Assembly (NCBI GenBank): GCA_964519615.1
Contig: CAZFIM010000004.1
Span: 10,086 to 74,085 of the forward strand
Source of the DNA: an uncultured Dehalococcoidales bacterium
GTDB lineage: Bacteria > Chloroflexota > Dehalococcoidia > GIF9 > UBA5629
Direction of reading: 5' to 3'
Length of the DNA stretch: 64,000 nt
Part shown: piece by piece, positions 1 to 64,000 of the stretch
Numbering within the stretch: position 1 is the first letter of the stretch
Layout: the number at the start of each line of letters is the position of its first letter
The notes under the pieces: generated by a model
What the model saw: the letters and a program-made list of their open reading frames with translations, nothing else
Told to the model about the DNA's origin: nothing
Database searches by the model: none
Program-made: the position numbers and the translations under genes

Positions 1-206
1 TGCAGGAGCAAATCATAGGTGTCATTAATACTGCCGGCCTGCGAGTTCTCTACCGGCACTACACCATATTCGACATTTCCCTGAGAGACTGCCTCGAATA
101 CCTCTGCCCAGCTGGGATAGGGGCGTGTTTCAGGACTGCCGAAAAACGTAATGACAGCATCTTCACTGAAAGCGCCATGTTCACCTTGAAATGCAACCCT
201 GATCAT
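1..206 (-). CDS. pheA: prephenate dehydratase, N-terminal part (runs off the window)
   Basis: Manual translation from ATG at 206: MIRVAFQGEHGAFSEDA...GVVPVENSQAGSINDTYDLLL, matching the PDT motifs FQGxxGAxS and PxENS. AGGAG SD upstream. Confidence 0.9.
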   Translation of the reverse strand, partial: MIRVAFQGEHGAFSEDAVITFFGSPETRPYPSWAEVFEAVSQGNVEYGVVPVENSQAGSINDTYDLLL

Positions 207-222
207 AAAGGGCTCCTGTACC

Positions 223-885
223 TCATCCACCCAGCAGTTCATTACGAAGCGCTTCTTCGCTTTCCACAGTCGTCAGAGCGATAAGACGGTCATTGGCTTT
301 TAAAACCGTGTCCACTGTCGGTACACGCGGCTGCTGGCCGTTACGCATGAGCAGAGTCAGAACTGAATCCCACGGTATATTTAAATCCTTAATAGCTTTC
401 CCGATAGCTTTCGATTTTTCATCCACCTTTATCTCCAGAATTTCAGTTCCCTCCTCCCCCATCGTCAGCAAATGAACCAGAGCATGAGACGGTATCTCTT
501 CCTGAATATGCTTGAGTATTATATTGGTAACAACGATAGTACAGTCAACGCCTAATTTTTTGAATATCGCCTCATTTTTGGGATTGCTCACTCTGGCGAT
601 AGTCCGCGGTACACCAAACCTGTGTTTGGCTACCTGACAGGCTACCATATTATCTTCATCTTCATTGGTAGTAGCAATAAATACATCAGCACGGGAGACG
701 CCCACATCTGCCTGCGTCATTACCTCGCAGCCATCTCCGCGAACGCATACACTGCCGAGCTCTTCTCCAAAACGTTCGCACCTGTTTCTGTCCTTCTCCA
801 GCACGAGTACTTCGTGACCTTCATTAAGCAGTTCCCTGCAAAGATAATAACCGACACTACCGCCGCCGACAATTACAATATACAT
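223..885 (-). CDS. trkA: TrkA-family RCK protein (RCK_N + RCK_C)
   Basis: IVIVGGGSVG Rossmann motif, ADVFIATTNEDEDN, IARV, and a C-terminal RCK_C (GKAIKDL...P.....L..NDRL). Confidence 0.9.
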   Translation of the reverse strand: MYIVIVGGGSVGYYLCRELLNEGHEVLVLEKDRNRCERFGEELGSVCVRGDGCEVMTQADVGVSRADVFIATTNEDEDNMVACQVAKHRFGVPRTIARVSNPKNEAIFKKLGVDCTIVVTNIILKHIQEEIPSHALVHLLTMGEEGTEILEIKVDEKSKAIGKAIKDLNIPWDSVLTLLMRNGQQPRVPTVDTVLKANDRLIALTTVESEEALRNELLGG

Positions 886-907
886 CGTCGAACCTCTTCC
901 ATCATTC

Positions 908-1306
908 TCATGATAACAGCTTATCCTTTAAGATATGCGCAATGATCGTTGTAGGGCTTATTGCCTCCAGCCCGACAGTTTCATACACTTCTTTACGCAG
1001 CGGGTCGTATATTCTGCAAATGACCCTGGGGACATTGAAGATATGTTTGGCAATTTGAGATGCCATTGCATTACGGTTGTCACCCTCCGTCAAAGCCAGA
1101 AAAGCATCGGCTTTCTCTATACCTGCCTTGATGAGCACATCCTGTTCCGTTCCGTCACCTATCAGCGCAGTTCCTGCAAAATCCGACGGCAATCTTCTGA
1201 AACTGTATTCGTTGATATCCAGAACAGTAACATCATGACCCTCTTCGGCCATTAGCTCCGCCAGAAGCGCACCGACCCTTCCACACCCCATAACAATAAT
1301 CTTCAT
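908..1306 (-). CDS. trkA: TrkA-family protein, RCK_N domain only
   Basis: MKIIVMGCGRVG, GDGT, ADAFLALTEGDNRN; 132 aa with no RCK_C. Confidence 0.88.
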   Translation of the reverse strand: MKIIVMGCGRVGALLAELMAEEGHDVTVLDINEYSFRRLPSDFAGTALIGDGTEQDVLIKAGIEKADAFLALTEGDNRNAMASQIAKHIFNVPRVICRIYDPLRKEVYETVGLEAISPTTIIAHILKDKLLS

Positions 1307-1315
1307 AGCATATCC

Positions 1316-1741
1316 TCACTGCGTAGATTCTCTATACACCAGAACTGGACAGGGAGCCTCTTCCAGTACCCGCGGAACAGCCGAACCGAGGTCAAAAATG
1401 CCAAAGCGTATTTTATGGCTCATCCCCATAAGTATCAAATCCACGTTTCGTTCTCGCGCCTCATCGACAATAGCCGAACCAGCATCACGTGCCTGAATCA
1501 AATCTGTCTCCACTTCATAATCGTTATCAGCGGCCACATCTTCGGCACGCGTAAGTATCGCTTCAGCTTTATCCACTTCAGATTCGACAACAGCATCAAG
1601 CGGTAAACTGCGTTTCACCTCGATGATATAAACCACAAAAATTTCCGCTTTTGATTTTTTAGCGAGCGTACAGGCCAGGCTTATTACCGCCTCATCGGCC
1701 ACATTTCCGCTTATAGCAACAAGGATTCTTGCAAGTTTCAT
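1316..1741 (-). CDS. universal stress protein (USP)
   Basis: RILVAISG, DLILMG, GSAVPRVLEEAPCPVLV; 141 aa. Confidence 0.9.
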   Translation of the reverse strand: MKLARILVAISGNVADEAVISLACTLAKKSKAEIFVVYIIEVKRSLPLDAVVESEVDKAEAILTRAEDVAADNDYEVETDLIQARDAGSAIVDEARERNVDLILMGMSHKIRFGIFDLGSAVPRVLEEAPCPVLVYRESTQ

Positions 1742-1744
1742 AGA

Positions 1745-3355
1745 CTACAACCCATCATTATCATCAGAATCTTTCTTTCTGTCAACTCTGATTTTAACCT
1801 GCCCGGTCAGGAAACGGTCCCTTACCGTCACCATGCGGTCGGAGCGGGCTACCCCGAGTATCGGCAGCTTCTTCTTCCATCGGAAGATTACATAGACTAT
1901 CAGCCCAACGGCCATCCAGGCCAGCCCCACCCAACGGCTGTACGGTTGTGTGATCAGGACAATAATCCAGATAACGGCTGTACCCAGCAAGCCGAGAATA
2001 GCGGTGAGCGGCAATTCATAACCATGGAATCTGATATTCAAGCCCAGTTTAAAAGGACGCAGCCAATCCGGATTCATCATGCGCAAACGGAGAACGGAAG
2101 CGTGTGCAAAGACAAATGACAACAGTGAACCGAAAGCATAGAGCGTTCCCAGTTTTTGAAAATCATCAGGCGCAAAAAAACTGGGGATTATTATCACTAT
2201 TGCCAGAGATGCAAACAGTATAATAGATATATAAGGGGTCTTGGTTCGTTTATGCACGCGGCTGAGTGCCGGCGGTATCAACTGAAATCTGCCCAATGAA
2301 AAAGCCAGCCTTGAAATCCCCATCAACCCGGCATTGGTGGCGATAAACAATATACTGGCAGCAAGAACAGCCACCAGCACCGGAAATACCGACTGTACAC
2401 CCTTGAATAACCATGTTAATATGATGATCAATTCCTCACCCGAGGCAAGCGATTGTGCCATCTCCGCCGGTGAAGTAGCTGCAGCGATCTTGGCTGCAAT
2501 GCCTGCAATAGGGTCTGTCGCCCACTCCATGGCCAGTTCCTGAGGCGTCATCACTGAAAAACCTACAATCGATACGCCGCCGAATAATATTAATACCGTG
2601 ATTATCATAAGCGTCAATGCCTTGGGCACACGTACAGCGGGACGCTTTGTTTCCTCAGCCATCTGGGACATAGTCTCCACACCCGTATAAGCAATGGCAG
2701 CTAAAGCTATGCCGAGAAAAAGGTTTTCCCAGCTCGGCCAGAATGCCGTCACATTGAAAGCCAGATTATTAAAATTGAAAACGATAAAAAGTCCCAGTAC
2801 TATGATAAGTATCTGTACCAGCAGGTCCATAACCGCCGCCATCACATTAACAACCGTTGTCTCTTTAACTCCGATGACATTGATTACCATTAGAAAGAAG
2901 ATAATACCCATCGCAACTGCCGGACCCACAACTGCCGATTCCTTCAAAGGAGCCCAAAAATAGCCCAGATAAGGCGGAATAACAAAAGCGGAGATAGCTA
3001 TAGTAACGATATAGCTGAGCATCAGAGCCCACCCGCTCATAAAGCCTCCGATATCATTGAAGGCATGGCGCGCGAAGCTGGCGGAACCCCCGGCCTCCGG
3101 CAGCATGGCGGTGCCCTCGGCATAGGTCAGTGCTGTGAAAATGAAAAAGATTCCGGCTATGGCAAGAACTATCGGCGTTGCCCCCATCGCTACCAGTGTG
3201 ACAATGCCGAGCGCATAATAAATAGATGAGCCCACATTGCCGTATCCAACGGCATAAAGGCCGGGTATACCCAATGCTCTTTTAAGAGGATGGGCTTTAA
3301 CCCTTGGACGACGTATAAATTTATCGCCCGGTTTGGGCTGTTTGCTTGTGGTCAC
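1745..3355 (-). CDS. APC-superfamily permease
   Basis: About 12 hydrophobic segments; GNVGSSIYY (TM1), LPEAGGSASF, AYTGVETMSQMAEE (TM6). Confidence 0.88.
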   Translation of the reverse strand: MTTSKQPKPGDKFIRRPRVKAHPLKRALGIPGLYAVGYGNVGSSIYYALGIVTLVAMGATPIVLAIAGIFFIFTALTYAEGTAMLPEAGGSASFARHAFNDIGGFMSGWALMLSYIVTIAISAFVIPPYLGYFWAPLKESAVVGPAVAMGIIFFLMVINVIGVKETTVVNVMAAVMDLLVQILIIVLGLFIVFNFNNLAFNVTAFWPSWENLFLGIALAAIAYTGVETMSQMAEETKRPAVRVPKALTLMIITVLILFGGVSIVGFSVMTPQELAMEWATDPIAGIAAKIAAATSPAEMAQSLASGEELIIILTWLFKGVQSVFPVLVAVLAASILFIATNAGLMGISRLAFSLGRFQLIPPALSRVHKRTKTPYISIILFASLAIVIIIPSFFAPDDFQKLGTLYAFGSLLSFVFAHASVLRLRMMNPDWLRPFKLGLNIRFHGYELPLTAILGLLGTAVIWIIVLITQPYSRWVGLAWMAVGLIVYVIFRWKKKLPILGVARSDRMVTVRDRFLTGQVKIRVDRKKDSDDNDGL

Positions 3356-3389
3356 AATAATAATGCTTTAATGAAAATAACTGTGGCGA

Positions 3390-3418
3390 ATTTTAACCAT
3401 AGTACCCGTTCTTGTCAA
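3390..3418 (-). promoter_or_regulatory. sigma70 promoter of the APC-USP-trkA-trkA-pheA operon
   Basis: Minus strand TTGACA (3413-3418), 17 bp, TAAAAT (3390-3395). Confidence 0.75.
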
Positions 3419-3450
3419 CGTGCTGTCTACTTCATCTGTTACTATTATAA

Positions 3451-3480
3451 TTGAACTGTCAATCAGTCTTACGTTATAAT
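3451..3480 (+). promoter_or_regulatory. promoter of tRNA-His
   Basis: TTGAAC (3451-3456), 18 bp, TATAAT (3475-3480), 19 nt before the tRNA. Confidence 0.6.
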
Positions 3481-3498
3481 GTTTCTTTATGGATTTAT

Positions 3499-3575
3499 GG
3501 TGAGCGTGGCCTAGCGGTTAAGGCGCCAGGTTGTGGCCCTGGAGATCGAGGGTTCAAATCCCTCCGTTCACCCCA
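3499..3575 (+). tRNA. tRNA-His(GTG)
   Basis: Acceptor stem GTGAGCG/CGTTCAC with G-1 and C73, anticodon arm CCAGG-TTGTGGC-CCTGG, T-arm GGTTCAAATCC, encoded CCA. Confidence 0.97.
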
Positions 3576-3689
3576 CTTCCCTTAATGTCACCCTCGCTAT
3601 TACTTATTCCCATAGACGTCGAATGGAAAGCGGCTCGTCTCGCACGCCTGCCTTGCCTTCTGGTAAAATACAACTTGACTCAGGAGCAT

Positions 3690-3765
3690 GCGCCTGTAGC
3701 TCAGCGGATAGAGCACCGGTCTTCGGAACCGGGTGTCGTGGGTTCGAATCCCACCAGGCGTACCA
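3690..3765 (+). tRNA. tRNA-Arg(TCG)
   Basis: GCGCCTG/CAGGCGT acceptor stem, anticodon arm CCGGT-CTTCGGA-ACCGG, A20 in the D-loop, GGTTCGAATCC, encoded CCA. TGGTAAAAT extended -10 at 3661-3669. Confidence 0.97.
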
Positions 3766-3890
3766 GTTTATCAACTGCCAAACCTCTTGAACACCACCAC
3801 CCCATATTATATACTCACGACGCTTTGTATTGAAACTGGCAGACACAGAATACTCATCGTTGCCAACTGCAAAATGCCGGAATTCAACAA

Positions 3891-3924
3891 CAAAAACCTG
3901 ACCGCAACAGGATTACGGTCAGGT
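3891..3924 (-). terminator. intrinsic terminator of the XDH-family operon
   Basis: Stem ACCTGACCG/CGGTCAGGT (3896-3904 / 3916-3924) followed by a U-run on the minus strand. Confidence 0.7.
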
Positions 3925-3993
3925 ATAGTGAGGAAGCAGCGCTTTATTAAGCGCAAATCCCTTCATTCGCAATAAATTCTTATTCTTCGTACC

Positions 3994-6276
3994 CTATTTT
4001 TTCAATGCGGCCAGTATCCTTTCAGGCGTTATCGGCATATCCTGAATACAGATACCTGTAGCATCATAAATAGCGTTGGCTATTGCGGGAGTGACGGCAA
4101 CCATCGCCCCCTGTGAAACGCCTTTAGCGCCGTACGGTCCTGAAGGAACCGGTTTATCCTCATAGAGAACTATCTCAATCTCCGGCATATCGAGCATAGA
4201 CGGCAATTTATATGTATTGAAATTATTGCTTTCCAGAAAACCCGTTTTGTTATTGATAATATAGTCTTCGGTAAGCGCATACCCTACGCTCTGTGCTATA
4301 GCACCTTGCAATTGTCCTTCCACCGTTGCAGGATTTATGACTTTCCCTGAGTCACTGACATAGAGGATTTTCAAAAGTGACACCTGTCCCGTTTCAATGT
4401 CAACCTCTACTTCGGCAAAGACAGCCGCAATCGGCGGAGGATTCTGTACCGGTGAGAAAGAGCCTTTGCCGGAAATATTTACATGCTCTCCTTCAAAATT
4501 AAAAATTGAAGTCCGTGCAACCTCAGCAATGGACATGCTCTTTGCGGGATCTGTTTTTACACTGACCTGCCCGTTTGCGATATCCAGTTCCTCAGGCTTC
4601 ACACCCAGCTTGATTGCCGCCTGCTGCAAAAGCTGTTCTCTCGCAGCTAATGCCGCCCTCATGACAGCATTGCCTGTCTGATAACACCCGCCGCTGGCAT
4701 GCTGTCCGTGATCGAACATGGTAGTATCAGTATCTCCTGTTACCACATGGACACTTTCATACGGCACACACAGCGTCTCCGCTGCGATCTGTGCCATCGC
4801 CCCCATGAGGTTCTGGCCTATATCAGGTCCCTCTACCATCAGGTTGACGGACCCATCCTCATTGAATTTAATAAAAGCATTTTTGTTCTGAAGATTAAAG
4901 GGTTGTGCGCCGCTCACATCCATCATGATTCCCATGCCTATCCCATACCTTTTCGGTCCTTTATCCTTCTTTTGCGTTCTCTTGGCATCCCATCCAATTT
5001 TTTCTTTGCCCAGCCGGATGCATTCATCAAATGTGCATGTTTCCATGGGAAGCCCGGTTGAACTCGGATCGCCGGCATGCTTGATATTTTTCAGCCGCAA
5101 CTGCGTTGGGTCCATTCCCAGTTTCTGCGCCGCCTCATCGATAATTTGTTCCAGCACATAGGAATTCTCATGATTGCCGTAACCCCGCACACCACCCGTA
5201 GGAGGTACATTGGTATAGACAACAGTGGCTTCCGCGGCAACATTGGGGCAGCGGTAGAGACCGAGGAAGGCCCCCATGCCTACATTTGTAGTTGACGTAT
5301 TATGGGTAAAATAGGCACCACCGTCAACGACTATTTTCTCGGAGATAGCTGTTATCGTCCCATCTTTTTTAAATCCTACTTTGCCGGTGATAAAGTACCT
5401 CTGTCTGGGCTCGGTACCAAACATATCTTCTTCTCTGCTGAAGGCTATTTTGACGGGCCTGCCTGTTTTCATTGCCAGCACCACGCATACCGGCTCTATG
5501 CCGAAGCTGCCGTATTTCCCAAAAGCACCCCCTATATGAGGAGAAATCCAGCGGACCATCCCTTCCGGCATGTCATAAAGCCCGGCTATCATTTTTCTGT
5601 GCAGAAAAGGATGCTGACTGGGAGACCAGACCGTAAGCCTGCCTCCGGCATCAAACGATGCCACACAGGCGCAAGGCTCCATCTGGCAAATATGGTTACG
5701 GGCATTTTTAAACGTCTTCTCCACTATAAGGTCAGCATCCGCAAAACCCTTCTCCACATCTCCCCAGGCTACCGGAAAACCGTACTTTATGGAAATATTA
5801 TTTTCAGCATAGTCATGTATTTTCTCCGCACCCGGCTTCACAGCTTCCAGTGCATCAAAAACAGCCGGCAGCACCTTGTACTCAACTTCGATAAGCCCTA
5901 AAGCTTCTTCGGCAGTGGCAGCATCTACTGCTGCTACCGCCGCTATTTTATCTCCGATATAGCGGGCTTTCTCGCTTAATACATACATATCCTTGAATTC
6001 TATCTCAGGATGCCGCAATATTTGCCCCAGTTTATTGGGATTAAAAAGTTTATGAGGAACATCTTCCCAGGTAATAACCGCTTCTACTCCGGGCAATTTC
6101 TCTGCCTTCGATTTATCGATCTTTACAATGTTAGCGTGAGCGTGCGGACTGGTCAGGACCTTGCCTGTAAGCATCCCGGGCAATTTGATATCTGCTGTAT
6201 AGCGGGCGGCCCCCGAGACTTTGTCATATACCGCCCAGCGGGAAACTCTCTTTCCTACAACCGATAGATCTTGCAT
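3994..6276 (-). CDS. xanthine dehydrogenase-family molybdopterin-binding large subunit (CoxL/XdhB-like)
   Basis: KVSGAARYTADI, SPHAHANI, MEP, GGAFG, RGYG, GPDIGQ, DSGKVINP..VEGQLQG, GAKGVSQ, TPERIL. Confidence 0.93.
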   Translation of the reverse strand: MQDLSVVGKRVSRWAVYDKVSGAARYTADIKLPGMLTGKVLTSPHAHANIVKIDKSKAEKLPGVEAVITWEDVPHKLFNPNKLGQILRHPEIEFKDMYVLSEKARYIGDKIAAVAAVDAATAEEALGLIEVEYKVLPAVFDALEAVKPGAEKIHDYAENNISIKYGFPVAWGDVEKGFADADLIVEKTFKNARNHICQMEPCACVASFDAGGRLTVWSPSQHPFLHRKMIAGLYDMPEGMVRWISPHIGGAFGKYGSFGIEPVCVVLAMKTGRPVKIAFSREEDMFGTEPRQRYFITGKVGFKKDGTITAISEKIVVDGGAYFTHNTSTTNVGMGAFLGLYRCPNVAAEATVVYTNVPPTGGVRGYGNHENSYVLEQIIDEAAQKLGMDPTQLRLKNIKHAGDPSSTGLPMETCTFDECIRLGKEKIGWDAKRTQKKDKGPKRYGIGMGIMMDVSGAQPFNLQNKNAFIKFNEDGSVNLMVEGPDIGQNLMGAMAQIAAETLCVPYESVHVVTGDTDTTMFDHGQHASGGCYQTGNAVMRAALAAREQLLQQAAIKLGVKPEELDIANGQVSVKTDPAKSMSIAEVARTSIFNFEGEHVNISGKGSFSPVQNPPPIAAVFAEVEVDIETGQVSLLKILYVSDSGKVINPATVEGQLQGAIAQSVGYALTEDYIINNKTGFLESNNFNTYKLPSMLDMPEIEIVLYEDKPVPSGPYGAKGVSQGAMVAVTPAIANAIYDATGICIQDMPITPERILAALKK

Positions 6277-6279
6277 CGC

Positions 6280-6777
6280 TTATTTGCCTCCTTTTATCAT
6301 CATCTCAGCCGCAGACATAACCGCATCAATGATCTTCACATATCCGGTACAGCGGCACAGGTTGCCCCCGAGAGCTTCCTTTACTTCCTGTCTGCTGGGA
6401 TTTGGATTTTCATCCAGAAAAGCTTTAGTCGTCAGTATCATTCCGGGCGTACAGAATCCGCACTGTACCGCACCGTGCTCAACGAAAGCTTTCTGGATAG
6501 GATGCAGTTCAGTACCCTTTGACAAGCCTTCTATGGTGAGAATGTCTTTATCACGTACAGCCATAGCGAGGGTTGAACAGGAAAGCACAGGCTTACCACC
6601 AACTAGAACAGTACATGCACCGCATTCACCGGTACCGCAGGCCAGCTTGGTGCCGGTCAGTTCCAACTGATCCCTTAATAACTCCAGAAGGGTGATATTG
6701 GGAGATATAAGGACCTCATGTTGTCGGCCGTTTATTTTGAAATGAGCAATTTCTTTTTTCACTGCATAATCCTCCAT
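6280..6777 (-). CDS. XDH-family 2x[2Fe-2S] small subunit (CoxS-like)
   Basis: GTKLACGTGECGACTV, QCGFCTPG, GNLCRCTGY. Confidence 0.95.
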   Translation of the reverse strand: MEDYAVKKEIAHFKINGRQHEVLISPNITLLELLRDQLELTGTKLACGTGECGACTVLVGGKPVLSCSTLAMAVRDKDILTIEGLSKGTELHPIQKAFVEHGAVQCGFCTPGMILTTKAFLDENPNPSRQEVKEALGGNLCRCTGYVKIIDAVMSAAEMMIKGGK

Positions 6778-6779
6778 AA

Positions 6780-7652
6780 TTAAGCGGTCTTTATTCCCAA
6801 AGCCTGATGTAACGCCCTCATCACCAGAATACGCGTTACTTCTTTCCTGTATTCAGCAGTGGATCTCACGTCGGTGATGGCACGCGTCTGACCGGCAGCC
6901 GCTTCGGCTGCTTTCTCTATAAGCTGAGCATTTGCTTTCTGGTTATCCAGTATAGATTCTGCGCTTCTAGCGCGAAACACTGTGGGTGCCGCTGCACCGA
7001 TTGCTATCCTGGTATTGCTGCAGACACCGTCATTATTCATCACAGATACAGCTACGCTTACCTTGGCAATATCGGCATGCGTTCTAACAAGATTAAGAAA
7101 GGCGGTCCCGGTGTTGGCTTTTGCGGCAGGAAGAGAAACAGCCGTGACCATTTCACCGCGCTGAAGCGAGGTACACTGATAATCAACGAAGAATTTTTCA
7201 ATAAGTTCGTTACGCTGGCTGCCTGTGCCGGCAATAGTTAACTCTGCGTCGAGAGCCATCAGTGCGGTAGCTACATCAGAAGCAGGTGTAGCCACACAAA
7301 TGTTTCCGATAGCCGTGCCCATACACTTGGCTTGATACGAAGTAATTTGATGGATTGCTTTATAGAATGCGGGGTAGTTCTCGCGGATGTGTCCGGACAG
7401 CTCTAATGCGTGAAGTGTGGTCATAGCAGTAAATCTGACTCCGCCGGACCGCTCAACTGTAATTTCATCCAATCCGGGTATTTTCTGGATATTTACCAGA
7501 TAGTCCGCCTTTATAGCTCCCCGCCGCATCCTGGGCAGTAAGTCCACACCACCGGCCAGTATCTGCACTTTATCTCCATACTTAAACAACAATTGAGTTG
7601 CTTCCTGCAGTGTTGCAGGTTCAAAATAATCAAACGGCTTCAATACTTGCAT
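6780..7652 (-). CDS. XDH-family FAD-binding medium subunit (CoxM-like)
   Basis: FDYFEPATL, LAGGVDL, GTAIGNIC...PASD, DVRSTAEYR. No Cys-rich insert of the HcrB type. Confidence 0.93.
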   Translation of the reverse strand: MQVLKPFDYFEPATLQEATQLLFKYGDKVQILAGGVDLLPRMRRGAIKADYLVNIQKIPGLDEITVERSGGVRFTAMTTLHALELSGHIRENYPAFYKAIHQITSYQAKCMGTAIGNICVATPASDVATALMALDAELTIAGTGSQRNELIEKFFVDYQCTSLQRGEMVTAVSLPAAKANTGTAFLNLVRTHADIAKVSVAVSVMNNDGVCSNTRIAIGAAAPTVFRARSAESILDNQKANAQLIEKAAEAAAGQTRAITDVRSTAEYRKEVTRILVMRALHQALGIKTA

Positions 7653-7701
7653 CTACATGCTCTCCTTCCGATAAAATAATCTATACTATTTCAAGCGGCC
7701 T

Positions 7702-7739
7702 AAAAAAAGACTCCGAAAAATACACGATAAGAGTCTTTT
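7702..7739 (-). terminator. probable terminator after livF
   Basis: AAAAGACTC/GAGTCTTTT inverted repeat followed by a U7 run on the minus strand. Confidence 0.55.
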
Positions 7740-8473
7740 CATGATCCGGAAAGGCCGCATTTATCCGATACACCGATATAGACATCAAGTACTTCATCCT
7801 GCTTGGCCAGCTCCTCAGGAGTGGATTCATAAACAACCTTACCTTTATTCACCACATAAACATAATCGGCAACTTCCAGAGCAAGATTAATATTTTGCTC
7901 CACCAGAACTATTGACAAACCCTCCCTATTTAGCTTCTTAATAGTAGTACCAAGTTCCTGTACGATAATTGGAGCAAGACCTTCAGATGGTTCATCCATA
8001 AGAAGTATTTCAGGATTTGTCATTAACGCTCGGCTGATACAAAGCATCTGCTGCTCTCCCCCGCTTAGCAAATTACCTTTGTGTCGTTCTCTTTCTTTTA
8101 GACGCGGGTAAAGTGAATATATTCTATCCAGATTCCATGCACCCTGCTGTTTACTGCCTCGTTCAGCAATAATAATATTTTCTTTAACACTCAGTGATTG
8201 GAATATTCTGCGCCCCTGGGGAACCAACGCAACACCCATAGTGGCAATTCGATTAGGCTCAAGGCCTACCACATCTTCTCCATCTATAAGAATTTTCCCC
8301 TTAGCCGGAGGCGTAAAACCAATGATGGAGTGAATTATTGTTGTTTTGCCCATACCATTGCGGCCCAATATAGCAACTACAGAACCTCTCTTAACCTTCA
8401 GGTCTACGCCCCAGAGGATCTGGCTATCCCCGTAAAACGTCTGGACATTAATCATCTCCAAGATATCAGTCAT
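7739..8473 (-). CDS. livF: branched-chain amino acid-type ABC ATPase
   Basis: GRNGMGKT Walker A, VPQGRRIF, LSGGEQQML, LLMDEPSEGLAP. Confidence 0.92.
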   Translation of the reverse strand: MTDILEMINVQTFYGDSQILWGVDLKVKRGSVVAILGRNGMGKTTIIHSIIGFTPPAKGKILIDGEDVVGLEPNRIATMGVALVPQGRRIFQSLSVKENIIIAERGSKQQGAWNLDRIYSLYPRLKERERHKGNLLSGGEQQMLCISRALMTNPEILLMDEPSEGLAPIIVQELGTTIKKLNREGLSIVLVEQNINLALEVADYVYVVNKGKVVYESTPEELAKQDEVLDVYIGVSDKCGLSGS

Positions 8474-9215
8474 TTTTTAAAGCCCCTAAATATATCTCCC
8501 GTACCTTTTCATTACACTGTATTTGTTCAGGTTTGCCATCAGCAATAATTTGACCGAAATAGAGAACTACTACCCGTCGTGCCAGAGTAAAGACCACATC
8601 CATATCATGGGCGGAAAAAATCACTGTTGTTTCAGCTGCCAATTCCTTTACCATAGAAATGAACGTTTCAATTTCAGCGACCGATAGTCCCACAGTAGGT
8701 TCATCCATCAAAAGCAGTTTAGGCTTTGATGCAAGGGCAAGTATGATTTCTAATCTGCGCTGCTCACCGTAAGAAATGCTCGCGGCTATCTCATCTTTTT
8801 TATCCCACAGGTCAACTTGCTTAAGCAGACGTTCAGCTTCAGAGTTAATGTGATCATAACGAGTGGCACGACGAAACATCTGATATTTCGAGGGACTCAC
8901 TCCCTGCAAACCAAGGGCGATATTATCCAATACGGTGAGATTGAAAAAGAAGCGTGTTATCTGGAAAGACCTCCCCATACCGATATGTATACGCTGATGA
9001 GTTGGCATTCTGGTGATATTCTCCCCAAAAAAGTACAGATTTCCTGCCGTTAACGGAATCTCTCCGCTGATCATATTAAAAAGCGTGGTTTTACCTGCTC
9101 CGTTGGGGCCGATAATTGCCACATACTCTCTTTCTTTGACAGTCAGAGAAAGATCTTTTAGTACCTGAAGCCCGCCGAAGTTTTTATATAATCTGTCTAT
9201 CTTAAGTACGTCCAT
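8466..9215 (-). CDS. livG: branched-chain amino acid-type ABC ATPase (start reassigned to ATG 9215)
   Basis: KNFGGL, GPNGAGKTT, ISYGEQRRLEI, DEPTVG, VREIYLG. The ORF-track extension to 9305 overlaps livM and is not family-like. Confidence 0.9.
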   Translation of the reverse strand: MDVLKIDRLYKNFGGLQVLKDLSLTVKEREYVAIIGPNGAGKTTLFNMISGEIPLTAGNLYFFGENITRMPTHQRIHIGMGRSFQITRFFFNLTVLDNIALGLQGVSPSKYQMFRRATRYDHINSEAERLLKQVDLWDKKDEIAASISYGEQRRLEIILALASKPKLLLMDEPTVGLSVAEIETFISMVKELAAETTVIFSAHDMDVVFTLARRVVVLYFGQIIADGKPEQIQCNEKVREIYLGALKND

Positions 9216-10203
9216 AGTAACGATCTTGAACCTTTTCCCATATTCGAACAAGGCGTATACCCAATCCACCGCGCAGGAGCAGGACAGCCAGTATAAATAC
9301 CGCACCCAGTACTAGAGGCCAGCGATCAGGTATATAGAGACTGGCAATATGCTCCAATAATACTATTACGGCGGCACCAAGTGCTGGACCCCAGAAAACC
9401 TGATCACTACCGAGTATGACCATCAGCAATACCATTGCAGATGTGAGAAGACTGAGAAATCCCGGCCCGACAACTCCACTGTGAAATGTGTATATTGACC
9501 CGGCAACACCTGCAAAAAGGCCACCGAGAATGAAAGCTATATATTTATAGAGCCAGGTATTATAGCCCAGATGCTTCATGCGGCGTTCATCACCATAAAC
9601 TCCCTTGAGCGCACGTCCAAAAGGTGATTTCCCTATTAACGAGAGTAGAACAAAGCATATGATAAACACTACAAATACCAGGTAATAAAAACTCGTTGGC
9701 GTTAATCTCAACCAGGATATACCCATATCCGGATACATAATCCCCGCTATGCCGTTAAAGCCTCCGGTAACATCTTTCCATTTTATACCTACGCTGTACA
9801 TCAATTGACCGATAGCCAGAGTCACCAGAAGAAAATACGTCCCGGATACACGCAGTGCAATAAAACCGAAAACCGCAGCGGCGATAGTAGCAATTGCGAT
9901 ACTGGCAATAATCAACAGCCAGAAGCTTTCTATTTCAAAACGTGTCGTCAGTATTGCTGCAGTATATGCTCCTATACCAAAAAAGGCGGCATGCCCCAGA
10001 GAGAAAAGCCCCGTATAACCGAATAGCAGATTCAAACTCAAGGCAAAGACACCGTATATAAGTATCTTGATTACCATGCTCCTGATATAGGGCGTAACAA
10101 AAGTAGGTAGAATCAGAATAATTACGGCAATGAGAACATACCAACCGTATTGTAAAAGCCATTTAGGCATTTTAGACTTTGTTTCCATGGTAACGCTTTT
10201 CAC
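9202..10203 (-). CDS. livM: branched-chain amino acid-type ABC permease
   Basis: LNLLFGYTGLFSLGHAAFFGIGAY, GGFNG, SPFGRAL, WGPALGA. Confidence 0.92.
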   Translation of the reverse strand: MKSVTMETKSKMPKWLLQYGWYVLIAVIILILPTFVTPYIRSMVIKILIYGVFALSLNLLFGYTGLFSLGHAAFFGIGAYTAAILTTRFEIESFWLLIIASIAIATIAAAVFGFIALRVSGTYFLLVTLAIGQLMYSVGIKWKDVTGGFNGIAGIMYPDMGISWLRLTPTSFYYLVFVVFIICFVLLSLIGKSPFGRALKGVYGDERRMKHLGYNTWLYKYIAFILGGLFAGVAGSIYTFHSGVVGPGFLSLLTSAMVLLMVILGSDQVFWGPALGAAVIVLLEHIASLYIPDRWPLVLGAVFILAVLLLRGGLGIRLVRIWEKVQDRYYGRT

Positions 10204-11054
10204 TGCGTTCTCCCTAAAAGTCCGGATGGCCTGACGATTAGAATGATAATCATTGTGAGATAAACCGTATATAATGCAATATTAGGGAAATACGCTCTCC
10301 CAAATGCGTCAACGACGCCTATCAGTATAGATCCTATCAACGCCCCCTGAATACTTCCCACACCTCCAACAACAATTATTATCATGGCAAAAAGCAGTAT
10401 ATCCAGGCTAATTCCCGGTTGAATGCCAATGACGGGTGTACCCAAATAACCTGCAAGCCCACCCAGAAACGCTCCCATAAAGAAAACGAAGCTGGCATAC
10501 ATGTTATAATTGATCCCCATACCTATTGTCATCTGCTTATCATCCATCCCCGCGCGGATCGTTGCCCCCAGGCGTGTTTTCTCTTGCAAATACCAAAGGC
10601 CGAAAAATATAAGCAATCCGATAAGAACAATAGCAAGACGGTATTGAGGATAACTGGTATCACCTATTTGTACAGCGTTGCTTAGAAGTACAGGCGGTTT
10701 TCCGATCATAGCCATAGGTCCCCAGACCCAAAGAAAAGTATTGGAAAGGATAAAGACTACACCTAATGTCAGAAGTACCTGTTCGTTTATCTGTTTATAG
10801 AGACGCCCAAGAAACAGCCGCTCTAACACGAATCCAACGACACCTACAGCTAATCCTGCAACAAGCGCCGCCAGAGCAAAATTAAAACCATATCCAGCAA
10901 GGCTCAGACCAATATAGGCACCCAGAACATAAAGAGCACCATGCGCCAGATTGAGAATCCCCATAACACCGAAAATCAATGATAAACCACTGGCAATAAT
11001 GAACAATATCATGCCATAAGAAACGCCGTTTAGTAGATTGATTAATGTTTCCAT
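10200..11054 (-). CDS. livH: branched-chain amino acid-type ABC permease
   Basis: GLSLIFGVMGILNLAHG, KTRLGATIRA, GGVGSIQGALIG, RPSGLLG. Confidence 0.92.
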   Translation of the reverse strand: METLINLLNGVSYGMILFIIASGLSLIFGVMGILNLAHGALYVLGAYIGLSLAGYGFNFALAALVAGLAVGVVGFVLERLFLGRLYKQINEQVLLTLGVVFILSNTFLWVWGPMAMIGKPPVLLSNAVQIGDTSYPQYRLAIVLIGLLIFFGLWYLQEKTRLGATIRAGMDDKQMTIGMGINYNMYASFVFFMGAFLGGLAGYLGTPVIGIQPGISLDILLFAMIIIVVGGVGSIQGALIGSILIGVVDAFGRAYFPNIALYTVYLTMIIILIVRPSGLLGRTQ

Positions 11055-11333
11055 ACAAAGGCACCTGTTCAGCTATTGTAAACTACATACGATCACACGC
11101 CAGTATAATAATTAATCCAGCATATCCCGTTATTACTATAGCAATTTAAAGGAAAAATTTGGGATAGATTCAATTTTATGGTGTATAGCTGTTTGTTAAA
11201 TCCTGACTGTTATCTTATATTTCCACTATTTCCACTCCGAAATACAACTGATGGGTTGGTACGCAAAATTATATCGTTATCAATTTCCATAGCGATAAAT
11301 GAACGTATTAACTGAATACTATGCCGCGTTAAC

Positions 11334-11362
11334 ACTATAATCAACTAAGAATACCGTGTCAA
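11334..11362 (-). promoter_or_regulatory. sigma70 promoter of livHMGF
   Basis: Minus strand TTGACA (11357-11362), 17 bp, TATAGT (11334-11339). Confidence 0.7.
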
Positions 11363-11529
11363 TGATTTCTACCGGTATACAGCACATATTTTTTTCTCAA
11401 TTTTGTTGAATAAATTGCCGATTATAAAAGATCTGAATTACATCCTGGCAGGCAACGCCAAACGTACGACTAATATAACACAGTGACGAGAAAAATTCAA
11501 TGTACTACATCAAAAATAAATGGCATTGA

Positions 11530-11558
11530 TTGACATTTAACTTCTAAAATGATAAAAT
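11530..11558 (+). promoter_or_regulatory. sigma70 promoter of the SBP gene
   Basis: TTGACA (11530-11535), 17 bp, TAAAAT (11553-11558), enclosed by a GATTGACA/TGTCAATC inverted repeat. Confidence 0.7.
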
Positions 11559-11902
11559 TGTCAATCCAATTATAAGTATTGTGATAGTTTTTATTAGAAT
11601 ACCTTATCTTAACATACATGGCAGAATATTTATATATATTTACCCCTACTCATCGGCATTATTTGCACCGCTTATATAAAAAACTGTAATGGATGGAAAG
11701 ACTATATTAATCTTATAGTCAACGTTAGTAGTTAAATGTACTGTTCTATCAACCGGTTGGGATAATATCCGGAGTGATAAGGGAGCCAGAGAGTTTACCT
11801 GGAAACACAGCTGTATGAAAAATGACCTCGAGCCAAAATAAGGAGGTGAAATAACAGGATTTCTTAAATCAAAAATAAGGAACATTTTTATTAAAGGAGG
11901 TA

Positions 11903-13099
11903 ATGAAAGTGAAAAGGTCTTCGATTAAAATATTATTATTGACCATATGTCTGGTACTGGTACTGATGGTGGCATTACCGGCTTGTCAAACCTCTTCACA
12001 GGAAGGAAAACCGCTAAAGATAGGTCTTATCCTTGAGTATTCAGGCGCTGCTTCTCCGTGGACCGCTCCGTACACTGAGGAAGCAGTAAGACTTAAGCTG
12101 GATGAGATTGGCTGGGAAGTTGCAGGCAGAAAAATAGAATTAATAACAGAAGACGGGGCAAGCAATGTAGAAGTCGCTATTGAAAAAGCAAAGAAATTGG
12201 TAGAGAATGACCGGGTAGAAGTAATACTCGGTGTACTATTCGGCCCCTCTGTCATAGCTGTCTCCAAATATGCGAGCCAAGTAGGTGTTTGTTTTGGCAC
12301 GTACATCGGACAGTCAATGGATGTTGTAGGCTCTGATCCTAACTACTCGATACTTGCAACGGGCACACTAGCCGGCGGCAACTATGAATTGGGCAAATAT
12401 GCCTATAATGAATTGGGTTACAGAACGGCAACTACTGTCTATCAGGATTTTGTATCTGGGGAGGGATTCATCGGCGGATTCGAAGTGGGATTTAGACAAG
12501 CAGGAGGGGAAATAATCCAGCGGCAGGCAGTCCCACTAGGGACAGTAGATTTCGCTCCATACCTGACAAACCTTGAAGATGCAGACTGTCTGGCCTACTG
12601 GTTAGCTGGCACCATGAACATTTTCCTCGGGCAGTACTACGATTTCAATATAGACATCCCAGTAATCGTACCATCTTCCTGGTGCCTTGACATGGCGCCT
12701 TTAGTAGAGATGGGCGATACTCCGCTGGGCATTCTCGGCTGCGGTCATGCCAATGAGTGGGTGACTGATATACCTCAGAATGCCGATTTCGTGAAGGGTA
12801 TGTATGATAGAGGCTATGAACCCATACAATATTCATATGCTATATACATAGCAACCGCTACATTCTTAGAAGCAGTAGAAAAAACAGGTGGTGATACCAG
12901 CCCTGAAAAGCTGCACGATGCCTGGATCAACGTCAAAATGAATACGCCTGCCGGTCCAGTACGATTTGATGAATATGGATGTGCTATCGGGAACCTGTAC
13001 CTGTACCAATATTCAAAAGATGATAATGGGGAATATTATTGGAAAGTAATAAACACTTTTGAAGATGTACCGATGAAGTGTCCCGAGATTGATTACTAA
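11903..13099 (+). CDS. ABC substrate-binding lipoprotein, Leu/Ile/Val-binding-protein-like fold
   Basis: Signal peptide with LPAC lipobox, LKIGLILEYSG, GRKIELITED, A+++AKKLVEND+V++ILG. AAGGAGG SD. Confidence 0.88.
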   Translation: MKVKRSSIKILLLTICLVLVLMVALPACQTSSQEGKPLKIGLILEYSGAASPWTAPYTEEAVRLKLDEIGWEVAGRKIELITEDGASNVEVAIEKAKKLVENDRVEVILGVLFGPSVIAVSKYASQVGVCFGTYIGQSMDVVGSDPNYSILATGTLAGGNYELGKYAYNELGYRTATTVYQDFVSGEGFIGGFEVGFRQAGGEIIQRQAVPLGTVDFAPYLTNLEDADCLAYWLAGTMNIFLGQYYDFNIDIPVIVPSSWCLDMAPLVEMGDTPLGILGCGHANEWVTDIPQNADFVKGMYDRGYEPIQYSYAIYIATATFLEAVEKTGGDTSPEKLHDAWINVKMNTPAGPVRFDEYGCAIGNLYLYQYSKDDNGEYYWKVINTFEDVPMKCPEIDY

Positions 13100-13138
13100 C
13101 GGCATATTTACGCTGAACATTACACTGCTATATCGTTT

Positions 13139-13175
13139 AAAAAGGACTACCCGGAATCTCGGGTAGTCCTTTTTT
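13139..13175 (+). terminator. intrinsic terminator (probably bidirectional)
   Basis: AAAAAGGACTACCCG-GAATCT-CGGGTAGTCCTTTTTT. Confidence 0.85.
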
Positions 13176-13308
13176 CTTATACCAGTGATTCTAAAATCCC
13201 GGATAGATTTCCGCTCAATGAGCACTATACCTCCCATTCAGCGCGGTAATAAAGTATACTTACTTTATATATAGTGATGAAATGTAAAGCCTCAAGGAAA
13301 GTAACCTT

Positions 13309-14064
13309 ATGTCAGCATACAACGAACTAAACGAGCCTTCCTCGGGGGCAACAGCCAAATTAGTGCTGCCGGATAACAGCACCATCTCCTTACAGTCATC
13401 CGGGCGCTGGATCGGACGCAGTGATTTTACCGGGCAGGTATCGGAAAGCGTCATCCAGCAGATCTCCCGCGAGCATCTGTTTATCACTATGGAAAACGGC
13501 AGTTTCTATTGTGAAGACCGCAGCAGCACTAACGGTACGCGCCTGAACGGGCAGGAAATAAGCGGGACAGGTAGACACGTTTTGAAAGAAGGAGATACAC
13601 TGGTCCTGGGCGATATAATTACTGTACATTTTCAGGGGCCGGTGCGCACTACCGCACCCTCCGGTTACATTCAGACGGCGGCAGTTCCCTATAATGAAGC
13701 GCCTGCCGCACAAGACGTTCACTACAAGGAAAATACCTCCGGCCAGGGGAATCTGGCAATTGTCCCTCCTGAGATCAAGAAATGGCACTGGGGTGCTTTC
13801 TTTCTTAACTGGATATGGGGTATAGGAAACAATGTCTGGATAGCGCTGTTGTGCTTTGTTCCGATGGTCAATATCGTTATGATCTTTATACTCGGTGCCA
13901 GGGGAAACGAATGGGCATGGCGCAATAAAAGGTGGGACAGTATCGAACATTTCAAAAGGGTTCAGCACAAATGGACTGCATGGGGATTAGGACTATTTTT
14001 GGCAGGCATAGCAATCAATATCATATATTTCATTGCCATGGCGTCATGCATGCGCTCTTTTTAA
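13309..14064 (+). CDS. FHA-domain membrane protein
   Basis: FHA motifs IGRS, ISREH, DRSSTNGT; a Pro/Ala linker; then a C-terminal membrane domain KWHWGAFFLNWIWGIGN...GNEWAW. Confidence 0.82.
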   Translation: MSAYNELNEPSSGATAKLVLPDNSTISLQSSGRWIGRSDFTGQVSESVIQQISREHLFITMENGSFYCEDRSSTNGTRLNGQEISGTGRHVLKEGDTLVLGDIITVHFQGPVRTTAPSGYIQTAAVPYNEAPAAQDVHYKENTSGQGNLAIVPPEIKKWHWGAFFLNWIWGIGNNVWIALLCFVPMVNIVMIFILGARGNEWAWRNKRWDSIEHFKRVQHKWTAWGLGLFLAGIAINIIYFIAMASCMRSF

Positions 14065-14079
14065 GAACCCTTGCGTATT

Positions 14080-15093
14080 TTATTTGTTTTTCTGCCGGCG
14101 TGACTTAAAATCCGGATTGATTATCCATTCCGGCCAGGTATTATGCACGGTACTTGCCACCGCTTCATATATCCTTTGCTTATATTTAACGGATGATTCT
14201 TCCGAATAATAGGCCGAATGGGCGGTTATGATAACATTATCGAACTTGAGCAGAGGATGATCGGCACCTATTCCGGCAGGCTCTTCTGCCACCACATCAA
14301 GTGCGGCACCGGCAATCAAGCCTTCCGCAAGCGCTGTACATAGGGCACCCTGATCCACAAAAGCTCCGCGGGCAACATTGATAAGATATGCCGTATTTTT
14401 CATTGAGCGGAACTCTCTCATCCCGATCAGCTTCCTTGATTCCGGATTATAGCTGGCCTGAATGGAGATAAAATCACACAGAGGAAGCATATCCTCAAGC
14501 GTTGCCCGTGTTACACCCATGTCCTTAAACACCTCGTCTGCTACCCCGGGATCACAGGCAATAACCTTAAGACCGTAACCCAACGCTTTAGCAGCCACCA
14601 GCCGGCCTATCCTGCCGAAGCCGATCAGCCCCAACGTTCTTCCGCGAATGGGAAATGTAGGCGGAAGTATCACATTACGGAATTCACGCTTCTCAAAGGA
14701 ATTCCATTTATTTTCTCTCACTGCCCTGTCGAGCCGGGTGATCTTGCGTGCGCTGGCAAAGAGCAGGGCCATTGCGTGATCGGAAACCTCTTCCATGCAG
14801 TAGTCACCGGGATAGGAAATACATATACCTTTTTCCGTAGCAGCCTTAATATCTATAGTATCGAAGCCTGTGCCGGCATTAAAGATTAAACGGCATTTAT
14901 CCAGCTTCTCAATCACCCTGCGGCTGAAAGGCTGCATCAGAGTAATAATGGCATCCGCATCGCGCGTGGCTTCAATGAGCTCATCCTCCGTAGTGCATGA
15001 TACAGTCTCAAATTCAACGCCGAGGTCGTTTTTATATGACTCGATTTCCCTCCTGCTCAGAACCCTGGCAGTCATTACAACTTTAGCACTCAT
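14080..15093 (-). CDS. D-2-hydroxyacid dehydrogenase family (CtBP-like)
   Basis: GTGFDTIDI, GLIGFGRIG, INVARG, LDVVAEEP, TAHSAYYS. Confidence 0.9.
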   Translation of the reverse strand: MSAKVVMTARVLSRREIESYKNDLGVEFETVSCTTEDELIEATRDADAIITLMQPFSRRVIEKLDKCRLIFNAGTGFDTIDIKAATEKGICISYPGDYCMEEVSDHAMALLFASARKITRLDRAVRENKWNSFEKREFRNVILPPTFPIRGRTLGLIGFGRIGRLVAAKALGYGLKVIACDPGVADEVFKDMGVTRATLEDMLPLCDFISIQASYNPESRKLIGMREFRSMKNTAYLINVARGAFVDQGALCTALAEGLIAGAALDVVAEEPAGIGADHPLLKFDNVIITAHSAYYSEESSVKYKQRIYEAVASTVHNTWPEWIINPDFKSRRQKNK

Positions 15094-15268
15094 TTGATTC
15101 TACCCCTGTATAAATATCAATTACCATCTCCGGACAGAGAATCCGGTTTACAGCCCCTGAAAATCTATCCGAAGATGGTAAGAACGCTTTATAAATGGCG
15201 CATATGCAAACCACCGGCCACTCCATCCCTGTTGTATGCGCTTTTACCGTTTATCTGGCAGACCCGCA

Positions 15269-16027
15269 TCAACCCACAGCGGTGACGCCGCCGTCGACGT
15301 AGAGGATCTGTCCGGTAATAAAATCAGCCTCATCAGATGCCAGAAAAACACAGGCGCCTTCAACATCAGAAGGAACACCAAGGCGTTTCATGGGGCTCTT
15401 ATCGGCTGCCAGCTTGATGCGCTCCGGAGCTACCTCTCTCTGGATTGTCTCTGTAAGCACCAGTGCCGGGCCGATAGCATTGACGTTAACGCCAAAAGGC
15501 GCCCATTCCGCTGCCATCATGCGGGTGATCATATCGACCGCACCTTTGGTAGCGCCGTAGCCGGTATTGCCGCCTGCGGTTCCGCGCGCGCCGCGAATAG
15601 AGGAAAGATTGATGATTTTACCCTTTTTCTTCTCAACCATCATCTTACCAAAGACTTTACAGGGCAGCATTACACCCTTTACGCTCACAGCGAACATGGC
15701 ATCCCAATTCTTGACATCGATGTCGGTTGCGGCCATTTTAATATTCAATCCCTGTGAATTGACCAGAATATCAACCGTGCCGTATTTTTTCACTACCGCA
15801 TCAGCCAGTTTTTTAACGCTGTCTTCATCAGCAACATCAACCTGCATAGCCGAAACCTCGTTTTTGGTCTCAGACTGAATTTTACTGGCTACCTGCTGCA
15901 ATTTCTCCAGATTGCGGCTGGCGATCACGACCTTTGCACCCTGCTTTGACAGCGCCAGTGCGCAGTGTTCGCCCAAACCACCGGCACCACCGATGACAAC
16001 CGCTATTTTTTTGTCCAGACTAAACAT
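15269..16027 (-). CDS. short-chain dehydrogenase/reductase, probably NADP(H)-dependent
   Basis: VIGGAGGLG, ASR after beta2, DILVNSQG, S..YGATK catalytic motif, ITGQILYVDGG. Confidence 0.9.
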   Translation of the reverse strand: MFSLDKKIAVVIGGAGGLGEHCALALSKQGAKVVIASRNLEKLQQVASKIQSETKNEVSAMQVDVADEDSVKKLADAVVKKYGTVDILVNSQGLNIKMAATDIDVKNWDAMFAVSVKGVMLPCKVFGKMMVEKKKGKIINLSSIRGARGTAGGNTGYGATKGAVDMITRMMAAEWAPFGVNVNAIGPALVLTETIQREVAPERIKLAADKSPMKRLGVPSDVEGACVFLASDEADFITGQILYVDGGVTAVG

Positions 16028-16156
16028 TGTACCCTCCTTAAATATTTATTACTTCACAAATTACTTAACGAGTTAATAAAAAAATCATCTAACCGTAAGA
16101 CTCCATCCGAACTTTAATCCGTTCTGGGCAATCAGCATAACATATTGTCTGAAATG

Positions 16157-17593
16157 TTATTCGTTTATACCTGCCAGCTTTTTAGCCAGTTTTTTCTTGG
16201 ACTCCAGATCCGTATTACGCAAAATAGTCATCTTATGTGTCTCGGGCGACCCTGCGCCGTGAATATTGGAGACGATATCGCGGCTTTCAAAGGCCAGCTT
16301 CTCTATCAACCTGAACATACGAATCCTGTCTTCAGTGGACACATTGTCAGCGCCTTTTAGGTATTTCTTAAGCAACGGCCCTATATCCGGATCTGCGAAG
16401 TCTTTTTCCGAAGGCACATCGGCGACCATGCCGCCCGCGATCTCTATCATATTACGTATGACTTCATGCAGTTCCTTGCCCTCATAAAGTTTAGAGGTGT
16501 TAGAGAGAACGGGGTCAACCGTATAAATACCTGATGGCGTTGGAGTAGCTTCTACTGAAGCGGCAACAGAGCAGCCGTAAATCGCCTGTATAGTCTTTAT
16601 CATTTCCACCAGTTTGGCATTGATATGAGAAACATTTTTCAAGCCGTTGTAATCCGCAGCAACAGCCGCTGCACCGATCAAAACATCGCCCACGCCGCAT
16701 TTGCAGCCGCCGTGCGAATGCCGGTGATAGTTGCCGAAATTACGAACCATCGGCCCTGCGTATTCATATTCACCGCAGAGAAAGACATATTCCCAGGGGA
16801 CAAAGACATCCTGGAAAAGAAGCATGGGGGCGAACTTGCTGTACTCCACATTACCAAGGTCGCAGTTTTCCATCGCCCTGCTCTCCAGCGTTCCTCTGCC
16901 GTATACATGAATTAGACCTTTGGTATCGGTGGGCACGGCAAAACAGACGGCGTAGTCTTTATCGTCCTCACGCATTTCGCGAGCGGGAACAATAAGCGCC
17001 CAGTGCGCACAGAGAGAGCCTGTCTGATGTATCTTGGCACCCCGCACGAAGATACCATCCTTGTTCTTATCAACAACGCGCAGATACATGTCCGGATCTT
17101 TCTGCTGAGACGGCCGGAGAGACCTGTCGCCTTTCACATCAGTCACACCACTGCAGACCACATAATCGTTCCTCTGTACCATTTTAAGGAAGTCAGTCAG
17201 CCTTTTGAAGTATTCCGTATCGTATTTCTTATCGCAATTATATATTTCAATACCTGCGGAATTGATGGCATCCATGCCGGTACAGCGCATAAAGCAGCCG
17301 CCTATACGCTGTGAGAGATATTTGAGCATTCTTACCTTTGCCAGCAAATCCTCCTGGCTCTGGTAGAATTTTACGAATCTGCTCACCTCTTCATTAATCA
17401 GGTCGGATTTTGCCACTAAAAAAGCCCGCCCCTCCTCCGTATTCGCCAGCGCATAAGTCTGCGCAACTGAAGCAACCATATGCTTGATCAGGGGATGTTC
17501 TACCGGATTCTCTACTTTCTTGCCCAAAATATATGCTTGAGGATGAACTTTCTTGAGCGATTCATAATATTGTTCCCTAGTCATTACAGCCAT
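16157..17593 (-). CDS. 4-hydroxybutyryl-CoA dehydratase / vinylacetyl-CoA isomerase family (FAD, [4Fe-4S])
   Basis: GGCFMRCTGMD and HRHSHGGCK match the AbfD cluster ligands; TDVKGDRS, RGAKIHQTG, HGAGSP. Confidence 0.85.
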   Translation of the reverse strand: MAVMTREQYYESLKKVHPQAYILGKKVENPVEHPLIKHMVASVAQTYALANTEEGRAFLVAKSDLINEEVSRFVKFYQSQEDLLAKVRMLKYLSQRIGGCFMRCTGMDAINSAGIEIYNCDKKYDTEYFKRLTDFLKMVQRNDYVVCSGVTDVKGDRSLRPSQQKDPDMYLRVVDKNKDGIFVRGAKIHQTGSLCAHWALIVPAREMREDDKDYAVCFAVPTDTKGLIHVYGRGTLESRAMENCDLGNVEYSKFAPMLLFQDVFVPWEYVFLCGEYEYAGPMVRNFGNYHRHSHGGCKCGVGDVLIGAAAVAADYNGLKNVSHINAKLVEMIKTIQAIYGCSVAASVEATPTPSGIYTVDPVLSNTSKLYEGKELHEVIRNMIEIAGGMVADVPSEKDFADPDIGPLLKKYLKGADNVSTEDRIRMFRLIEKLAFESRDIVSNIHGAGSPETHKMTILRNTDLESKKKLAKKLAGINE

Positions 17594-17723
17594 TAATAAG
17601 TCCTCCTATCGTCAAAAAAGGTACATGAAGTATACACCTATTTACACACAAACCGTTAGTTGAAGTCTTCTATCAGACTATACCGCTGCAAGTATAATAA
17701 ACCGATTTTACGGCATATTTTAT

Positions 17724-20234
17724 CTACAGATCATCACATTTTGTAATTTCGATCAAACAGGAGTTAGATGCCATTCCTGCGCAGTTCTGAGAAAGTATAC
17801 GAGAAGGAGTCAAAATACTCACACAACCTCCCCTGTCTGTACTGCCCGCCGTACCCACCTGAAGCGGATCATACTTTGCACAACTACCATAACAATGTAC
17901 CACGCCGGGCCTCACTCTCTCCGTTAATTGGGCAATGCCTAATACAGAGCCTCTCTCGTTATAGAGCTTCACAATGTCACTATTTTTGATACCGCGTATT
18001 GCTGCATCTGCCGGGTTAATACGCACTGTCCTATAATCATACCCGCCCTTGTTGATCCTGTTATTGGGGATAGCATCAATCCATTTGTTATGAGTTTCAT
18101 GATGGGTATGATATGACGAACGCGGATGAGGGGAGATGAGCTGAAGAGGATATTGAGCGGTTTGTGTTGACTGGTACCCCTCCCAACTCGGTATATAGCG
18201 CGCCATAGGCGGGCGCTCGGTATCGTCAGGCATATATTTAGTCAGACTCTGTGAAACATACTCTATTTTACCGCTCTCGGTTCCCAGTTCCTTAGCTTTT
18301 CCGGTGCCTGTTTTGGGATTATTGTCAGGGGTATCGCATTCCCTGCCCTCATAATACCACCGCAGCGCCGGTGTGCGCTTGTAATCAGGCGGCAGCGGCA
18401 CAACAAAATAGCCCTTTTCCCTGAATGTTTCCCAGGGAACATAATCCGGCAGCGAAGAGTTGTCAAACGCAACCCTGACCCAATCCTCCATAGTCTTGCC
18501 TTCCGTATACGCATCTTTAAATCCCAGGCGTTCAGCTAATGCGGAGTAAATATCATAGTCTGACTTCGATTCCCCTAAAGGCTCAATACATTTTTTCTGG
18601 TAGACCACCACACGATGGTTCGTTGCGGTACTTTGATCGTGCACATATCCTCCGCATTCACCTGACAGGCTGATGTCAGGCCTTTCGAAGTTGGTGCAGG
18701 CCGGCAGCACGATATCAGCAAATCCGGTGGAGTTATTCCACCAGCAGTCCTGTACCACAAAACATTCAATACCGGGACTCTGCAGCAGATGTACCCACTT
18801 ATTAGTCTCGGTCATACTGCCGATAAAAGAGCTGCCGTGGCGGTAGTACATGCGGCACTCGGAATGGTCTTTTTCCGGATAGGTAAAACGGTGGAACTGG
18901 TTGAGCGAAGAACCCCTCTTTTTTTCGAACATCCAGCTTTTAGGCGGGGTAAGAATAGCATCCGGCATCAGGTTGCGGTAAAGACGCTGCGTTACCGGAT
19001 TGACTATTGTTCCTCGCTGAATGCTCTTTTCCGCATATAGATCTATACCACCGTAGGCATAACCCGGAAAGAAGAAATCGCGGTTGAAAGGTGCGCCGTT
19101 TGCGCTCGACCACAAATTCACACCGGGCTTGCCCATACCCTGCATCGCCAGCAAATATACCATGAGCCTTGCCCATTCGGTGCCGTAAGCCTGGCGGCAG
19201 GCACCGCCTCCCAGACAGAAAGGATCGACCATAGTCCGTTTGGACGCCCATTCACGAGCAAGAGCCGTAATCACGCGGGCTTTAATACCGCAGATATTCT
19301 CTGCCCAACCAGGCGTTTTCTCCACACCGTCGGTCTTACCCATTATATGCTTTTTCCACTCATCGAAGCCCAGCGTACGATTACTAACATATTCTTTGTC
19401 ATAAGTATTCTCTTTCAGCCAAACATAGGCGATCGCCTCCGCCAGCGCTGCATCGGTCCCCGGCCGGGGAGCAAGCCACTTGTAAGCATGAATACAACTG
19501 GTATAGTTGTTATAAGGATCAATAAATATTTGCCGTATACCAAGCTTCCTCATCCACAGCCGCCAGATGGCAGCCTCCTGTCCGCCATATAACCCATGGG
19601 TAGAATCAGGGTCTGAGCTCCAGTGAATAAGCAGATCGGTATTCTGCAGACAATCCTCTAAAAGGTCATAATGCTCAGGCATCCCCAGCCGCCAGTAGAA
19701 TCCGTAGGCATGAGCCGCACCCCAATACCAGCCTTCCCAGCTATCCGGATTGGGATCGATCATGGTGAATCCCAGCATATGAAAAAAACGGAAAAACACG
19801 CTGAAGTGATAGCCCAAAATACCCCAGTTATGGTGTGATGAACGGGTGCCGGTAATAGCCTCCTTGCCGTACTTCTTCTGAATACGTTTCATCTCTCCGG
19901 CCACTATAGCGAGGGCCTCATCCCAGGATATGCGCCGGTAGGAAGCTCTGCCTCTGTTTTCGGGATGGCGTTCCCCGTCAGGATTGAAGTCCCTCCTTAT
20001 CATTGGGTATTTGATACGGTTTTCAGAATAAATACGGCGGCGGTCGGCAATAGTAAACGGGGCAACTGTAGCTTTACGCGGCGGTACAAAACTTTGTCCC
20101 CGTGCTGAGATAGTCCAGGACGGAGCATCCGATTCATCCAAAACAAGCGGACGAATGCGAGTTATTCTACCGTCCTCTACATGCACCAGCACCGGACCGC
20201 CAACCGTACAGTTTGTATATATCTTTTCAGACAC
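17724..20234 (-). CDS. DMSO-reductase-family Mo-bisPGD enzyme, pyrogallol transhydroxylase large subunit (AthL)-like
   Basis: TNCTVGGPVLVHV, APSWTISARG, SSHHNWG, NPDSWEGW, GGGACRQAYGTEWAR, ADIVLPACTNFER, SPHPR, DRGGCVSILTP. GTG start with AAGGAG SD. Confidence 0.88.
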   Translation of the reverse strand: MSEKIYTNCTVGGPVLVHVEDGRITRIRPLVLDESDAPSWTISARGQSFVPPRKATVAPFTIADRRRIYSENRIKYPMIRRDFNPDGERHPENRGRASYRRISWDEALAIVAGEMKRIQKKYGKEAITGTRSSHHNWGILGYHFSVFFRFFHMLGFTMIDPNPDSWEGWYWGAAHAYGFYWRLGMPEHYDLLEDCLQNTDLLIHWSSDPDSTHGLYGGQEAAIWRLWMRKLGIRQIFIDPYNNYTSCIHAYKWLAPRPGTDAALAEAIAYVWLKENTYDKEYVSNRTLGFDEWKKHIMGKTDGVEKTPGWAENICGIKARVITALAREWASKRTMVDPFCLGGGACRQAYGTEWARLMVYLLAMQGMGKPGVNLWSSANGAPFNRDFFFPGYAYGGIDLYAEKSIQRGTIVNPVTQRLYRNLMPDAILTPPKSWMFEKKRGSSLNQFHRFTYPEKDHSECRMYYRHGSSFIGSMTETNKWVHLLQSPGIECFVVQDCWWNNSTGFADIVLPACTNFERPDISLSGECGGYVHDQSTATNHRVVVYQKKCIEPLGESKSDYDIYSALAERLGFKDAYTEGKTMEDWVRVAFDNSSLPDYVPWETFREKGYFVVPLPPDYKRTPALRWYYEGRECDTPDNNPKTGTGKAKELGTESGKIEYVSQSLTKYMPDDTERPPMARYIPSWEGYQSTQTAQYPLQLISPHPRSSYHTHHETHNKWIDAIPNNRINKGGYDYRTVRINPADAAIRGIKNSDIVKLYNERGSVLGIAQLTERVRPGVVHCYGSCAKYDPLQVGTAGSTDRGGCVSILTPSRILSQNCAGMASNSCLIEITKCDDL

Positions 20235-20817
20235 AAAAAGACTCCTTCGCTAACGAAATTTGCAGCATCCTGAAAACCGGTAGCTTAGCAGTGACTTCTT
20301 TTTCAAACTACATCCATCTTCAGCACTCATGAAGGCAGTCCTGCAAGAAATATCCGCAACGGCTCAAACTGAGTGAAAAAACAAAAAGGGCTGCAACAAG
20401 CAAATGCCGCCCTCCTCTATTTTACACTATCAAATGGTAGTACATTCAACTACGCAGGACAAGCACGGTATTCAGAAACAAGACCATTGTGCAATACAAA
20501 CAACCATCCTGCCGTATATAAATTCACCTTTGACGGATAAATAGTCAGAACCCCCACGTTTTTCTATTGCCAAACCTGCTGCAACACACTTGAATATCTG
20601 TATTGCTGACACTTGGTTTGCTAAAGTGAGAATTAAATATACAATCTATTCTTCGTTTTAGCAGCAATACAGTAACGAATATATGAACACAATAATTTTA
20701 ACTTACGAAAGTGGCGATGAATACACATATTTTATCATATTAAACGGTGAGTATCTACAGATCGGAACAAATATACTGTATTATCATTGCTATTTTCTCG
20801 CTTCTATAGTATATTTT

Positions 20818-21741
20818 ATGGATATGATAGATGCCACTGACCGCAAAATTATTCTGGCGCTGCAAAAAAATGGTCGTTTAAGCAATGCTTCTCTTGCCCA
20901 CATTGCCGGAGTCAGCACATCTACAGTGGCTAAGCGCGTTGAACACCTCCTCGAGAGCGATACTATCAGAATCAGGGCAGTACCCAACCCCCGCAAGCTT
21001 GGTTATTACGCCGATGCGTTCATTACAATGGATGTCGACCTGCTTAAGATCGATGAGATATGTGCTCAACTCAAACCTATTTTCAATGTAAACTTCATTC
21101 ATACATGCTTTGGCCGTTTTGACATACTACTTATCGTTTTTTTCCCCACCTGGGAAATTCTGCACAGCTTTGTAAAAGATCGCCTTGCTCACATTGAAGG
21201 TGTACGGCATATAGAAACCTTTTCTTTCAAAGACATCGTTAAGCGCCTGGAAAATATTTTCTCTGAACCAGAGCAAAAGTCGCCTGCAGTACCAAGAGAT
21301 GAGCTGGACTTCCAGCTTATGAACGAGCTGGTTATAGATGGAACAGCTAGTTATAAGAATCTGGCAAGCAAAACCGGCGCCAGTATCCCGACGATTGCCA
21401 GACGCATTACCAATCTGCTCAATAAAGGGGTGATAAAAATTATTGCCCTGCCGAATCCATCCAGAGTTGGCTATATTCACGGTGCGGTTGTCGGTATACG
21501 GGTCCAAACCGGTAAAATTGAAAACATATGCCAGCAGCTTGCGAAAAAAAAGGAAGTACACTTTGTTTTTACCTTGATCAACGGTTTCGATATATTAATA
21601 GGCATCCACAGCAGCACCCCGGAAGAAATGTACTACTTCATCAAGAATTTCCTTGCACACATTGACGGCATCATCGATATTGAGACTTTCATCCGTGCTG
21701 AGATACAGAAACGTTATTACGGATGGATGCTTGAAGACTGA
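20818..21741 (+). CDS. tandem (two-repeat) Lrp/AsnC-family regulator
   Basis: Two wHTH+RAM units (IDATDRKII..GR.S; DELDFQLM..GTASY). Start placed at ATG 20818 (or 20824) because the ORF-track N-terminus is not family-like. Confidence 0.85.
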   Translation: MDMIDATDRKIILALQKNGRLSNASLAHIAGVSTSTVAKRVEHLLESDTIRIRAVPNPRKLGYYADAFITMDVDLLKIDEICAQLKPIFNVNFIHTCFGRFDILLIVFFPTWEILHSFVKDRLAHIEGVRHIETFSFKDIVKRLENIFSEPEQKSPAVPRDELDFQLMNELVIDGTASYKNLASKTGASIPTIARRITNLLNKGVIKIIALPNPSRVGYIHGAVVGIRVQTGKIENICQQLAKKKEVHFVFTLINGFDILIGIHSSTPEEMYYFIKNFLAHIDGIIDIETFIRAEIQKRYYGWMLED

Positions 21742-21795
21742 GTAATACATTTCCTTATACTACCATTTATATCACTTTCAATTTGGAGAAACGCT

Positions 21796-22743
21796 ATGAA
21801 AATTACTATTATCGGATCAGGGAATATCGGCAGTCTTTTGGGTGCCCTTCTTACCGCTGCAGGCGAAGACGTTACACTGGTTGAAATACGGGATGAGGTA
21901 GTTCAGACAATCTGCAAAGAAGGCATACTCATCGAAACTCCGGACGGCACAAAAAGAACTATCCCCGTTAAGATAGTAAAAGATATCAACTCTACAACTG
22001 CTCCCGACCTGCTGATAATAGTAGTGAAGGGGTATTCCACGCGCAGTGCGATAGAAAGCGCGCTTGGGGTTATCGGACCGGAGACCTACATCCTCTCGGT
22101 TCAGAACGGGGCCGGCAATATCGAAACCATCGCAGAAGTGATCAAAGACGATACCCATGTGATGGGCGGTGTTTTTTACTGCAATGTTACCCCTCTGGCC
22201 GTCAATCATTTACTCTGGATCACCGGTACCGGAGGCATCAAGTTAGGTCCAATGAACGGTGTGATGAGTCCAATGGTGGAAAAGGCTACACAGGCATTTT
22301 GCAGAGCAGGCATCGATGCACAAATATATGTCAAAGTTCAGGACGCAATTTGGAATAAGGTGTTACAGAATGCACCTCTCAGCTTGACCTCCGTACTGCG
22401 TATAACCAATGATGAGATCCTGAATCACCCCTCTACAAGGACACTAATGTATAAAATCGCTGAGGAACAGATCGCAGTCTGCCGGGCTAAAAAAATCAAC
22501 CTCGTTAACCCCGATGACCCCATACAGGCACTGCTTTCAACTCTGAAAATGTTTAAAGAGTCCGGTAAAAAGCCGAAATCATCCATGCTTCAGGATGTGG
22601 AGGCAGGCCACAGGACCGAGATAGAGACGATCACCGGCAGCGTGGTAGCCGAGGGAAAAAGGTTGAATGTTCCCACCCCCGTCAACGAGACTCTTATGCT
22701 TTTGGTAAAGGCAATAGAAGAGAAGACCTTCAATATAAGTTGA
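21796..22743 (+). CDS. ketopantoate reductase family (PanE/ApbA)
   Basis: MKITIIGSGNIG, VKGY, SVQNG, WNKV..N, SSMLQDV..G..TEI. GGAG SD. Confidence 0.88.
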   Translation: MKITIIGSGNIGSLLGALLTAAGEDVTLVEIRDEVVQTICKEGILIETPDGTKRTIPVKIVKDINSTTAPDLLIIVVKGYSTRSAIESALGVIGPETYILSVQNGAGNIETIAEVIKDDTHVMGGVFYCNVTPLAVNHLLWITGTGGIKLGPMNGVMSPMVEKATQAFCRAGIDAQIYVKVQDAIWNKVLQNAPLSLTSVLRITNDEILNHPSTRTLMYKIAEEQIAVCRAKKINLVNPDDPIQALLSTLKMFKESGKKPKSSMLQDVEAGHRTEIETITGSVVAEGKRLNVPTPVNETLMLLVKAIEEKTFNIS

Positions 22744-22970
22744 CGGACATGCTCCATCTCAGCCGGTAAATATAACACAATGAGCGCGGCCAAAGCTGAA
22801 ATATCAATAGGCAGTACCGGCAAGAGCTTTGCTCTGATATTTACCTTTGTATCCTGCGTAGATGCTGCTAACAAAGGAATAAACCGTCCTGCTGATTTTA
22901 CAGAGATTGTATTCAGACCTTAAAATCATAAGAGATCACTTTATTAATAACTCGGAGGGGGTAACGGATT

Positions 22971-23348
22971 TTGGCTAACCGCACGTGGATATATTTAATT
23001 GTTGGCATCGCAATCGGGGTTTTAGCAATGTGGGGATTAAATTCAATACAAAGCCCGGCGTTACGGGGTGTTACCCCTAACGTCATTGAGGGCTATTCAA
23101 CCGGCATTAATTTTGATGGGACAGCGATAGGGATATCAAAGGAACCCGGAGGGGCAGGAGAAGGTTATATCATTGCAGGAGCCAGATGGCGGGAATCAGG
23201 GGGACCATGGCATGATGCAGGAACTCCACCAAGCCTGGCTCACCCTGACACAGGCCAGAAGGTGCGGCTGGGAGTAATCAATATTGAGCCAACACAGCAA
23301 GCGCCGGGCGGCCCCGTTGTTGCCTGGTTAGAGGTTATAAATCAATAG
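22971..23348 (+). CDS. hypothetical membrane-anchored/secreted protein
   Basis: TTG start after GGAGG, one N-terminal hydrophobic helix, 125-aa Gly/Pro-rich soluble part; no family recognised. Confidence 0.6.
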   Translation: MANRTWIYLIVGIAIGVLAMWGLNSIQSPALRGVTPNVIEGYSTGINFDGTAIGISKEPGGAGEGYIIAGARWRESGGPWHDAGTPPSLAHPDTGQKVRLGVINIEPTQQAPGGPVVAWLEVINQ

Positions 23349-23419
23349 TGTTGACCTCGAGTCGCGGGCCTTTTTGCTGCTTTAGCTCCGAAAATTGTAA
23401 CTGCATCGGGTAAAGGCAG

Positions 23420-24412
23420 TTAATACCCTCTCTTCTTATTAACCAGCTTGATAAGTCTTTTACCGCTCAGATATCTCTTCAGGTTCTCACAAAAGATATC
23501 TGTGGCGACATCATAGTAATTTTCCAGTCTGCCGGCAAGGTGGGGCGTGATAATCACATTGGGAAACTGCCAGAGGCGGCTGTGCGGTGGTAGAGGTTCC
23601 TCAGCGAACGTGTCCAATCCCGCACCGGCGATTATATTATTCTCAAGCGCCCATATTAGCGCATCCTCATCGATTACACTACCCCTGGCGATATTGACAA
23701 GAAAAGCCCCCGGTTTCATCGATTTCAATTCCCGCCGCCCAATGAGATTGACCGTCTCCGTTATTGATGGAACGGCAAGCACCACAAAGTCACTTTGTGC
23801 AAGCAGTTCATTCATCCGTGATGATGGCAGCAGCAGATCAACATTTCTTCCTCCGGTGACCTCACGGACCGAACGTCTGGTACCCAGCACCTTCATTCCA
23901 TATGCTTTGGACATGCGTGCGATCTCTTTTCCTATATTTCCCAGTCCCACGATTCCGATAGTCTTACCGCAAATTAACATGGGAATGAACCTTTCCCATC
24001 TCTTCTGCTCCTGCATTTTAAGTGAAAAGGGCGAGCGTTTGGCAAACATCGATATCATGGTGAATACAAGCTCGGTAATCTGGATACCGTGCATACCGCT
24101 GGTATTGGTTACTATTACGGGACTTTTAAAGATATCGGCGTATATTTCCTGGTCAACTCCCGCCAGTACGGTTTGGATCCATTTCAACCGCGGGGCCCTT
24201 CCGATAAGGTCCTCGGGCGGCAGTAAGCCGTACACGATATCGGCACGGGAAAGAATAACATCGAACTCAGCTTTGCGGCTGTAATCACCCCCCTGCTCAG
24301 CAGCATTCAACTCAGCAGCATCCACTACCTTAAAGAGGGGACTGACCGCGGCAATGCGTGCCTTATTGCTATCATCCAGTTTGCAGGCGATAACGATGGT
24401 AAGCTTATCCAT
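23420..24412 (-). CDS. D-2-hydroxyacid dehydrogenase family
   Basis: GIVGLGNIG, GTRRS (NADP-type), VNIARG, LDTFAEEPL, ITPHLAG. AAGGAG SD. Confidence 0.9.
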   Translation of the reverse strand: MDKLTIVIACKLDDSNKARIAAVSPLFKVVDAAELNAAEQGGDYSRKAEFDVILSRADIVYGLLPPEDLIGRAPRLKWIQTVLAGVDQEIYADIFKSPVIVTNTSGMHGIQITELVFTMISMFAKRSPFSLKMQEQKRWERFIPMLICGKTIGIVGLGNIGKEIARMSKAYGMKVLGTRRSVREVTGGRNVDLLLPSSRMNELLAQSDFVVLAVPSITETVNLIGRRELKSMKPGAFLVNIARGSVIDEDALIWALENNIIAGAGLDTFAEEPLPPHSRLWQFPNVIITPHLAGRLENYYDVATDIFCENLKRYLSGKRLIKLVNKKRGY

Positions 24413-24605
24413 AATACTCCTTATTACAGGTCTTTATTGTAGCGTACCGAAATCATGAGTACCTTTGCAACCTCACAGCGGCTTTATTTTTTTTCAATCT
24501 TCGTAAAGCTGCCCGTCAAGCTTTTTTTACCCGGGGGATTCACTGGGTTATAATTGCTCATATACCTGTAAAAGGAGCAGAAAAAGAACCATGGGTTGAA
24601 GACCG

Positions 24606-25271
24606 ATGGACATGAGTCTCGTGCAAGGACTCACGGAAAAACAGACCCGGGATAAAGAACTCTACCTCAGCAAGCTGGTTCTTTTCCTTCAATCCGCCGG
24701 CATCGACGCTTCCTTCAACCATGAGACGGTGCTCAGTCTTTATAAAACGGTGAGAGAGAATGAACCGGTCATAAACGTAACAGGCCAGTATATCAGTAAG
24801 ATCACCTTGCGCACGCGGTTATTTGCCTACTGCGGCTCATGGAAAAGCATTTCATTCTTTGATTATGAGTCCTTGCTGACAACATCTCCACCCCCGCGGT
24901 TCTGCGGTAAAATGAAGGCCTATGTCAGACCCGTCGTACAAGGCCGTTTTCTGGGAATATTCGGAGGCAGGGTCGCTGCAGTCAAATGGGCGGGCGGGGA
25001 GCTGGCAGAACTGCTCAATAGTGACAGCGGGCTTGCAGAAAAGCTTTTTGCATTATCGGGCAGCTATGGTTACCCCGATGTCATCGTTCAGTTCAGAGAT
25101 ACAGCTGTTGCCGAGATATCGGGACCTCAGTTCGATTCACCGCCACCTTTCCTTAGTAATGTTATGTCATATCCCGATCTGCCGGTACAAAAAGACGACT
25201 TCTTCTATGCCTTCGGCCTCTATAACACCATATCCCGCTACCTGAGCCGACTGGCCGATGACGACGTATAA
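24606..25271 (+). CDS. hypothetical protein
   Basis: 221-aa ORF filling the gap between neighbours; TATAAT at about 24549; no motif recognised. Confidence 0.6.
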   Translation: MDMSLVQGLTEKQTRDKELYLSKLVLFLQSAGIDASFNHETVLSLYKTVRENEPVINVTGQYISKITLRTRLFAYCGSWKSISFFDYESLLTTSPPPRFCGKMKAYVRPVVQGRFLGIFGGRVAAVKWAGGELAELLNSDSGLAEKLFALSGSYGYPDVIVQFRDTAVAEISGPQFDSPPPFLSNVMSYPDLPVQKDDFFYAFGLYNTISRYLSRLADDDV

Positions 25272-25443
25272 ACCTACTTACTTTCGTTACCGCATAAACG
25301 GAAGACATATATTACACTGATGCTCAATTATTGCCCCACAAGATGTTGAAAGACCTCAAGATGCAGATACGGTCGATAAACCTTTCATTTGCTTAGACGT
25401 TCTTATACTAAAGAGCAATGGCCAGGGGGAACAAATAGTCATC

Positions 25444-25656
25444 ATGAAACAAATTAAGTTACCGTTCCGGAAACCACAATTAAGTGAGGTGCCGCCGCTC
25501 AAAGAAATGTTGGCTCCTTGCCCGATATGCGGAGGTACAACCGATATCAATTGGTCGGGACATATCGCCTGCCATAGCTGCGGACAGGAATGGAAGCTCA
25601 GTGGCGTTCCGCTGCCTGATGCCGGTGGCCAGGAAGGTCTTTTCTTTCAGTTCTAG
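25444..25656 (+). CDS. small Zn-ribbon-like protein
   Basis: CPICGG...CHSCG (two CxxC motifs) in 70 aa. Confidence 0.5.
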   Translation: MKQIKLPFRKPQLSEVPPLKEMLAPCPICGGTTDINWSGHIACHSCGQEWKLSGVPLPDAGGQEGLFFQF

Positions 25657-25794
25657 ATTTGTGCTTTTGCACGGGCCGGGTCGTCCGGCACATGTCCTCT
25701 ACCAATTACGGCCATGGCCGCTAACAACCATTGTTCAATCAAATAATAGAGGCCGTCCATAGATTCACCATAGACACCGCCTGCTTTACGTTGC

Positions 25795-26361
25795 CTATTT
25801 ATACACAGTTTGTTCCTGCCGAATATAGATATCACAGCCCGGTGCATCGGGATAATCAAATATCAGCGCATCGTCGGGAAACGGGCGCAGTTTGATAAAC
25901 ATCATCACATCCCCGATACCAGCGGCCGTGAGAATACCGCCCAGCACGGTGAGCAAAAGTACATTGGCGGCAATTCCGACAATGAGCGGTACTGCGCCGG
26001 TAAGCAGGATGGGAAGAAGAAGCGCTATCCTCACACCCTTCAGCACAACAGGTTTGCGGTAGTGTGTATAGAAACTCATATAGCGTAACATGAAACCAAA
26101 CCTGAACTCCGCAGGAGAAGCTTTTGCAAACAAAAGTAAACCGGCCGCATGCAGCAGCTCGTGCAGTACAAAACCGGCCAGTAACAGCAATAATAACAGC
26201 ATGACACTTGCTATTGTCAGAGTATAGTCAATGTGCTGCCAGATGACAATTTGAACCGTAATACCTGCTGCCATAAGGATTATTGTCGCCAGTGTTCCGA
26301 ACATCTGCAGCTTTTGGCTGGAGAGTTTAATACTGTGTTTTCGATATTCATCCATATTCAT
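25795..26361 (-). CDS. DUF3267-like membrane zincin (putative metalloprotease)
   Basis: TM helices around HELLH, FRFG, ALLLP, AAGIGD. Start placed at ATG 26361, just after a TATACT -10. Confidence 0.75.
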   Translation of the reverse strand: MNMDEYRKHSIKLSSQKLQMFGTLATIILMAAGITVQIVIWQHIDYTLTIASVMLLLLLLLAGFVLHELLHAAGLLLFAKASPAEFRFGFMLRYMSFYTHYRKPVVLKGVRIALLLPILLTGAVPLIVGIAANVLLLTVLGGILTAAGIGDVMMFIKLRPFPDDALIFDYPDAPGCDIYIRQEQTVYK

Positions 26362-26481
26362 GACAGTCAATAGTATAAAGGATATTCGGTTCTGATACAT
26401 CCGGCCGTAGTAACCTGTGATAGAATTAATTTTACCATCGACTTTCGCAGACAGCAGCAAATAACTATCACAGGAACTATC

Positions 26482-27648
26482 ATGACATCGATACGCAAAA
26501 GCAAGTCTATCCTCTACAGCGACAGGCCTCTTGGCCCCCTGCCCATGCACCGCATCAAGCGGGTTGAACGGCCGACCACGCTCATTACCGATGAGGTGCA
26601 GCGCATAGATGCACGAAAGACGGCACTATTGCAAGCAGCCGACGGCAGTTACGGAGAAGCGGTAAAAAAGGCGTCAGTGCCTTTCCTGCCTATGAAATAT
26701 CCCATCTCGGCCGCCATAGCAGAGGTTAAAGATAAAATGGCGTCGATAAGAGAAAAAGAAGTGGACGGTATCGCAAGACCGGTCAATACAGATCCTGCCG
26801 TCCTGAGCCGCCATATCAAGTCCCTTGGCTATTTTTTGGGCGCCGATATTATGGGTATCTGCCGCCTGCCGTATTACGCAATCTACTCCCATGATAGAGA
26901 CGGCAATTCCGTAGATATCGAATATAAAAATGCCATCATGATGGTTATGCGCAAGGAGCCGCATACGCTGGCTGCTTCTACTGGGAATGATTGGATAGGA
27001 GACGCTGTTAGTTTTCAGTCGTACACCAGGCTTGCTCTGGCAACTGAGATAATGGCATGTTATATCAAAAGAATCGGCTATCCCGCCTCACCGCAGAATA
27101 TGGTTTCAGGTTATCATGTCCTTTTACCGCCTCTATTACTGTGGGCGGGGATCGGCGAGGTAGCCCGCACCGGCATCATACTCAACCCCTTTTTGGGCAT
27201 GGCCTATAAGGCAGCCGCTGTATTGACAGATATGCCGCTGGAGCCTGATATGCCCATCGATTTCGGCCTGCAGAATTTCTGCAGCCTTTGCCGTATATGC
27301 GCAGATGTCTGTCCCAGCAAAGCCATATCGTCACAAGACAAGGTATTGTACAACGGCTACAAAACGTGGAAGCTTAAAGAGAAAAACTGCGCTGTCTACA
27401 GCGTGACCAATAATACAGGTACTATTTGCCAGATATGCGCCAAGGCCTGCCCCTGGACTAATCCTCTCACCTGGCCACACAATACCGTACGACGTATGGT
27501 ACAGCATTCCGCTCTTGCGGCCAGAGTAGCTATCGCAGCCAGTAAGCTCACCGGCATCAACAGAGGCAATGCCGAGCAGCAATGGTGGTTCGATATGCAC
27601 TATGATAATAACGGCAACCTGGAGATATTGGACCGCGGCGAACAATAA
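26482..27648 (+). CDS. reductive dehalogenase-like cobalamin/2x[4Fe-4S] protein, cytoplasmic catabolic type
   Basis: IKSLGYFLGADIMGICR, WAGIGEVARTG, LNPFLG..K, LTDMPLEPDMPIDFGLQNFCSLCRICADVCP, C-X12-CQICAKACPW, WWFD. No Tat RRxFLK signal. Confidence 0.85.
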   Translation: MTSIRKSKSILYSDRPLGPLPMHRIKRVERPTTLITDEVQRIDARKTALLQAADGSYGEAVKKASVPFLPMKYPISAAIAEVKDKMASIREKEVDGIARPVNTDPAVLSRHIKSLGYFLGADIMGICRLPYYAIYSHDRDGNSVDIEYKNAIMMVMRKEPHTLAASTGNDWIGDAVSFQSYTRLALATEIMACYIKRIGYPASPQNMVSGYHVLLPPLLLWAGIGEVARTGIILNPFLGMAYKAAAVLTDMPLEPDMPIDFGLQNFCSLCRICADVCPSKAISSQDKVLYNGYKTWKLKEKNCAVYSVTNNTGTICQICAKACPWTNPLTWPHNTVRRMVQHSALAARVAIAASKLTGINRGNAEQQWWFDMHYDNNGNLEILDRGEQ

Positions 27649-27653
27649 CTGCT

Positions 27654-27869
27654 CTATCCCGAATCTGCATCATACTGAAAGACTTCTTCTAGAGCGGCGC
27701 CCAGAGCACGGGCTATTTTGAATGCAAGCTCAATCGAAGGTACATATTTGTTCTGCTCCAGGGCAATGATAGTCTGGCGCGTACAGCCGGCGCGCAGAGC
27801 CAGTTCCTCCTGAGTCATCTCATCGCAGGCAAAACGCAGCTTTCTGATACGGTTGGTCACTGCAGGCAC
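27654..27869 (-). CDS. XRE/Cro-type HTH regulator
   Basis: NRIRKLR...MTQEELA...[24 protein letters not shown]. Confidence 0.9.
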
Positions 27870-27872
27870 GGC

Positions 27873-28310
27873 TTATCTTCCTCCCTGCGCTTGCCGGTAG
27901 CCCAGCACAATACCCAGAGAAAGCGCAAGGGTACTGATGATAAGAGTGGATAGTAAAATCAGGGTCAGAAAAATAACCGGGACCTGTCCCTGCTCATGAT
28001 AGACCTCGGTCAGAACGATCACCCAGGCTGCCAGAGAAAATACGGCTGCCGCCCACTGCGCTTTAGGCGCCTTACCCAGAACAAGCCTGTCCCGTTCATC
28101 CAACTGCTGCGGTTTCCTGAGCGTAATGTTCACCAATATCAGATATATCAAAGGTACAGCTATCCATATAACGTAGACAATTATCCTGAATCCGCAATCC
28201 TGCTCGAAAGCGCTGATACCACCTTTGACTATAAAGACCGCAATAATGACACAGGAAAGAATGAGCCCTATCACAAGGCTGTACAATGCACGTTTTTGCA
28301 CCGGCGCCAT
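27873..28310 (-). CDS. membrane protein (DUF2178-like) paired with the XRE regulator
   Basis: Four hydrophobic helices, DERD motif. GAAGGAG SD favours ATG 28310 over 28337. Confidence 0.7.
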   Translation of the reverse strand: MAPVQKRALYSLVIGLILSCVIIAVFIVKGGISAFEQDCGFRIIVYVIWIAVPLIYLILVNITLRKPQQLDERDRLVLGKAPKAQWAAAVFSLAAWVIVLTEVYHEQGQVPVIFLTLILLSTLIISTLALSLGIVLGYRQAQGGR

Positions 28311-28342
28311 TGATGTCCTCCTTCTGTAGTTATCCATACTAT

Positions 28343-28402
28343 AGTAACTTCAATATAACATATTGTAATTTATTATTTACATATTGTCAACTATTTATTA
28401 CA
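28343..28402 (-). promoter_or_regulatory. promoter overlapped by three tandem operator palindromes
   Basis: TTGACA (28385-28390), 17 bp, TACAAT (28362-28367) on the minus strand; WGTMA-N8-TWACA boxes at 28343, 28364 and 28385. Confidence 0.8.
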
Positions 28403-28573
28403 TCCCTATCACATTTTTCTGATCGCTTACCGGAGAAGAATTACACATCTACAGTATTCTCATCCAGTACCCCCACCAGTACCTTTTACTCATCTCCAAA
28501 ATAGACTATCGGCCTATTTACGGCAAGCTGCTCCCCTGAGATACTGAAAGGGCACCCTCGTAGTAGTAAATTT

Positions 28574-30280
28574 ATGAAGAAAAGCGGCAAATCAAAAAAC
28601 CAGCCGGTTATCGCTTTTACGGAATTCAGGCAGCTTGCGGATAAGCATTCCGAGACCGATATCGAATACCGCAAGATGAAAGCGTTCTATGATATCGCCA
28701 GGGCAACTACCGGCAGCCTAGATCTACAGGAAACACTGGAGAAGGCACTGCATGAATTGCTGGATATCACGTCTTCTGACAAAGGCATTTGCTATCTGCT
28801 GGATGCGGACAGGGGTATACTCACAGCCAGAGCGCAGGAAGGATTTCAGAAGATAAAAAATATACATCCGGTAGGACTTGGACACGAGGAATTGCGCTTG
28901 CTGCTGCAGTGGAAATCGCCTTGTCAGGAGCCCTCGGAGATAGTAGGCCCGACAACGCTTCAGTGTCTGCTTAAGCCGCTGGAGCGGACAGCAGAAGATC
29001 CATACCTGTTTGTCCCTTTTACAGGAAGAAGTCATATGATTACGCTCATGCTCCTGGGGCGTAAAGGAGTCAATATTTATACCAGAGAAGATCTCGCTTT
29101 GACAGGAGCGTTAGGCGCTGAATCAGGGGTGTGCTTTGAGAATGCTCTCGCTTTTGAGAATGTCAGCCGGCTTGCTACCAGAGATATGCTCACAGAGCTT
29201 TATAATCAGAATTTCTTTTTACAGCGTTTAAATGAAGAGGTAGAACGCAGTGCGCGCTACGGGCAGAAATGCTCGTTCATCATGCTGGAACTGATAGATC
29301 TGGATGTATTTAATAATATCATGGGGCATCCGTGCGGCGAAGCTACGCTTAAGGATGTAGCAGATTGTCTGCGCAAATGCCTCAGGCATATGGATATAGC
29401 CTGCCGGTACGGGAGCGCCTCTTTCGGACTTATACTGCCGGAAACAGGCAGCAAAGAGGCGTATCAGGTGGCGGAGCGCATACGGCAAGCGCTTCAGAAG
29501 CGGTCTATTTTACATGAGACTCTAGATGATACCAGGCTTGCCTATAATATAGGCGTTACCTCTTTTCCCGGCGACGCGCCCTCAGCAGAGGGTCTGATAC
29601 GGAGGGTAGAGATAGCACTGGGAGCCGCAAAACAGAAGGGCGGAAACCGGACCGTTCAGGCATCCGAGGTGCTGGGCACCATCGGAAGTGCGAAACGCTC
29701 GGTCTGGGAAGTAGCGGAGTATCTGGAGGCAGCGGGAGTCAATACCATTTACGGTATGGCAGCGGCAATCGATGCCAGAGACCCCTGCACCTCCAATCAC
29801 TCCCGTAATGTTGCTGGTTATGCCGTCACCATTGGAAATGCGCTGCATCTCCCTTGTGGGGAGATGCAGCGTCTGCGAAGCGCCGCTCTAATACATGATA
29901 TTGGCAAGATCGGTATACCTGATTCCGTGATCAATAAGCCCGGCCCTCCCAACGAAGCGGAATGGAAAATGATACAAAAACATCCTGAACTTGGCTCGGT
30001 CATAGTCAGCCATATGCCGGACCTGAGTCCTTGTGTTCCTATCATACGCCATCATCATGAGTGGTATGACGGCAGCGGTTATCCGGATGGACTTGAAAGC
30101 AATGAAATACCCTATGAATCACGAATCATCGCGGTCGCCGAAGCCTACGATGCTATGATCAACCCCCGCTCATATCATCAACCGCTCTTGCCTGAAGAAG
30201 CTGTTGAGGAACTGCGCCGCTGCTCAGGAACCCAGTTCGATCCGGTAATCATCGCCGCCTTTCTGCCCTCACTGGTATAA
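28574..30280 (+). CDS. GAF + degenerate GGDEF + HD-GYP protein
   Basis: RDMLTELYN, RYGSASF in place of GGDEF, RHMD I-site, HSRNVA, HDIGK, HHEWYDGSGYP, GTQFDP. Confidence 0.88.
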   Translation: MKKSGKSKNQPVIAFTEFRQLADKHSETDIEYRKMKAFYDIARATTGSLDLQETLEKALHELLDITSSDKGICYLLDADRGILTARAQEGFQKIKNIHPVGLGHEELRLLLQWKSPCQEPSEIVGPTTLQCLLKPLERTAEDPYLFVPFTGRSHMITLMLLGRKGVNIYTREDLALTGALGAESGVCFENALAFENVSRLATRDMLTELYNQNFFLQRLNEEVERSARYGQKCSFIMLELIDLDVFNNIMGHPCGEATLKDVADCLRKCLRHMDIACRYGSASFGLILPETGSKEAYQVAERIRQALQKRSILHETLDDTRLAYNIGVTSFPGDAPSAEGLIRRVEIALGAAKQKGGNRTVQASEVLGTIGSAKRSVWEVAEYLEAAGVNTIYGMAAAIDARDPCTSNHSRNVAGYAVTIGNALHLPCGEMQRLRSAALIHDIGKIGIPDSVINKPGPPNEAEWKMIQKHPELGSVIVSHMPDLSPCVPIIRHHHEWYDGSGYPDGLESNEIPYESRIIAVAEAYDAMINPRSYHQPLLPEEAVEELRRCSGTQFDPVIIAAFLPSLV

Positions 30281-30391
30281 GCTCCTTAAAATATAGTACA
30301 TAGTAACTATTTTCTCTATTTCTCCTCTTTTCTCCCCCCATATGCTCTGTCTGTGATAAAATAGTGAAGAATTACGCGCTGGGAATGAGCA

Positions 30392-31354
30392 ATGAGCACG
30401 CCGCATCAGGTTATCCTTGAAGAGCAGAATTTGAATATCAACTCCATCAAGCATGGCAAGTTGACATGGTATTATATAGAGAAGCCAACCGTTCAGGAGG
30501 TCGCCTTTCTTTCACAGAATTTCAGTTTTCATCCCCTTGACCTGGACGATATACTCAGCCGCGTGCAGCGGCCCAAGATAGACGAATATGAACACTATCT
30601 TTTTCTCGTGCTCCATTTCCCTGTTTTCAATAAGGAAAACAGGGTTACCACCTCCAGCGAAGTGGATATTTTCATCGGAGAGAACTATGTAATCACCGTG
30701 CACTGCTCAGCAGACTTGAAACCGCTTTCCAAATTGTTTAAGGAGTGCCAGATAGATCTCGATACCAGGAAAAAATTCATGAGCTACAGCTCCGGTTACC
30801 TGCTCTACCATATCCTGGACCGGCTGGTGAACTACTGTTTCCCTATTCTGAATAAAGTAACCGATAATATCGAGAAGGTCGAAGATCTCATCTTCACCCG
30901 GACAGTGCCGGAAACCGTGCGGGAGATCCTTATGATTCGCAGAGATCTCATCTCCTTCCGGCGTGTCATTCATCCGCAGATAAGCGTGGTGGATTCGCTG
31001 GAGCATGAGGATTATCCTTTCCTGAAAGAAGATCAAGAGATTTACTTCGGCGATATCGCCGACCACACACACAAGATATGGGATGCACTGGAGGACTGTA
31101 AAGAGGTAGTAGACGGACTGGCTGAGACCAGCAATTGGCTTACCTCTCACCGGATACAGGAGGTAATGCGCATTCTCACCATCTTGACCGCTATCCTTGC
31201 TCCGGGTACGCTTATAGCCAGTATTTACGGCATGAATGTAGAACTGCCGGGCGGAGGGTCCGGCAGCTTGATTCCTCTTGTCATCATTCTCTTTATTATG
31301 CTGGGGATCGCCGTAACCATGCTGGTCTTCTTCCGCCGCCGCAACTGGCTCTAA
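30392..31354 (+). CDS. corA: CorA-family Mg2+/Co2+ transporter
   Basis: FHPLDLDD, RPKIDEY, YFGDIADH, YGMNV signature, two C-terminal TM helices. Confidence 0.93.
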   Translation: MSTPHQVILEEQNLNINSIKHGKLTWYYIEKPTVQEVAFLSQNFSFHPLDLDDILSRVQRPKIDEYEHYLFLVLHFPVFNKENRVTTSSEVDIFIGENYVITVHCSADLKPLSKLFKECQIDLDTRKKFMSYSSGYLLYHILDRLVNYCFPILNKVTDNIEKVEDLIFTRTVPETVREILMIRRDLISFRRVIHPQISVVDSLEHEDYPFLKEDQEIYFGDIADHTHKIWDALEDCKEVVDGLAETSNWLTSHRIQEVMRILTILTAILAPGTLIASIYGMNVELPGGGSGSLIPLVIILFIMLGIAVTMLVFFRRRNWL

Positions 31355-31387
31355 TACCTTTGCCTGTGTATAATAGCAAGCTGTATC

Positions 31388-32056
31388 ATGAACGTTTCAT
31401 ATAGACTGGTAGTTCTGGCGGCGCTTTTCGTCACCTGTATAATAACTGCTAATATACTGATAGTAAAACAGATAGCTGTCGCAGGCTTAACGCTGCCTGC
31501 CGCCATCATTATTTTTCCGATAAGCTACATCATCAGCGATATTTTGACCGAAGTCTACGGGTACCGTCAGGCCCGGCGCATAATCTGGCTTGGTTTTGCC
31601 TGCAACCTTATAGCCGTCGTTGCCTTTTGGCTCGGCAAAATCCTGCCGCCGGCGCAAGTGTTTCAGGGTCAGGAAGCTTATGAAAGCATCCTGGGCAGTA
31701 CACCTCGCTTCCTGCTTGCGTCTTTTGCCGGATATATTGCCGGTGAATTCGCCAACTCATTTATACTGGCTAAAATGAAAATCGCAACAGGCGGCAGATG
31801 GCTCTGGATGCGTACCATCGGTTCCACACTGGTGGGAGAAGGAATAGATACGGTCTTTGCGCTGACAATCGCTCTGGCAGGGATACTGCCGTGGCCGGTA
31901 CTGGGTGGCATGATTATCGCGCACTGGCTGCTTAAAACAGCGTATGAAATTATCATTACTCCCCTCACCTATTATGTGGTAAACTACCTCAAGCGCAAAG
32001 AGGATATGGACGTGTACGATGTGGGAACCGATTTCAATCCCCTGCAAATAAATTAA
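31388..32056 (+). CDS. yhhQ: queuosine precursor transporter (VUT/YhhQ family)
   Basis: FPISYIISDILTEVYG, TPRFLLAS, WMRTIGST..G..DT, KTAYE. Confidence 0.88.
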   Translation: MNVSYRLVVLAALFVTCIITANILIVKQIAVAGLTLPAAIIIFPISYIISDILTEVYGYRQARRIIWLGFACNLIAVVAFWLGKILPPAQVFQGQEAYESILGSTPRFLLASFAGYIAGEFANSFILAKMKIATGGRWLWMRTIGSTLVGEGIDTVFALTIALAGILPWPVLGGMIIAHWLLKTAYEIIITPLTYYVVNYLKRKEDMDVYDVGTDFNPLQIN

Positions 32057-32568
32057 TGAGTGAACGGTGGTCCGGGGATAGCAGTATGGCGCCGAGATTT
32101 ATTGTCGACCATAATGTAGGCAAACTTGCCAGGTGGCTGCGGATGATGGGCTACGATTCGCTGCTGTTTACAGGGGCCGATGACGGTATTATGGTAAAGA
32201 CGGCACTACAGCAGAAACGTATAATTCTGACCAGAGACAACGGGATCGCAGCACGCCGTCTGGCAGCAGAGGGAAAGATTACCGTCATTCTTATAAAAGG
32301 AGGGGAGCCGGCCAGACAGCTCAGGCAGGTAGCGGAGGCTCTCAAACTGAAACTGAAATATCGTCCCTTTACACTCTGTCTGGAGTGTAATTGCGAACTT
32401 CAAGCACGGACAAAGGAAGAGGTACGCGGCCGTGTGCCGCCTCATGTTTTCAAGACCCGTTCCAGCTACATGGAATGCCTCTCTTGTCACCGCGTCTATT
32501 GGCGCGGCACTCACTGGGAGGCAATGTGTGATACATTGGAGAGATTTGAAAAGGAAATAGCAAGTTAA
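32056..32568 (+). CDS. Mut7-C RNase domain protein (DUF82)
   Basis: RFIVDHNVGKLARWLRMMGYD, ILTRD, CLECN...CLSCHRVYWRGTH. Confidence 0.88.
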   Translation: MSERWSGDSSMAPRFIVDHNVGKLARWLRMMGYDSLLFTGADDGIMVKTALQQKRIILTRDNGIAARRLAAEGKITVILIKGGEPARQLRQVAEALKLKLKYRPFTLCLECNCELQARTKEEVRGRVPPHVFKTRSSYMECLSCHRVYWRGTHWEAMCDTLERFEKEIAS

Positions 32569-32588
32569 TATAAGGGCAGGATAAGCTT

Positions 32589-34160
32589 ATGAAAGTTGTC
32601 ACCGCTGAACAGATGAAAATGATTGATACCACAGCAGCCGAGCAAGGGCTGCCGACAGAGATATTGATGGAAAACGCAGGACGGGCGGTAGCGGAACAGG
32701 TCCGCCAGCACATGGGGCAGGTGGCGGGGAAAAACATACTGATACTGGCCGGACCCGGGAACAACGGCGGGGACGGTCTGGTGGCAGGGCGTTATTTAAG
32801 CGATTGGGGTGCTGATGTCACGCTCTATCTGCTCGGCCCGCGTTCCGAGGGCGATAAAAACCTGGCAATGGCAATAGAGCGCGAGGTGCTCGTACTGTCA
32901 GCGGCGGAGGACAAGCGTTTAGGCCAGCTTGATAAACATCTGACATCTGCACACACGATCATAGATGCCGTCTTCGGCACCGGCAGGACCAGAGCGATAT
33001 CGGGCATTTATAAAGATACGCTCGTAAGAATTATCAACGTAAAAAACAGGCGCCCTGAAATTATGGTTGTTGCCGTCGATATGCCTTCCGGGCTGGATGC
33101 CAATACCGGAGCGGTAGACGCCAGTACGCCGTTTGCAGACATTACAGTAACGCTGGGAATGCCCAAGCCTGGACTGTACAATTTCCCCGGCGCAGAAAGA
33201 GCAGGAAAGGTCGTTATTGTCGATATCGGCATTCCGCAGCAGCTTTCCAATGACATCATCACGGAATTGATAACAGAGGACTGGGTCAGGTCCATACTGC
33301 CTAACCGCCCTGCCAGCGCCAATAAGGGTACGTTCGGAAAGGTCATGACGGTAGCTGGCTCTATTAACTATATGGGCGCTGCCTATCTGGCCTGCATGGG
33401 AGCGGCGCGAACCGGGGCAGGGCTGGTTACCCTGGCAACGGCAAAAAGCCTTCAGACCGCGCTTGCCGCCAAACTGACTGAAACAACCTACCTTCCTCTT
33501 GCTGAAGCCACAGCAGGAAGAATTGCTCCAGAAGCAGCCTCTACTCTGGAAAAGAATATAGGGGGCTACAATGTTCTGTTGATGGGATGTGGGCTGGGAC
33601 AGCACCCGGCTACAGTGGAATTCGTCAGATCCGCACTGCTGGAAAAAAACATGACCGCCAATAAATCGGTCGTATTGGATGCTGATGCACTCAACGCACT
33701 GGCCACCATCCCGCAATGGTGGCAGAGACTGAAAGGGAATGCTATACTAACCCCGCATCCGGGAGAGATGGCGCGGCTGACCAAGGCTGATCTGGAGGAG
33801 GTCCAGCAGAACAGGCTGGAGTCCGCCCGGGGCGCGGCCGCCTGGTGGAAACAGGTGGTTGTGCTGAAAGGCGCCTATACCATAGTTGCGGCACCGGATG
33901 GCAGGGCGAAAATCAACCCCTGTGCGAGCGCAGCTCTGGCCAGCGCCGGCACAGGGGACGTACTGGCAGGCATTATCGCCGGGCTTGCCGCACAGGGGCT
34001 CGATACGTTCGATGCAGCCGCCTGCGGCGTATATCTGCACTGCCGTGCAGCCCAGACCGCAGCAGCAATCATGGGAGACAGCGGAATACTGGCAGGAGAT
34101 CTACTGCCGCTGCTGCCGAAAGTAATACATACTATAAAACACCCTGAAGAGGACAGGTAG
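32589..34160 (+). CDS. nnr: bifunctional NAD(P)HX epimerase/dehydratase (NnrE-NnrD)
   Basis: LMENAG, GPGNNGGDG, VDMPSG, NKGTFG, VLDADAL, LTPHPGEM, LASAGTGDVL. Confidence 0.93.
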   Translation: MKVVTAEQMKMIDTTAAEQGLPTEILMENAGRAVAEQVRQHMGQVAGKNILILAGPGNNGGDGLVAGRYLSDWGADVTLYLLGPRSEGDKNLAMAIEREVLVLSAAEDKRLGQLDKHLTSAHTIIDAVFGTGRTRAISGIYKDTLVRIINVKNRRPEIMVVAVDMPSGLDANTGAVDASTPFADITVTLGMPKPGLYNFPGAERAGKVVIVDIGIPQQLSNDIITELITEDWVRSILPNRPASANKGTFGKVMTVAGSINYMGAAYLACMGAARTGAGLVTLATAKSLQTALAAKLTETTYLPLAEATAGRIAPEAASTLEKNIGGYNVLLMGCGLGQHPATVEFVRSALLEKNMTANKSVVLDADALNALATIPQWWQRLKGNAILTPHPGEMARLTKADLEEVQQNRLESARGAAAWWKQVVVLKGAYTIVAAPDGRAKINPCASAALASAGTGDVLAGIIAGLAAQGLDTFDAAACGVYLHCRAAQTAAAIMGDSGILAGDLLPLLPKVIHTIKHPEEDR

Positions 34161-34181
34161 AATAAGAGCCGGAGCGCAATA

Positions 34182-34970
34182 ATGTTACTGGCAATCGATA
34201 TAGGTAACTCGAATATCGTTCTGGGCGTTTTCAACGGCAAAGAGCTCATAGGAACATGGAGGATAGTGACCGCTGTCCACCGCATGCCGGATGAATATAC
34301 CAGCCTGATCCTCAGCTTCTTCAACCGCTCCGGCATCGATGCTGAAGATATAAGGGATGCTGTCGTGGGGAGCGTCGTACCTCCGCTCGTTCCGGTATTT
34401 ACGGAAGTATGCCAGCGAACGTTCTCCGTAACGCCTTTGATTGTGGAAGCAGGCATCAAGACCGGCATACGTATCAATATGGACAATCCCCGGGAAGTAG
34501 GCGCAGACCGCATTATTAATGCGGTGGGAGCCTATAAGCTTTACGGCGGCCCGGCTATTATCATAGATCTGGGCACGGCAACCACTTTCGATGTAATATC
34601 GGCGGACGGGACCTATATGGGCGGGGCTATTGCACCGGGTATCGCTATCGCCACGGAGGCCCTTTTTTCCCGTACAGCCGTACTACCGCGTGTGGAACTG
34701 GTACATCCCAAACGGGCTATCGGCACCAGCACTATAGCTGCCATGAATTCCGGCATCGTCTACGGCTATGTAGGACTTATCGAAGGACTGGTAGCACGTA
34801 TAAAAAAAGAATTAGGTGATAATCCCAGGGTTATCGCTACCGGCGGTTATGCTAAGCTTCTGTCGGCTGAAACATCTACCATAGATACGGTCGAACGGGA
34901 TATCACCATGGTGGGAATGCGTCTCATATATGAGATGAACAGAGACTACGACAAAGGGGAGGGGAAATGA
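34182..34970 (+). CDS. coaX: type III pantothenate kinase
   Basis: LLAIDIGNSN, VGADRI, IDLGTATTFD, GGAIAPG, IATGG. Confidence 0.95.
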   Translation: MLLAIDIGNSNIVLGVFNGKELIGTWRIVTAVHRMPDEYTSLILSFFNRSGIDAEDIRDAVVGSVVPPLVPVFTEVCQRTFSVTPLIVEAGIKTGIRINMDNPREVGADRIINAVGAYKLYGGPAIIIDLGTATTFDVISADGTYMGGAIAPGIAIATEALFSRTAVLPRVELVHPKRAIGTSTIAAMNSGIVYGYVGLIEGLVARIKKELGDNPRVIATGGYAKLLSAETSTIDTVERDITMVGMRLIYEMNRDYDKGEGK

Positions 34971-36163
34971 GTTTGAAGGGAAAGACCATCGTGCTGGGAA
35001 TAACCGGCAGTATCGCCGCCTATAAGTCGGTAGACCTGGCCAGCAAGCTTTCTCAGGCCGGAGCGCGGGTGGACGTTATAATGACGGAATCAGCCATGGA
35101 ATTTATTACTCCCCTCACCTTCCGCAACATCACTGCCAGACCGGTGGTGACAGGCATGTTCGACCTGACATCTGAGTACAGCGTGGAACACGTTGCCTTG
35201 GCCGAGGCTGCGGACATCGTGGTGATCGCTCCTGCGACCGCTAATATCATCGCCAAACTAGCGGTGGGACTGGCCGATGATATGATAAGCTGCACCGTTC
35301 TGGCGACAACCGCACCGGTGATAATTGCCCCCGCCATGAACGTAAATATGTATGAGAACTCCGTCACACAGGAGAATATCGCAAAACTCAAGTCGCGAGG
35401 CATAACCTTCGTCGGCCCGCAGTACGGCAGACTGGCATCGGGCCGCATGGGGTTGGGACGGCTGATCGATATAGAGGACATCGTTGACAGCATCAACCGA
35501 ACGCTGGGGGCCAAAGGGGACCTGGCAGGAAGAAAGATCATCGTCACAGCAGGGGGCACACAGGAGCCGCTGGACCCTGTACGCTGTCTTACCAATAATT
35601 CCTCCGGCAAGATGGGCTACGCTCTCGCTACGGCAGCGCGCAACCGCGGAGCGGAGGTTACACTTATCAGCGGAGGCTGCTCGCTGCGCAAGCCCGGAGA
35701 CATCACAGTCATTGATGTATGCACCGCTCAGGATATGTACGAAGCGGTAGACAAGGCATCCACGGATGCGGACGCTCTCATCATGGCGGCGGCGGTAGCT
35801 GACTACCGCCCGGCGAAAGCCTCATCACAGAAGATAAAGAGGGAATCACAACCGGAGTTGACCTTAAAGCTGGAGCGCACGCCGGATGTGTTGGCACAGG
35901 TACGGGGCAATTTCCTGCGCGTGGGTTTTGCCGCCGAAAGTCAAAATCTGCTGGAGAATGCCAGAGCCAAACTTCAGAAAAAAGAGCTGGACCTGATCGT
36001 GGCAAATGATATCACTCTCCCCGGCAGCGGTATTGGCGCAGACAGCAATCAGGTCACTATCATCGATCGTGACGGCAACGTACAGGCGCTGCCCCTTATG
36101 CCAAAAGACGAGGTCGCAGATAAAATACTGGATAAGGTGGCTCTGCTTTTGTGCAAAATCTAG
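34967..36163 (+). CDS. coaBC: phosphopantothenoylcysteine decarboxylase/ligase
   Basis: GITGSIAAYK, APATAN, APAMN, TAGGTQE.LDPVR..TN.SSGKMG, AAAVADY, VGFAAES. Confidence 0.96.
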   Translation: MSLKGKTIVLGITGSIAAYKSVDLASKLSQAGARVDVIMTESAMEFITPLTFRNITARPVVTGMFDLTSEYSVEHVALAEAADIVVIAPATANIIAKLAVGLADDMISCTVLATTAPVIIAPAMNVNMYENSVTQENIAKLKSRGITFVGPQYGRLASGRMGLGRLIDIEDIVDSINRTLGAKGDLAGRKIIVTAGGTQEPLDPVRCLTNNSSGKMGYALATAARNRGAEVTLISGGCSLRKPGDITVIDVCTAQDMYEAVDKASTDADALIMAAAVADYRPAKASSQKIKRESQPELTLKLERTPDVLAQVRGNFLRVGFAAESQNLLENARAKLQKKELDLIVANDITLPGSGIGADSNQVTIIDRDGNVQALPLMPKDEVADKILDKVALLLCKI

Positions 36164-36320
36164 CCCGCCTGTATGGTGATTATTGCTTCAAGATGCTAAT
36201 ATTATGCGTTTTCAGCTATACTTAGTGATATTATTTTAACAGGCGGCAACTGCCGTTTTTAAGAGGCCGCTCCATAGAGGCCTGTTTATTCTAACCGTTA
36301 ATAAAGAGAAGGACCGAACC

Positions 36321-38978
36321 ATGTCAGACATTCCAAAAGCATATGAACCGGGCAGCGTGGAGCAGAAGTTGTACTCTTTCTGGATGGAGAAGGGATACTT
36401 CACTCCCGTTATCGACCCCTCCAAGCAGCCCTTCACTATTATTATGCCGCCTCCCAATGTTACCGGCGGACTGCATGTAGGTCATGCCCTTACAGCGGTC
36501 CTTGAAGATATCGTAACCAGGTGGCACCGTATGCGCGGCGAGCCCACCCTCTGGCTTCCCGGAGTGGACCATGCCGGCATTGCCACACAGGTTATCGTGG
36601 AGCAGAAGCTGGCTCGCGAGGGAATAGACCGCCACCAGCTCGGGCGCGAGAAATTTATCGAGCGTGTCTGGGAATGGGTGGCACAGGCGCGAACGGAGAT
36701 AACCGTACAACATCAGCGGCTGGGTGCCTCCTGTGATTGGACGCGTGAACGCTTCACGCTGGATGAAGGTCCTGCTCTGGCGGTGCGTACCGCCTTCGTA
36801 CGCCTGTTCGAGAAAGGGCTCATCTATCAGGGTGAACGCATCATCAACTGGTGCCCGCGCTGCCGCACCGCCCTTTCTGATCTGGAGGTCCAGCACAAGG
36901 ATATCACCGGCAACCTCTACTATATGCGTTATCCTTTTGCAGATAGCAGCGGATACGTCACCGTGGCCACCACGCGCCCTGAAACATATCTGGGAGATAC
37001 TGCGGTAGCAGTCAATCCCGATGACCCCCGTTACCGCGGTATGGCAGGAAAACAGGTCAGGCTGCCGGTTATAGGCCGGGTCATACCAATGGTGGCGGAC
37101 AGTGCAGTTGACCCCTCCTTCGGCACCGGCGCAGTCAAGATTACCCCTGCTCACGATCCCGCTGATTTCGAGATGTCGCAAAGGCAAAACCTGCCTATTA
37201 TCCATATTATGAACCCTGACGCCACCATGAACTCCGAGGCCGGTCCCTATGAGGGGATGGACCGCATCGCGGCGCGCAAAAAGGTCATAGAAGATTTTGA
37301 GAGCGCCGGACTGCTGGAAAAGGTGGAGCCCCATGCCCACGCCGTGGGCCACTGCTTCCGCTGCGGTACTATGGTAGAACCCAATGTAAGCAAACAGTGG
37401 TTCGTGAGGATGGAGCCGCTGGCTAAAAAAGCCATTGAGGTCGTCAAAGATGGGCATATAATTATCGTACCGGAGAGGTTCAACAAGGTCTATTTCAACT
37501 GGATGGAGAACATCAGGGACTGGTGCATCAGCCGCCAACTCTGGTGGGGACACCGTATTCCCGTCTGGTACTGCCAGCAGTGCGGGCAGGTGATTGCCTC
37601 CATCGAAGACCCAACCGCGTGCCCGGCATGCGGCTCATCCGAGCTCCTGCAGGACCCGGACGTGCTCGATACCTGGTTCAGCTCCGGCCTCTGGCCGCAC
37701 TCCACACTGGGCTGGCCGGCACAGACAGAGGACCTTGGCTACTTCTATCCCACCTCAGTCATGGTAACCGGATACGATATCCTCTTCTTCTGGGTGGCCA
37801 GAATGATAATGATGGGCATAGAGGATACCGGCGATATTCCCTTCCGCGCCGTCTATTTGAACGGTCTTATCAGGGATGAAAAGGGCGAAAAGATGAGCAA
37901 GATGAAAGGCAATGTACTCGATCCCGTGGTTGTTATTGAGCAGTACGGGACGGATGCACTGCGCTTTGCCCTGACCACCGGCACCACACCGGGCAATGAT
38001 ATCAACCTGGGCCAGCACAGGCTGGAGGCAGGCAGGAACTTCGCCAATAAGCTCTGGAACGCCGCACGCTTCGTTCTGCAGAGCATGGACAACAGCACGC
38101 TGAGCCCGGAACAGTTCATACGGAAAAAAGTAAAGGTGGACAGCCTGGAGGACCGCTGGATACTGAGCAGATTAAGCAGCCTTACCGTGAAAGTGGAAGA
38201 GCTCATGGATAACTTCCTGTTCGGTGAAGCCGAACAAGCTATACACGATTTCTTCTGGAACGAGTACTGCGACTGGTATATCGAGATGGCCAAACTGCGC
38301 CTGGCAGACGAGAAAAACTCGCCTCTGCCGGTGCTGGCTGCAGTGCTCGAGATCACTCTGCGGCTGCTGCACCCCTTCATGCCCTTCATCACTGAAGAGC
38401 TGTGGCAGAAGCTTAAAGACCGCCTCCCATCCGGCACGCTGGAAGCAGAGGCGCTTATTGTGGCACCCTATCCCTGCGCAGATAAAGAGCTTCTTGATTC
38501 CGGGGCGGACCGCGCAATGGAGGCCATCATCGAGATCGTCCGCGCCATCCGCAATGCCCGCGCCGAATACAAGGTACCCCAGGGCAAATGGATAGAAGCC
38601 CACATTTATACGGACAGTCTCTCGCAAACCGCCGCCGGGCAGGCTGCCGCCATTGAAACACTGGCTAAGGCCAGGCCGCTCTCCATACTGCGCCGTAATG
38701 AACGCCTCGCCGAGGGAGAAAAGGCGCTGGCGATAGTACTTGCGGAAGGTGAAGTAGTGCTTCCCTGGGCGGATATGGTGGATGTAGAGGCAGAGAAAGT
38801 GCGCCTGACAAATGAGATTGCCATCCTTGAACGGGAGATTGGGCGTCTGGAGGGCAGGTTAAAGGATGAGGCTTTCATCACCAAAGCACCCGCCCAGGTG
38901 GTGGATAAAGAGCGCAGCAAAGCCGCATCATATCAGGATAAATTGAAGCGGCTCAACCAGGAACTGGCACAGCTTTAG
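36321..38978 (+). CDS. valS: valine--tRNA ligase
   Basis: PPPNVTGGLHVGH (HIGH), DWCISRQLWWGHRIP, DVLDTWFSS, KMSK, C-terminal coiled coil. Confidence 0.98.
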   Translation: MSDIPKAYEPGSVEQKLYSFWMEKGYFTPVIDPSKQPFTIIMPPPNVTGGLHVGHALTAVLEDIVTRWHRMRGEPTLWLPGVDHAGIATQVIVEQKLAREGIDRHQLGREKFIERVWEWVAQARTEITVQHQRLGASCDWTRERFTLDEGPALAVRTAFVRLFEKGLIYQGERIINWCPRCRTALSDLEVQHKDITGNLYYMRYPFADSSGYVTVATTRPETYLGDTAVAVNPDDPRYRGMAGKQVRLPVIGRVIPMVADSAVDPSFGTGAVKITPAHDPADFEMSQRQNLPIIHIMNPDATMNSEAGPYEGMDRIAARKKVIEDFESAGLLEKVEPHAHAVGHCFRCGTMVEPNVSKQWFVRMEPLAKKAIEVVKDGHIIIVPERFNKVYFNWMENIRDWCISRQLWWGHRIPVWYCQQCGQVIASIEDPTACPACGSSELLQDPDVLDTWFSSGLWPHSTLGWPAQTEDLGYFYPTSVMVTGYDILFFWVARMIMMGIEDTGDIPFRAVYLNGLIRDEKGEKMSKMKGNVLDPVVVIEQYGTDALRFALTTGTTPGNDINLGQHRLEAGRNFANKLWNAARFVLQSMDNSTLSPEQFIRKKVKVDSLEDRWILSRLSSLTVKVEELMDNFLFGEAEQAIHDFFWNEYCDWYIEMAKLRLADEKNSPLPVLAAVLEITLRLLHPFMPFITEELWQKLKDRLPSGTLEAEALIVAPYPCADKELLDSGADRAMEAIIEIVRAIRNARAEYKVPQGKWIEAHIYTDSLSQTAAGQAAAIETLAKARPLSILRRNERLAEGEKALAIVLAEGEVVLPWADMVDVEAEKVRLTNEIAILEREIGRLEGRLKDEAFITKAPAQVVDKERSKAASYQDKLKRLNQELAQL

Positions 38979-38993
38979 ACGCCGGATCGTCCG

Positions 38994-39680
38994 TTACAGC
39001 ATTTTCATCTTGCGCTCCATGTGAAGCATGGCCTTCTTCGTATCGCTTGCCATACGTGATTTATCGCTGTGCTTAAGGCGGTATTTGAAAAGCCAGTAAA
39101 GGAACTCTTTCATCTCCCCCAGATCGATATGCCGTGGGCGGGGATAATGCTTCTCTCTTCTGAACTCATCGAGCAGCACCTGTTGGGGAGCCCCGTAGAT
39201 ACGGTTGTAGGCGGTAGTAAGGTTATCATCGTCGCTAGCTCCGCCGAATACGCGGGTTTCCTTGCGTACTTCATTAACTACCGCTGAGATCAAAGCCTCC
39301 TCCACCAGAACACCGTAGAGGTAGTTAAGATAGGCGCGGTATTTGGCCGGACCCATCAATGACTTCATCTCGTCTTTATTTAACCTCTGCGGCGGCCTGT
39401 CATTAAAAAGCAGAGCGTTTCTTTCTTGCTCAGGTACCGCATCGCCGCTCTCCAGCAGCAGTCTTTCGGCAAGGAGCAGCCAGTCGAAGGCCTCATTATC
39501 TATTAAATAGCGCCAGTGGCGTCCGTTGTAATCCTCCTCGGCGCTCGTCCACAAGCTGATTGCTTCCAGCAGAGCAATATACCAGTCCTTTCCCTCAGCC
39601 AACGCCTCTTTAAAATGAGTAATAGCCTTGCTATCACATTCCGGCATCTGCTGCCGCCTATTTTGTTCTTCTGATGACAT
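38994..39680 (-). CDS. hypothetical protein, co-oriented downstream of polX
   Basis: 228-aa ORF starting 9 nt after the polX stop, with a GGGGCC/AGGGG SD-like element; no motif recognised. Confidence 0.75.
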   Translation of the reverse strand: MSSEEQNRRQQMPECDSKAITHFKEALAEGKDWYIALLEAISLWTSAEEDYNGRHWRYLIDNEAFDWLLLAERLLLESGDAVPEQERNALLFNDRPPQRLNKDEMKSLMGPAKYRAYLNYLYGVLVEEALISAVVNEVRKETRVFGGASDDDNLTTAYNRIYGAPQQVLLDEFRREKHYPRPRHIDLGEMKEFLYWLFKYRLKHSDKSRMASDTKKAMLHMERKMKML

Positions 39681-39689
39681 GGCCCCTGA

Positions 39690-41408
39690 TCATTCTCTCC
39701 CAAGAAATTTTAATACATCTGCAAGTGTACGCGTATTGAGGATATCCTGCGGACGGCACCAACCCCGCCGCGCCACCCCCACACCGTAGCGCATAAAGTC
39801 CAGATGCCCGCAGTAGTGAGCGTCCGTGCCCAGAGTAAGCTTCACCCCCAGCTCGCGTGCGCGGTAGACATGAACGCTGCCAAGGTCAAGCCTGCTGGGC
39901 ATGGCGTTAATCTCCAGTGCTTTATTATACTTCAAAGCGGCCTTATAAACCGCCTCCAGGTCCACTGCCACAGGTTCGCGCGTCCCGATTAGCCGGCAGG
40001 TGGGATGGGCGATTATATCGACATGCGGATTTTCAAGCGCAGAGAGAAAGCGTGCGGTTATCTGCTCCTGCGGCTGATTCATGCCGGCATGTATGGCGGC
40101 GACGACGATATCAAGCCCGGCCAGCACCTCATCAGGCATGGCCAGGCTGCCGTCTGCCTTGATATCCACCTCAGTACCGGCAAGCAGGCGGATATCGCCG
40201 CTGCGTTTATTGAATGCCCTGATCTCTTCTATCTGCTTTTGCAGGCGTTCGGCGGAAAGCCCATGCGCCACCCCCAATCCTCCCGAATGGTCGGTGACGG
40301 CAAGATAGCCGTAGCCGCGCCTGCGTGCAGCATCGGCCATATCCTCCAGAGTATTATGCCCATCGCTCCAGTTAGTGTGAACGTGCAGGTCGCCCTTGAT
40401 ATCTTCCTGCCGTATAAGCTCCGGGACATCACCCCTTTCGGCAAGTTCTATCTCCTGCCCGCCTTCGCGTAGCTCAGGTGGTATATACTGCATGCCCAGG
40501 CGCCTGTAGAAGTCCTGTTCGCTGCCGAACTTCTCGAGCTTGCCTGCGGCCGCATCGGTGATGCCGTATTCGCTCAGTTTAAGCCCTCGCCTCTGCGCTC
40601 TGCTGCGCAAAAGGATATTGTGCTGTTTGCTGCCGGTAAAATACTGCAGTAGAGAGCCGAAGGAGTCATGCTCTACAATACGCAGATCCACCTGAAGTTC
40701 TCCGCTAACAATAACACTCGCTTTAGTAGGCCCGGCAGCCAGTACCTCTTTCACCTGCGGCAGCTTCACAAAGGCCTCTATCACCTGCACGGGATTATCT
40801 GCGGTACCCATGAGATCTATATCACCCACCGTCTCACGGAAACGGCGCAGGCTGCCCGCCGGAGTGAGGTTCTTCACGCCCGGCAGCTTCTCCAGCTCAG
40901 ATAAAACCTCCTCCACCACGGGCAAGGCCTGTCCTATGGGTATGCGTGTGTCTTTGCTCCGCAGCGTCTCTATCCGGTGCAGTATAGTTGCGGCGGTTTT
41001 TGTACCAAGTCCTCCTATCTGTTCAAGGCTGCCGTCGCCGGCCGCTTTCTCCAGATCATCTATAGTCGTGATTCCCATATCAGAGAGCTTTTTTGCCGTC
41101 CTGGGCCCGATGCCGGGAATTTCAAGCAGATCGGTTATGCCGGGAGGGAAATCTGCTTTCAATTCCTCATAGAAGGCAAGCTTGCCTGTTGTTATCAGTT
41201 CGGTAATCTTTTTGGCAATTGCCTGGCCTATCCCGGCAATCGCAGTGAGGTCATCCCCATCATCCAGCATCGCTTGCATTTCGCGGGGCAGATGTTCTAT
41301 CGTGCGGGCGGCGCGTTGATAGGCGCGTATCTTAAAAGGATTATCGCCTTTTATCTCCAGCAGTTCGGCAATATCCGTAAAAACCGCCGCGATTTCGCTA
41401 TTATTCAT
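39690..41408 (-). CDS. polX: DNA polymerase X with PHP 3'-5' exonuclease domain
   Basis: NPFKIRAY, GIGPRTA, AGSLRRFRETVGDID, LQYFTGSK.HN, GDLHVHT.WSDG, TDHS, HPT, GTDAH. Confidence 0.95.
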   Translation of the reverse strand: MNNSEIAAVFTDIAELLEIKGDNPFKIRAYQRAARTIEHLPREMQAMLDDGDDLTAIAGIGQAIAKKITELITTGKLAFYEELKADFPPGITDLLEIPGIGPRTAKKLSDMGITTIDDLEKAAGDGSLEQIGGLGTKTAATILHRIETLRSKDTRIPIGQALPVVEEVLSELEKLPGVKNLTPAGSLRRFRETVGDIDLMGTADNPVQVIEAFVKLPQVKEVLAAGPTKASVIVSGELQVDLRIVEHDSFGSLLQYFTGSKQHNILLRSRAQRRGLKLSEYGITDAAAGKLEKFGSEQDFYRRLGMQYIPPELREGGQEIELAERGDVPELIRQEDIKGDLHVHTNWSDGHNTLEDMADAARRRGYGYLAVTDHSGGLGVAHGLSAERLQKQIEEIRAFNKRSGDIRLLAGTEVDIKADGSLAMPDEVLAGLDIVVAAIHAGMNQPQEQITARFLSALENPHVDIIAHPTCRLIGTREPVAVDLEAVYKAALKYNKALEINAMPSRLDLGSVHVYRARELGVKLTLGTDAHYCGHLDFMRYGVGVARRGWCRPQDILNTRTLADVLKFLGRE

Positions 41409-41491
41409 ACTACACACAGCACAAGAGTATTATATTCCACACCCCGCATTATAGAATAAAAAAGGGATCGGTTTACAGGGTAGTGATGACG

Positions 41492-42685
41492 TTATAGTGA
41501 ATTTATCGCCGTCTCTATCCGGCGTAGGGCCTCCTCAAGGATGCTGCGCGGGCAGGCGATGTTCATACGCTGAAAGCCGGAACCGCCTGCGCCGAAAAGG
41601 AAGCCGTCGTCCAGCCCCACACGTGCATTGGTGCGCATGAAATGGCGCAGCGTCATATCATCCAACCCTAGTTTGCGGCAGTCGAGCCAGAGTAGATAGG
41701 TTGCCTGCGGCTTGATAGGGGTAACGCGGGGAATTCTGCGTACAAAGTAGTCGAGCGTAAATTCCAGGTTCTTCTGCAGGTACGGCAGAAGCTGCGCAAG
41801 CCACTCATCGCCGTGGCGGTAAGCGGCCTCCATGGCCGTAAGCCCGAAAAGGTTGGGGAAAGGTATGCCCGCCCTTGCTTCTTTGAAGGCACGTCGCATC
41901 TTTCTATCCGCTATAATTATAGAAGAGGCCTGCAGCCCCGCCAGATTAAAGGTCTTGCTGGGCGCCATGCAGACTATGCAGTTCTGCTCGAAGTCCTTAG
42001 AGATTGAGCCGAAAGGTATATGCCTGTAGCCTTCATAGAGTATCTCGCAATGTATTTCATCGGAAATAACGGTGATGCCGCTGCCCAGCGCGATCTCGCC
42101 GAGCTGCGCCAGCTCTTTTTTGCCCCAGAGGCGGCCTATGGGGTTCTGCGGATTGCAGAGTATGAGCGCTTTTACACGGTTGGGAACGTCTCCCATACCG
42201 GCTCCGGGACGGAACTTGCTCCGCAGGTCATCGAAGTCCATATGGTAACGGCCTCGGGACAGCTTCAATTCATTGGTCGCTACCTGACAGCCGTTCTCCT
42301 TCACCACCGGAAAGAACGGATAGTACACCGGTTCCTGCAGGACAACCGCATCTCCGGGACGTGTAAGAGACCTGACCGCCATGTGCAGAGCGGAGATAAC
42401 GCCGGGGGTATAGACCACCCATTCCGGCTCGATTTGCCAGCCAAACTTTCTCCTCACGCGGTCGACAACGGCCTCAGTCAGCTCAGGACCCGCGCAGGTA
42501 TATCCGTAATACTCATGCTCAATCCGCTTTCTTAAAGCATCCGTAACCGGCCGGGCGGCGGGAAAATCCATGTCCGCCACCCACATAGGTATCACATCTG
42601 AACTTCCGAACAATTTCTCCGTCAAGTCCCACTTTACGCTGCCGGTATTCTGCCGGGAATAGAGGCGGTCGAAATCGTATTTCAT
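41492..42685 (-). CDS. PLP-dependent C-S lyase (PatB/MalY family)
   Basis: SVKWD, PMWVADMDF, LCNPQNPIGR, SDEIH, APSKTFNLAG, FQRMNIACPR. Confidence 0.92.
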   Translation of the reverse strand: MKYDFDRLYSRQNTGSVKWDLTEKLFGSSDVIPMWVADMDFPAARPVTDALRKRIEHEYYGYTCAGPELTEAVVDRVRRKFGWQIEPEWVVYTPGVISALHMAVRSLTRPGDAVVLQEPVYYPFFPVVKENGCQVATNELKLSRGRYHMDFDDLRSKFRPGAGMGDVPNRVKALILCNPQNPIGRLWGKKELAQLGEIALGSGITVISDEIHCEILYEGYRHIPFGSISKDFEQNCIVCMAPSKTFNLAGLQASSIIIADRKMRRAFKEARAGIPFPNLFGLTAMEAAYRHGDEWLAQLLPYLQKNLEFTLDYFVRRIPRVTPIKPQATYLLWLDCRKLGLDDMTLRHFMRTNARVGLDDGFLFGAGGSGFQRMNIACPRSILEEALRRIETAINSL

Positions 42686-42941
42686 GCTTCTCCGTTCCTG
42701 CTCAATGAACTTTAGTTTGCTTCTCTATTGTAGTACCCGGACAGCGGCAGAACAATAGACGGGGACATTTCGGCCGGGATGATTAACCATAAGTACCTGT
42801 GAAGTTAAAAAACAATTTGCCCGCAGGCGCGTCTATCGTCAGCAGATAACTCCCGCAGCAAACCTGCTCTTGATCATTATTAACACGGTTACACTTCCTG
42901 TGCTATGATGGATGCATAGTAAGTTCAGTCAGGAAGATGTC

Positions 42942-44090
42942 ATGCACAAATCCATAGTCGCTTTGGTTAAATGCACCACATATGAAGAGAGCCGTGTGTT
43001 TGAGGCTGTACAGAAAGGGATAGACCTCTTGGGGGGTATCTCTCTCTTTGCTCATCCCGGTGCAAGAATAGTGATGAAACCGAATATCCTTATCGGCTCT
43101 GCTCCGGAACAATGCGTGACCACGCATCCTGCCGTCTTCAAAGCCGTGGGCACCATGCTTGCGCAAGCGAAAGCCAGTGTCTATTACGGCGATTCCCCGG
43201 CTTTCGGCAAAGCGGAAGCGAGTTTAAAACGGTCCTGCCTTAAACAGCCCGGCGATGAGCTGGGCTTTACGCTTGCCGATTTCGATTCCGGCAGGTCGGT
43301 AAGCCATGAAGACGCTTTGCTGATGAAGAAATTCGTCATCGCAAGCGGAGTGCTGGACAGCGATGGCCTGGTGAGTCTGCCCAAGCTCAAAACCCATGGT
43401 CTGGTACGCTTTACCGGCGCGGTCAAGAACCAGTTCGGATGCATACCCGGTCTGCTGAAAAGCCAGTACCACGTCAAGCTGCCCGACCCCTGGGACTTCT
43501 CCACCATGCTGGTGGACCTCACTACACTGATAAAGCCCAGGCTCTATATTATGGACGGCATCACGGCGATGGAAGGCAACGGCCCTCGAAGCGGAAAGCC
43601 CCGGCAGCTAAATGTACTGCTGTTTTCGGCTGACCCCACAGCGCTGGATGCTACCGCCTGCAGGATTATCAACCTGGATCCAGAGATAGTGCCCACAGCA
43701 ACAGCGGGCGAAAAGGCGGGATTGGGAACGTACCATGCTGAGAACATTGAGCTTGCGGGAGAATGCATTGAGTCCTTCCTTACCCCTGATTTTAAGGCGG
43801 ACCGGACCCCTCCGGCGCACATTGCCGGCGGCCGTATGAGGACTTTTCTCAAAAACAGGATGACACAGAGGCCGGTAATAGATAAAAAGAAATGCACCTG
43901 CTGCGGCACCTGCGTGAAAATGTGCCCGGTTGAACCGAAAGCTGTCGACTGGCAAAAAGGACAGAAAGCCAGCCCGCCCGTACATGACTATGACCGCTGC
44001 ATCCGCTGCTACTGCTGCCAGGAGATGTGCCCGGAAGGAGCAATCTCGGTAGCCAGCCCGCTGCTGGGGAGGATTATGGGCAGCAAATAG
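42942..44090 (+). CDS. DUF362 protein with C-terminal 2x[4Fe-4S] ferredoxin domain
   Basis: KPNIL, TTHP, SLPKLKTH..TGAVKNQFG, DGITAMEGNGP, CTCCGTCVKMCP, CIRCYCCQEMCP. Start may be 42912. Confidence 0.88.
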   Translation: MHKSIVALVKCTTYEESRVFEAVQKGIDLLGGISLFAHPGARIVMKPNILIGSAPEQCVTTHPAVFKAVGTMLAQAKASVYYGDSPAFGKAEASLKRSCLKQPGDELGFTLADFDSGRSVSHEDALLMKKFVIASGVLDSDGLVSLPKLKTHGLVRFTGAVKNQFGCIPGLLKSQYHVKLPDPWDFSTMLVDLTTLIKPRLYIMDGITAMEGNGPRSGKPRQLNVLLFSADPTALDATACRIINLDPEIVPTATAGEKAGLGTYHAENIELAGECIESFLTPDFKADRTPPAHIAGGRMRTFLKNRMTQRPVIDKKKCTCCGTCVKMCPVEPKAVDWQKGQKASPPVHDYDRCIRCYCCQEMCPEGAISVASPLLGRIMGSK

Positions 44091-44121
44091 GGAAAAATAG
44101 AGAATAAAAAACTATTTCCGC

Positions 44122-45441
44122 TTATAGCATCTGTGGCAACCAGAGCGCCAATTGAGGGAAAACCGTTAAAAGGGCGACAATAATCATCAGCACGATGAAA
44201 AAGGGAAAGCAGCCCCTGACGATATCCATGAAGGGATAGTCCGGCCGAAGGCTCTGAATAACGAACAGATTGAATCCTACCGGCGGTGTGAGTAAAGCCG
44301 CTTCAATAAGCATCGTCAATATAATTCCGAACCAGATGGTATCACAGCCCAAAGCTGCAACGACAGGCACCACAACGGGAATTGTCATTATCATTATCGA
44401 GATTCCGTCTATCAGCATCCCGAGGAGAAGATACATCACTATAATGCCGATGAGGATGAAGACAGGCGCAACATCCAGCCCTGTAACGAAATCGGCTATT
44501 CCTCTGGTTATGCCGGCATTGGATAAAAACACCGTCGCGAGCTGACCGCTCAAATAAATACAGATTATCATGCTGCTGGTTATCACCGTCGCGGTTATTG
44601 CCCGCGCCAGAGCACCTCTGCTGAATTGACGGTAAACAACGGCGATGATGATGACAAGAAAACAGCCGACCGTAGCCGCTTCAGTGGGCGTCGCCCACCC
44701 CAGATAGATAGACCCGATCACTCCAAGGACAAGTACCAGTACGGGCCATGCCCTCAACAGCAGCAGCAAGCAGCGGCCCCAGGGTTCTTTTTGCCGTACA
44801 TTTCCCAGTTCCGGGTGTATTGCCAGCCGTATTACGATGTAAGCCATATAACTCAAGGTAAGGATTAAGCCCGGTACCACTCCGGCAAGAAACAGCTTGC
44901 CTACAGATTCGCCTGTCTGCAAACCATAGATGATGAGCGTAATACTGGGTGGTATAAGAATACCCAGGGTCCCACCGGCGGCTACCGAACCGACGGAGAT
45001 TTTGCGGTCGTAGCCCAGTTTTTCCATTTCCGGCAGGGCTATAGAGGCGATAGTTGCGCATGACGCCAGGCTGGAGCCGCTGCAAGCGGCGAAAGCCGCG
45101 CTTACTGCGATATTTGTATGCAGCAGGCCGCCGGGCAGAATGCGATCGATAAAAGGGGACAGCCCAGCGTAGATACGCTGGCTCAAATTGGTCTCATGAA
45201 GCAAATAGCCCATGAACACGAACAGGGGGATAGCAGCTATGGAAAAAGAATTGAGCCCTTGCCAGGCAACGCGGCCGAGGCTGGGCCACATGCCGGAGCC
45301 GAAAGCGATCGATACCGAACATACGCCGACAACGCCCAGAGCGAATACAACGGGCATGCCGCTGAAAACCAGCACAAGCAGGGCAACGATCCATATGACA
45401 ATACTGCCAAGTAAGTCCATGCGGTATTTGTTTCCTTGCAA
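44122..45441 (-). CDS. dctM: TRAP transporter large permease
   Basis: AIPLFVFMG, GGLLH, SGSSLA, GGTLGILIPPS, TPTEAA, LTPPVGFNLF. Confidence 0.93.
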   Translation of the reverse strand: MQGNKYRMDLLGSIVIWIVALLVLVFSGMPVVFALGVVGVCSVSIAFGSGMWPSLGRVAWQGLNSFSIAAIPLFVFMGYLLHETNLSQRIYAGLSPFIDRILPGGLLHTNIAVSAAFAACSGSSLASCATIASIALPEMEKLGYDRKISVGSVAAGGTLGILIPPSITLIIYGLQTGESVGKLFLAGVVPGLILTLSYMAYIVIRLAIHPELGNVRQKEPWGRCLLLLLRAWPVLVLVLGVIGSIYLGWATPTEAATVGCFLVIIIAVVYRQFSRGALARAITATVITSSMIICIYLSGQLATVFLSNAGITRGIADFVTGLDVAPVFILIGIIVMYLLLGMLIDGISIMIMTIPVVVPVVAALGCDTIWFGIILTMLIEAALLTPPVGFNLFVIQSLRPDYPFMDIVRGCFPFFIVLMIIVALLTVFPQLALWLPQML

Positions 45442-45454
45442 CAGGAGCTATAGC

Positions 45455-46024
45455 CTATTGCCCGCTCAGGCTATCGCTCCTGTTATTACTTTGTATAAGA
45501 GTTCTTGTCGCTATAATTATTTCTATAAGCAGCTGCAGAGCGAACAGCCACAGACCGAAAGGCAGCAGCAGTTGAGGATATGCGAGCGGCGTTTCCATAG
45601 CGGTTATGGCAACATATCCCTTCCTGAGAGAGGTCATCGCCAGATTGAAGGTCTGAACGCCCATAAAGGTTAGAAAAACAAGGCCCTGAACATAACCTGC
45701 TATTATCAGCCATTGTCTGGCATTTTCCGGCATAAAGCGGAGAAAATGGTCCACCCGCACATGGCCGCCCTTTTTCAATGTATACGCCGCTCCCACAATA
45801 CCCACAACAGGTATCAGGTAGGCAACATATTCTTCAGCAAAAGGAAGCGCTCCATGCAGCAGATTACGGGTTATCAACTGTGAGCCCACCAGCAGGAGCA
45901 TAAGGCATAAACCGAATCCGGCAATAGCAATGCTCAGCTTAGGCAAAATGTCATCAGCCTTTCTCACTATCCGGAGCAATACGGTGTTAATAACCTTTAT
46001 GGCAGCTCTGGTACTATTTCGCAT
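45455..46024 (-). CDS. dctQ: TRAP transporter small permease
   Basis: Four TM helices, AEEY, GAAYTLKKGGHVRVD. Confidence 0.9.
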   Translation of the reverse strand: MRNSTRAAIKVINTVLLRIVRKADDILPKLSIAIAGFGLCLMLLLVGSQLITRNLLHGALPFAEEYVAYLIPVVGIVGAAYTLKKGGHVRVDHFLRFMPENARQWLIIAGYVQGLVFLTFMGVQTFNLAMTSLRKGYVAITAMETPLAYPQLLLPFGLWLFALQLLIEIIIATRTLIQSNNRSDSLSGQ

Positions 46025-46061
46025 ACCGCTTATTCAATCTTCCGGTACTCTATCGATGAGC

Positions 46062-47174
46062 TTATTTACGGCCCAGGATATCAAGCACTTTATCCATTAT
46101 TTGTGCCTCTTCAGGACTGAGTCCTGCCTGCCATTCCGACCAGACGGTCTTGCAGACCTCGCGTGATTTCTCCAGGTCAGCCTCCGACGGATACACCTGT
46201 TCCTGTCCGTAGTCGATGAAGAATTGCAGTCTCTCCTGGAATAAATCGCCGTCCGGCGCCAGCAATAGCTGCTGACATTCCTCCGCGGTAGCGGCCGACT
46301 CCTCCACCAGGATTTCCTGCAGGTCTGAGGGCAGACCGGCAAATGCCTCCGTGTTTACGAAATTGATGTAATAAGCGGAGGGCATAGGCCAGAAGTTCTG
46401 AAACGGGCAAATCTCGTAGAACTTCATATCATACATGGAAATCGCCTGGTTGAGAGTGCCCTGAATGACTCCTGTAGACATGGCGGTGTACATTTCAGAG
46501 TAATCACAGGTAATAGCGGCGGCACCCATCCTTTCCAGGTATGTGGTCACCATCTGGTTCCATGTTCGTAGTTTGGCTCCCCTGAAATCATCCGCAGTGC
46601 CGAGCTTGACGGTTGAGAACCAACTGCACATCGGCCAGGCCCATGCGCCGAGCAGCTTCATATTCATTGAAGCGGCCGTTTTATCCATATCAGGTCTTAT
46701 CGATTTATACACATTAATACGTTCAGCCTGCGTATCGTAGATAAACTGGTCCAGTATCAAGAACACGTTTTGTTCGTTGAAGGCGGATGATACCGTCTGT
46801 CCCATTTCAGCAAGTCCCTCGCTGACAACACGATGCATCTCATATGCGCCGTAGCCCAGTTCTCCCACATAATGAATGGTAATATTAAGCTGCCCGCCGC
46901 TGCGTTCAGCTATTCTATCCACCATTTCCTCCTGTATTGCCGCGGTCACGCTTGACGCCGGGTCGTTAATGGTAAACCGCCAGTTTAAAGGCTCGCTTAC
47001 GGCCAGAGTCTGTGGAGTCTGTGGAGACTGCGGCGTTGCCGGCTCAGGTTGAGCACAACCCGCCAGCGACAGCGCCAGCAAGACGCACACCATGATAAGG
47101 GACAATGCTATATTCTTTTTCACCTGGTTAACCTCCTGATTGATACTTTTTTTATATTGAATATGGTTGGTCAT
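46062..47174 (-). CDS. dctP: TRAP substrate-binding lipoprotein
   Basis: LAGC lipobox, ERSGGQLNITIH..GELG, DFRGAKLR, E+YTAM.TG++.G. Real start is probably at about 47123 (VKKNIAL). Confidence 0.88.
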   Translation of the reverse strand: MTNHIQYKKSINQEVNQVKKNIALSLIMVCVLLALSLAGCAQPEPATPQSPQTPQTLAVSEPLNWRFTINDPASSVTAAIQEEMVDRIAERSGGQLNITIHYVGELGYGAYEMHRVVSEGLAEMGQTVSSAFNEQNVFLILDQFIYDTQAERINVYKSIRPDMDKTAASMNMKLLGAWAWPMCSWFSTVKLGTADDFRGAKLRTWNQMVTTYLERMGAAAITCDYSEMYTAMSTGVIQGTLNQAISMYDMKFYEICPFQNFWPMPSAYYINFVNTEAFAGLPSDLQEILVEESAATAEECQQLLLAPDGDLFQERLQFFIDYGQEQVYPSEADLEKSREVCKTVWSEWQAGLSPEEAQIMDKVLDILGRK

Positions 47175-47237
47175 GTATTCTTATATCTGTATGGCATTAT
47201 TGCCGGACCGGAACAGTCCGGCCCCGACCCGTGGCAA

Positions 47238-49229
47238 TCACGGGATAAGAGCTTTCATCTGCCCTGCGATATCCTCCAGCCCCGAGGCGCAAAGCTTCTT
47301 TTCAGCCGGAATGCCGGTTTTCAGGTCACAGCCCAACAGCCGGTAATACTCATCCAGCACCATATCGTAGTTTTCCATACTCAGCGGTTGATTTTTATAA
47401 TCGAAACAGGGATTCTCTTCACCGTGCTTTAACTGCCACCGGAGGAAAAAGGGATAGTCGTCAATTCTCCTTATACCTTCCCTGGCATTATAGGCACGCT
47501 CAAGAAGTACTTTCCTTTCCGCCGCCGCAACCAGTGCGTCCGTGGTGTATGCCTCTCCCAGCACAAGTGTAAGAAGGTCGCTTAAATCTTTTAAGGCAAT
47601 ACCTTCAACGCAGAAAGACTGCTCCGTGGCGAATTTGCATATCCCCGTCATATCGCCTAACGAGCCGAGGATCTCCATATCATAGACGACCCTGGCCTTC
47701 TCCGGACTGGCGGCCCAGGCGCTGGTAAGAAGTCCTGAATTTCCGTATTTTTTCTCTCCGAGTCCTGACAGGAGTTCCTTATCTATACCCCATTCGGTAC
47801 GGTTATCGGCGCAATACATATAAGGAGAATTGCCCACGTCGAAACCGCGTGTACCCGTGTTCATGGCCACCGTATAATCTATAGTGGTTGCCAGGCCCGA
47901 ACCGAGATTGTAGGTATATAACCCCTTGTTATGAGCCGCATACTGCTCCGCCCCCTTCCCGAATGCCCGCAGCGATTTCAGAGGATACCCGTCAAGAAGC
48001 CTGCCTATCCCCTGCCGGTACGCTATCTTCTGTGTAAGCTCCAGTATGGCATGCTCGTTACCGCGTGTTACCTCGATATTATCGGTATCCTTTTTGCTGA
48101 CAATTCCGGCTTCATATAGCTTCATAAGCCAGACAATAGCGGCCGCCGGAGCATCCAGGTTCAGGCCCAAACGGCTGCACAGGTTGTAATAGTGAAAGAG
48201 AAACTCCGCGCTGTCTGTCCCCAGTCCCAGCGCAAACATCTGCAGCGTGGCCTCGATACCTTCCCCTCTGGTCCCTTTATATTTTCCCTGTGTGACATTG
48301 AAATAATGGCCGCAGTGGAGAGGACAGGCAAAACAGGAAAGGTTCTTTTCAAAATACGGCTCCAGCGCGTCCTCTTCAACATTGCGCATCCGCTTTCCGC
48401 CGGTTACTATCTTCGCGGTCGTGGAACGGCTGTACATGCCGCCCACCCACGAAAGCGCGCCGTATTTTCTGTGGGTTTCATAAAGGGGATCGCCCTTGAA
48501 CCGCTCGCATAGAGTCCTGCACAAGTTAAAAAATTCTCCAGGTCTCTCCACAGTAACGGCACTGCTCCCCCTAACGGCTATCCCCTTGAGATTCTTGGAA
48601 CCCCACACAGCACCCATACCCGTTTTGGCAGCGGCCCTGCTCAGGCCGCCTATGATACATGAAGCCAGGCTGAGATTCTCACCGGCCGGGCCGATAAGCA
48701 TGGTAGCGATATCACCGGCATCACGCCTCCCGGTAAAGCTGCCCTGATGCCCGCTGCATATCATGCTGCGGGCAGTCCATACCGTTTGTCCCCATAGGCG
48801 AGCGGCGTTTTTTATCTCGACCTTATCATCATCGATCCACAGGTATACCGGCTTTTCAGCTTTCCCGCGGATAACTATCAGGTCGTACCCGGCATATCTC
48901 ATCACCGGGCCGAAGCTGCCGCCCATATTGCTGCGGCCGTATATGCCGGTTAAAGGTGATTTGGTGATCAGTTCACAGCGGCCTGATGACGGCGCAAGCG
49001 TGCCGTTGAGAAGCCCTGCCGCAATAATTACCGGATTCTCAGGGCTAAGCGCATCCACCTCAGGACCGGCTTCATCATAAAGGATACGGGTACCGATCCC
49101 CACGGCCCCCAGATAGTCAAGCATCCGGCCTTCATCTATGCAGGAGGTCTCCTTTTTGCCGGTGGAAAGGTCTACGGCAAGCAGCTTTCCTGTTCCGCAA
49201 TTCAGCTTTAGCGTTTTATCTTTCATCAA
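47238..49229 (-). CDS. aor: aldehyde:ferredoxin oxidoreductase family (tungsten/Mo bis-pterin)
   Basis: KSPLTG, SNMGG.FG, IGPAGENL, RAAAKTGMGAVWGSKNLKGI, CFACPLHC, DMTGICKF, YY...G.D..TG.P. Confidence 0.9.
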   Translation of the reverse strand: MMKDKTLKLNCGTGKLLAVDLSTGKKETSCIDEGRMLDYLGAVGIGTRILYDEAGPEVDALSPENPVIIAAGLLNGTLAPSSGRCELITKSPLTGIYGRSNMGGSFGPVMRYAGYDLIVIRGKAEKPVYLWIDDDKVEIKNAARLWGQTVWTARSMICSGHQGSFTGRRDAGDIATMLIGPAGENLSLASCIIGGLSRAAAKTGMGAVWGSKNLKGIAVRGSSAVTVERPGEFFNLCRTLCERFKGDPLYETHRKYGALSWVGGMYSRSTTAKIVTGGKRMRNVEEDALEPYFEKNLSCFACPLHCGHYFNVTQGKYKGTRGEGIEATLQMFALGLGTDSAEFLFHYYNLCSRLGLNLDAPAAAIVWLMKLYEAGIVSKKDTDNIEVTRGNEHAILELTQKIAYRQGIGRLLDGYPLKSLRAFGKGAEQYAAHNKGLYTYNLGSGLATTIDYTVAMNTGTRGFDVGNSPYMYCADNRTEWGIDKELLSGLGEKKYGNSGLLTSAWAASPEKARVVYDMEILGSLGDMTGICKFATEQSFCVEGIALKDLSDLLTLVLGEAYTTDALVAAAERKVLLERAYNAREGIRRIDDYPFFLRWQLKHGEENPCFDYKNQPLSMENYDMVLDEYYRLLGCDLKTGIPAEKKLCASGLEDIAGQMKALIP

Positions 49230-49255
49230 TCGAGAACTTCACTGTTAAAAACAAA

Positions 49256-49759
49256 TCAGCAACAGCGGCCGCTCTCCCGGTGACTTTTTACCACCGTAAG
49301 CATTTCCGCAAGCTCCTTTTCCAGGCGTAATCTTCTTTCCTCATCGCAGACACTATCGTCACTATATGTGAGCGCGCCGCTCGAACAGACCTGTACACAT
49401 TTGGGCTCGCCTCCACAAAGGTGGCATACAACCGTTTCTTCCAGTACAGGATCAAAAGAGGGCCCCGCATAAGGGCATACATCACGGCAGGTCCGGCAGT
49501 TGGTACAGAGCTCTATATCTATCTCCACCAGTCCGTTTTCATTCTTCTTTATCGCGCCTGCCGGACAAGCAGCTGCACAGACAGGTTCGTCGCAGTTCCG
49601 GCATATCATCGGCACATACAGACCGTCCTCCTCCAGAGAAACTATACCTATCCGTGCCCGCAGCGGATTAAAGGTACCGGTGATGGTGAGCGAGCATGCC
49701 AGAACACACATCCGGCATCCGCTGCATTTCGCGTGTTCGACGGTTATACGTGCTGACAT
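49256..49759 (-). CDS. multi-[4Fe-4S] ferredoxin subunit of AOR (CooF/DmsB-like)
   Basis: CSGCRMCVLAC, CRNCDEPVCAAACP, CTNCRTCRDVCP, CHLC.GEPKCVQVC. Confidence 0.9.
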   Translation of the reverse strand: MSARITVEHAKCSGCRMCVLACSLTITGTFNPLRARIGIVSLEEDGLYVPMICRNCDEPVCAAACPAGAIKKNENGLVEIDIELCTNCRTCRDVCPYAGPSFDPVLEETVVCHLCGGEPKCVQVCSSGALTYSDDSVCDEERRLRLEKELAEMLTVVKSHRESGRCC

Positions 49760-49836
49760 GAGTAATTCTTTCCTTCAGTCCGGTCAGGAAGGCCGCTTCA
49801 TTTCTTTTCCAAGTACGTGTTTCCGGCTTGCATAAA

Positions 49837-49885
49837 ATATTACCTTATCGTGGTATATAAGTCAATTTTATTATTGTAATAAAAT
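49837..49885 (-). promoter_or_regulatory. promoter plus palindromic operator of the ferredoxin-aor-dctPQM operon
   Basis: TTGACT (49860-49865), 17 bp, TAATAT (49837-49842); ATTTTATTA-TTG-TAATAAAAT palindrome at 49865-49885. Confidence 0.7.
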
Positions 49886-50162
49886 ATTCTTATTATTTAG
49901 CCGGTAATGCGGCGGCATGATAGCTGCAATAAAGGTAAAAAACGAACGGCGGCAGAAGCGGTTTTTGACGCTTTTTAAGACGTGATGCTATCATAGCTTT
50001 ATCGGACTGGAATATATGATTCAATACAGGCTCCTGCCTGAAACTGTCTCTTTTACAGGTACATATGGCGCAACGGCGGCGCCCGTTCATCATCAGGCGT
50101 CGCTCCACCAACGGCAAAGAGCGGTTTCACCCCCGCCCTATCCGCTTAAATAAAGGTATCAG

Positions 50163-50375
50163 GTGAATAAAAAGAACGTTAGAAAATTATCCCGGTTTTC
50201 GCTGACGGTTGCGGCAGTCATAGTCCCACTGGTGTTATTGCTCGCAGGCTGCGGGACGGCTACAGATGACGCCGGAGCGGCGGACTACATCCCGCTTGAA
50301 CGCGGCGATTGGCAGGTATCGACACCCCGTGAACAGGGGGAGGCAGGACCTCAGCTAAAGCAGAGGAGCGACTGA
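50163..50375 (+). pseudogene. 5' remnant of a lipoprotein (resembles N-termini of beta-lactamase-like serine hydrolases)
   Basis: Signal peptide + LAGC lipobox, then DYIPLERGDWQVSTPREQG, then an unrelated 11-aa tail and a stop. Confidence 0.55.
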
Positions 50376-50398
50376 AAGCAGGTAGTCACAATACCGTA

Positions 50399-50764
50399 CT
50401 AGCGGTATTCTACCTCTTCCACAGCAATTTTTACCACGTTCTTTAACTTCATCTTCATGCCTGCCGCCTCTTCCGCCATCTTGTCGAAAAGCTCACCCGA
50501 GCTTATAATCTCGGCTTTTCCCCACACACGGCAAACCTTGCGGGAAGCAGCATCAAGGCATATTACTGCAACCTGCGGATTCTCTTTTATATTGGCGATT
50601 GTACGGGGGGAATCGATATCGGCAAAGACAAGATGTTCATCGTCCAGCACTCTTAATGAGCCTTTAGCAGATACATTCGGTTTGCCGCTACCGGCGGCTG
50701 TAGCTACCAATGCCGGGTGGATTTCTCCGATAGTTTTCTTTACATCAGCGCTAAGTTTTGCCAC
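50399..50764 (-). CDS. pyridoxamine 5'-phosphate oxidase-family FMN-binding protein
   Basis: VATAAGSGKPNVSAKGS, LVFAD, RTIANIKENPQVA. GTG start at 50764 after GGAGG. Confidence 0.85.
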   Translation of the reverse strand: MAKLSADVKKTIGEIHPALVATAAGSGKPNVSAKGSLRVLDDEHLVFADIDSPRTIANIKENPQVAVICLDAASRKVCRVWGKAEIISSGELFDKMAEEAAGMKMKLKNVVKIAVEEVEYR

Positions 50765-50922
50765 GTTGACCTCCTGCCAGCAGCATGAATTCATTCTGTT
50801 ACTACATTGTAAGCTTGCCATTATGGTATTACAAGGTATTCATAAGACAACATTTCTCTCTTTGTATTTCCCGACTAAAAATGGTATCGTGGATTTGTTA
50901 GCAAAAGTCAGATGCTATTCAA

Positions 50923-51456
50923 ATGAGAAAAAACGGATCGAGATCAGCCAATACGTTTTACCGTCTCTTAGCGGCCGTAATAGGGCTCTTGGCTCTGCTT
51001 TCGCCTTCCTCTGTTCTGGCACAGGAGAGCAGGGACGGTCTTATAGTAAGGGATGTTACCGGGGGCTTCAATAATGTGATAGCTCCCGGAGAGAGCAAAA
51101 CGTATTTCATAGAAGCGGCAAATGCGGACAACAGCCCTACCGGCAATATCCGCTTTACCTCCGATGCGCCCGCAGGATGGCTGGTGGAGTTTAATCCTTC
51201 GGGCATAGATACCCTCGCTGCCGGCATCTATCAGACAGTAGAGGTTACTATCAGTGCGCCGCACGATGCACGCAAGGGAAATTACTCCGTCACCGTTATC
51301 GCCGATTCCTCAAGCGGACGCCGGGTAACGGGTATTTACCTCAGGGTGGAGCAGGGGACCGCATTATGGGTATGGGTGGGGGGGCCTGCTGGGAATAATA
51401 CTTATTGTCCTCTTCCTCTTCATCTTCATACGCTGGGGCAGGGACTAGAATGCTAA
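50923..51456 (+). CDS. exported Ig-like (NEW3/NPCBM-associated-like) protein; C-terminal TM anchor is out of frame
   Basis: Signal peptide, P.GW.VEFNP..I..L..G, VTISAP.DA..GNYSVTV. The TM segment (GGLLGIILIVLFLFIFIRWGRD*, stop 51446-51448) is in another frame after G7 at 51378-51384. Confidence 0.75.
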   Translation: MRKNGSRSANTFYRLLAAVIGLLALLSPSSVLAQESRDGLIVRDVTGGFNNVIAPGESKTYFIEAANADNSPTGNIRFTSDAPAGWLVEFNPSGIDTLAAGIYQTVEVTISAPHDARKGNYSVTVIADSSSGRRVTGIYLRVEQGTALWVWVGGPAGNNTYCPLPLHLHTLGQGLEC

Positions 51457-51472
51457 TCTTCAGGGAGCAACT

Positions 51473-51874
51473 ATGATTGAACGGGTTCATGAACATATCG
51501 TCAGTGAGCTGCATACCAACGCGCGGACGGATACCATTTTTGTGCTGACGGCGATCATCCTTAACCTTATTGCACTTGCCGTGAATTCGGGAATGGCCTC
51601 CGGGAACGATGATACTACCACAACCATCGTCATGTTCACCTTTGTGGCACTGATTCTGGTGGTCAACTTCGTGGCGGAGATAGGGTTGATACGCGGCAGG
51701 CAGATGAGAAAGAAGCTGTTGAGCGGGCTGTTGAAAATGTATAAAGACCAGGGAGTGGAAGGCTATTACGATTCCTCGCTCGTCAGCGATTACAGGACCC
51801 GGTACAACCTCTTCATGATGGCAGTGCTGGTAACGGCCGTTATCGCCGTGGTGGTCCCCTTCATTATAAGGTAA
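51473..51874 (+). CDS. hypothetical 3-TM membrane protein
   Basis: GGGAG SD, three hydrophobic segments, 133 aa. Confidence 0.7.
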   Translation: MIERVHEHIVSELHTNARTDTIFVLTAIILNLIALAVNSGMASGNDDTTTTIVMFTFVALILVVNFVAEIGLIRGRQMRKKLLSGLLKMYKDQGVEGYYDSSLVSDYRTRYNLFMMAVLVTAVIAVVVPFIIR

Positions 51875-51947
51875 CAGCAAGCCGCCATTAACTATCAACC
51901 AACCCCTTCATAGGGATACTCTGACCATGTACTATGGAGTGATGGTA

Positions 51948-52002
51948 TTGACTATTCCTGTTTTTTGAGTTAAGCTAACTAATATTAATAACTATTACTA
52001 AT
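51948..52002 (+). promoter_or_regulatory. promoter and candidate PerR-type operator
   Basis: TTGACT (51948-51953), 17 bp, TAAGCT (51971-51976); imperfect 9-1-9 palindrome ATTAATAAC-T-ATTACTAAT at 51984-52002. Confidence 0.65.
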
Positions 52003-52005
52003 AAG

Positions 52006-52402
52006 ATGCGAAGACAGACAAAACAGAGAGAGGCTATCCTGAATTTCTTAAGACAGACGGACTCTCATCCCACAGCTGACCGTATATACAATGAGGTCAG
52101 AAAAACCATGCCGAAAATCAGCAAAGGAACAGTATATCGCAATCTACAGGTGCTGCAGGAGGAAGGACATATTTCGGAGGTAAAACTGTACGATGCCGCA
52201 GGTAGATACGAGATCAAGAAAAAAGCACATTACCATTTCAGATGCTGCCAGTGCGGGCAGGTAAACGATATCGATATACCGGTCATGGAGGAGCTGGACC
52301 GGCAGGCGACAAAGGAAACGGGGCTTGCGATTTCAGGTCATCAGCTTGAGTTTCGCGGACTCTGTAAAGAGTGTGAGAATAACAGCATTAAGGAGGAAGG
52401 AC

Positions 52403-52413
<11 letters not shown>
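52006..52413 (+). CDS. Fur-family regulator, probably PerR-like
   Basis: TKQREAIL, HPTADRIY, ISKGTVYRNL, HYHFRCCQCG, GLCKEC. Heads a peroxide-defence operon. Confidence 0.88.
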
Positions 52414-54741
<2,328 letters not shown>

Positions 54742-54769
54742 TCTTGATAGAGACTTTCAGCGATAGATA

Positions 54770-54799
54770 AGTGCGGCGTTTCCAAGGAAACGCCGCACT
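54770..54799. terminator. perfect hairpin between convergent genes
   Basis: AGTGCGGCGTTTC-CAAG-GAAACGCCGCACT. Confidence 0.75.
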
Positions 54800-54804
54800 G
54801 TTGC

Positions 54805-55584
54805 CTACAGGTTCATGCCCAGCATTTTTCCGATAGTAATATAGTTGGATTGGTTGCCGGGGTTTTTCCCGTACCCCTTGGGCATACGAGAGCCGCCTTT
54901 TTCCACATGCTTGAGCCCGTCCATCAGGTCTTCTAGCCTTGCCTCAGGAATAGAGAAAATCAATTCATCGGGGCCGGCCATGGCATAGAAATAACGGTCG
55001 CCGCGGCAAGGCAAAGCGATATGGCACTGACCGCTTTGTATGACGCTTACCACGCCGTATACGCAGGCGGCATGGCTGGACATGCTGCATTTGAGATTGC
55101 GTCCGTCTTTATATTCTCTTCCCAATAACAAAAGGCTCAATTGCTCCGAATTGCAATAGACCATAACGACGTCAGGCTTAAAGGGAGTACTGGCTAGAGG
55201 CGCGGACATCACGCCCGCATTACCATACTTGAGCTTGGGAAACTCCTCGGCATAATTGGCTCCTGCTTCAAGAGTCATGACATCGATCGGGTAGCGATTG
55301 TGCCCCTGCACAAAAAGCTCAGGCGGTTCCTCAATGCCGTATCCGACAACGGGCTCAAAACACAGCATATCCTCTTTCAGTATCGCCAAAGCATTACCCT
55401 CGCGGCGTGAGTTGGCAAAACCGGCACATAGCGCCATTTGCTCTCCCAGATCCTTAACCGGTCTCTTTACTCCTTCAGGAATCTTTTCTCCTTTTTTCAG
55501 CACCTTAATTGCCAGAGGGAAAGTCAGTGTCCGTATTCTTCGTTCAAGTTCCTTGCCGTACTCGTGATAATAGCTCAGATCCAT
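54805..55584 (-). CDS. DUF169 family protein
   Basis: FPLAIK, LCAGFANSR, CFEPVVGYG, PDVVMVYCNSEQ, ACVYGV, PCRGDR. GGAGGTGA SD favours ATG 55584. Confidence 0.82.
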   Translation of the reverse strand: MDLSYYHEYGKELERRIRTLTFPLAIKVLKKGEKIPEGVKRPVKDLGEQMALCAGFANSRREGNALAILKEDMLCFEPVVGYGIEEPPELFVQGHNRYPIDVMTLEAGANYAEEFPKLKYGNAGVMSAPLASTPFKPDVVMVYCNSEQLSLLLLGREYKDGRNLKCSMSSHAACVYGVVSVIQSGQCHIALPCRGDRYFYAMAGPDELIFSIPEARLEDLMDGLKHVEKGGSRMPKGYGKNPGNQSNYITIGKMLGMNL

Positions 55585-55714
55585 GTGGGTATTCACCTCC
55601 TCTTTCATCATATCATAATATGCATGTTTTCCGTGTTCCCATGGTATACAACTGTCCGAATAAGTGAAGTCACTTCTGGGAAAAAATGTCTGAAGACAAC
55701 ACTCGAGATTGTAT

Positions 55715-56230
55715 CTATTTCCGCCATTTCCCGAAGGAGATGCGGTACAGGAAATAGTCCCAGCTATTACCTGCCAGGTTGCCCAAACGTATCATGCACA
55801 GAATCAGTTCGATAGCCTCTGCTTTTTGGACGCCGTATGTCTGTATAAGCTTATCTACAGCCTCCGGGTCAGGATGAGCGTTCGTTTCAGCCCAGTGCTG
55901 CGCATAGAGCACGGCCGTCATTTCATCCTCCGGACAATTATCAACCATCCCCGCCAGAAGCTGCTCTACCTCCTCCGCGGCGATCCCGCTTTTCAGGGCC
56001 TGTGAGGCATGAAAATAGGAACAGTAGCGGCAGCCGTTCACGGCGGTGACGGCCAGCATAAGCCTCTCCCGGAAGGCAGCGGATATCAGCTCGCCGGCCT
56101 TCATTTGCTTAAGCTGCTTCCTCTTGCGGAAGGGGAAAGCCAGATCCGCAGCGAATTCTCTGATGCTGCCATATCTTCTTTTACGAAAATCCGTTTCGCG
56201 CGACTTCTGACCCATAAGCTGCACCGGCAT
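55715..56230 (-). CDS. carboxymuconolactone decarboxylase / AhpD-like protein
   Basis: RERLMLAVTAVNGCRYCSYFH, A.LYAQHWAE. Confidence 0.85.
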   Translation of the reverse strand: MPVQLMGQKSRETDFRKRRYGSIREFAADLAFPFRKRKQLKQMKAGELISAAFRERLMLAVTAVNGCRYCSYFHASQALKSGIAAEEVEQLLAGMVDNCPEDEMTAVLYAQHWAETNAHPDPEAVDKLIQTYGVQKAEAIELILCMIRLGNLAGNSWDYFLYRISFGKWRK

Positions 56231-56345
56231 GTCTGTTTAGCTTTAGTATACCATGAGAAACGCAGACTACATGCTGCCTTAATTCAAACCAGCATGGCGG
56301 GCGGCAGGGAATACAGATCGGGTTTCCATATCTTCCTGAACGACT

Positions 56346-58283
56346 TTATTCTCCGTCAGGTCCTCCTTCTTCAACAGGCAATTCCACAATGAAGGTTGCC
56401 CCTTTACCCGGTTTGCTCTCGGCATATATGCGGCCTCCGTGCTCGGTTACAATGCCGTGACAGATGCTCAATCCCAACCCCGTTCCTCTGCCCGGTTCTT
56501 TGGTAGTGAAGAAGGGATCGAAGATGCGCGTCAGATTCTCTGTTGCTATTCCCGGCCCGTTGTCTGCTATCAATATCAGGATGCGCTCATCTTTCTTTGT
56601 GGTAGCAATGGTCATCTCTCTTTTTATATCTGACTCGCTCAACGCATGCTCAGCATTGGTAATAATGTTAAGAAAGACCTGTTGAAGCTGAAAATAGTCT
56701 GCATTGGTCAGAGGAAGATCATCGGCAAATCTTGTTGCGACAGTGATATGATGCAGCCTCTGTTCATAAGTACGCAGTTCAAGCACTTTGCGGATTATCT
56801 CATTGATACACACCATCTGCTTATGCGGCGGGTGCTTTCTGGCAAAAGTGAGTAGGTTTTTCGTTACCTGTGCCGCTCTCTGCGCTTCATCGTATATTAT
56901 GGCGAGATATTCTTTTGCCTCATCGGGCAAATTCTCCTTAATCAGCATCTGGGCAAATCCTATGATGCTTGTTAAAGGATTATTGACCTCGTGCGCAATA
57001 CCTGATGCCAGTTCCCCTACGGAAACCAGCCGGTCCGTAATGACAAGCATATCCTCTATCTTTCTCTTCGCGGTGATATCTTTAGCAAAGACTGATATTC
57101 CGTTTTGAGAAGGATAGGAAGTGACTTCGAATATATACTCTTTTTCATTCAACCGGTAGTTGCTCACAAAAGAGTGAGGTTTGCCGCTCCTGGCTATCTC
57201 GTGATACCCTTTTTCCGCGGATTCCTTCTCCATGTCGCGCGGAAAGAGCTCATAGATATGTCTGCCGACAGCATCTTGCACCTTTATGCCCGTGAAATTC
57301 TCGGATGCCCGATTCCAGTAGGTACACCTTAGCTCGGTGTCCATCGCAAAAAATATATCGGCAATGCTGTCAGCCAGTTCCCTGTAGTTGCTCTCGCTCT
57401 TTATTAGAGCTTCTTCCGCCATCTTGCGGTCGGTGATATCGCGAGCGGCGGCGTACATGGTATCCCCATACAAGACAGCGCTCCATTCGATACAGCGGTA
57501 TGCGCCATCCTCACAGCGGAAACGATTGACGAAATTCAGCACTTTTTCCCTTGCGCCGAGCCGAGCCATAGTGCGCTCCGTAGACTTCAGATCGTCAGGA
57601 TGAGTAAATTCAAGCAGGCTTTTACCCTGCAGTGCTTCCAGCGGATAACCCGATGTCCTTTCCCACTGTTTGTTCAGACGCCGGAATCGGCCGTCCGTAT
57701 CGGCGATGCAAAAAAGGTCCAGCGCATCGTTGAAGTAGCGGTCAAGCTCTTCAGTCTTCTCCCGCAGCTCCTGCGCAATCCGCTCACGCGAGACAATCTC
57801 CTGCTCCAGGTCCAACACCTTCTTTTCCAGCTTGCGGAACAGTACCTCATTGTAATGCCGGAGCACCTCGGCCTCGTCTCCGAGCGGTTTCCGCAAACTC
57901 CGCTTTTCCTCAGGCGTTTTATTCAGCACCTCCCGTATGATATGCCCCAGCGCTTCCGGCTCCTGCGGCTTCAGGACAAACCGGTCCGCTCCCAGACTCA
58001 GGGCAAACTGCTCATCTCTGGTATCTGTATACGTAGCCGTATAGAAAATAAAGGGGATTCCCTGCAGCACCTTATTTGCCTTGAAACGTCTGCACAACTC
58101 AAAACCGTCCATCTTAGGCATAAGTATATCCGTAATTATCATATCAGGCGGATTGTCAAGCGCCAGTGCCAACGCCTTCTCTCCGTTACTTGCTGAAGTC
58201 ACTTCATAGCCATAGCCTTTCAGCATTGTCTCCAGAAAATAGAGGTTCTGGGCGTTGTCATCGGCAATTAAGATTCTGTTCAC
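56346..58283 (-). CDS. hybrid sensor: receiver-PAS-PAS-HisKA-HATPase
   Basis: ILIADD/TDILMP/KP receiver, two PAS (HPDD), [11 protein letters not shown]-box, [19 protein letters not shown]. Confidence 0.92.
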
Positions 58284-58672
58284 GGTTCATTCCTCTTTTG
58301 AGTACTTTCGGAGAAATAGCGGTCTATCTGTGAAAGAAAGGTATCCGGATTGATCGGCTTTTCGATGTAGCCGGTGCAGCCTGCCTCTATGGCTTTCTCG
58401 CGGTCGCCGGTCATGGCGTACGATGTCACGGCTACAATTGGCGTACCGGCAAGCCCAAAAATGCCGCGCAGCTTCTGTGCCACCTCATAACCGTTCATAT
58501 ACGGCAGCTGGATATCCAGTAGTATCATATCCGGCCTGTGCTCACCTGCCATCCGTATCCCCTCCTGTCCGTTCTTTGCCCAGAGTACTTCGTAATCTCT
58601 TGTTGTTAAGAGAACGCTAATCAGGTAAAAATTCTGCTCGTTATCCTCGATATAAAGAACTTTACGTTTAAT
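58280..58672 (-). CDS. single-domain response regulator (DivK/CheY-like), apparent ATT start
   Basis: In-frame IKRKVLYIEDNEQN... lies upstream of the ORF-track Met; LLDIQLP, AVTS, IEKP. AGGAGG is 5 nt before ATT at 58672, and an in-frame TGA lies 5 codons upstream. Confidence 0.82.
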   Translation of the reverse strand: MKRKVLYIEDNEQNFYLISVLLTTRDYEVLWAKNGQEGIRMAGEHRPDMILLDIQLPYMNGYEVAQKLRGIFGLAGTPIVAVTSYAMTGDREKAIEAGCTGYIEKPINPDTFLSQIDRYFSESTQKRNEP

Positions 58673-60449
58673 GATCGCCTCCTTTCAAAGGGAGAGTAAA
58701 ACTAAAGGTACTGCCTTTACCCCATTCGCTCTCCACCCAGATTTTACCGCCCATCATATCCAGTATTTTTCTGCATATGGAAAGACCGAGGCCGGTGCCC
58801 TCGTACTGCCGCACCATGCCCGCATCGATCTGGCGGAAAGGCTGAAAAAGCTGCTCCATATCCTGGCGCTTGATACCGATGCCGGTATCGACAATGCGGG
58901 TAAGCATTTGGCCTCCATCGATAAAGCAATCGATACGAACGCTGCCTTTCTCAGTGAACTTTATGGCATTGTTGACAAGATTGAAGACAACCTGCTCCAC
59001 GCGCCTTTGATCGCTTATTACCGGTGTTATCTCCGGTGAAATTTCAGCTTCCAGTGAAATGCCTTTTTTCTCGGCAAGCGGCTTCATATTCCTGGCAACC
59101 TTCTCGATAGCCTCTTTTATATCGCAGGGCTCTTGAGCGATAGTCAATTGTCCGGCCTCTATTTTGGAGATATCCAGAACATCGTTGATGAGATTGAGCA
59201 GATGTGTGGAGCTGTCGCGTACTATGCCGAGCTGTTTCTTCTGTTCCGCATTGAGCGGCCCCACCATCTCCTGCTGCAGAATTCCCGTGAAGCCGATAAT
59301 GGAATTGAGCGGCGTGCGCAATTCGTGAGACATTGTAGCCAGAAAGGCAGATTTAAGACGGTCGGCGGATTCCGCCAGTTCCTTTGCTTCCGCCAGCTCA
59401 GCGGTACGCTGCTTGACGATATCCTCAAGGTGATAGCGGTATCTGGTAAGCTCCACCTCTGCACGGTTGCGGGTTGCTATCTCCGCCTCCAGAGCCCGCG
59501 TTCTTGACCTGACCTGGGACCTCAGTATGAAACTGCCTCCTGCAAGAATAATGACCAGTGCCCCGATGCCCGCAAGCATCCAGATAAGCCATATGGGAAT
59601 AAGAAACTTCTGATGCTGTTTTACTCCCAGCCACGTTTCCTGCGCCTTATAATAAACTGAATCATCCTCCGCCTTCAATCCGGTTATATGATAATCTATC
59701 CTTTCTATAAGATGAGGTGCCATCTCCGCATCTTTGGGGAAAGCAAAATAGAGAGAGGCGGGCTGAAAAAGTATCGCAGTCTCTGCGACGTTGTACGCTG
59801 TTTGGTTTTGATTGCCGAAGTCCTTACTGGTAACGCCCGCATCCACCTCCCCGTTTGCCACCAGCTCGAACACTCTGTCATAACTCTCGACTTCCTTGAA
59901 TGTGCAGTTGACATCGAAAAGTCTGGCCAGCGCCTTTATACCGTCCGGCCCTTCGACATTGACACTGCCCTTGAGCACCGCTATGTGTTTACCCTCAAGA
60001 TCTATAATACTCTGTATGCCGGATCCTTTTTGAGTATATATTTTCGACCAGCTTGTCAGCACCGTCTCGTGAGAAAAGAGATACTCGATATTTCTCTCTT
60101 CTGAATACGCTACGTCAGGAAGAATGTCTATCCGGTTGTTTTGCAGCCACTCCTGGCATTCCTGCCACGATCCGTGTACATATTCAATCTGCCATCCTTC
60201 CTGCGCCGCGATATAGCTGATGATATCCGGCCAGAAGCCTGCCGCATGTCCGTTTTTATCCGTAAAAATCTTGGGAGGGTTATCATAAATCCCTACTTTC
60301 ACAATCCGTGAACCATCTTCGGCAAAGGTCATACTGCCGCTAAAAAAAAGAAACAGGGATACAAATAAGATTAGAAGGAGAGATAAACGCATAAAAGGCA
60401 AAGCGATGATCCTCGTTGGAGAGACATTAGCGTGATTTCTTTTCTTCAT
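58668..60449 (-). CDS. membrane sensor histidine kinase with periplasmic substrate-binding (family 3) domain
   Basis: TM, KVGIYDNPP..GFWPD, DLEGKHIAV, second TM, TMSHELRTPLN, DTGIG, LFQPF, GTGLGL. Confidence 0.92.
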   Translation of the reverse strand: MKKRNHANVSPTRIIALPFMRLSLLLILFVSLFLFFSGSMTFAEDGSRIVKVGIYDNPPKIFTDKNGHAAGFWPDIISYIAAQEGWQIEYVHGSWQECQEWLQNNRIDILPDVAYSEERNIEYLFSHETVLTSWSKIYTQKGSGIQSIIDLEGKHIAVLKGSVNVEGPDGIKALARLFDVNCTFKEVESYDRVFELVANGEVDAGVTSKDFGNQNQTAYNVAETAILFQPASLYFAFPKDAEMAPHLIERIDYHITGLKAEDDSVYYKAQETWLGVKQHQKFLIPIWLIWMLAGIGALVIILAGGSFILRSQVRSRTRALEAEIATRNRAEVELTRYRYHLEDIVKQRTAELAEAKELAESADRLKSAFLATMSHELRTPLNSIIGFTGILQQEMVGPLNAEQKKQLGIVRDSSTHLLNLINDVLDISKIEAGQLTIAQEPCDIKEAIEKVARNMKPLAEKKGISLEAEISPEITPVISDQRRVEQVVFNLVNNAIKFTEKGSVRIDCFIDGGQMLTRIVDTGIGIKRQDMEQLFQPFRQIDAGMVRQYEGTGLGLSICRKILDMMGGKIWVESEWGKGSTFSFTLPLKGGDH

Positions 60450-60552
60450 ACGCTGACAGCTTTTCGGGCCTATCTGCCCTCAATCTGTTTTACATCTGTT
60501 AAACTTCATTCTCATATTTTTTCAGGTCTTTGTCAATAAATACCGCATTTTT

Positions 60553-60567
60553 TGATAATAATTATCA
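60553..60567. promoter_or_regulatory. perfect 7-1-7 Fur box
   Basis: TGATAAT-A-ATTATCA, identical to the canonical Fur 7-1-7 consensus. Confidence 0.65.
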
Positions 60568-60888
60568 TATTCAGTGCAATGTTTATGGTTTTATCTCCGC
60601 TTTGCCGGAAAAACATTTTCATTGCACACCATCGGCAACCGTATTACCGTACAATTCGCACGGCAGGGTATAAAATATCCGTCAATGAAAAAATTGAGTT
60701 TGATTTACTAGAGCGACATGCAAAGTTTACCCGGAGTCTATCCGTTGCAGCAGCCGTATGAGGGCAGGAGGAGCGCAGTAAAACCCGTGATGACAGATAT
60801 ACTGGCCTTTTTCTGTGTATTGTCTGCACTCAAACGAACGCAAACCTCAAGATAGTCCGGCAAAAAGCCTGTATAGATGACAATATGC

Positions 60889-63516
60889 CTAAGAACCGCA
60901 GCAGTGCTTATACTTTTTGCCTGAGCCACAGGGGCAGGGGTCGTTGCGGCCTACTTTTTTGCCGGGCGGAGGGGGCGCTTTCTGGGGTTTGGGCGCGGCA
61001 GGCGCCTGCCTAGTGGTAATAGAGGCTTTAAAGATGGTATGCACCAGGTCATGGCGTATCATCGCCAGCAGGCTCTCGAACATGGCATGGCCTTCCCGTT
61101 TATAGACCAGAAGGGGATCTATCTGCCGTACAGCCTGCAAGCTTGAGCTCTGGCGCAGATGGTCCATGCCGGTGAGGTGCTCCTTCCACAGACTGTCAAT
61201 TGTGCGCAGCATTACCAGACGCTCCAGCAGGCGCATATTCTGCTCACCCGTCTCCTGCTCCCGCTGCTCGTAGAACTGCTGAGCATACCGGCATAGCTTC
61301 TCCTCCGCCTCCTCCCTGTTCATGGCGGAAAAAGCAGAGGCATTTAATTCCTGCGGAAGCGGCATAATATCCGCAATGTCCTTGAGCAGTCCCTGAACAT
61401 CCGGATCCATCATGCCTTCGTAGTAGCCAGCAACCAGCCCCCGGACTTCCTCCTTAACCATGGAGAGAATATTAGCCTTGAGGTCGGCACCGCTTAAAAT
61501 TTTATGGCGCTCGGCATAGATAACCTCACGGTGTTTATTGACGATATCATCGTATTCAACCAGGTGTTTGCGTATATCGAAATGGTAACCTTCAACTTTT
61601 ACCTGTGCATTTTCAATAGCTTTGCTTATCATGGAATGCTCGATCGGCGTATGCTCGTCCATCCCCACCCATTCCATAAATCCTTTCACCCGCTCCCCAC
61701 CGAAACGCCGTACCACATCGTCCTCAAGGGAAACATAGAAACGCGTATTGCCCGGGTCGCCCTGACGGCCGGAACGCCCCCTGAGCTGGTTATCGATGCG
61801 GCGCGATTCATGCCGCTCGGTGCCGACAACATGCAGTCCTCCCATTTCAAGTACCTTATTGTGTTCCTCATGCCAGGCATCGATAGCCTTCTGCCATGTG
61901 CGTTCATCACCATCGAAGCTTTCACGGTCGGGCGGTCTGCCGCCAAGGATAATATCAACGCCGCGGCCAGCCATATTGGTCGCCACCGTTACTGCCCCTA
62001 CCCTACCCGCCTGGGCGATGATATCAGCCTCCCGCATGTTATTCTTGGCGTTAAGTACCTCGTGTTTGATGCCCCTGCGGGTCATCATTCCGCTTAGAAG
62101 CTCCGATTTCTCTATGGAAACTGTACCGATCAATACCGGCTTGCCCTCGCGGTTGAGGCGTTCTATCTCATTGGTAACGGCCTTGAACTTCACCTCTTCG
62201 GTGCTGTATATCTGGTCCGGCAGGTCCTGACGTATCGCAGGTTTATTGGTGGGGATGACCACCACTTCCAGTTTATAAATTTTATGAAATTCTTCTGCCT
62301 CGGTGACGGCAGTACCAGTCATGCCTGCCAGTTTCTCATACATGCGGAAGAGGTTCTGGAAGGTAATGGTAGCAAGGGTAACGCTCTCTCGCTGGACTTT
62401 GACCCTTTCCTTGGCCTCGATAGCCTGATGCAGTCCCTCGGAATAGCGTCTGCCGAACATCAGGCGGCCGGTGAACTCATCCACCAGCACCACCTGACCG
62501 TCCTTGACCACATAATCCCGGTCCCGTCTGAATAAAACCTTGGCCTTGAGCGCGTTATCCAGGTAACGTATAAGCCCGTAGTTGGAGGGGTCGTAGAGAT
62601 TGGGCGATTTCAGCACTCCCTCGCCTCGCAGTATCTGCTCCATGTGGGTCATGCCGTTATCCGTTAAGCTGACCGTGCGAGTCTTCTCATCCAGATCATA
62701 GTCCTCATTCAGAGCAAGCGGCACAACCGCACGGGCAAAAATGGCGTATTTTTCAGTAGCCTCCTCATCGGAGCCGCTAATGATAAGCGGAGTACGTGCC
62801 TCATCGATAAGGATATTATCTACCTCATCGACGATGGCGTAGTTGAGCGAACGCTGTACACACTGGGAAAGGTCAACGACCATATTATCTCTCAGATAAT
62901 CAAAACCGAACTCATTATTGGTGCCGTAGGTAATATCCGCTGCATATGCCTGACGCCGGTTTACCGGACGGTACATGGGCCAACGTTTATCCTCGGATTC
63001 ATAATCAGGGTCGTAAAGCAGTGCCGGCAGAAAATCAGTAGAGGTCTGCTGCGGATAGATGCTGGCAACGCTCACTCCGAGGGCGTGATAGATAGGTGCC
63101 ATCCAGTAGGCATCGCGCCGCGCCAGGTAGTCATTAACCGTTACGAGGTGACAGCCCTTTCCGGCCAGAGAATTCAAATAGAGCGGCAGCGTGGCGACGA
63201 GCGTTTTACCTTCACCAGTCCTCATCTCTGCTATCTTGCCCTGATGGAGAACCATACCTCCCATCAACTGGACGTCATAATGCCGCTGGCCTATGGTACG
63301 CTTGGCAGCCTCCCGAACCGCAGCAAACGCCTCCGGGAGCAGGTTGTCCAGGGTTTCTCCGCTGGTCAGACGGGCTTTGAACTCGCCCGTTTTGGCGCGC
63401 AGATCATCTTCGCTGAGCTTCTCATAAACGGGCTCAAGCCCGTTTATCTTTTCTACCACAGAGCGGAGACGGTTCAGCTCTTTTTCGTTGGAATCACGAG
63501 AAAGCCATTTAAACAT
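60889..63516 (-). CDS. secA: preprotein translocase ATPase SecA
   Basis: EMRTGEGKT, DYLRDNM, DEVDNILIDEARTPLIISG, ATNMAGRG, QLRGRSGRQGDPG, GRNDPCPCGSGKKYKHCCG. Confidence 0.98.
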   Translation of the reverse strand: MFKWLSRDSNEKELNRLRSVVEKINGLEPVYEKLSEDDLRAKTGEFKARLTSGETLDNLLPEAFAAVREAAKRTIGQRHYDVQLMGGMVLHQGKIAEMRTGEGKTLVATLPLYLNSLAGKGCHLVTVNDYLARRDAYWMAPIYHALGVSVASIYPQQTSTDFLPALLYDPDYESEDKRWPMYRPVNRRQAYAADITYGTNNEFGFDYLRDNMVVDLSQCVQRSLNYAIVDEVDNILIDEARTPLIISGSDEEATEKYAIFARAVVPLALNEDYDLDEKTRTVSLTDNGMTHMEQILRGEGVLKSPNLYDPSNYGLIRYLDNALKAKVLFRRDRDYVVKDGQVVLVDEFTGRLMFGRRYSEGLHQAIEAKERVKVQRESVTLATITFQNLFRMYEKLAGMTGTAVTEAEEFHKIYKLEVVVIPTNKPAIRQDLPDQIYSTEEVKFKAVTNEIERLNREGKPVLIGTVSIEKSELLSGMMTRRGIKHEVLNAKNNMREADIIAQAGRVGAVTVATNMAGRGVDIILGGRPPDRESFDGDERTWQKAIDAWHEEHNKVLEMGGLHVVGTERHESRRIDNQLRGRSGRQGDPGNTRFYVSLEDDVVRRFGGERVKGFMEWVGMDEHTPIEHSMISKAIENAQVKVEGYHFDIRKHLVEYDDIVNKHREVIYAERHKILSGADLKANILSMVKEEVRGLVAGYYEGMMDPDVQGLLKDIADIMPLPQELNASAFSAMNREEAEEKLCRYAQQFYEQREQETGEQNMRLLERLVMLRTIDSLWKEHLTGMDHLRQSSSLQAVRQIDPLLVYKREGHAMFESLLAMIRHDLVHTIFKASITTRQAPAAPKPQKAPPPPGKKVGRNDPCPCGSGKKYKHCCGS

Positions 63517-63523
63517 TTTAAAA

Positions 63524-64000
63524 TTATTCGAACAGAGCGCCGACGGAAAGGCCGGTATGGATGCGGTGTATAGCTTCTCCCAGCAGAGGCGCCGTGGGCA
63601 GGACCTTAACCTTATCCAGCTTTTTACTGCCGGTCACAGGTATGGTATTGGCAACCACCACTTCCTTGATGGGTGCTGCCGCGATCCTTTCAATAGCGGG
63701 GCCCGAGAAAACGGGATGAGAGCAGCAGGAGTAGACTTCCAGCGCTCCTCTATCCAGCAGGGTTTTAGCGGCCTGAACCAGTGATCCAGCCGTATCAATC
63801 TCGTCATCGACAAGGAGTGCCCGCATGCCTGCCACTTCACCGATTACGTTCATAGTCTCCGTCATATCATTATTGCCTATGCGGCGTTTCTCGATAATGG
63901 CAAGGGGCGCATTAAGCTTGGTTGCCAGGTCTCTGGCCCGTTTGGAAATACCTATATCCGTCGCCACTACTGTCAGCTTGTCAAGAGCCTTTTCCTTCCA
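63524..64000 (-). CDS. prs: ribose-phosphate pyrophosphokinase, C-terminal part
   Basis: KRARDLA, IEKRR, LVDDEIDTAGS, CCSHPVFSG.A, NTIP; 5' end lies outside the window. Confidence 0.93.
   Translation of the reverse strand, partial: WKEKALDKLTVVATDIGISKRARDLATKLNAPLAIIEKRRIGNNDMTETMNVIGEVAGMRALLVDDEIDTAGSLVQAAKTLLDRGALEVYSCCSHPVFSGPAIERIAAAPIKEVVVANTIPVTGSKKLDKVKVLPTAPLLGEAIHRIHTGLSVGALFE

Follow-up and report, generated by a model that had tools for sequence, protein, structure and literature searches.

The closest described systems are the pyrogallol transhydroxylase AthL/BthL of Pelobacter acidigallici (PDB 4V4C) and the phloroglucinol gene cluster PGR-DPGC-TfD-TAL, published for Clostridium scatologenes (PMC10470551). 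In the transhydroxylase family the molybdenum ligand is a serine (PMC10100899). Further comparisons were made with AbfD, the 4-hydroxybutyryl-CoA dehydratase/vinylacetyl-CoA isomerase (4HBD; PDB 1U8V and 6VJR), with the XDH-family enzyme 4-hydroxybenzoyl-CoA reductase (PDB 1RM6) and with Peripla_BP_6 binding proteins of Rhodopseudomonas palustris (PDB 4EVQ, 4EVS, 4EY3 and 4F06).

The locus lies in the left part of the window, by which we mean the whole analysed stretch of 64 kb. A sequence-only reading of its 3.8-24.4 kb block had proposed an undescribed anaerobic pathway for a polyhydroxy-aromatic compound. Pfam and NCBIfam located each of the gene families it had named, at family level, where it had put them (Table 1), and the tRNA-Arg that it had seen beside the block was found by ARAGORN and Rfam. 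The core operon has the order AthL-like Mo enzyme, AbfD-like protein, SDR and D-2-hydroxyacid dehydrogenase. The tandem-Lrp regulator and the PanE-like reductase are divergent from it, and a second 2-hydroxyacid dehydrogenase lies beyond. As had been noted, the block holds no ring hydrolase, CoA ligase or CoA transferase by Pfam, and homologues of DPGC, TfD, TAL, UbiD, BthL or SucCD were not found in the whole 64-kb window. Our literature search turned up no published account of this combination of genes, which agrees with the claim that it is undescribed.

Table 1. Features of the locus, with positions counted from the first letter of the window
Feature	Position	Strand	Remarks
tRNA-His(GTG) and tRNA-Arg(TCG)	3500..3765	+	tRNA-His 3500-3575, tRNA-Arg 3690-3765; left boundary; ARAGORN, Rfam
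XDH-family Mo enzyme, three subunits	3994..7652	-	FAD 6780-7652, 2Fe-2S 6280-6777, Mo 3994-6276; Pfam
LivF, LivG, LivM, LivH ABC importer	7739..11054	-	Pfam; outside conserved core
Peripla_BP_6 lipoprotein binding protein (SBP) of Liv-type importer	11903..13099	+	Pfam
FHA-domain protein, 251 aa	13309..14064	+	Pfam FHA
D-2-hydroxyacid dehydrogenase, 337 aa	14080..15093	-	last gene of operon; Pfam 2-Hacid_dh, 2-Hacid_dh_C
Long conserved hairpin	15121..15181	-	SDR to last-dehydrogenase interval; ~18-bp stem
Putative phloroglucinol-reductase-like SDR, 252 aa	15269..16027	-	Pfam adh_short_C2
AbfD/HpaB-family [4Fe-4S]/FAD-type protein, 478 aa	16157..17593	-	non-canonical subfamily; Pfam, PDB 1u8v
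AthL-like Mo-bisMGD enzyme, 836 aa	17724..20234	-	GTG start; Pfam AhtL-like_1st, Molybdopterin, Molydop_binding
Tandem Lrp/AsnC-type regulator	20683..21741	+	two HTH_AsnC + AsnC_trans_reg units (Pfam)
PanE/ApbA-family 2-oxoacid reductase, 315 aa	21796..22743	+	Pfam ApbA, ApbA_C
Second D-2-hydroxyacid dehydrogenase, 330 aa	23420..24412	-	Pfam 2-Hacid_dh_C
Conserved hypothetical protein, 221 aa	24606..25271	+	edge of core; no Pfam match

The molybdenum enzyme and the SDR

Judged by its sequence, the AthL-like enzyme is a true full-length homologue of the pyrogallol transhydroxylase alpha subunit. It matched the large subunit of pyrogallol hydroxytransferase (4v4c_A) with 862 bits and an E value of 2.8e-258, at 47.6% identity across 827 positions, whereas DMSO and TMAO reductases in the PDB reached at most 258 bits. 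The two enzymes share the AhtL-specific first domain, the serine ligand S175 and the lack of a signal peptide. Besides S175 the window's enzyme retains H144, D174, W176, Y404 and Y560, and among these six are the residues which we take to be catalytic in pyrogallol transhydroxylase.

However, the pocket differs from that of the P. acidigallici enzyme. R153H, H154F and the loss of G353-W354 form a signature of the clade to which the window's AthL belongs, and the enzyme may therefore use a substrate other than pyrogallol. The gene context differs as well. The gene for the beta subunit BthL, with its three [4Fe-4S] clusters, was next door in 55 of 68 loci outside this clade and in none of nine inside it; two further members (L149 and L150) likewise had no adjacent BthL gene, so that all 11 inspected members of the clade lack it. 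The neighbours in this beta-less clade are of hydroxybenzoate-decarboxylase types, namely UbiX-like, LpdD and UbiD in one locus (L141), UbiD in two (L059, L060) and Amidohydro_2 in three (L002, L061, L143). TRAP and Liv-type importers recurrently adjoin AthL genes.

The SDR carries only generic SDR names in NCBIfam and the PDB. It is 52-63% identical to SDRs neighbouring DPGC, TfD, TAL or AthL-BthL in Chloroflexota and Desulfobacterota metagenomes, comparators defined by their gene neighbourhood, and it is nested among them in an unbootstrapped neighbour-joining (NJ) tree. In common with the SDRs of the phloroglucinol clusters it also has the cofactor motif S-R-N/K and the active-site region SS(V/I)RG...Y..(T/S)KGAV. 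This placement in the NJ tree and the genomic context of its relatives point to a putative phloroglucinol-reductase-like enzyme.

In the wider AthL family, AthL-BthL is often clustered with an SDR, a cyclase, a cupin, a 3HCDH and a BKACE, a set that corresponds to the published PGR-DPGC-TfD-TAL cluster (PMC10470551); the cyclase of these clusters matches CsDPGC at 44% identity (E 3e-80). The window differs in that DPGC (cyclase family), TfD (3HCDH family) and TAL (BKACE) are missing, and the AbfD-like protein and the D-2-hydroxyacid dehydrogenase stand in the operon instead. We infer that the Mo enzyme and the SDR would act first and second in the known anaerobic trihydroxybenzene route. Their homology and clade placement make hydroxyl rearrangement followed by NADPH-dependent dearomatisation, as had been proposed before, a reasonable reading, and a polyphenol entry of this kind (hydroxyl transfer and dearomatisation) is supported at the level of sequence. 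Since DPGC, TfD, TAL, a decarboxylase and BthL are missing within the 64 kb, what is seen of the pathway is incomplete. Of the earlier proposal, neither a second Mo step nor a complete new pathway is shown.

The conserved core and the AbfD-like protein

The 3.8-24.4 kb block is not one conserved unit, and conservation is limited to a core of some 10 kb (14,080-24,412). Its gene order is retained in two related metagenomic Chloroflexota genomes (L001 from ENA, and L139/L140 from GCA_963986245.1), although flanking proteins are down to 57-61% identity there. Gene co-occurrence goes beyond chance for this core only. The linkage of AthL with AbfD was found in three related genomes of one lineage: homologues of AbfD, HADH and PanE were absent from the vicinity of all 80 other AthL loci, and the 21 other AbfD-like loci all lacked a nearby AthL. 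The core is specific to one Dehalococcoidia-type lineage.

Orthologues of the regulator, 59-61% identical and 305-311 aa long, are found at the corresponding place in L001 and L139. The true start of the window's regulator may lie about 120 bp downstream. In the same two relatives the PanE-like reductase is 78% identical and the 330-aa dehydrogenase is syntenic and 73-75% identical; the 221-aa hypothetical protein has an orthologue in L001 (57%), which adjoins the 330-aa dehydrogenase there. A TRAP importer stands between the regulator and AthL in the related genomes, and none is there in the window. The intergenic gaps of the operon measure 129-175 bp, with no strong terminator in the AthL-AbfD or AbfD-SDR gap. 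The hairpin before the last gene has z values of -5.1 (window), -4.5 (L139) and -4.6 (L001), and 0 of 200 shuffles fold as well; its stem sequence varies between the relatives with the pairing preserved. Gaps of this length and the strong hairpin allow separate regulation.

The AbfD-like protein resembles AbfD in its two Pfam domains, its length and its cluster ligands C99, C103, H292 and C299, retains T190 and K300 too, and is 44.8% identical to 1u8v (E 2e-135). It differs by E257A, Y296H, E455S, Q101M and R90K, substitutions present in 25 of 25 subfamily members examined, whereas canonical 4HBDs retain all five residues. Of four residues whose importance for dehydration by 4HBD has been reported, three are gone, and by this measure the protein does not belong to the canonical radical 4-hydroxybutyryl-CoA dehydratases. 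The subfamily is tightly conserved (72-91% identity) and usually stands beside sucCD and lutAB-like genes, without AthL. The window's gene is a shallow branch within it, about 80% identical to the sucCD-linked copies and with no deep paralogy, so it may do its usual, unrelated job here. Both the lost residues and this origin make the radical dehydration that had been suggested doubtful.

It is possible, at well below even odds, that the operon joins two unrelated pairs in one transcription unit without a shared pathway: AthL with the SDR for phenol entry, and the AbfD-like protein with the dehydrogenase for oxo/hydroxy-acid-CoA metabolism, the PanE-like gene being perhaps a housekeeping pantoate gene. 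The closeness of the AbfD-like protein to the sucCD-linked copies fits this, and AthL with an SDR recurs in many loci without AbfD. Orthologues of the 337-aa dehydrogenase, which itself scores under all NCBIfam cut-offs, lie directly downstream of AbfD-like genes without AthL in L005 (71%) and L025 (63%), the latter locus also carrying OFOR, CitMHS and CoA_transf_3. The PanE-like reductase passes TIGR00745 with 219 bits (cut-off 141). However, the pairs are interleaved (AthL-AbfD-SDR-HADH) rather than juxtaposed, the order is kept in three genomes despite the divergence of the flanking proteins, and the first two gaps hold no strong terminator.

We consider it unlikely that the core encodes a complete new route, in which the AbfD-like protein and three 2-oxoacid reductases would replace DPGC, TfD and TAL and a carboxylated polyphenol would enter through a TRAP or Liv-type importer. 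The absence of those three enzymes from the window, the interleaved and conserved operon and the altered AbfD-like active site, which allows different chemistry, would agree with it. So would the TRAP DctP importer of the relatives, DctP proteins being carboxylate binders, and the matches of the binding protein to PDB entries other than LivJ/K. But the cluster has no hydrolase, C-C-cleaving or CoA-activating enzyme, the AbfD-like subfamily occurs widely where AthL is lacking, and the view is limited to 64 kb of the genome.

The importer and the XDH-family enzyme

The genes left of the core are kept to a lesser extent. The FHA protein has a 65% identical counterpart in L139 and none in L001, and the binding protein, 92% identical in L139, is kept in the nearest relative only. 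LivF/G/M/H are 88-91% identical in L146, a contig of the same MAG as L139, and absent beside the core in L001; Liv-type importers beside AthL genes elsewhere show 41-57% identity. L139 stops at the SBP gene and L146 begins inside LivM, and together these two contigs probably preserve the full arrangement in the nearest relative. Adjacency of Liv and XDH is kept in L146 only, where synteny stops at the XDH large subunit.

With an E-value limit of 1e-8, the binding protein matched only 4zpj, 4ey3/4eyg/4eyk, 4evs, 4evq and 4f06 in the PDB, and no LivJ/K entry. The R. palustris proteins among these were matched at low identity (E 1e-15 to 1e-31). Michalska et al. reportedly found, in 2012, lignin-derived benzoates as the ligands of 4EVQ, 4EVS, 4EY3 and 4F06. 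The Liv-type importer may supply an aromatic acid, and the earlier idea of an importer for a polyhydroxy-aromatic gains from these matches and from the recurrence of Liv-type importers beside AthL. The XDH-family enzyme has the Mo, 2Fe-2S and FAD three-subunit architecture of 4-hydroxybenzoyl-CoA reductase, and its best PDB match is the alpha subunit of that enzyme (1rm6_A, E 2e-110). It differs in that all NCBIfam equivalog scores are under their cut-offs, and the 290-aa FAD subunit matches HcrB over the first 120 residues only (107 bits, cut-off 404), which leaves the HcrB-specific part unmatched.

That the whole 3.8-24.4 kb block is one pathway with two Mo enzymes, maybe an island inserted at the tRNA genes, is improbable. 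The probable full arrangement in the nearest relative would favour it, as would the tRNA genes at its border and the XDH-family genes adjoining AthL in L087 and L150, but the latter are 33-35% identical to the window's and thus not orthologues. A 72% orthologue (L147) stands with AOR, two CoA_transf_3 genes and ECH, with no Liv or AthL nearby, and L001 has the core with MarR, OYE-type reductase and ETF genes in place of FHA, SBP, Liv and XDH. The 7.7-13 kb part is AT-richer, as had been claimed: the Liv and SBP genes have a GC of 0.43-0.45 and a GC3 of 0.38-0.44, compared with 0.53-0.58 and 0.60-0.67 in large genes further along the window (36-41, 52-55 and 61-63 kb; valS, polX and secA by the labels of the sequence-only reading). 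The GC3 of the AthL operon is 0.50-0.55. The lower GC3 of the block, relative to the genes at 36-41 and 61-63 kb, would also favour an island, but the shift spans the entire left 30 kb, beyond the block, and no integrase was seen at the tRNA genes. The expected recurrence of the gene set in relatives was found for the 10-kb core, and for XDH and Liv in the nearest relative only; the 20-kb block does not hold as a unit, and the XDH enzyme is treated here as a neighbour of the core.

A stand-alone cytoplasmic S-/N-oxide reductase of the BisC/TorZ type, in a cluster unrelated to aromatics, would fit the single subunit without an Fe-S partner (as in BisC), the NCBIfam bisC_fam hit of 363 bits and the JGI annotation of homologues as 'S/N-oxide reductase-like', but is highly implausible in view of the bisC_fam cut-off of 1017, the far higher transhydroxylase score, the AhtL-specific N-terminal domain with H144, D174, Y404 and Y560 kept, and the hydroxybenzoate-decarboxylase-type neighbours of the clade.

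Proposed role of the core

As a whole, the locus is best explained, with a probability of about 0.5, by a lineage-specific core of about 10 kb that would encode trihydroxybenzene entry steps, with ring opening encoded elsewhere. The cytoplasmic, beta-less Mo enzyme of the transhydroxylase family would shift a hydroxyl group of a phenol of the pyrogallol or hydroxyhydroquinone type; such a transfer would be redox-neutral and would need no electron-transfer subunit. The product would have the 1,3,5-hydroxyl pattern, and the SDR of the phloroglucinol reductase type would dearomatise it with NADPH. Ring opening by DPGC, TfD and TAL would have to be encoded elsewhere in the genome. Hydroxy-/oxo-acid (CoA) intermediates are the probable substrates of the AbfD-like protein, both D-2-hydroxyacid dehydrogenases and the PanE-like reductase. 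The core thus resembles the known anaerobic trihydroxybenzene (pyrogallol/phloroglucinol) entry in a form peculiar to one lineage, combined with an unusual relative of 4-hydroxybutyryl-CoA dehydratase.

Layout and conservation of the core

The gene families named in the sequence-only reading were all present where it had placed them, as seen from the ORF listing and from Pfam and NCBIfam scans. Riboswitches were sought with Rfam and two tRNAs were the sole matches.

Features of the locus, in window coordinates, with the source of the assignment
Feature	Position	Strand	Source
tRNA-His and tRNA-Arg	3500-3765		
XDH-family Mo, 2Fe-2S and FAD subunits	3994-7652	-	Pfam
LivFGMH	7739-11054	-	Pfam
Peripla_BP_6 lipoprotein (SBP)	11903-13099	+	Pfam
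FHA protein	13309-14064	+	Pfam
D-2-hydroxyacid dehydrogenase HADH337, end of co-oriented run	14080-15093	-	
SDR, co-oriented run	15269-16027	-	
AbfD/HpaB-family protein, co-oriented run	16157-17593	-	
AthL-like protein, head of co-oriented run	17724-20234	-	
Tandem Lrp/AsnC protein, divergent to AthL operon	20683-21741	+	
PanE/ApbA reductase, after tandem Lrp	21796-22743	+	
Second D-2-hydroxyacid dehydrogenase HADH330, convergent	23420-24412	-	

The closest homologue of the AthL-like protein on a long contig (85% identity) is found in L001, a locus from ENA. Its gene order is hyp221 (a hypothetical protein, 24606-25271 in the window), HADH330, PanE and tandem-Lrp, divergent from DctPQM, AthL, AbfD-like, SDR and HADH337. 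In the nearest relative (L139/L140; NCBI GCA_963986245.1 and a Logan assembly) we observed the same core, here too together with DctPQM, followed by FHA and SBP. Since the order is kept in the window, L001 and L139/L140, the 10-kb core is common to three genomes. Among them the flanking tandem-Lrp protein and hyp221 go down to 57-61% identity, while the operon enzymes are still 81-91% identical. Beyond the core, L001 has MarR, an OYE-type reductase and ETF genes where the window has FHA, SBP, Liv and XDH. A second contig of the nearest relative's MAG (L146) begins within LivM, continues with LivG, LivF, XdhM, XdhS and XdhL at 88-91% identity, and departs from the window downstream of XDH. The single 20-kb block proposed from the sequence thus shrinks to a 10-kb core found in three genomes, and its full arrangement is common to the nearest relative only. 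XDH and Liv are no part of the core.

The spacer between the regulator and AthL is bare in the window (20235-20682, 449 bp), and the DctPQM TRAP importer occupies this place in L001 (6810-9809) and L139 (3817-6856). When we looked here for remnants of a deleted importer, nothing but the coding ends of this intergenic region aligned with L139 and L001. The TRAP system at 44-47 kb of the window was rejected as the DctPQM orthologue (21-40% identity; DctM 40% and DctP 21% vs L001). It belongs to a separate group (44122-49759, minus strand), in which its neighbours are an aldehyde:ferredoxin oxidoreductase (AOR) of 663 aa and a 167-aa 4Fe-4S ferredoxin. The group may serve as a further module for taking up and reducing organic acids. 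The 677-bp gap between PanE and HADH330 holds a 125-aa ORF (22971-23348, plus strand) with a TTG start and an N-terminal membrane helix, which is not conserved because the corresponding gap in L139 is 43 bp.

The genes of the operon are separated by 129-175 bp, and neither the AthL-AbfD nor the AbfD-SDR gap showed a convincing terminator in a consensus scan. The SDR-HADH337 gap contains a hairpin with a stem of about 18 bp (15121-15181, minus strand; about 11986-12039 in L139 and 14945-14999 in L001). Its structure, but not its stem sequence, is conserved across the three genomes (z -4.5 to -5.1, with 0/200 shuffles as good). The hairpin may set a different level for HADH337; candidate roles are those of an intercistronic stabiliser, attenuator or operator. 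Both HADH337 and HADH330 scored under every NCBIfam equivalog cut-off, and PanE was above the cut-off of the broad apbA_panE model. For the tandem-Lrp protein, a siroheme-decarboxylase (AhbB-like) identity was rejected at 49 bits vs a cut-off of 125, weaker than the regulator models, which were also below their own cut-offs.

The composition scan confirmed the AT-richer Liv/SBP stretch (GC 0.43-0.45, GC3 0.38-0.44). GC3 was 0.60-0.67 in the large genes at 36-41 and 61-63 kb, previously read as valS, polX and secA, and intermediate in the AthL operon (0.50-0.55). The entire left 30 kb lies below the right half.

Next to the core, the SBP carries a lipoprotein signal. Its PDB matches were 4zpj and five others, which we take to be hydroxybenzoate-binding proteins of R. 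palustris, and at E <=1e-8 there were no LivJ/K structures among them. Against NF011933 it reached 35 bits with a cut-off of 477, so it did not qualify as a LivJ/LivK orthologue. The permease and ATPase components do fit the LIV-I importer family in Pfam, and Liv-type importers 41-57% identical to the window's adjoin AthL in three other loci (L083, L119, L120). The SBP matches and the presence of Liv beside AthL elsewhere make an aromatic-acid importer plausible, and we regard the window's Liv system as a candidate for this role. The divergent livH and SBP genes are separated by an 850-bp intergenic region of 33% GC (11055-11902). It holds the two best sigma-70-like matches of the scanned stretch, at 11/12 positions (11530-11558, plus strand; 11362-11334, minus strand).

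The best structural relative of the XDH enzyme in the PDB is the alpha subunit of 4-hydroxybenzoyl-CoA reductase. This identity was rejected by the NCBIfam cut-offs (alpha 559 vs 995 bits, gamma 188 vs 258 bits). The FAD subunit was also rejected as HcrB, with 107 bits vs a cut-off of about 405; only its residues 3-122 matched and the HcrB-specific part was unmatched. The genes around a 72% identical XDH orthologue (L147/L148) encode AOR, an enoyl-CoA hydratase, a further Mo enzyme and two family-III CoA transferases; neither Liv nor AthL is in this neighbourhood. In two unrelated loci, L150 (4738-12517) and L087 (1788-5416), XDH-family genes are immediately upstream of AthL. Because these share only 33-35% identity with the XDH enzyme of the window, the XDH-AthL theme recurs without orthology.

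A transhydroxylase-like Mo enzyme without a beta subunit

The AthL-like protein aligned over residues 6-834 with the large subunit of pyrogallol hydroxytransferase (PDB 4v4c_A; E 2.8e-258, 862 bits, 47.6% identity), and DMSO and TMAO reductases gave at most 258 bits. Pfam detected the AhtL-specific N-terminal domain PF21423 (E 9e-25) together with Molybdopterin and Molydop_binding. The protein is thus a full-length homologue of the transhydroxylase alpha subunit. An exact database look-up returned no identical record. The family is very large, comprising over 3,000 proteins at E <=1e-50, mostly of about 835 aa, and its sources are named Dehalococcoidia, Chloroflexota or Deltaproteobacteria.

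In 80 metagenomic AthL loci the next gene usually encodes a 283-aa Fer4_11 and CarboxypepD_reg protein, that is, a BthL-type beta subunit. The P. acidigallici-type transhydroxylase moves a hydroxyl between pyrogallol and tetrahydroxybenzene and is a heterodimer with BthL (three [4Fe-4S] clusters and a C-terminal beta-barrel) encoded beside alpha, but the window has no BthL near AthL. Its sole trace in the 64-kb window was a weak ferredoxin match (27% identity) at 49.3 kb, beside the AOR gene. On a neighbour-joining tree without bootstrap, the window protein groups with L001, L139, L002, L141, L059-L061 and L143. BthL adjoins AthL in none of the nine clade members vs 55 of the 68 informative loci outside. 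L149 and L150 (70-71% identity) are likewise without BthL.

In the alignment S175, H144, D174, W176, Y404 and Y560 were invariant, conserved in the window protein and in 9/9 clade members. H144, D174, Y404 and Y560 are reportedly the catalytic residues near Mo (Messerschmidt et al. 2004). S175 is the Mo ligand, and Mo binding by a serine in the transhydroxylase family is described in PMC10100899. The clade differs from the P. acidigallici enzyme by R153H, H154F and the deletion of G353-W354, which changes pocket positions 153, 154, 353 and 354. Since transhydroxylation is net redox-neutral, hydroxyl transfer could be within reach of an enzyme that lacks the Fe-S subunit; net hydroxylation or dehydroxylation would require a path for electrons.

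Neighbours of the beta-less clade include UbiD with a TctC binding protein (L059, L060) and Amidohydro_2 proteins (L002, L061, L143). An MFS transporter adjoins AthL in L149 and two XDH-family large subunits do so in L150. In L141 (4165-6562) UbiX-like, LpdD and UbiD genes, a trio with the composition of gallate decarboxylase, are found 3.4 kb away from a beta-less AthL that shares 76% identity with that of the window. This locus also has a carboxylic-acid-reductase-like AMP-binding/NAD_binding_4 protein. Elsewhere in the family, six loci (L080, L084, L087, L094, L105, L138) have two further genes directly upstream of AthL-BthL, at about 2.5 kb. One encodes a second, smaller Mo-bisMGD enzyme (about 745 aa) that carries a Fe4S4 domain at its N-terminus, the other a ferredoxin of 109 aa. 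Together, the smaller Mo enzyme and AthL-BthL look like a two-Mo-enzyme system of the wider family, as yet uncharacterised.

The SDR and the AbfD-like protein

The wider AthL-BthL loci recurrently hold an SDR (c2), a cyclase-family protein (c3), a cupin (c4), a 3HCDH-family protein (c7) and BKACE (c9), and Liv-type or TRAP importers recur there as well. The published enzymes of the phloroglucinol pathway are DPGC (cyclase family), TfD (3HCDH family) and TAL (BKACE family). With SDRs encoded beside any of these, the window SDR shares 52-63% identity, and it is nested among them in a neighbour-joining tree without bootstrap. It shares the active-site region with these context-defined homologues. 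PDB and NCBIfam searches gave it generic SDR matches only and did not return the name phloroglucinol reductase. From genomic context and phylogeny we call it phloroglucinol-reductase-like. In phloroglucinol reductase a TR(S/N) motif binds the 2'-phosphate of NADPH (PMC10470551). The window SDR has S-R-N (ASRN) at this site, with Arg kept and Ser for Thr, and the context-defined homologues have S-R-N or S-R-K. CsDPGC, with the sequence given in PMC10470551, and the representative of c3 share 44% identity (E 3e-80).

The AbfD-like protein matched 4-hydroxybutyryl-CoA dehydratase (4HBD) of C. aminobutyricum (PDB 1u8v) at E 2e-135. It has the HpaB_N and HpaB fold and retains the cluster ligands C99, C103, H292 and C299, so it has the 4HBD fold. 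We aligned the active sites of 50 family members, namely the window protein, 24 relatives 72-91% identical to it, and the rest including canonical sequences. Y296, E455 and E257 were reportedly proposed as flavin-radical generators by Zhang and co-workers in 2015. The window protein keeps T190 but has E257 replaced by A, Y296 by H and E455 by S. The other 24 subfamily members have A or S at 257, H at 296 and S at 455, and the subfamily also has Q101 replaced by M and, almost always, R90 by K. All 20 sequences at least 50% identical to the C. aminobutyricum enzyme keep E257, Y296 and E455, and the R, Q, E, Y, E set is intact in all sequences nearer the clostridial enzyme, including other Dehalococcoidales, Clostridia, Bacteroidota and archaea. 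T190, E257, Y296 and E455 are described as important to dehydratase activity in bioRxiv 10.1101/2020.02.05.935528, which cites mutagenesis of the C. aminobutyricum enzyme. The name AbfD-like therefore holds for the fold but not for membership of the 4HBD enzymes, as three of the four catalytic residues are replaced. With E257, Y296 and E455 all replaced, the radical dehydration suggested by the sequence-only reading is unsupported.

The best 120 database matches to the AbfD-like protein were all at least 78% identical. The tight subfamily (72-91%) includes the window gene at 16157-17593 and represents the 'abfD' of many Dehalococcoidia, Desulfobacterota, Syntrophus and Acidobacteriota MAGs (L003-L025, L144, L145). 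Its usual neighbours are divergent sucC/sucD (SucD above its NCBIfam cut-off, SucC slightly under), LutA/LutB-like Fe-S proteins and a dihydrolipoyl-dehydrogenase-like protein. An HADH337 orthologue directly follows the AbfD-like gene in L005 and L025, and L025 additionally has OFOR, CitMHS and a family-III CoA transferase. From this gene context, the AbfD-like protein may act on an acyl-CoA substrate. Phylogenetically, the AthL-linked copies are a shallow offshoot within the subfamily and no deep paralogue.

A possible trihydroxybenzene route and its meaning

The best supported reading is a lineage-specific operon whose two interpretable enzymes correspond to steps one and two of the anaerobic route known for trihydroxybenzenes. 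The beta-less transhydroxylase-family Mo enzyme would carry out hydroxyl transfer, and the phloroglucinol-reductase-like SDR would follow with NADPH-dependent dearomatisation. The AbfD-like protein, HADH and PanE may handle hydroxy- or oxo-acid products. The window contains no gene for the ring-opening step. Six representatives each of DPGC, TfD and TAL had zero tblastn matches in its 64 kb, so a PGR-DPGC-TfD-TAL cluster is not co-located here. Likewise, tblastn representatives of UbiD, Amidohydro_2, BthL, thiolase, ACAD, SucCD and LutAB found nothing relevant in the 64-kb window. The block lacks a hydrolase, a CoA ligase and a CoA transferase, as the sequence-only reading had said.

The gene set recurs in two relatives, which carry the core, but the AthL-AbfD pair was absent from all 80 other AthL loci and all 21 other AbfD-like loci. 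Synteny from the AthL side gave no AbfD, HADH, PanE or tandem-Lrp homologues in the 80 metagenome loci. From the AbfD side, 56 genome loci contained 21 orthologues (72-80% identity), none with an adjoining AthL. Because of this last result we take the pair as not widespread and reject a widespread AthL-AbfD pair. The association is seen within one lineage only. The locus may also be a mosaic, in which the AbfD-like protein, HADH and PanE are functionally separate passengers of the transhydroxylase and SDR genes.

A more far-reaching version of the operon reading is improbable, at roughly one chance in seven. The AbfD-like protein would belong to a large and highly conserved [4Fe-4S]/flavin family, so far overlooked as a distinct one, with the proposed radical-generating Tyr-Glu-Glu changed to His-Ser-Ala and with other chemistry than 4HBD. 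Recruited with the HADHs beside the beta-less transhydroxylase and the SDR, it would serve a route for (carboxylated) trihydroxybenzenes that bypasses DPGC, TfD and TAL. A new 20-kb pathway is not established: the observation behind that proposal stands and its interpretation is partly supported.

AthL genes in Chloroflexota have been reported and read as 'pyrogallol transhydroxylase' (PMC3971608, PMC4959651). In the papers searched we found neither the AthL-AbfD gene combination nor a beta-less clade or variant AbfD subfamily described. The main interest lies in two directly testable side results, the clade of beta-less transhydroxylases and the subfamily of non-canonical AbfD-like proteins. 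4-Hydroxybutyryl-CoA dehydratase (K14534) serves metagenome surveys as an autotrophic-cycle marker (e.g. PMC10645885). Since JGI and NCBI label members of the subfamily as this dehydratase, marker-gene surveys may miscount them. The clade without the Fe-S subunit, found beside hydroxybenzoate-decarboxylase-type genes or a phloroglucinol-reductase-like SDR, makes the role of the beta subunit, a long-standing question, directly testable. Anoxic breakdown of polyphenols and tannins bears on carbon storage in sediments and peat, where Dehalococcoidia and other Chloroflexota are abundant.

Follow-up and report, generated by a model that had tools for sequence, protein, structure and literature searches.

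The protein encoded by P0001 in the 64-kb stretch of DNA analyzed here (the window), which comes from an anaerobic-digester bacterium, is predicted to be the Mo/MCD-binding subunit of a functional three-subunit enzyme of the XDH family, with FAD, two [2Fe-2S] clusters, and Mo as cofactors, and it carries glutamine (Gln722) at the position of the catalytic glutamate. The protein belongs to a previously uncharacterized clade in which, judged from the aligned sequences, the general-base Glu of the family is always replaced by neutral Gln, His, or Met. The replacement is a functional variant that is found throughout the clade, is transcribed, and is kept by strong purifying selection; it is neither decay nor a change in a single genome.

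The coordinates of the gene and its neighbors are presented in Table 1. The Pfam architecture of P0001 (Ald_Xan_dh_C, MoCoBD_1, and MoCoBD_2) is the one expected of an XDH-family Mo subunit, and the C-terminal part of the translation reads ...PSGPYGAKGVSQGAMVAVTPAIANAIYDATG... P0001 matches 42 relatives of solved structure. In the HMMER alignments Gln722 is placed on the Glu of the 4-HBCR alpha subunit (GAKEASEG), of CO dehydrogenase CoxL from M. smegmatis (GAKGIGES), and of 6-hydroxypseudooxynicotine dehydrogenase (7dqx_A, GAKGLGEI). We take the equivalent catalytic residues to be bovine E1261, R. capsulatus E730, and D. gigas E869. Of the 261 sequences in a MAFFT alignment, 176 lie outside the clade, and 166 of these have Glu in the same column; the general-base Glu is absent from P0001. 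Both alignments bear out the original prediction of a CAG-encoded Gln at the catalytic position; the motif span given there, 4096-4135, contains the codon but lies about 5 nt off the motif itself.

Table 1. Features of the Mo-enzyme operon and its surroundings (positions in the window)
Feature	Position	Strand	Basis or remark
Mo/MCD-binding large subunit (P0001), XDH family, 760 aa	3994..6276	-	PF01315, PF02738, PF20256
Motif GPYGAKGVSQGAM, residues 713-725	4102..4140	-	base-by-base reading and translation
Gln722 codon CAG (reverse complement of ctg), at the catalytic-Glu position of the family	4111..4113	-	
Loop GGAFGKYG, residues 249-256, with Lys254	5509..5532	-	translation and alignment
His369-Glu370, after the invariant Arg364-Gly-Tyr366 loop	5167..5172	-	clade alignment
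[2Fe-2S] small subunit (P0002)	6280..6777	-	two four-Cys motifs visible in translation
FAD-binding medium subunit (P0003), CoxM-type, 290 aa	6780..7652	-	no HcrB 4Fe-4S insert
Liv-type (HAAT) ABC importer, directly upstream of P0003	7739..11054	-	
Liv-type importer permeases, two	10200..11054, 9202..10203	-	
Liv-type importer ATPases, two	8466..9305, 7739..8473	-	
Sigma-70-like promoter match, 11/12	11334..11362	-	consensus match only; upstream of first permease gene
Terminator-like hairpin, 13 pairs and T run	3896..3924	-	70 nt past Mo-subunit stop
Periplasmic binding protein (Peripla_BP_6), divergently transcribed	11903..13099	+	

The remainder of the Mo site is retained. The AF2 model of P0001 has a pLDDT of 95.4, and its best solved fold is 1rm6_A with a TM of 0.92, at the upper end of the range for structures of the family (0.84-0.92). 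The scaffold residues Q221, G249-G250-x-F252-G253, R364, Y366, G487-Q488, A527-S528, and G713-P-x-G-A-K718 are kept. They belong to the cofactor-site motifs of the family, namely the Gln of S/T-Q, GGxFG, the R-G-(F/Y)-G loop, G-Q, A-S, and G-P-x-G-A-K, and are invariant or nearly so. By motif register, they are presumed to correspond to bovine Q767, F798, R912, F914, and A1079. With an open frame of 760 codons, its cofactor motifs, and this structural model, the gene is intact and has its FAD and 2Fe-2S partners, as had been proposed.

Homologs that share the change were found in quantity. Glu is absent from position 722 in all 85 sampled clade members, which have Gln (44), His (35), or Met (6); the relative at 88% identity (L011) also has Gln. 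The Glu-less clade is nested among Glu-bearing enzymes, with SH-like support of 1.0 for the stem that unites the sisters with the clade and of 0.78 for the node of the Glu-less members alone, and Gln and His interchange several times within it. The sources are anaerobes from digesters, sludge, and sediments. A metagenome-contig search with P0001 provided 5 loci; among the matches listed from a genome-contig search with general patterns of the clade alignment, all were at most 53% identical and none fell within the clade. Other residues at column 722 appear in 10 of the 176 outgroup representatives and in 5 of 80 named genomes, as Gln in L020 (Chloroflexia), L029 (Thalassospiraceae), L068 (Blastocatellia), and L087 (Rhodospirillales) and as Met in L063 (Desulfobacula). 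These uncharacterized Glu-less lineages are separate, mostly small, and lie outside the 85-member clade; they have signatures of their own, such as KEAGQ with an Hcr-type context or the additional loss of Gln221. A literature search for Glu-less XO-family enzymes or for the gene context of the clade returned nothing relevant.

Gln722 could have a trivial origin in gene decay or in an error of sequencing or assembly, but the probability of this is negligible given the intact 760-codon frame, the confident structural model, and the 84 other clade members without Glu. The dN/dS ratio for the whole Mo-subunit gene is 0.059 for the window against L011 and 0.051 for L003 against L012. A DNA contig from run X2 is identical to the window over 3900-4194; this run belongs to an anaerobic-digester study from which the assembly itself may come. 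No differing letter was detected over the same interval in run X4, which is from a separate study. The operon is covered by metatranscriptome contigs. The earlier verdict of "not decay" is upheld, and the Gln is neither a single-genome variant nor a sequencing error.

The Mo site has also been remodeled in and beside its motifs. Loop 249-256 was previously said to deviate from the family, and it does differ from the majority sequence GGGFGGK; the GGAFG portion is unremarkable on its own, as 7dqx_A has GGSFG, and the informative feature is Lys254. Of the 85 clade members, 83 have this residue; the outgroup has G, S, or A followed by K or R there. Glu370 is equally frequent (83/85) at a position that is mostly Gln in the outgroup. 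The clade-specific conserved polar residues in or next to the Mo-site motifs are K254, H247, H222, E370, and N489. The differences between the Gln and His types are strongest at some of the remodeled sites (369, 529, 526, and 222), and there are high scorers elsewhere too. Lys254 and the added His residues are already present in the six nearest Glu-bearing sisters, which share the GGxFGK Lys, His222, and His247; the remodeling therefore preceded the replacement of Glu. A concerted loss of an Arg529/Glu722 charge pair was considered and rejected, since the Arg of the A-S-R motif (Gly529 in the window) is missing even in the nearest sisters that bear Glu. In the outgroup the two residues are lost independently: both are present in 139 sequences, Glu only in 21, Arg only in 8, and neither in 2.

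The partner subunits are adjacent to P0001 and carry FAD_binding_5/CO_deh_flav_C and Fer2/Fer2_2 domains, and the order of the Mo, FAD, and 2Fe-2S genes is the same across all clade loci. The relatives of P0002 have 160 aa, so its true start may lie a few codons later. P0003 aligns end to end with CoxM-type subunits of 287-296 aa, whereas its alignment with the 324-aa HcrB is limited to residues 1-122. The four Cys residues of P0003 are scattered, and the 4Fe-4S insert is therefore missing, in agreement with what was first noted.

The three enzyme subunits and the Liv-type ABC importer form one co-transcribed unit of seven genes. The end of the unit is marked by the hairpin at 3896..3924, after which come genes for tRNA-His and tRNA-Arg on the opposite strand. 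An amino-acid permease farther downstream (1745..3355) was rejected as a member because the terminator and the two opposite-strand tRNA genes intervene. No riboswitch was detected in the first 30 kb of the window. The same arrangement of importer and enzyme occurs in L011 and in L006, and of 12 distinct clade loci, 9 have a Liv-type importer or binding protein no more than 10 kb away. The best solved relatives of the binding protein in the window are 4zpj, 4ey3/4eyg/4eyk, 4evs, 4evq, and 4f06. Five loci encode orthologous binding proteins (60-86% identical) with best solved relatives in the 4ey3/4evs/4evq/4f06 group; the protein in the window is only 30-36% identical to this conserved set. The members of that structural group are reportedly the benzoate-derivative binding proteins described by Michalska et al. 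in 2012. IclR regulators, a benzoylformate-decarboxylase-like ThDP enzyme, and pyrogallol-transhydroxylase-like Mo enzymes recur next to clade loci, and a UbiD/VdcC-like decarboxylase is near a sister locus. These recurrent neighbors point to aromatic-acid metabolism, although no partner enzyme was common to all of the clade loci compared.

The genomic context also bears on whether the Glu-less protein is a catalytically silent paralogue that serves a neighboring Glu-bearing XDH-family enzyme by transferring electrons, acting as a scaffold, or holding substrate. A second XDH-type operon does adjoin the Glu-less one in L005, L006 (where the copy reads PFGAKGMGEAAM), and L008, and the Glu-bearing sister locus L093 consists of three tandem operons. 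No second XDH-family large subunit appears, however, among the annotated ORFs of at least 150 aa in the window or in the retrieved flanks of L003, L007, L011, L012, L094, and L095. Every Glu-less operon encodes FAD and FeS subunits of its own, and the Mo-site motif residues and the adjoining clade-specific polar residues are kept at a dN/dS of about 0.05. A silent role is accordingly judged very improbable.

P0001 was compared with three characterized groups by profile. The solved structure closest to P0001 both in sequence (E 2e-110) and in fold (TM 0.92, 32% identity) is 4-HBCR of Thauera aromatica (HcrCAB; PDB 1RM6/1SB3; TIGR03193-5). The two enzymes share three subunits with MCD-Mo, two [2Fe-2S] clusters, and FAD, an anaerobic host, and a tie to aromatic acids. 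HcrA retains the Glu (KEASEG) that is Gln722 here; HcrB has the 4Fe-4S insert that P0003 lacks; the operon of the window contains an ABC importer instead of a CoA ligase; and Lys254 and the His residues set the clade apart. All three 4-HBCR profiles scored below their cutoffs (alpha, TIGR03194, 558.8 against 994.55; beta, 107.3 against 404.55; gamma, 187.5 against 257.8). The highest-scoring named profile is that of the XdhABC-type XDH, also below the cutoff (NF043082, 639.3 against 780; PRK09970, 624.6 against 916). The separate Mo, FAD, and FeS subunits of XdhABC are of similar size, but the catalytic Glu is absent from the window enzyme, and the purine-binding Glu that follows GGGFGGK in XdhA is Gly256 by motif register. 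The profile for Cu,Mo-CO dehydrogenase CoxL (TIGR02416) gave 342.4 against a cutoff of 991.15. The loop AYRCSFR, which we take to be the CoxL active-site loop with the Cu-binding Cys, is represented in P0001 by GGVRGYG, with Gly365 after Arg and no such Cys.

UcdCFO from Enterocloster was compared by description. It is an MCD-dependent, NADH-driven reductive dehydroxylase of the XDH family whose FAD subunit lacks the 4Fe-4S loop; its substrate is a free aromatic compound derived from a polyphenol, and its host is a strict anaerobe (PMC11760930; PMC12658268). The window enzyme resembles it in the FAD subunit without this loop and in its anaerobic host. The differences are the genomic context, the host phylum, and the conserved Glu, which is kept in UcdO as E741 (PMC11760930).

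The best explanation, put forward tentatively, is a Glu-less XDH-family enzyme that would carry out a proton-consuming reduction of an imported aromatic carboxylate at Mo without a carboxylate base. The likeness of the importer binding proteins to aromatic-acid binders points to a substrate that is taken up from outside and is probably an aromatic or heteroaromatic carboxylate; Lys254 may hold it. A reduction appears most likely because the Lys and His residues that were gained donate protons at neutral pH and what was lost is a base. Electrons would pass from NAD(P)H to FAD, through the two [2Fe-2S] clusters, and to Mo, where an aryl hydroxyl or another oxygen function would be removed. Three observations count against a reduction. 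Both characterized dehydroxylases of the family, 4-HBCR and UcdO, keep the Glu, so its loss is neither diagnostic of reduction nor a known signature of dehydroxylation; the Met722 variants have no proton-transfer group at 722; and the six nearest sisters with the Lys/His remodeling still bear Glu. The non-canonical chemistry of the original prediction is supported together with the case against decay, while its example of reductive dehydroxylation is only a hypothesis.

His- or Lys-assisted hydroxylation comes a close second to reduction. P0001 would then be part of an ordinary oxidative hydroxylase (dehydrogenase) that acts on an N-heteroaromatic or some other activated carboxylate. The reaction would be the usual one and only the base would differ: His369 would serve in enzymes of the Gln type and His722 in those of the His type, with assistance from Lys254 or the nearly invariant Glu370. 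Nearly all characterized family members are hydroxylases, the best scores among named NCBIfam models, 639 and 625 bits (both below cutoff), went to XdhA types, and the FAD subunit is CoxM-type and lacks the low-potential 4Fe-4S insert. Isochorismatase/RutB-like amidohydrolases near L007, L008, and L096 would suit ring-opened N-heterocycles. Gln722 is paired with His369 in the 34-member subclade of the window and His722 with Ser369, which suggests that one imidazole is supplied from either position. This "histidine swap" was the top covariation signal and was set aside as a lead only, since seven Gln722 sequences lack His369, and the pairing is confounded by phylogeny because it is found mostly in one subclade plus one extra case. 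Residue 369 is Ser, Thr, or Gly in those seven sequences and Pro in the Met722 sequences, and no single substitute base is therefore common to the clade. On balance hydroxylation is considered somewhat unlikely.

In R. capsulatus XDH, quinoline oxidoreductase, and PaoABC, activity is reported to be lost or to fall drastically when the Glu is replaced by engineering. In the mechanism accepted for the xanthine oxidase family, the residue is needed to activate Mo-OH (PMC13653126). A large clade that lacks the Glu and is otherwise intact, under purifying selection, and transcribed implies either that another set of residues activates Mo or that another reaction is catalyzed. On the sequence evidence, the window enzyme is a new variant within the known XDH family, and the enzymes of its clade must have a working mode not yet described. 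The clade provides a concrete set of genes for testing, and the ligands of the importer binding proteins offer a route to the substrate. There is a consequence for annotation, as the clade proteins all carry the labels "xanthine dehydrogenase" or "CO dehydrogenase" in the public records. The fate of aromatic acids in digesters and sediments, where the clade enzymes occur, is also of practical interest. A more far-reaching and rather doubtful reading is that the clade constitutes a new catalytic class in which a Lys/His proton relay at a carboxylate-free Mo center would drive reductive dehydroxylation or deoxygenation of free aromatic acids from lignin or tannin. The reaction would run at the potential of NAD(P)H and need neither activation by CoA nor the extra 4Fe-4S cluster of 4-HBCR. 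If this is true, the clade may be an electron sink for the anaerobes of digesters and sediments.

Gln722 of the Mo subunit was aligned with solved structures using HMMER and falls on the Glu of 4-HBCR alpha (4-hydroxybenzoyl-CoA reductase, Hcr; GAKEASEG), M. smegmatis CoxL (GAKGIGES), and 6-hydroxypseudooxynicotine dehydrogenase (GAKGLGEI), bearing out the original prediction of Gln at the catalytic Glu position. This Glu is an essential base in the XO family (PMC13653126; PMC11760930). The upstream loop was again read as GGAFGKYG. The AlphaFold model, a check proposed with the prediction, has a mean pLDDT of 95.4 and superposes on 4-HBCR alpha with a TM of 0.92. The FAD subunit is colinear with CoxM-type chains of 287-296 aa, and its match to HcrB (the FAD subunit of Hcr) is confined to residues 1-122; therefore, the 4Fe-4S insert is absent, as had been claimed. 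The window enzyme differs from Hcr in lacking this insert and from CoxL in lacking the Cu-binding Cys, and it scores below the curated profile cut-offs for 4-HBCR, XdhA, PucD, and CoxL. The protein is an XO-family member by structure that lacks the residue serving as the family's catalytic criterion.

Coordinates of features in the window and in comparison loci (L numbers)
Feature	Position	Strand	Remark
Mo subunit ORF, 760 aa	3994..6276	minus	C-terminal part reads ...VPSGPYGAKGVSQGAMVAVTPAIANAIYDATG...
Motif GPYGAKGVSQGAM	4102..4140	minus	base-by-base reading
Gln722 codon CAG	4111-4113 (reverse complement)	minus	base-by-base reading
[2Fe-2S] subunit	6280..6777	minus	directly upstream of Mo subunit gene
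FAD subunit	6780..7652	minus	upstream, same strand as Mo subunit gene
Promoter-like site	11362..11334	minus	sequence match
Terminator hairpin, 13 bp	70 nt past Mo gene		
tRNA-His(GTG), tRNA-Arg(TCG)	3500..3575, 3690..3765	plus	between XDH operon terminator and downstream amino-acid permease gene
Four co-oriented genes	14080..20234	minus	
Pyrogallol-transhydroxylase-like Mo-bisPGD enzyme, 836 aa	17724..20234	minus	among the four; AhtL-like first domain
HpaB/4-hydroxybutyryl-CoA-dehydratase-family protein; SDR; D-2-hydroxyacid dehydrogenase	within 14080..20234	minus	
388-aa protein, 4Fe-4S dicluster domain	26482..27648	plus	
4Fe-4S ferredoxin-like protein, tungsten-type aldehyde:ferredoxin oxidoreductase (AFOR), TRAP transporter (DctPQM)	44122..49759	minus	cluster
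Catalase-peroxidase-type (KatG-like) protein, 768 aa	52435..54741	plus	
Three tandem XDH-family operons, then UbiD/VdcC-like decarboxylase	L093 89..11970		include P0080, nearest Glu-bearing sister
Mo-bisPGD protein, 709-711 aa	L001 6466..8595; L005 17946..20078; L012 2637..4772		

Relatives were collected as the best 120 matches from a search of 5.8 billion proteins. Among these, position 722 is Gln in the ~50 closest, His in the next 40, and Met in a few, and Glu appears only below ~60% identity. The 150 best 50%-cluster representatives were added to give a 261-sequence alignment and FastTree tree, where the Glu-less homologues sought in the original prediction form one clade (85/85 without Glu: 44 Q, 35 H, 6 M) within which switches between Q and H have occurred on several occasions. 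It branches from inside Glu-bearing groups. The stem that it shares with its six nearest Glu-bearing sisters is long (0.19; support 1.0), and the Glu-less clade alone has a support of 0.78. The dN/dS values of 0.059 (window gene and an 88%-identical relative) and 0.051 (another pair) argue against decay.

The sequence occurs in metagenomes from anaerobic digesters, bioreactors, wastewater, and sludge. Run X2, which may come from the assembly's own study, has a DNA contig without mismatch across the Gln722 codon, and a run of a different study has zero differences there. With this agreement and the clade-wide loss, a single-genome variant or sequencing error is not upheld. Stretches of the Mo and FeS genes are also covered by metatranscriptome contigs that show few mismatches or none, with DNA carry-over in the RNA runs possible.

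Outside the clade, Glu occupies the 722 column in 166 of 176 sequences, and it is lost in ~6% of neighboring cluster representatives and in 5/80 named genomes. These five are more distant XDH-family large subunits, with Gln in Chloroflexia (L020), Thalassospiraceae (L029), Blastocatellia (L068), and Rhodospirillales (L087) and Met in Desulfobacula (L063); L068 and L087 carry a Hcr-like PFGAKEAGQ. Glu loss is not unique to the 85-member clade, although no other case in this analysis is as large or as well supported; no description of Glu-less XO-family members was found in the literature searched. Four Glu-less outgroup proteins (P0153, P0234, P0257, and P0194) have Met or Ile in place of the Mo-site Gln (Q221), which suggests an active site altered differently.

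All of the cofactor-site motifs are retained in the clade (Q221, GGxFG, R364-G-Y366, G-Q, A527-S528, and GPxGAK). The clade-specific residues are Lys254 (83/85; the Lys/Arg typical of the family comes one position later), His247, His222 (replaced by Ser in the His722 subclade), Glu370 (mostly Gln in the outgroup), Asn489, Gly362, and Cys202, and residue 529 is Gly/Ala/Ser in place of the Arg of the family A-S-R motif. From the motif register, Lys254 presumably lies two residues ahead of the purine-binding Glu position of xanthine dehydrogenase. The six sisters, with Glu, already carry Lys254, Gly529, His222, His247, and Asn489; therefore, remodeling came first and Glu was lost afterward. Residue 369 tracks 722 best within the clade (His with Gln722, Ser with His722, Pro with Met722); since His369 is missing from seven Gln722 sequences, a "moved histidine" is no more than a lead. 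A suspected Arg529-Glu722 coupling was ruled out by an outgroup test.

Genes for a Liv-type ABC importer (two permeases and two ATPases) lie upstream on the same strand, with the binding-protein gene divergently oriented; the downstream permease is cut off from the XDH unit by the two tRNA genes. A Liv-type importer or binding protein occurs within 10 kb in 9 of the 12 distinct clade loci. The binding proteins of five loci, of both Q and H types, share 60-86% identity and are 30-36% identical to that of the window. Among solved structures, both kinds are most similar to 4zpj, 4ey3/4eyg/4eyk, 4evq/4evr, 4evs, and 4f06. We take 4ey3, 4evq, 4evs, and 4f06 to be Rhodopseudomonas benzoate-derivative binding proteins (Michalska et al. 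2012).

Other neighbors recur, none universally: metallo-beta-lactamase-fold proteins, RutB-like isochorismatases, IclR regulators, pyrogallol-transhydroxylase-like Mo enzymes (window, L001, and L003), and a benzoylformate-decarboxylase-like ThDP enzyme (L003; L006 and L008 by Pfam TPP domains only). The theme that these contexts share is aromatic- or heteroaromatic-acid metabolism under anaerobic conditions, and they spell out no single pathway. A second, Glu-bearing, Hcr-like XDH operon is found near the clade enzyme in L005, L006, and L008. A role of the clade enzyme as a silent paralogue is very improbable: its active-site residues are conserved, and a second enzyme is absent from the vicinity in the window and several other loci.

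No beta (Fer4_11) subunit gene was seen adjoining the window's Mo-bisPGD enzyme, unlike in L001 and L003. The 709-711-aa Mo-bisPGD protein is cytoplasmic, has an N-terminal Fe4S4 domain, and in three clade loci sits beside XDH-type operons; what it matches best is formate-dehydrogenase-alpha-like, at a score far under the cut-off. The genes of the window include AFOR, DUF362-ferredoxin, and RDH-like ones, and an AFOR is likewise near the clade enzyme in L003. The 388-aa protein scores 167 bits against TIGR02486 (reductive dehalogenase subfamily), above the cut-off of 160.35. The KatG-like protein occurs in an apparent strict anaerobe.

Lys254 is probably directed into the substrate pocket and could hold a carboxylate. 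The clade has gained residues that donate protons at neutral pH (Lys, His) and has lost a base, which would favor proton-consuming reduction at Mo over nucleophilic hydroxylation assisted by a base. With a benzenoid acid as the substrate, as suggested by binding-protein similarity, Mo-OH hydroxylation would be chemically unlikely, and the precedent would be dehydroxylation, as in Hcr and Ucd. Reductive dehydroxylation or deoxygenation is therefore ranked first, as a tentative reading. Counting against it, Hcr and UcdO (urolithin C dehydroxylase Mo subunit; PMC11760930) both retain Glu, the Met variants have no proton group at 722, and the remodeled site is common to the Glu-bearing sisters. 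His/Lys-assisted hydroxylation of a heteroaromatic acid is ranked second, also tentatively and not far behind. Of the original prediction, the rejection of decay stands (dN/dS ~0.05 and clade-wide loss) and non-canonical chemistry is supported, and its example of reductive dehydroxylation is a hypothesis, given the Glu kept in known dehydroxylases. The Mo enzyme encoded in the window is intact, under selection, and transcribed, and it is unable to use the carboxylate base of its family.

Follow-up and report, generated by a model that had tools for sequence, protein, structure and literature searches.

The molybdenum enzyme pyrogallol transhydroxylase, which shifts hydroxyl groups from one plant phenol to another, belongs to a family of which, to our knowledge, just one other member has been characterized, and we know of no explanation for the purpose of the enzyme's Fe-S subunit in a reaction that is redox-neutral. 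The catalytic (alpha) subunit AthL is paired with BthL (PgtL/PgtS, EC 1.97.1.2; structures 4v4c/4v4d/4v4e), and a beta subunit of the BthL type holds three [4Fe-4S] clusters and a C-terminal beta-barrel. The resorcinol hydroxylase RhLS consists of two subunits and carries out a redox-coupled hydroxylation with water and an electron acceptor. Enzymes of the DorA/TorA type, which reduce DMSO, TMAO or biotin sulfoxide, are monomeric, with a Ser Mo ligand and a catalytic subunit free of Fe-S clusters, and work without a beta subunit. Within the DMSO reductase superfamily, RhL/RhS of Azoarcus anaerobius falls into the Ser-coordinated RhL/PgtL branch (PMC10100899). In Chloroflexi genomes, genes annotated as "pyrogallol hydroxytransferase" commonly serve as markers for the anaerobic degradation of polyphenols (PMC3971608, PMC4959651).

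The window analyzed here, a 64-kb stretch of DNA from an uncultured Dehalococcoidales bacterium, encodes on its minus strand (17724..20234) an 836-residue protein that sequence, Pfam matches and an AF2 model identify as an AthL/PgtL-family Mo-bisPGD catalytic subunit, hereafter alpha. The open reading frame starts with GTG, preceded by GAAGGAG, and upstream of this start there are just five codons before an in-frame stop. Alpha matches PF21423 (AhtL-like_1st; E 9e-25, 86 bits against a cut-off of 27), PF00384 and PF01568, and the resulting order of AhtL-like N-terminal, molybdopterin and dinucleotide-binding domains is the fold of the AthL/PgtL-RhL family. Its best sequence match in the PDB is 4v4c_A (phmmer E 3.9e-258; residues 6-834 against 7-868), the large subunit of pyrogallol hydroxytransferase; identity to Pelobacter acidigallici AthL is 46% (blastp), and the AF2 model (pLDDT 85.7) superposes on 4v4c_A over its full length with a TMq of 0.96. 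The next-best structural matches are DorA, TorA, BisC and MtsZ (TMq 0.79-0.82), which differ from alpha in being only ~26% identical, in scoring far below the family cut-offs and in having another substrate chemistry. The N-terminal domain of alpha begins at residue 13, too early for a signal peptide to precede it; a Tat signal is lacking, and an N-terminal FS0 Cys motif is absent from residues 1-70, which hold a single Cys. The initial annotation had correctly remarked on both absences, but they do not set alpha apart, since AthL is likewise cytoplasmic and lacks the FS0 cluster. The look-up of encoding contigs returned no record of the exact 836-residue protein. Compared with its counterpart at locus L001, dN is 0.10 and dS is saturated, which shows strong purifying selection on an open reading frame that is unbroken. 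From its sequence we conclude that alpha is an intact catalytic subunit of the AthL(PgtL)/RhL family, cytoplasmic and of the Mo-bisPGD type.

Alignment to AthL, which the initial annotation had proposed as a check, bears out its reading of the active site: all three motifs that it had named as equivalents of His144, Asp174/Ser175 and Tyr404 are present, were checked at the nucleotide level and align. SSHH (19830..19841, minus strand; residues 132-135) aligns with AthL S142-H145, making His134 of alpha the counterpart of His144; PDSWEG (19731..19748, minus strand; residues 163-168) makes Asp164 and Ser165 the counterparts of Asp174 and of the Mo ligand Ser175; and FPGY (19059..19070, minus strand; residues 389-392) makes Tyr392 that of Tyr404. 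Tyr530 aligns with AthL Tyr560, and the positions of these five residues (His134, Asp164, Ser165, Tyr392 and Tyr530) are conserved in 87/87 sequences compared. For AthL, the roles taken here for the Ser Mo ligand of the N-P-D-S-W-E-G motif, for the proton-relay residues (His, Asp and Tyr) and for the catalytic His144, Asp174, Tyr404 and Tyr560, and the assignment of Arg153 and Trp354 to the pyrogallol/cosubstrate pocket, are reportedly those of Messerschmidt et al. 2004.

By phylogeny alpha is not an orthologue of AthL. In both FastTree and IQ-TREE analyses it forms, together with loci L001-L005 and L083-L088, a subclade of 12 loci (69-85% identity; 100% support) that sits within a 97-98%-supported clade sister to the AthL clade, in which P. 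acidigallici AthL itself groups with L050_2, L030_4439 and L081_5844 (100% support). Alpha thus belongs to a Dehalococcoidia-type (uncultured-Chloroflexi) subclade separate from the AthL clade, and most genes annotated as "pyrogallol hydroxytransferase", including that of the window, are not AthL orthologues. The tree does not contain the RhL sequence; RhL/RhS resembles alpha in belonging to the same family branch and in acting on a phenol in anoxic conditions, and differs in that alpha has no linked Fe-S subunit.

The subclade carries its own pocket signature, consisting of Arg153->His, a 2-residue deletion that removes Trp354, G349F, G465F, F468K and Y514L, and 13 otherwise conserved columns are altered in alpha. 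The first two changes are seen in GYHFS (19800..19814, minus strand), where His143 stands in for Arg153 of AthL, and in CLGGGACR (19194..19217, minus strand), which is two residues short at the AthL Gly-Trp354-Gly355 site; pLDDT of the AF2 model is low at residues 342-349. Position 153 is His in 6/6 aligned members of the subclade and the Trp354 site is deleted in 5/6. At position 153, AthL has R, the other members of the AthL clade have W/Y, the consensus of homologues with a linked beta gene has K and a second clade without one has R; positions 153 and 354 both vary inside the AthL clade too. The substrate pocket of the subclade is remodeled, and a different phenol is therefore the probable substrate of alpha. 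Alpha is 39 residues shorter than AthL and lacks the AthL loops at ~98-105 and 411-441. The loop after PGYA.GG, which had been noted as short, is indeed ~17-19 residues shorter than in AthL, but this trait is not peculiar to alpha: all 83 rows of the sister clade share it, members with a linked beta gene included.

The most conspicuous departure from the described systems is the missing partner gene. When every ORF in the six frames of the window was searched by blastp with BthL (4v4c_B residues 5-259), just one match came back, a Fer4_11 protein of 24% identity (E 7e-4; 49256-49759) encoded beside an aldehyde:ferredoxin oxidoreductase; as this is the sole match, we conclude that no beta gene is present within 64 kb. 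The initial annotation was thus right that neither neighbor encodes the small subunit, which is however named BthL/PgtS and not AthM. A BthL-type beta gene adjacent to that of alpha, which we count among the traits of the family, is lacking from the window, and blastp with BthL found one at 0/12 sampled loci of the subclade. Alpha's subclade is nested among clades in which bthL follows immediately: its start lies within ~25 nt of the alpha stop in 44 other homologues, that of the cultured Neomoorella sulfitireducens SLA38 among them, and the downstream beta was confirmed as a BthL homologue against 4v4c_B (E 1.6e-52). Altogether 60 homologues of beta were found. BthL carries just one CxxCxxCxxxC motif. 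Strain SLA38 (L050; alpha 10001-12514, beta 12518-13348) exemplifies the beta-linked homologues of the same clade, many of which, with bthL directly 3', are 56-62% identical to alpha and share its length, its short post-PGYA loop and its catalytic residues, but differ in having their own BthL gene, Lys/Arg at position 153 and Gly-Glu-Gly-Gly at the 354 site. Alpha's subclade has lost its neighboring Fe-S partner gene. In some clades of the family the beta gene is linked and in others it is not, the latter comprising alpha's subclade and a larger Dehalococcoidia clade that adjoins nitroreductase genes. The only change common to both is at AthL Gly355, and because an AU test did not reject joining them (p 0.258), independent loss in the two is not established. 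Searches of the literature turned up no transhydroxylase described as lacking its beta subunit.

The odds that alpha works alone or that it borrows a BthL-type beta encoded in an alpha/beta operon at another genomic site seem to us about even. We propose only tentatively, rating it a little below an even chance, that the beta-less subclades are genuinely single-subunit, Fe-S-free phenol transhydroxylases. It is possible, though we lean against it, that alpha is instead part of an obligate heterodimer, pairing with a BthL-type beta that is encoded elsewhere and maybe shared by paralogues, in which case it may carry out an RhL-like redox hydroxylation or dehydroxylation. Tandem arrays with more alphas than betas (4 alpha/1 beta at L032, 4 alpha/3 beta at L064) and the coexistence of alpha-only and alpha/beta loci in the same MAG (L018 and L055 in DAOUEB01, L036 and L064 in CAZCOB01) are in keeping with such sharing, as is L032_10001, which lost its beta very recently and still lies near its beta-linked sister L017_9998 (branches of 0.08-0.10 changes per column). 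Paralogous betas are, however, just ~50% identical to one another, so cross-pairing cannot be taken for granted. Three points argue against obligate pairing: genes for obligate subunits as a rule lie together, the 44 homologues keep bthL in tight linkage with the alpha gene, and a linked beta is missing from 12/12 members of the subclade, whose neighborhoods are otherwise unrelated. We also looked for a decayed beta-binding surface through the columns that are conserved in beta-linked alphas, of which alpha's subclade keeps 263/288 on average (0.914). Retention in the two beta-less clades (0.914 and 0.957) was no different from that in equally divergent beta-linked clades (0.911-0.944), which speaks for pairing with a beta, although the test has low power if the interface residues lie outside the conserved columns.

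Alpha is the first gene of a four-gene cluster with intergenic gaps of 129-175 nt. It is followed, 130 nt downstream, by a gene for an AbfD-like protein of the 4-hydroxybutyryl-CoA dehydratase/vinylacetyl-CoA isomerase family (16157..17593, minus strand), which matches 1u8v with an E of 2e-135 and in which CFMRC and HRHSHGGC, the stretches that carry the cluster ligands, align with 1u8v. The third gene encodes a classical SDR (15269..16027, minus strand) whose best matches are of the gluconate 5-dehydrogenase and FabG types, and the fourth a member of the D-2-hydroxyacid dehydrogenase family (14080..15093, minus strand). A tandem Lrp/AsnC regulator gene (20683..21741, plus strand) diverges from alpha and is followed by one for a PanE/ApbA-type reductase (21796-22743). 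The order alpha-AbfD-SDR-2-hydroxyacid dehydrogenase is kept at L001, where the regulator and PanE/ApbA-type pair is likewise near the alpha gene and a TRAP transporter lies directly upstream. Metatranscriptome contigs from sludge, short and mostly 99-100% identical to the window, span all four genes, at a low depth and without strand information, and could include DNA carry-over. NCBIfam and PDB searches yielded no specific function for the SDR, 2-hydroxyacid dehydrogenase or PanE-like genes, no CoA ligase or transferase lies beside the AbfD-like gene, and a search of the cluster for promoters and terminators gave no more hits than shuffled sequence does. Other members of the subclade have different neighbors, among them a UbiX/LpdD/UbiD decarboxylase cluster (L086), Amidohydro_2 decarboxylase-type genes (L002 and L084) and carboxylate transporters of the TRAP, MFS or CitMHS kind; given this variation, the four-gene cluster may be lineage-specific and the link of alpha to the downstream genes could be loose.

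On this evidence we consider it somewhat probable that alpha is a functional Mo-bisPGD enzyme of the AthL/PgtL-RhL family with a remodeled pocket, which acts on a substrate other than pyrogallol and feeds the downstream cluster. The phenolate oxygen of a polyphenol would bind the Mo of alpha, which would then move or exchange a hydroxyl group of the ring, either in a transhydroxylation or in a similar reaction that adds or removes a hydroxyl. Its substrate would probably derive from an imported aromatic carboxylic acid, the product may pass to the AbfD-like dehydratase, the SDR and the 2-hydroxyacid dehydrogenase, and the divergent double-Lrp regulator may control the cluster. Since no electron wire is co-encoded, the simplest chemistry for alpha is to transfer a hydroxyl with no net redox change. 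The new hydroxyl-transfer specificity that the initial annotation had entertained gains support from the placement outside the AthL clade, the pocket signature and a neighborhood that is not of the phloroglucinol type.

We hold it to be very unlikely that alpha is a plain pyrogallol-phloroglucinol transhydroxylase orthologue, with the SDR serving as phloroglucinol reductase. The catalytic residues are kept, the SDR gene is two genes 3' of alpha, and at L086 (76% identity) the alpha gene lies ~1.6 kb, or two genes, downstream of the UbiD/UbiX/LpdD cluster, which is of the gallate decarboxylase type; an enzyme of this type would make pyrogallol. Against this stand the position of alpha outside the AthL clade, pocket residues that are not those of AthL (His for Arg153, Trp354 deleted), an SDR that matches no specific family, and operon partners that differ from those of AthL, known phloroglucinol-pathway enzymes, including dihydrophloroglucinol cyclohydrolase and triacetate lyase, being absent from the cluster. 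Lower still do we rate the chance that alpha is a paralogue in decay or without a function, or that it has gone back to being an S-/N-oxide reductase like BisC or DorA, as the missing partner gene and the rank of DorA, TorA and BisC as closest relatives after AthL might suggest. Purifying selection on the unbroken reading frame is strong, all 12 members form a conserved clade, alpha retains the N-terminal domain specific to AthL as well as the catalytic His, Asp and Tyr, and the scores for TIGR00509 (bisC_fam; 363 against a cut-off of 1017) and TorA (275 against 909) are far too low.

The beta-less clades have pocket signatures of their own and adjoin aromatic-acid decarboxylases and transporters. 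If their members are single-subunit enzymes, the three-cluster BthL would be dispensable for Mo-catalyzed hydroxyl transfer, which would settle the long-open question of the role of beta in a net non-redox reaction, and the transhydroxylase would exist in a minimal, more easily expressed form that may be among the main tools with which uncultured Chloroflexi of anoxic sediments and digesters attack polyphenols. Should a beta-less member prove active on its own, it would let the role of beta be probed directly by experiment and provide a simpler enzyme for hydroxyl chemistry on phenols without O2; if alpha borrows a beta in trans, one Fe-S subunit would serve a set of catalytic paralogues. XDH-type Mo enzymes are also encoded in the window (3994-7652) and at the L085 locus.

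The AthL-like catalytic subunit gene (alpha) occupies positions 17724-20234 on the minus strand and begins at a GTG codon just preceded by GAAGGAG, with a stop codon five codons upstream of this start; the resulting N-terminus, VSEKIYTNCT, agrees with the MxEKVFTNCT starts of homologues. Its product consists of an AhtL-like first domain (PF21423), a molybdopterin domain and a dinucleotide-binding domain, and the match that stands well above all others, over the full length, is AthL, the large subunit of the pyrogallol-phloroglucinol transhydroxylase of P. acidigallici (4v4c_A; E 3.9e-258, 46% identity by blastp). An AlphaFold2 model built with 70 homologues (mean pLDDT 85.7, pTM 0.88) superposes on 4v4c_A with a TMq of 0.96, whereas the next structural matches, the Fe-S-free, single-subunit DMSO/TMAO reductases, reach 0.79-0.82. 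The motifs reported in the initial annotation were recovered as claimed, SSHH (residues 132-135), PDSWEG (163-168) and FPGY (389-392) aligning with AthL His144, Asp174/Ser175 and Tyr404, respectively.

The main claim of that annotation, an AthL-like alpha without a linked small subunit (beta), was confirmed, although the partner of AthL in the known enzyme is named BthL (PgtS) and not "AthM". With a BthL query sequence taken from an alignment to a homologue, run against all six-frame ORFs in the window and in every locus fetched from other genomes, no BthL homologue was found in the 64-kb window. The single weak match, a 167-aa Fer4_11 protein (24% identity, E 7e-4), was rejected as an orthologue; its gene adjoins one for an aldehyde:ferredoxin oxidoreductase (47238-49759 for the pair), and TRAP genes (DctP, a 189-aa ORF and DctM) follow the two on the minus strand (44122-49759 in all). 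By comparison, a BthL homologue starts no more than about 25 nt past the alpha stop codon in 44 of the 87 alpha genes of the clade, including that of the cultured Neomoorella sulfitireducens SLA38. A DmsB-like Fer4_11 protein 33% identical to BthL occurs in another locus (L003:3607-6541, minus strand), but its gene is convergent to the AthL-like gene, it pairs with another molybdopterin oxidoreductase (749 aa), and it was likewise rejected as a partner.

The family is large, exceeding 3590 protein clusters at E ≤ 1e-20, and at least 598 stretches matched among GTDB species representatives, 581 of them confirmed relatives, mostly in Dehalococcoidia, Desulfobacterota and Actinomycetota MAGs. Two trees of alpha sequences (100 and 54 sequences) comprised an outgroup of mostly beta-linked paralogues (35-42% identical), the AthL clade (four sequences, all beta-linked) and its sister clade of about 83 sequences, within which L001-L005, L083-L088 and the window protein group together as one subclade (100% support, 69-85% identity). 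None of these 12 loci has an adjacent bthL gene by the six-frame search. Nor was one seen beside alpha in a second such subclade, made up of 26 Dehalococcoidia sequences, for 16 of which at least 900 nt downstream could be checked, the other 10 contigs ending too near alpha to tell. Because these beta-less subclades are nested among mostly beta-linked ones, a linked beta is the ancestral state and its absence derived. Joining the two beta-less subclades was not rejected by the AU test (p 0.258), so that beta may have been lost once or several times; scattered cases of recent loss also occur, as L032_10001 lacks the beta gene that its close sister L017_9998 retains. The second subclade has a fixed neighbourhood (L019, L023, L028, L042 and L045; for example, L023:8427-13184), with a HAD-type hydrolase, assigned by sequence motifs, and a divergent exonuclease III-like gene upstream of alpha. 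Directly downstream, in at least five loci, lies a nitroreductase-like ORF of about 180-190 aa (Pfam-confirmed for L023 only), whose product could serve as an alternative redox partner or as a ring reductase.

As a proxy for the alpha-beta interface, we used the 288 columns in which beta-linked alphas are conserved to 90% or more. Retention of these columns was 91.4% in the window's subclade and 95.7% in the second beta-less subclade, compared with 91.1-94.4% in beta-linked subclades of similar divergence, and thus by this measure no decay is apparent in the conserved surface of the beta-less alphas; the only change common to both groups falls at AthL Gly355, beside Trp354. It is plausible that beta is supplied in trans, given that alphas outnumber betas in tandem arrays (4:1 in L032, 4:3 in L064) and that some MAGs carry alpha-only and alpha/beta loci together. 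Independence from beta is favoured, however, by its consistent absence over 12 otherwise unrelated neighbourhoods, by the close linkage of the two genes in every case where beta is present, by the identity of only about 50% between paralogous betas, and by the kinship of the family with monomeric DorA/TorA/BisC. We consider the two possibilities about evenly balanced, and the monomeric enzyme proposed initially is possible but unproven. The arrays (L032:627-12514, four AthL-like paralogues and one BthL gene; L064:3720-16921, four and three) contain some pairs ordered beta-alpha instead of alpha-beta.

The other half of the initial interpretation, a new specificity, is well supported. His144, Asp174, Ser175, Tyr404 and Tyr560 (AthL numbering) are conserved in all 87 aligned sequences, and positions 153 and 354, which reportedly line the substrate and cosubstrate site in the 2004 structure, differ clade by clade: Arg and Trp in AthL; Trp or Tyr and Phe, His or other residues in the remaining AthL-clade members; Lys and Glu in the beta-linked consensus; Arg and Glu in the second beta-less clade; and His and a two-residue deletion in the window's subclade. 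Further changes are private to this subclade (G349F, G465F, F468K, loss of E474, Y514L and E553M). With these changes, the window protein is unlikely to be pyrogallol-specific. The short loop noted after PGYA is real but not distinctive, being common to the entire sister clade.

Downstream of alpha on the same strand lie genes for an AbfD-type protein (E 2e-135 to 4-hydroxybutyryl-CoA dehydratase, 1u8v, with which the stretches presumed to bear the Cys, His and Cys cluster ligands align), a classical SDR and a D-2-hydroxyacid dehydrogenase, and divergently upstream a tandem Lrp/AsnC regulator and a PanE-type reductase. The same gene order, regulator and reductase recur in L001 (85% identical), where the gene immediately before alpha encodes a TRAP transporter. 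Other subclade members adjoin a gallate/protocatechuate-type set of UbiX/LpdD/UbiD decarboxylase genes (L086), Amidohydro_2 genes of the hydroxybenzoate-decarboxylase family (L002, L084), or TRAP, MFS or CitMHS transporters, and xanthine dehydrogenase (XDH)-type molybdoenzymes lie nearby in L085 and in the window (3994-7652). These neighbouring decarboxylases, transporters and XDH-type enzymes point to the breakdown of hydroxylated aromatic acids under anaerobic conditions; the window's alpha cluster contains none of the known phloroglucinol-pathway genes. In L086 (1165-10176), alpha (76% identical) lies about 1.6 kb, or two genes, downstream of the decarboxylase cluster, and a DUF2284 "predicted metal-binding" gene (226 aa, 8 Cys), present in no other fetched locus, overlaps its end, stop codon included, by 16 nt. 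In L085, genes for two XDH-type large subunits immediately precede the AthL-like gene, and the window's enzyme (minus strand; FAD, 2Fe-2S and MoCo subunits) adjoins a Liv-type ABC importer (7739-13099).

The alpha gene is a variant of a known enzyme kind. Such genes have been called simply "pyrogallol hydroxytransferases" (PMC3971608, PMC4959651) or placed in the RhL/PgtL family (PMC10100899), and none of these three papers describes the beta-less form. Relative to L001, dN is 0.10 and dS is saturated. The alpha sequence occurs in anaerobic-digester, wastewater and bioreactor metagenomes, and in four sludge metatranscriptomes short contigs of low depth, unstranded and mostly 99-100% identical to the window, span all four cluster genes, a weak indication of expression in sludge. 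Elsewhere, the window encodes a protein that joins DUF362 to a 2x[4Fe-4S] ferredoxin domain at the C-terminus (42912-44090, plus strand). It also encodes a KatG-type catalase-peroxidase with two peroxidase domains (52435-54741, plus strand), in what otherwise looks to be the genome of a strict anaerobe.

Follow-up and report, generated by a model that had tools for sequence, protein, structure and literature searches.

A gene for a short homologue of the reductive dehalogenases (RDases; catalytic subunit RdhA) lies in the 64,000-nucleotide stretch of DNA from an uncultured Dehalococcoidales bacterium analysed here (hereafter, the window). It raises the question of what such an enzyme does in a cell when none of the usual partners of a respiratory dehalogenase accompanies it. 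The gene is real and intact (Table 1). Its ATG is the earliest start available past the upstream in-frame stop, and the N-terminus "..GILFEDGQLGPFPMHRLKRVDKPT", common to the window protein and its homologues, supports M1 as the start. A longer ORF or a hidden N-terminal domain is ruled out, because 26482 is the first start and the upstream DNA belongs to a divergent DUF3267 gene. The longest ORF of the latter extends to 26550, and its start as called in a metagenome copy of the locus, L001, corresponds to approximately 26361. L001, the sole database copy, is frameshifted, which splits the protein into pieces of 116 and 265 aa. The frameshift consists of one additional T within a T6 homopolymer; the contig carries 27 indels in 14 kb, and its CorA, YjeF, and GGDEF-HD genes are broken as well. 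This indicates that the frameshift is an assembly error and, with the window ORF intact, a pseudogene reading is ruled out. An exact-sequence database look-up of the 388-aa protein gave no match, since what is publicly annotated is the 265-aa fragment. Neither rdhA paralogues nor queG were found elsewhere within the window.

Table 1. Coordinates of the rdhA-like gene, its predicted functional elements, and the flanking genes in the window.
Feature	Position	Strand	Basis or remark
rdhA-like gene, 388 aa + stop, short cytosolic reductive dehalogenase homologue	26482..27648	+	ORF, TIGR02486, NpRdhA match, fold
Shine-Dalgarno AGGA, 6 nt 5' of ATG	26472..26475	+	Direct sequence reading
N-terminal segment, residues 17-110	26530..26811	+	Aligned to NpRdhA 258-355
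Predicted corrinoid-binding core, ~residues 111-260, with D174, S177, Y181, R229, K243	26812..27261	+	Alignment, AF2 model
Asp174, at NpRdhA Ala419 position (pocket, second ortho substituent)	27001..27003	+	Asp in 111/120 clusters
Tyr181, at NpRdhA Tyr426 position, putative proton donor by equivalence	27022..27024	+	Alignment; invariant
Lys243, at NpRdhA Lys488 position, putative dyad partner/hydroxyl ligand by equivalence	27208..27210	+	Alignment; invariant
First [4Fe-4S] motif CSLCRICADVCP, C267-C277 (C267-x2-C-x2-C-x3-CP)	27280..27315	+	
Second [4Fe-4S] motif, RdhA-type, C303-x12-C316-x2-C319-x3-C323-P	27388..27453	+	
Ser307, at NpRdhA Arg552 position (substrate hydroxyl ligand)	27400..27402	+	Alignment, tree
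DUF3267 putative zincin peptidase gene, divergent upstream, not a partner	25795..26361	-	Profile match
XRE-type HTH gene, convergent downstream	27654..27860	-	Neighbour only
154-aa 4-TM protein gene, weak sub-threshold DUF6773 match, convergent	27873..28337	-	Not RdhB-like

The affiliation of the protein was explored using profile searches, comparison with the PDB, and structure prediction. The NCBIfam reductive dehalogenase model TIGR02486 scored marginally above its cutoff (167 versus 160.35 bits), and the Pfam Dehalogenase model PF13486 gave no match to the window protein. Among PDB entries, phmmer matched NpRdhA (4RAS) with E=1.9e-82, PceA (8Q4H) with E=2.6e-26 (96 bits), and QueG with E=1e-6. 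The alignment to NpRdhA runs end to end, residues 17 to 373 pairing with NpRdhA 258 to 618 at approximately 35 to 37% identity, which bears out the preliminary description of the protein as the catalytic half of NpRdhA without its N-terminal duplicated domain; it is the catalytic module alone. Residues 99 to 259 also match the N-terminal domain of NpRdhA (residues 70 to 222; 41.6 bits), confirming that domain as a degenerate duplicate of the core, and a search of this vestigial domain against the window matched only the protein's own core. An AF2 model of moderate confidence (pLDDT 70, pTM 0.76; residues 1 to 37 and 228 to 238 poorly predicted) gave TM scores of 0.82 to 0.83 with NpRdhA, 0.50 to 0.60 with PceA, and approximately 0.37 to 0.41 with QueG. 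According to this model, the corrinoid-binding core fold is predicted to be present.

These scores bear on whether the gene might encode an epoxyqueuosine reductase (QueG) or be a relic that has lost activity. The fold and the Fe-S motifs are common to QueG, some relatives are labelled "epoxyqueuosine reductase" by JGI, and the L001 copy is frameshifted. The QueG model TIGR00276, however, gives 32 bits, far short of its cutoff of 200, and both the PDB and the fold comparison place the protein with NpRdhA and far from QueG. A grouping with QueG, which the preliminary description had contemplated, was thus not observed, and QueG identity is ruled out within what sequence and structure can show. 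Given also that the L001 frameshift is an assembly error and that the window ORF keeps its catalytic residues, an epoxyqueuosine reductase or relic is extremely improbable.

Both RDase Fe-S motifs reported for the 388-aa protein are complete, all eight cysteines being invariant in a 50-sequence alignment. Residue equivalences were counted along the ungapped HMMER alignment to NpRdhA, for which catalytic roles are known from crystal structures (PMC7565698); they pair Y426 with Y181, K488 with K243, the hydroxyl-binding S422 with S177, R473 with R229, and R552 with S307. Similar proteins form at least 572 clusters, and in the top 120 of these (345 to 419 aa), as in the 50-sequence alignment, Y181, K243, and R229 are invariant; the S177 position is Ser in 119 of the 120. 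The proton-relay residues had been listed as Tyr426, Arg472, and Lys488. The first and last of these hold, since they align with the invariant Y181 and K243. The assignment of Arg472 (GEVAR) is off by one, as NpRdhA reads S472-R473 and it is R473 that aligns with R229, and the published proton-donor dyad consists of Y426 and K488 only (PMC7565698).

No RR pair indicative of a Tat signal occurs in the first 80 residues, and the Kyte-Doolittle maximum over 19-residue segments is 1.32, from which no transmembrane (TM) segment is predicted. The protein has no fused reductase domain, and no genes for RdhB, ferredoxin, flavodoxin, or a reductase are found among the neighbours of its gene. Within 3 kb there is no RdhB-like gene and, apart from the downstream 4-TM gene and an antisense artefact inside rdhA, no further small multi-TM ORF. 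The 154-aa 4-TM protein is ruled out as an RdhB, being encoded on the opposite strand with only the weak DUF6773 match; it matched nothing in the PDB, PceB of 8Q4H included, and the next gene beyond it encodes a GGDEF-HD-GYP protein. A cytoplasmic, stand-alone RdhA homologue with no Tat peptide, RdhB anchor, or reductase domain or neighbour, as first proposed, is therefore upheld, the identity by alignment and fold match. A respiratory RdhA held at the membrane via an unrecognised partner would be in keeping with the family membership and with the "RRGILF"-like remnant that some relatives carry at the N-terminus. This is, however, very unlikely for a protein that has no Tat motif, hydrophobic region, or TM helix and no RdhB-like gene nearby, whose dyad is Tyr-Lys and not the Tyr-Arg of respiratory enzymes, and which trees place in a cytosolic clade.

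The architecture, initially taken to be unusual, is both widespread, as the number of clusters indicates, and published. Wasmund 2016 (PMC4959651) describes a TAT-less, RdhB-less clade that is sister to NpRdhA/BhbA, and Han 2025, Microbiome (PMC12219181), names it the "simplified cytosolic type", which is the DEH-C11/Desulfobacula toluolica Tol2-like clade (PMC4959651; Hug et al. 2013, PMC3971608). As characterised there, its members have approximately 395 aa, come from Chloroflexota and Desulfobacterota, and have no TAT signal, RdhB, or vestigial cobalamin-binding domain (PMC12219181, PMC4959651), and the enzyme is not believed to act as a terminal reductase (PMC12219181, PMC4959651, PMC3971608). 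With 388 aa and no TAT signal, rdhB, or vestigial domain, the window protein belongs to this clade, and no essential difference from its description (PMC12219181, PMC4959651) is apparent. Neighbour-joining (NJ) trees, built without support values and without the DEH-C11 and Tol2 sequences, put the window protein in cytosolic subclade B and NpRdhA in subclade A, which supports, at the level of sequence, a sister relationship to the NpRdhA/BhbA group. T7RdhA/A6RdhA (PMC10008544) were set aside as relatives, being on the PceA branch. The RdhAs most similar to it are those of Dehalococcoidaceae MAGs, and the ValRS encoded in the window is 68 to 72% identical to Dehalococcoidia/Chloroflexi MAG proteins. 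Relatives also occur in gut Firmicutes, e.g., Flavonifractor plautii, and in many habitats without known organohalide load. We found no member of clade B that has been characterised biochemically, and thus infer activity, cofactor, and substrate alike.

Comparison with characterised systems shows what is kept. NpRdhA (4RAS, 6ZXU-6ZY1) and the window protein have in common the Tyr426/Lys488 dyad, Ser422, the two [4Fe-4S] clusters, the lack of TAT and RdhB, and the need for an external reductase. They differ in host, an aerobic alphaproteobacterium versus an anaerobe-like Chloroflexota, and in the vestigial N-terminal domain of approximately 250 aa that only NpRdhA has. This domain is regarded as a distinguishing feature of catabolic RdhA and mimics the monomer-monomer interface of PceA (Fisher 2023, PMC10463259). 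Since in NpRdhA it takes the place that the second subunit has in the PceA dimer, its absence suggests that the window protein probably works as a homodimer, in contrast with the monomeric NpRdhA. Likewise, PceA is a single-core enzyme without a vestigial domain, a homodimer, and shares the core fold, the two Fe-S clusters, and the catalytic Tyr. It is, however, of the respiratory type, with TAT and RdhB, in which the 552 position is Trp instead of Ser and the dyad Tyr-Arg instead of Tyr-Lys. BhbA/JtRdhA follow the same cytosolic catabolic logic but are self-sufficient by virtue of a C-terminal PDOR-type reductase, whereas the window protein has neither reductase nor vestigial domain; representatives of the BhbA architecture (approximately 1040 to 1090 aa) were distant matches only, with 32 to 34% identity. 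Relative to catabolic RdhA sensu Payne 2015/Fisher 2023, the window protein thus has the Tyr-Lys dyad and Ser422 and lacks the vestigial domain and Arg552. Short, TAT-less, stand-alone RDases can be active in vitro, as reported for Ros_A3X954, a Roseobacter debrominase with Fe-S motifs at 283-345 that, expressed in E. coli, converts 2,6-dibromophenol to 2-bromophenol with methyl viologen (AEM 2026, PMC13101508). Compared by its published description, Ros_A3X954 differs from the window protein in having a PF13486 match and another motif spacing. Other TAT-less RDases come from the Ng & Silver screen, as relayed in PMC13101508.

The substrate pocket is where the window protein departs from NpRdhA. 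The preliminary description read Ser at the position of Arg552, and the alignment confirms this as S307. In NpRdhA, Arg552 is required for activity, and the R552L variant is severely impaired (PMC7565698). Of the 120 top clusters, 69 have Asn here, 36 have Ser, and one has Arg; Ser is found in the subclade of the window protein and Asn in the Anaerolineae operon clade described below. Loss of Arg552, together with Asp at the Ala419 position, forms the signature of clade B. Moreover, Met423 is replaced by Phe, and the pocket-wall residues F290/F310/P311 of NpRdhA (PMC7565698), which lie in the part aligned with the N-terminal segment, correspond to L49/F68/P70. On the aligned residues, the predicted pocket is unlike that of every characterised catabolic RdhA through the exchanges of Arg552 for Ser and of Ala419 for a clade-wide Asp. 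These exchanges make 3,5-dihalo-4-hydroxybenzoate an improbable substrate and suggest that a halo-aromatic acid with more hydroxyl groups may be used instead.

The surroundings of the gene in the window tell little about this substrate. A role in preparing halogenated aromatics for a nearby catabolic block had been suggested, and this link is weak because the rdhA-like gene is monocistronic; the block lies at least 6 kb away, with unrelated genes on both strands between, and its genes all score below equivalog cutoffs. The sole hint of a link comes from 8 loci in which homologous Mo enzymes are encoded close to the orthologue. None of the window neighbours was found to recur beside the rdhA of relatives, so the catabolic context is borrowed from proteins that are only 52 to 57% identical.

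This context was surveyed in 80 related loci. Of these, 34 contain a gene for an ABC substrate-binding protein, separated from rdhA by a median of 156 nt; permease genes occur in 34 loci and ATPase genes in 37. In the Anaerolineae (approximately 35 genomes) the orthologue forms an operon with the ABC importer. Between 11 and 15 of the 80 loci continue co-directionally with genes for a GalB-type 4-oxalomesaconate hydratase (5CGZ, E=3.6e-63), a CHA aldolase (NF006731, 188.5 bits versus a cutoff of 179; 3NOJ match), an extradiol dioxygenase (TIGR03211, 336 bits versus a cutoff of 320), and a CHMI-type isomerase (tautomerase). No hydroxylase is recognisable among the recurrent annotated neighbour families of the Anaerolineae operons. 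These GalB-like and LigK-like enzymes resemble the lower pathway of the BhbA cluster, where the dehalogenated product is channelled into protocatechuate 4,5-cleavage (PMC10463259). One gene cluster from Dehalococcoidaceae, within the Ser307 subclade and found in several assemblies, is arranged differently: the gene lies between two Mo-oxidoreductase genes, at 13 and 33 nt, together with genes for a 672-aa Fer4/Pyr_redox_2 protein (polyferredoxin-flavoprotein), a TRAP transporter, and CoA-transferases. With the operon contexts of the orthologues in support, the proposal of a non-respiratory catabolic role on a different substrate is plausible for the window protein.

Two other roles have to be weighed against these contexts. 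One is that of an electron sink in the cytoplasm, where dehalogenation would serve mainly to reoxidise ferredoxin or other cofactors, in facilitated fermentation or detoxification with an indirect energy gain. Such a role has been raised for TAT-less RdhAs of anaerobes (Wasmund 2016, PMC4959651; Jochum 2018), and it agrees with the orphan state of the window gene, which has no catabolic partners, and with the ferredoxin-dependent enzymes encoded in the window (AFOR, DUF362-Fer4). Most relatives with enough contig have the gene inside uptake-plus-degradation operons, however, which points to carbon catabolism and leaves the electron sink quite unlikely. Alternatively, the protein could be a class-III cobalamin reductase without organohalide action, performing, e.g., reductive dehydroxylation or other C-O/C-N cleavage on polyphenols. 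QueG provides a precedent for non-dehalogenating chemistry on the same fold, and the loss of Arg552, the clade-wide pocket Asp, the missing PF13486 match, and the members in F. plautii and in habitats without known organohalide load would all agree with this; so would the Mo-oxidoreductase neighbours in Dehalococcoidaceae, whose broad enzyme family includes catechol dehydroxylases (PMC11887054). We nevertheless consider it unlikely: the Tyr on the halide side never varies, nor does the Lys that pairs with it, and Ser422 hardly does; the nearest characterised relatives are all dehalogenases; and the Anaerolineae operons are organised along the lines of the BhbA cluster, where protocatechuate 4,5-cleavage follows dehalogenation.

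The reading that we favour, and consider probable, is that of a soluble cytoplasmic RdhA-family enzyme with a corrinoid and two [4Fe-4S] clusters, ferredoxin- or flavodoxin-fed and probably homodimeric, acting as a catabolic or detoxifying dehalogenase of halogenated phenolics; a catabolic dehalogenase for halogenated phenolic acids is most likely. Electrons from the low-potential ferredoxin or flavodoxin pool of the cell would reach cob(I)alamin by way of the two clusters, and the halogen would be removed from an imported halogenated phenolic compound, with Tyr181 protonating the carbon. The role would be catabolic or detoxifying and not respiratory.

A more specific proposal, which we put forward tentatively and regard as rather unlikely, is that clade B, with Asp-Ser-Tyr-Lys-[Asn/Ser] at 419/422/426/488/552, is a halocatechol-acid subfamily of ferredoxin-fed homodimers in which the Asp binds a second hydroxyl and which is ancestral to the NpRdhA type. 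Candidate substrates would be 5-halo-protocatechuate, halogallate, and chlorinated lignin or humic monomers, not single-hydroxyl ortho-halophenols, and monomeric NpRdhA-type enzymes would have arisen from a homodimeric ancestor via internal duplication. With a product that enters ring cleavage directly, this would explain operons that contain a dioxygenase, tautomerase, GalB, and CHA aldolase and no recognisable hydroxylase.

In Chloroflexota of the subsurface and of sediments, few rdhA homologues are as frequent as the genes for short TAT-less RdhAs. We found no assayed member of the short TAT-less clade, so its share in natural halogen and carbon cycling is a guess. The window itself contributes one more intact clade member and little else. 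What is new here is the pocket signature of clade B and the operon contexts of the orthologues, neither of which is reported in the accessible portions of the published clade descriptions (PMC12219181, PMC4959651, PMC3971608). The comparison thereby provides two handles, namely the pocket signature (Asp at 419, no Arg552) and a conserved operon that combines import, dehalogenation, and meta-cleavage, the latter narrowing the candidate substrates. The substrate-binding protein encoded next to the orthologous rdhA genes can be screened for ligands, and a soluble 388-aa RDase without a partner subunit would, as a minimal scaffold, lend itself well to expression and engineering.

The protein encoded by rdhA scores 167 bits against the NCBIfam reductive dehalogenase model TIGR02486 (cutoff, 160.35) and 32 bits against the QueG model TIGR00276 (cutoff, 200), and its Pfam matches are limited to ferredoxin-type cluster motifs. 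Its top sequence match in the PDB is NpRdhA, the catabolic reductive dehalogenase of Nitratireductor pacificus (4RAS; E = 1.9e−82), with residues 17 to 373 aligning with NpRdhA residues 258 to 618; PceA (∼1e−26) and QueG (1e−6) are further matches. An AlphaFold2 model of moderate confidence (50 homologues; pLDDT, 70; pTM, 0.76) superposes on NpRdhA with TM scores of 0.82 to 0.83, on PceA with 0.50 to 0.60, and on QueG with about 0.37 to 0.41. Family score and fold thus both speak against grouping with QueG, the alternative that the preliminary description had allowed for. Residues 99 to 259 also align with the N-terminal domain of NpRdhA (residues 70 to 222; 41.6 bits), which marks this domain as a degenerate duplicate of the core; the counterpart of the window protein is the catalytic one.

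The first Cys motif is C267x2Cx2Cx3CP, and the second, of the RdhA type, is C303x12C316x2Cx3CP. An RR pair is absent from the first 80 residues, and hydrophobicity nowhere reaches the level of a membrane helix. Together with the intact ORF, the best match to NpRdhA, and the lack of a reductase, this bears out the earlier proposal of a stand-alone cytoplasmic RdhA homologue. Some short RdhAs from relatives (e.g., L003, L076, P0005, and P0012) start with RRGILF or RRGVLL directly before the conserved LGPFPM, with no hydrophobic stretch thereafter. These N termini may be what remains of a Tat signal; in the window protein, the corresponding residues are KSKSILY.

The start of rdhA is sound, since homologues open with the same N terminus ("...GILFEDGQLGPFPMHRLKRVDKPT"), the ATG is the earliest start available downstream of the preceding stop codon, and an AGGA Shine-Dalgarno sequence lies 6 nt 5′ of it. 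The sole public copy of this DNA is a JGI metagenome contig (L001), of which positions 1 to 14259 match window positions 23381 to 37650 with 99.3% identity and 27 indels over 14 kb, homopolymer errors among them. One extra T within a T6 run breaks rdhA of this contig into pieces of 116 and 265 aa, and the CorA, YjeF, and GGDEF-HD genes are likewise split. At least four genes are split in all, which leaves the organism with fragmented gene calls in databases, and its RdhA is recorded only as the 265-aa piece. The reading of rdhA as a pseudogene was ruled out, because the window's frame keeps the conserved LGYFLGAD motif.

A word-indexed search (E ≤ 1e−10) gave at least 572 clusters similar to the window protein, the best 120 of which are all 345 to 419 aa long, the window's own 265-aa fragment excepted. 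GTDB species genomes, when scanned, yielded 80 related loci, where ORFs were called with a crude longest-ORF script; RdhA is the short form at every locus with an ORF callable across the match. Short forms measure about 365 to 430 aa in Chloroflexota, 400 to 417 aa in Firmicutes (among them Flavonifractor plautii ATCC 29863), and 445 to 460 aa in Alphaproteobacteria, and also occur in Desulfatiglandales and Acidobacteriota. Clustering at 50% collapses the Chloroflexota family into one representative, next to other short forms, NpRdhA-like proteins (∼676 to 737 aa), and self-sufficient proteins (∼1040 to 1090 aa). Three earlier reports give a D. toluolica Tol2 protein as the nearest relative of aquifer Chloroflexi RdhAs (Hug 2013, PMC3971608), define a TAT-less, RdhB-less clade derived mostly from Dehalococcoidia (Wasmund 2016, PMC4959651), and name a "simplified cytosolic type" from Chloroflexota and Desulfobacterota, with a mean of 395 aa and without the vestigial cobalamin-binding domain (Han 2025, PMC12219181). 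Fisher 2023 (PMC10463259) take the vestigial domain as the hallmark of catabolic RdhAs and hold that it renders NpRdhA monomeric by mimicking the dimer partner of PceA. Short TAT-less stand-alone RDases have in vitro activity, e.g., Ros_A3X954 on 2,6-dibromophenol (PMC13101508). Given this literature and the wide distribution, the short stand-alone architecture is neither new nor rare, which leaves the claim of rarity unsupported, and the window protein is a further member of a known, widespread, biochemically uncharacterized clade.

The active site was mapped from an HMMER alignment that is ungapped around the positions concerned. The proton-donor dyad established from substrate complexes of NpRdhA, Y426/K488 (Halliwell 2020, PMC7565698), is conserved as Y181 and K243, as the preliminary description had stated. 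The substrate hydroxyl is bound in NpRdhA by K488, R552, and S422, and activity is severely reduced in the K488Q and R552L variants (Halliwell 2020, PMC7565698); S422 corresponds to S177, and the reported Ser at the R552 position is S307. The hydrophobic wall of NpRdhA comprises F290, F310, P311, A419, and M423 (Halliwell 2020, PMC7565698), of which A419 aligns with D174 and M423 with F178. The Arg previously labeled Arg472 and assigned to the proton relay is indeed conserved (R229), but its counterpart is R473, for which the cited NpRdhA literature describes no relay role. Among the 120 top clusters, 69 have Asn at position 552, 36 have Ser, and 1 has Arg; Asp occupies position 419 in 111 of them.

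Neighbor-joining trees on the shared core, rooted with PceA and without support values or bootstraps, were built, like the direct sequence comparison, without the DEH-C11, Tol2, Ros_A3X954, BhbA, and JtRdhA sequences. In these trees, a TAT-bearing Y-K-R group adjoins the cytosolic enzymes, which form two clades, A and B; in the respiratory enzymes, the dyad is Tyr-Arg and position 552 is Trp. Clade A carries the signature S-Y-K-R, with short forms basal and with NpRdhA-like long forms, self-sufficient long forms, and 450-aa alphaproteobacterial forms nested within it. Over residues 258 to 618, NpRdhA shares 50 to 56% identity with the short forms of Alphaproteobacteria, against only ∼35.5% with the window protein. 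Clade B, which holds the latter, comprises Chloroflexota, Desulfatiglandales, Firmicutes, and Acidobacteriota, and no characterized member of it was found; its pocket has another residue in place of Arg552 and Asp in place of Ala419. The window protein falls in a Ser307 subclade with two proteins from Dehalococcoidaceae MAGs (62 to 63% identity), and ValRS places the host among uncultured Dehalococcoidia-like Chloroflexota.

A gene for a Liv-type substrate-binding protein is present in 34 of the 80 related loci, at a median of 156 nt from rdhA, with two permease and two ATPase genes upstream. Some 35 Anaerolineae/Chloroflexota loci (L004 to L049; e.g., L010, L017, L021, and L025) carry a conserved, co-directional operon that opens with [ThiS], two ABC ATPases, and two LivH/M permeases, followed by the substrate-binding protein and short RdhA. 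The 3′ part, co-directional with rdhA in 11 to 15 of the 80 loci, encodes a PIG-L protein that is a GalB-type 4-oxalomesaconate hydratase (5CGZ, E = 3.6e−63), an RraA-like 4-carboxy-4-hydroxy-2-oxoadipate (CHA) aldolase (NF006731, 188.5 bits; cutoff, 179; 3NOJ), a two-domain extradiol dioxygenase (TIGR03211, 336 bits; cutoff, 320), and a CHMI-type isomerase, often with IclR and a BD-FAE esterase. This Anaerolineae operon, of which the available portions of the cited literature hold no description, combines import, dehalogenation, and meta-cleavage, the same logic as in the BhbA cluster, where the dehalogenated product goes into protocatechuate 4,5-cleavage (PMC10463259).

Within the Ser307 subclade, one Dehalococcoidaceae gene cluster recurs in several assemblies (L014/L082 to L085; L082, 1 to 17137). 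It encodes, in this sequence, CoA-transferases, a TRAP transporter, an acetyl-CoA hydrolase/transferase-family protein, RdhA flanked by two Mo-oxidoreductases (both ∼750 aa), a 672-aa Fer4/Pyr_redox_2 protein, an M24 peptidase/creatinase-family protein, a second RdhA paralogue, and an amidohydrolase. RdhA and the two genes downstream are set off by gaps of 13, 33, and 3 nt, and the 672-aa polyferredoxin/FAD-NAD(P)H oxidoreductase could be the electron donor. Other members are orphans, as is the window's copy.

In the window, rdhA is monocistronic, and none of its neighbors recurs beside the relatives' genes. In its longest form, the DUF3267 ORF extends 69 nt into rdhA; the L001 gene call puts the DUF3267 start near 26361, leaving 120 nt between the divergent genes, where both promoters probably lie. 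The downstream 4-TM protein matches DUF6773 only weakly and does not resemble PceB. The proposed link of rdhA to a nearby catabolic block is weak: the block (Mo enzyme, HpaB-family protein, SDR, 2-hydroxyacid dehydrogenases, XDH-family trimer, and Liv ABC system) lies at least 6 kb away beyond unrelated genes, and every one of its proteins scores under equivalog cutoffs. The only hint of a link is the presence of homologous Mo enzymes near short RdhAs in 8 loci; in locus L054, about 6 kb separates a short RdhA from the Mo and HpaB-like pair.

Features of the window around rdhA and in its flanks
Feature	Position	Strand	Remarks
tRNA-His(GTG)	3500-3575		
tRNA-Arg(TCG)	3690-3765		
Xanthine dehydrogenase/4-hydroxybenzoyl-CoA reductase-family trimer (Mo, 2Fe-2S, FAD subunits) and adjoining Liv-type ABC transporter	3994-13099		all matches below equivalog cutoffs; transporter: substrate-binding protein by Pfam, remaining ORFs by position
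2-Hydroxyacid dehydrogenase	14080-15093	-	Mo-enzyme operon
SDR	15269-16027	-	Mo-enzyme operon
HpaB/AbfD-family protein	16157-17593	-	Mo-enzyme operon
Pyrogallol-hydroxytransferase-like Mo enzyme	17724-20234	-	same operon as HpaB/AbfD-family protein
Tandem AsnC/Lrp regulator	20683-21741		divergent from Mo-enzyme operon (stretch 14080-21741)
DUF3267 peptidase gene	25795-26550 (longest ORF)	-	divergent, upstream of rdhA
rdhA-like ORF	26482-27648	+	388 codons, intact
XRE-type HTH gene and 4-TM protein gene	downstream of rdhA		convergent
GGDEF-HD-GYP gene	after 4-TM protein gene		
Tungsten-type aldehyde:ferredoxin oxidoreductase (AFOR), TRAP transporter, DUF362-Fer4 protein, KatG	42912-49759 and 52435-54741		TRAP transporter: DctP and DctM by Pfam, one ORF between

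The two tRNA genes lie 23 kb from rdhA; Wasmund 2016 (PMC4959651) found this same pair next to rdhA of the TAT-less clade on 8 of the 12 Dehalococcoidia contigs. In a profile of window positions 1 to 44000, GC is 0.38 to 0.50 over 1 to 32 kb and ∼0.54 over 32 to 44 kb, where the housekeeping genes YjeF, CoaX, CoaBC, and ValRS begin. From the tRNA pair and the GC step, rdhA may be located in a tRNA-flanked variable region. The AFOR, an adjacent small ORF with Fe-S-like Cys motifs (weak matches only), the TRAP transporter, and the DUF362-Fer4 protein indicate a ferredoxin-based anaerobic metabolism, and the two-domain catalase-peroxidase KatG suggests exposure to oxygen.

The catalytic module, both clusters, and the dyad are present, and export signal, anchor, and reductase are absent. 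Low-potential electrons would pass from a ferredoxin or flavodoxin pool through the two clusters to the corrinoid. Ser177 and Lys243 would hold a phenolic substrate, whose halogen cob(I)/cob(II)alamin would attack, and Tyr181 would protonate the carbon. Since the vestigial domain is missing, the protein probably works, by analogy with PceA, as a homodimer, in which the second copy would fill the interface that this domain occupies in NpRdhA. Both the missing Arg552 and the Asp that clade-wide occupies the Ala419 site speak for a substrate other than 3,5-dihalo-4-hydroxybenzoate. The recurrent, annotated neighbor families of the Anaerolineae operons include ring-cleavage enzymes and no recognizable hydroxylase, which makes a halogenated catechol-type acid an attractive, if speculative, candidate. 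The significance of the window's own copy is modest; for substrate assignment in its clade, the pocket signature of clade B and the operon contexts are useful leads.
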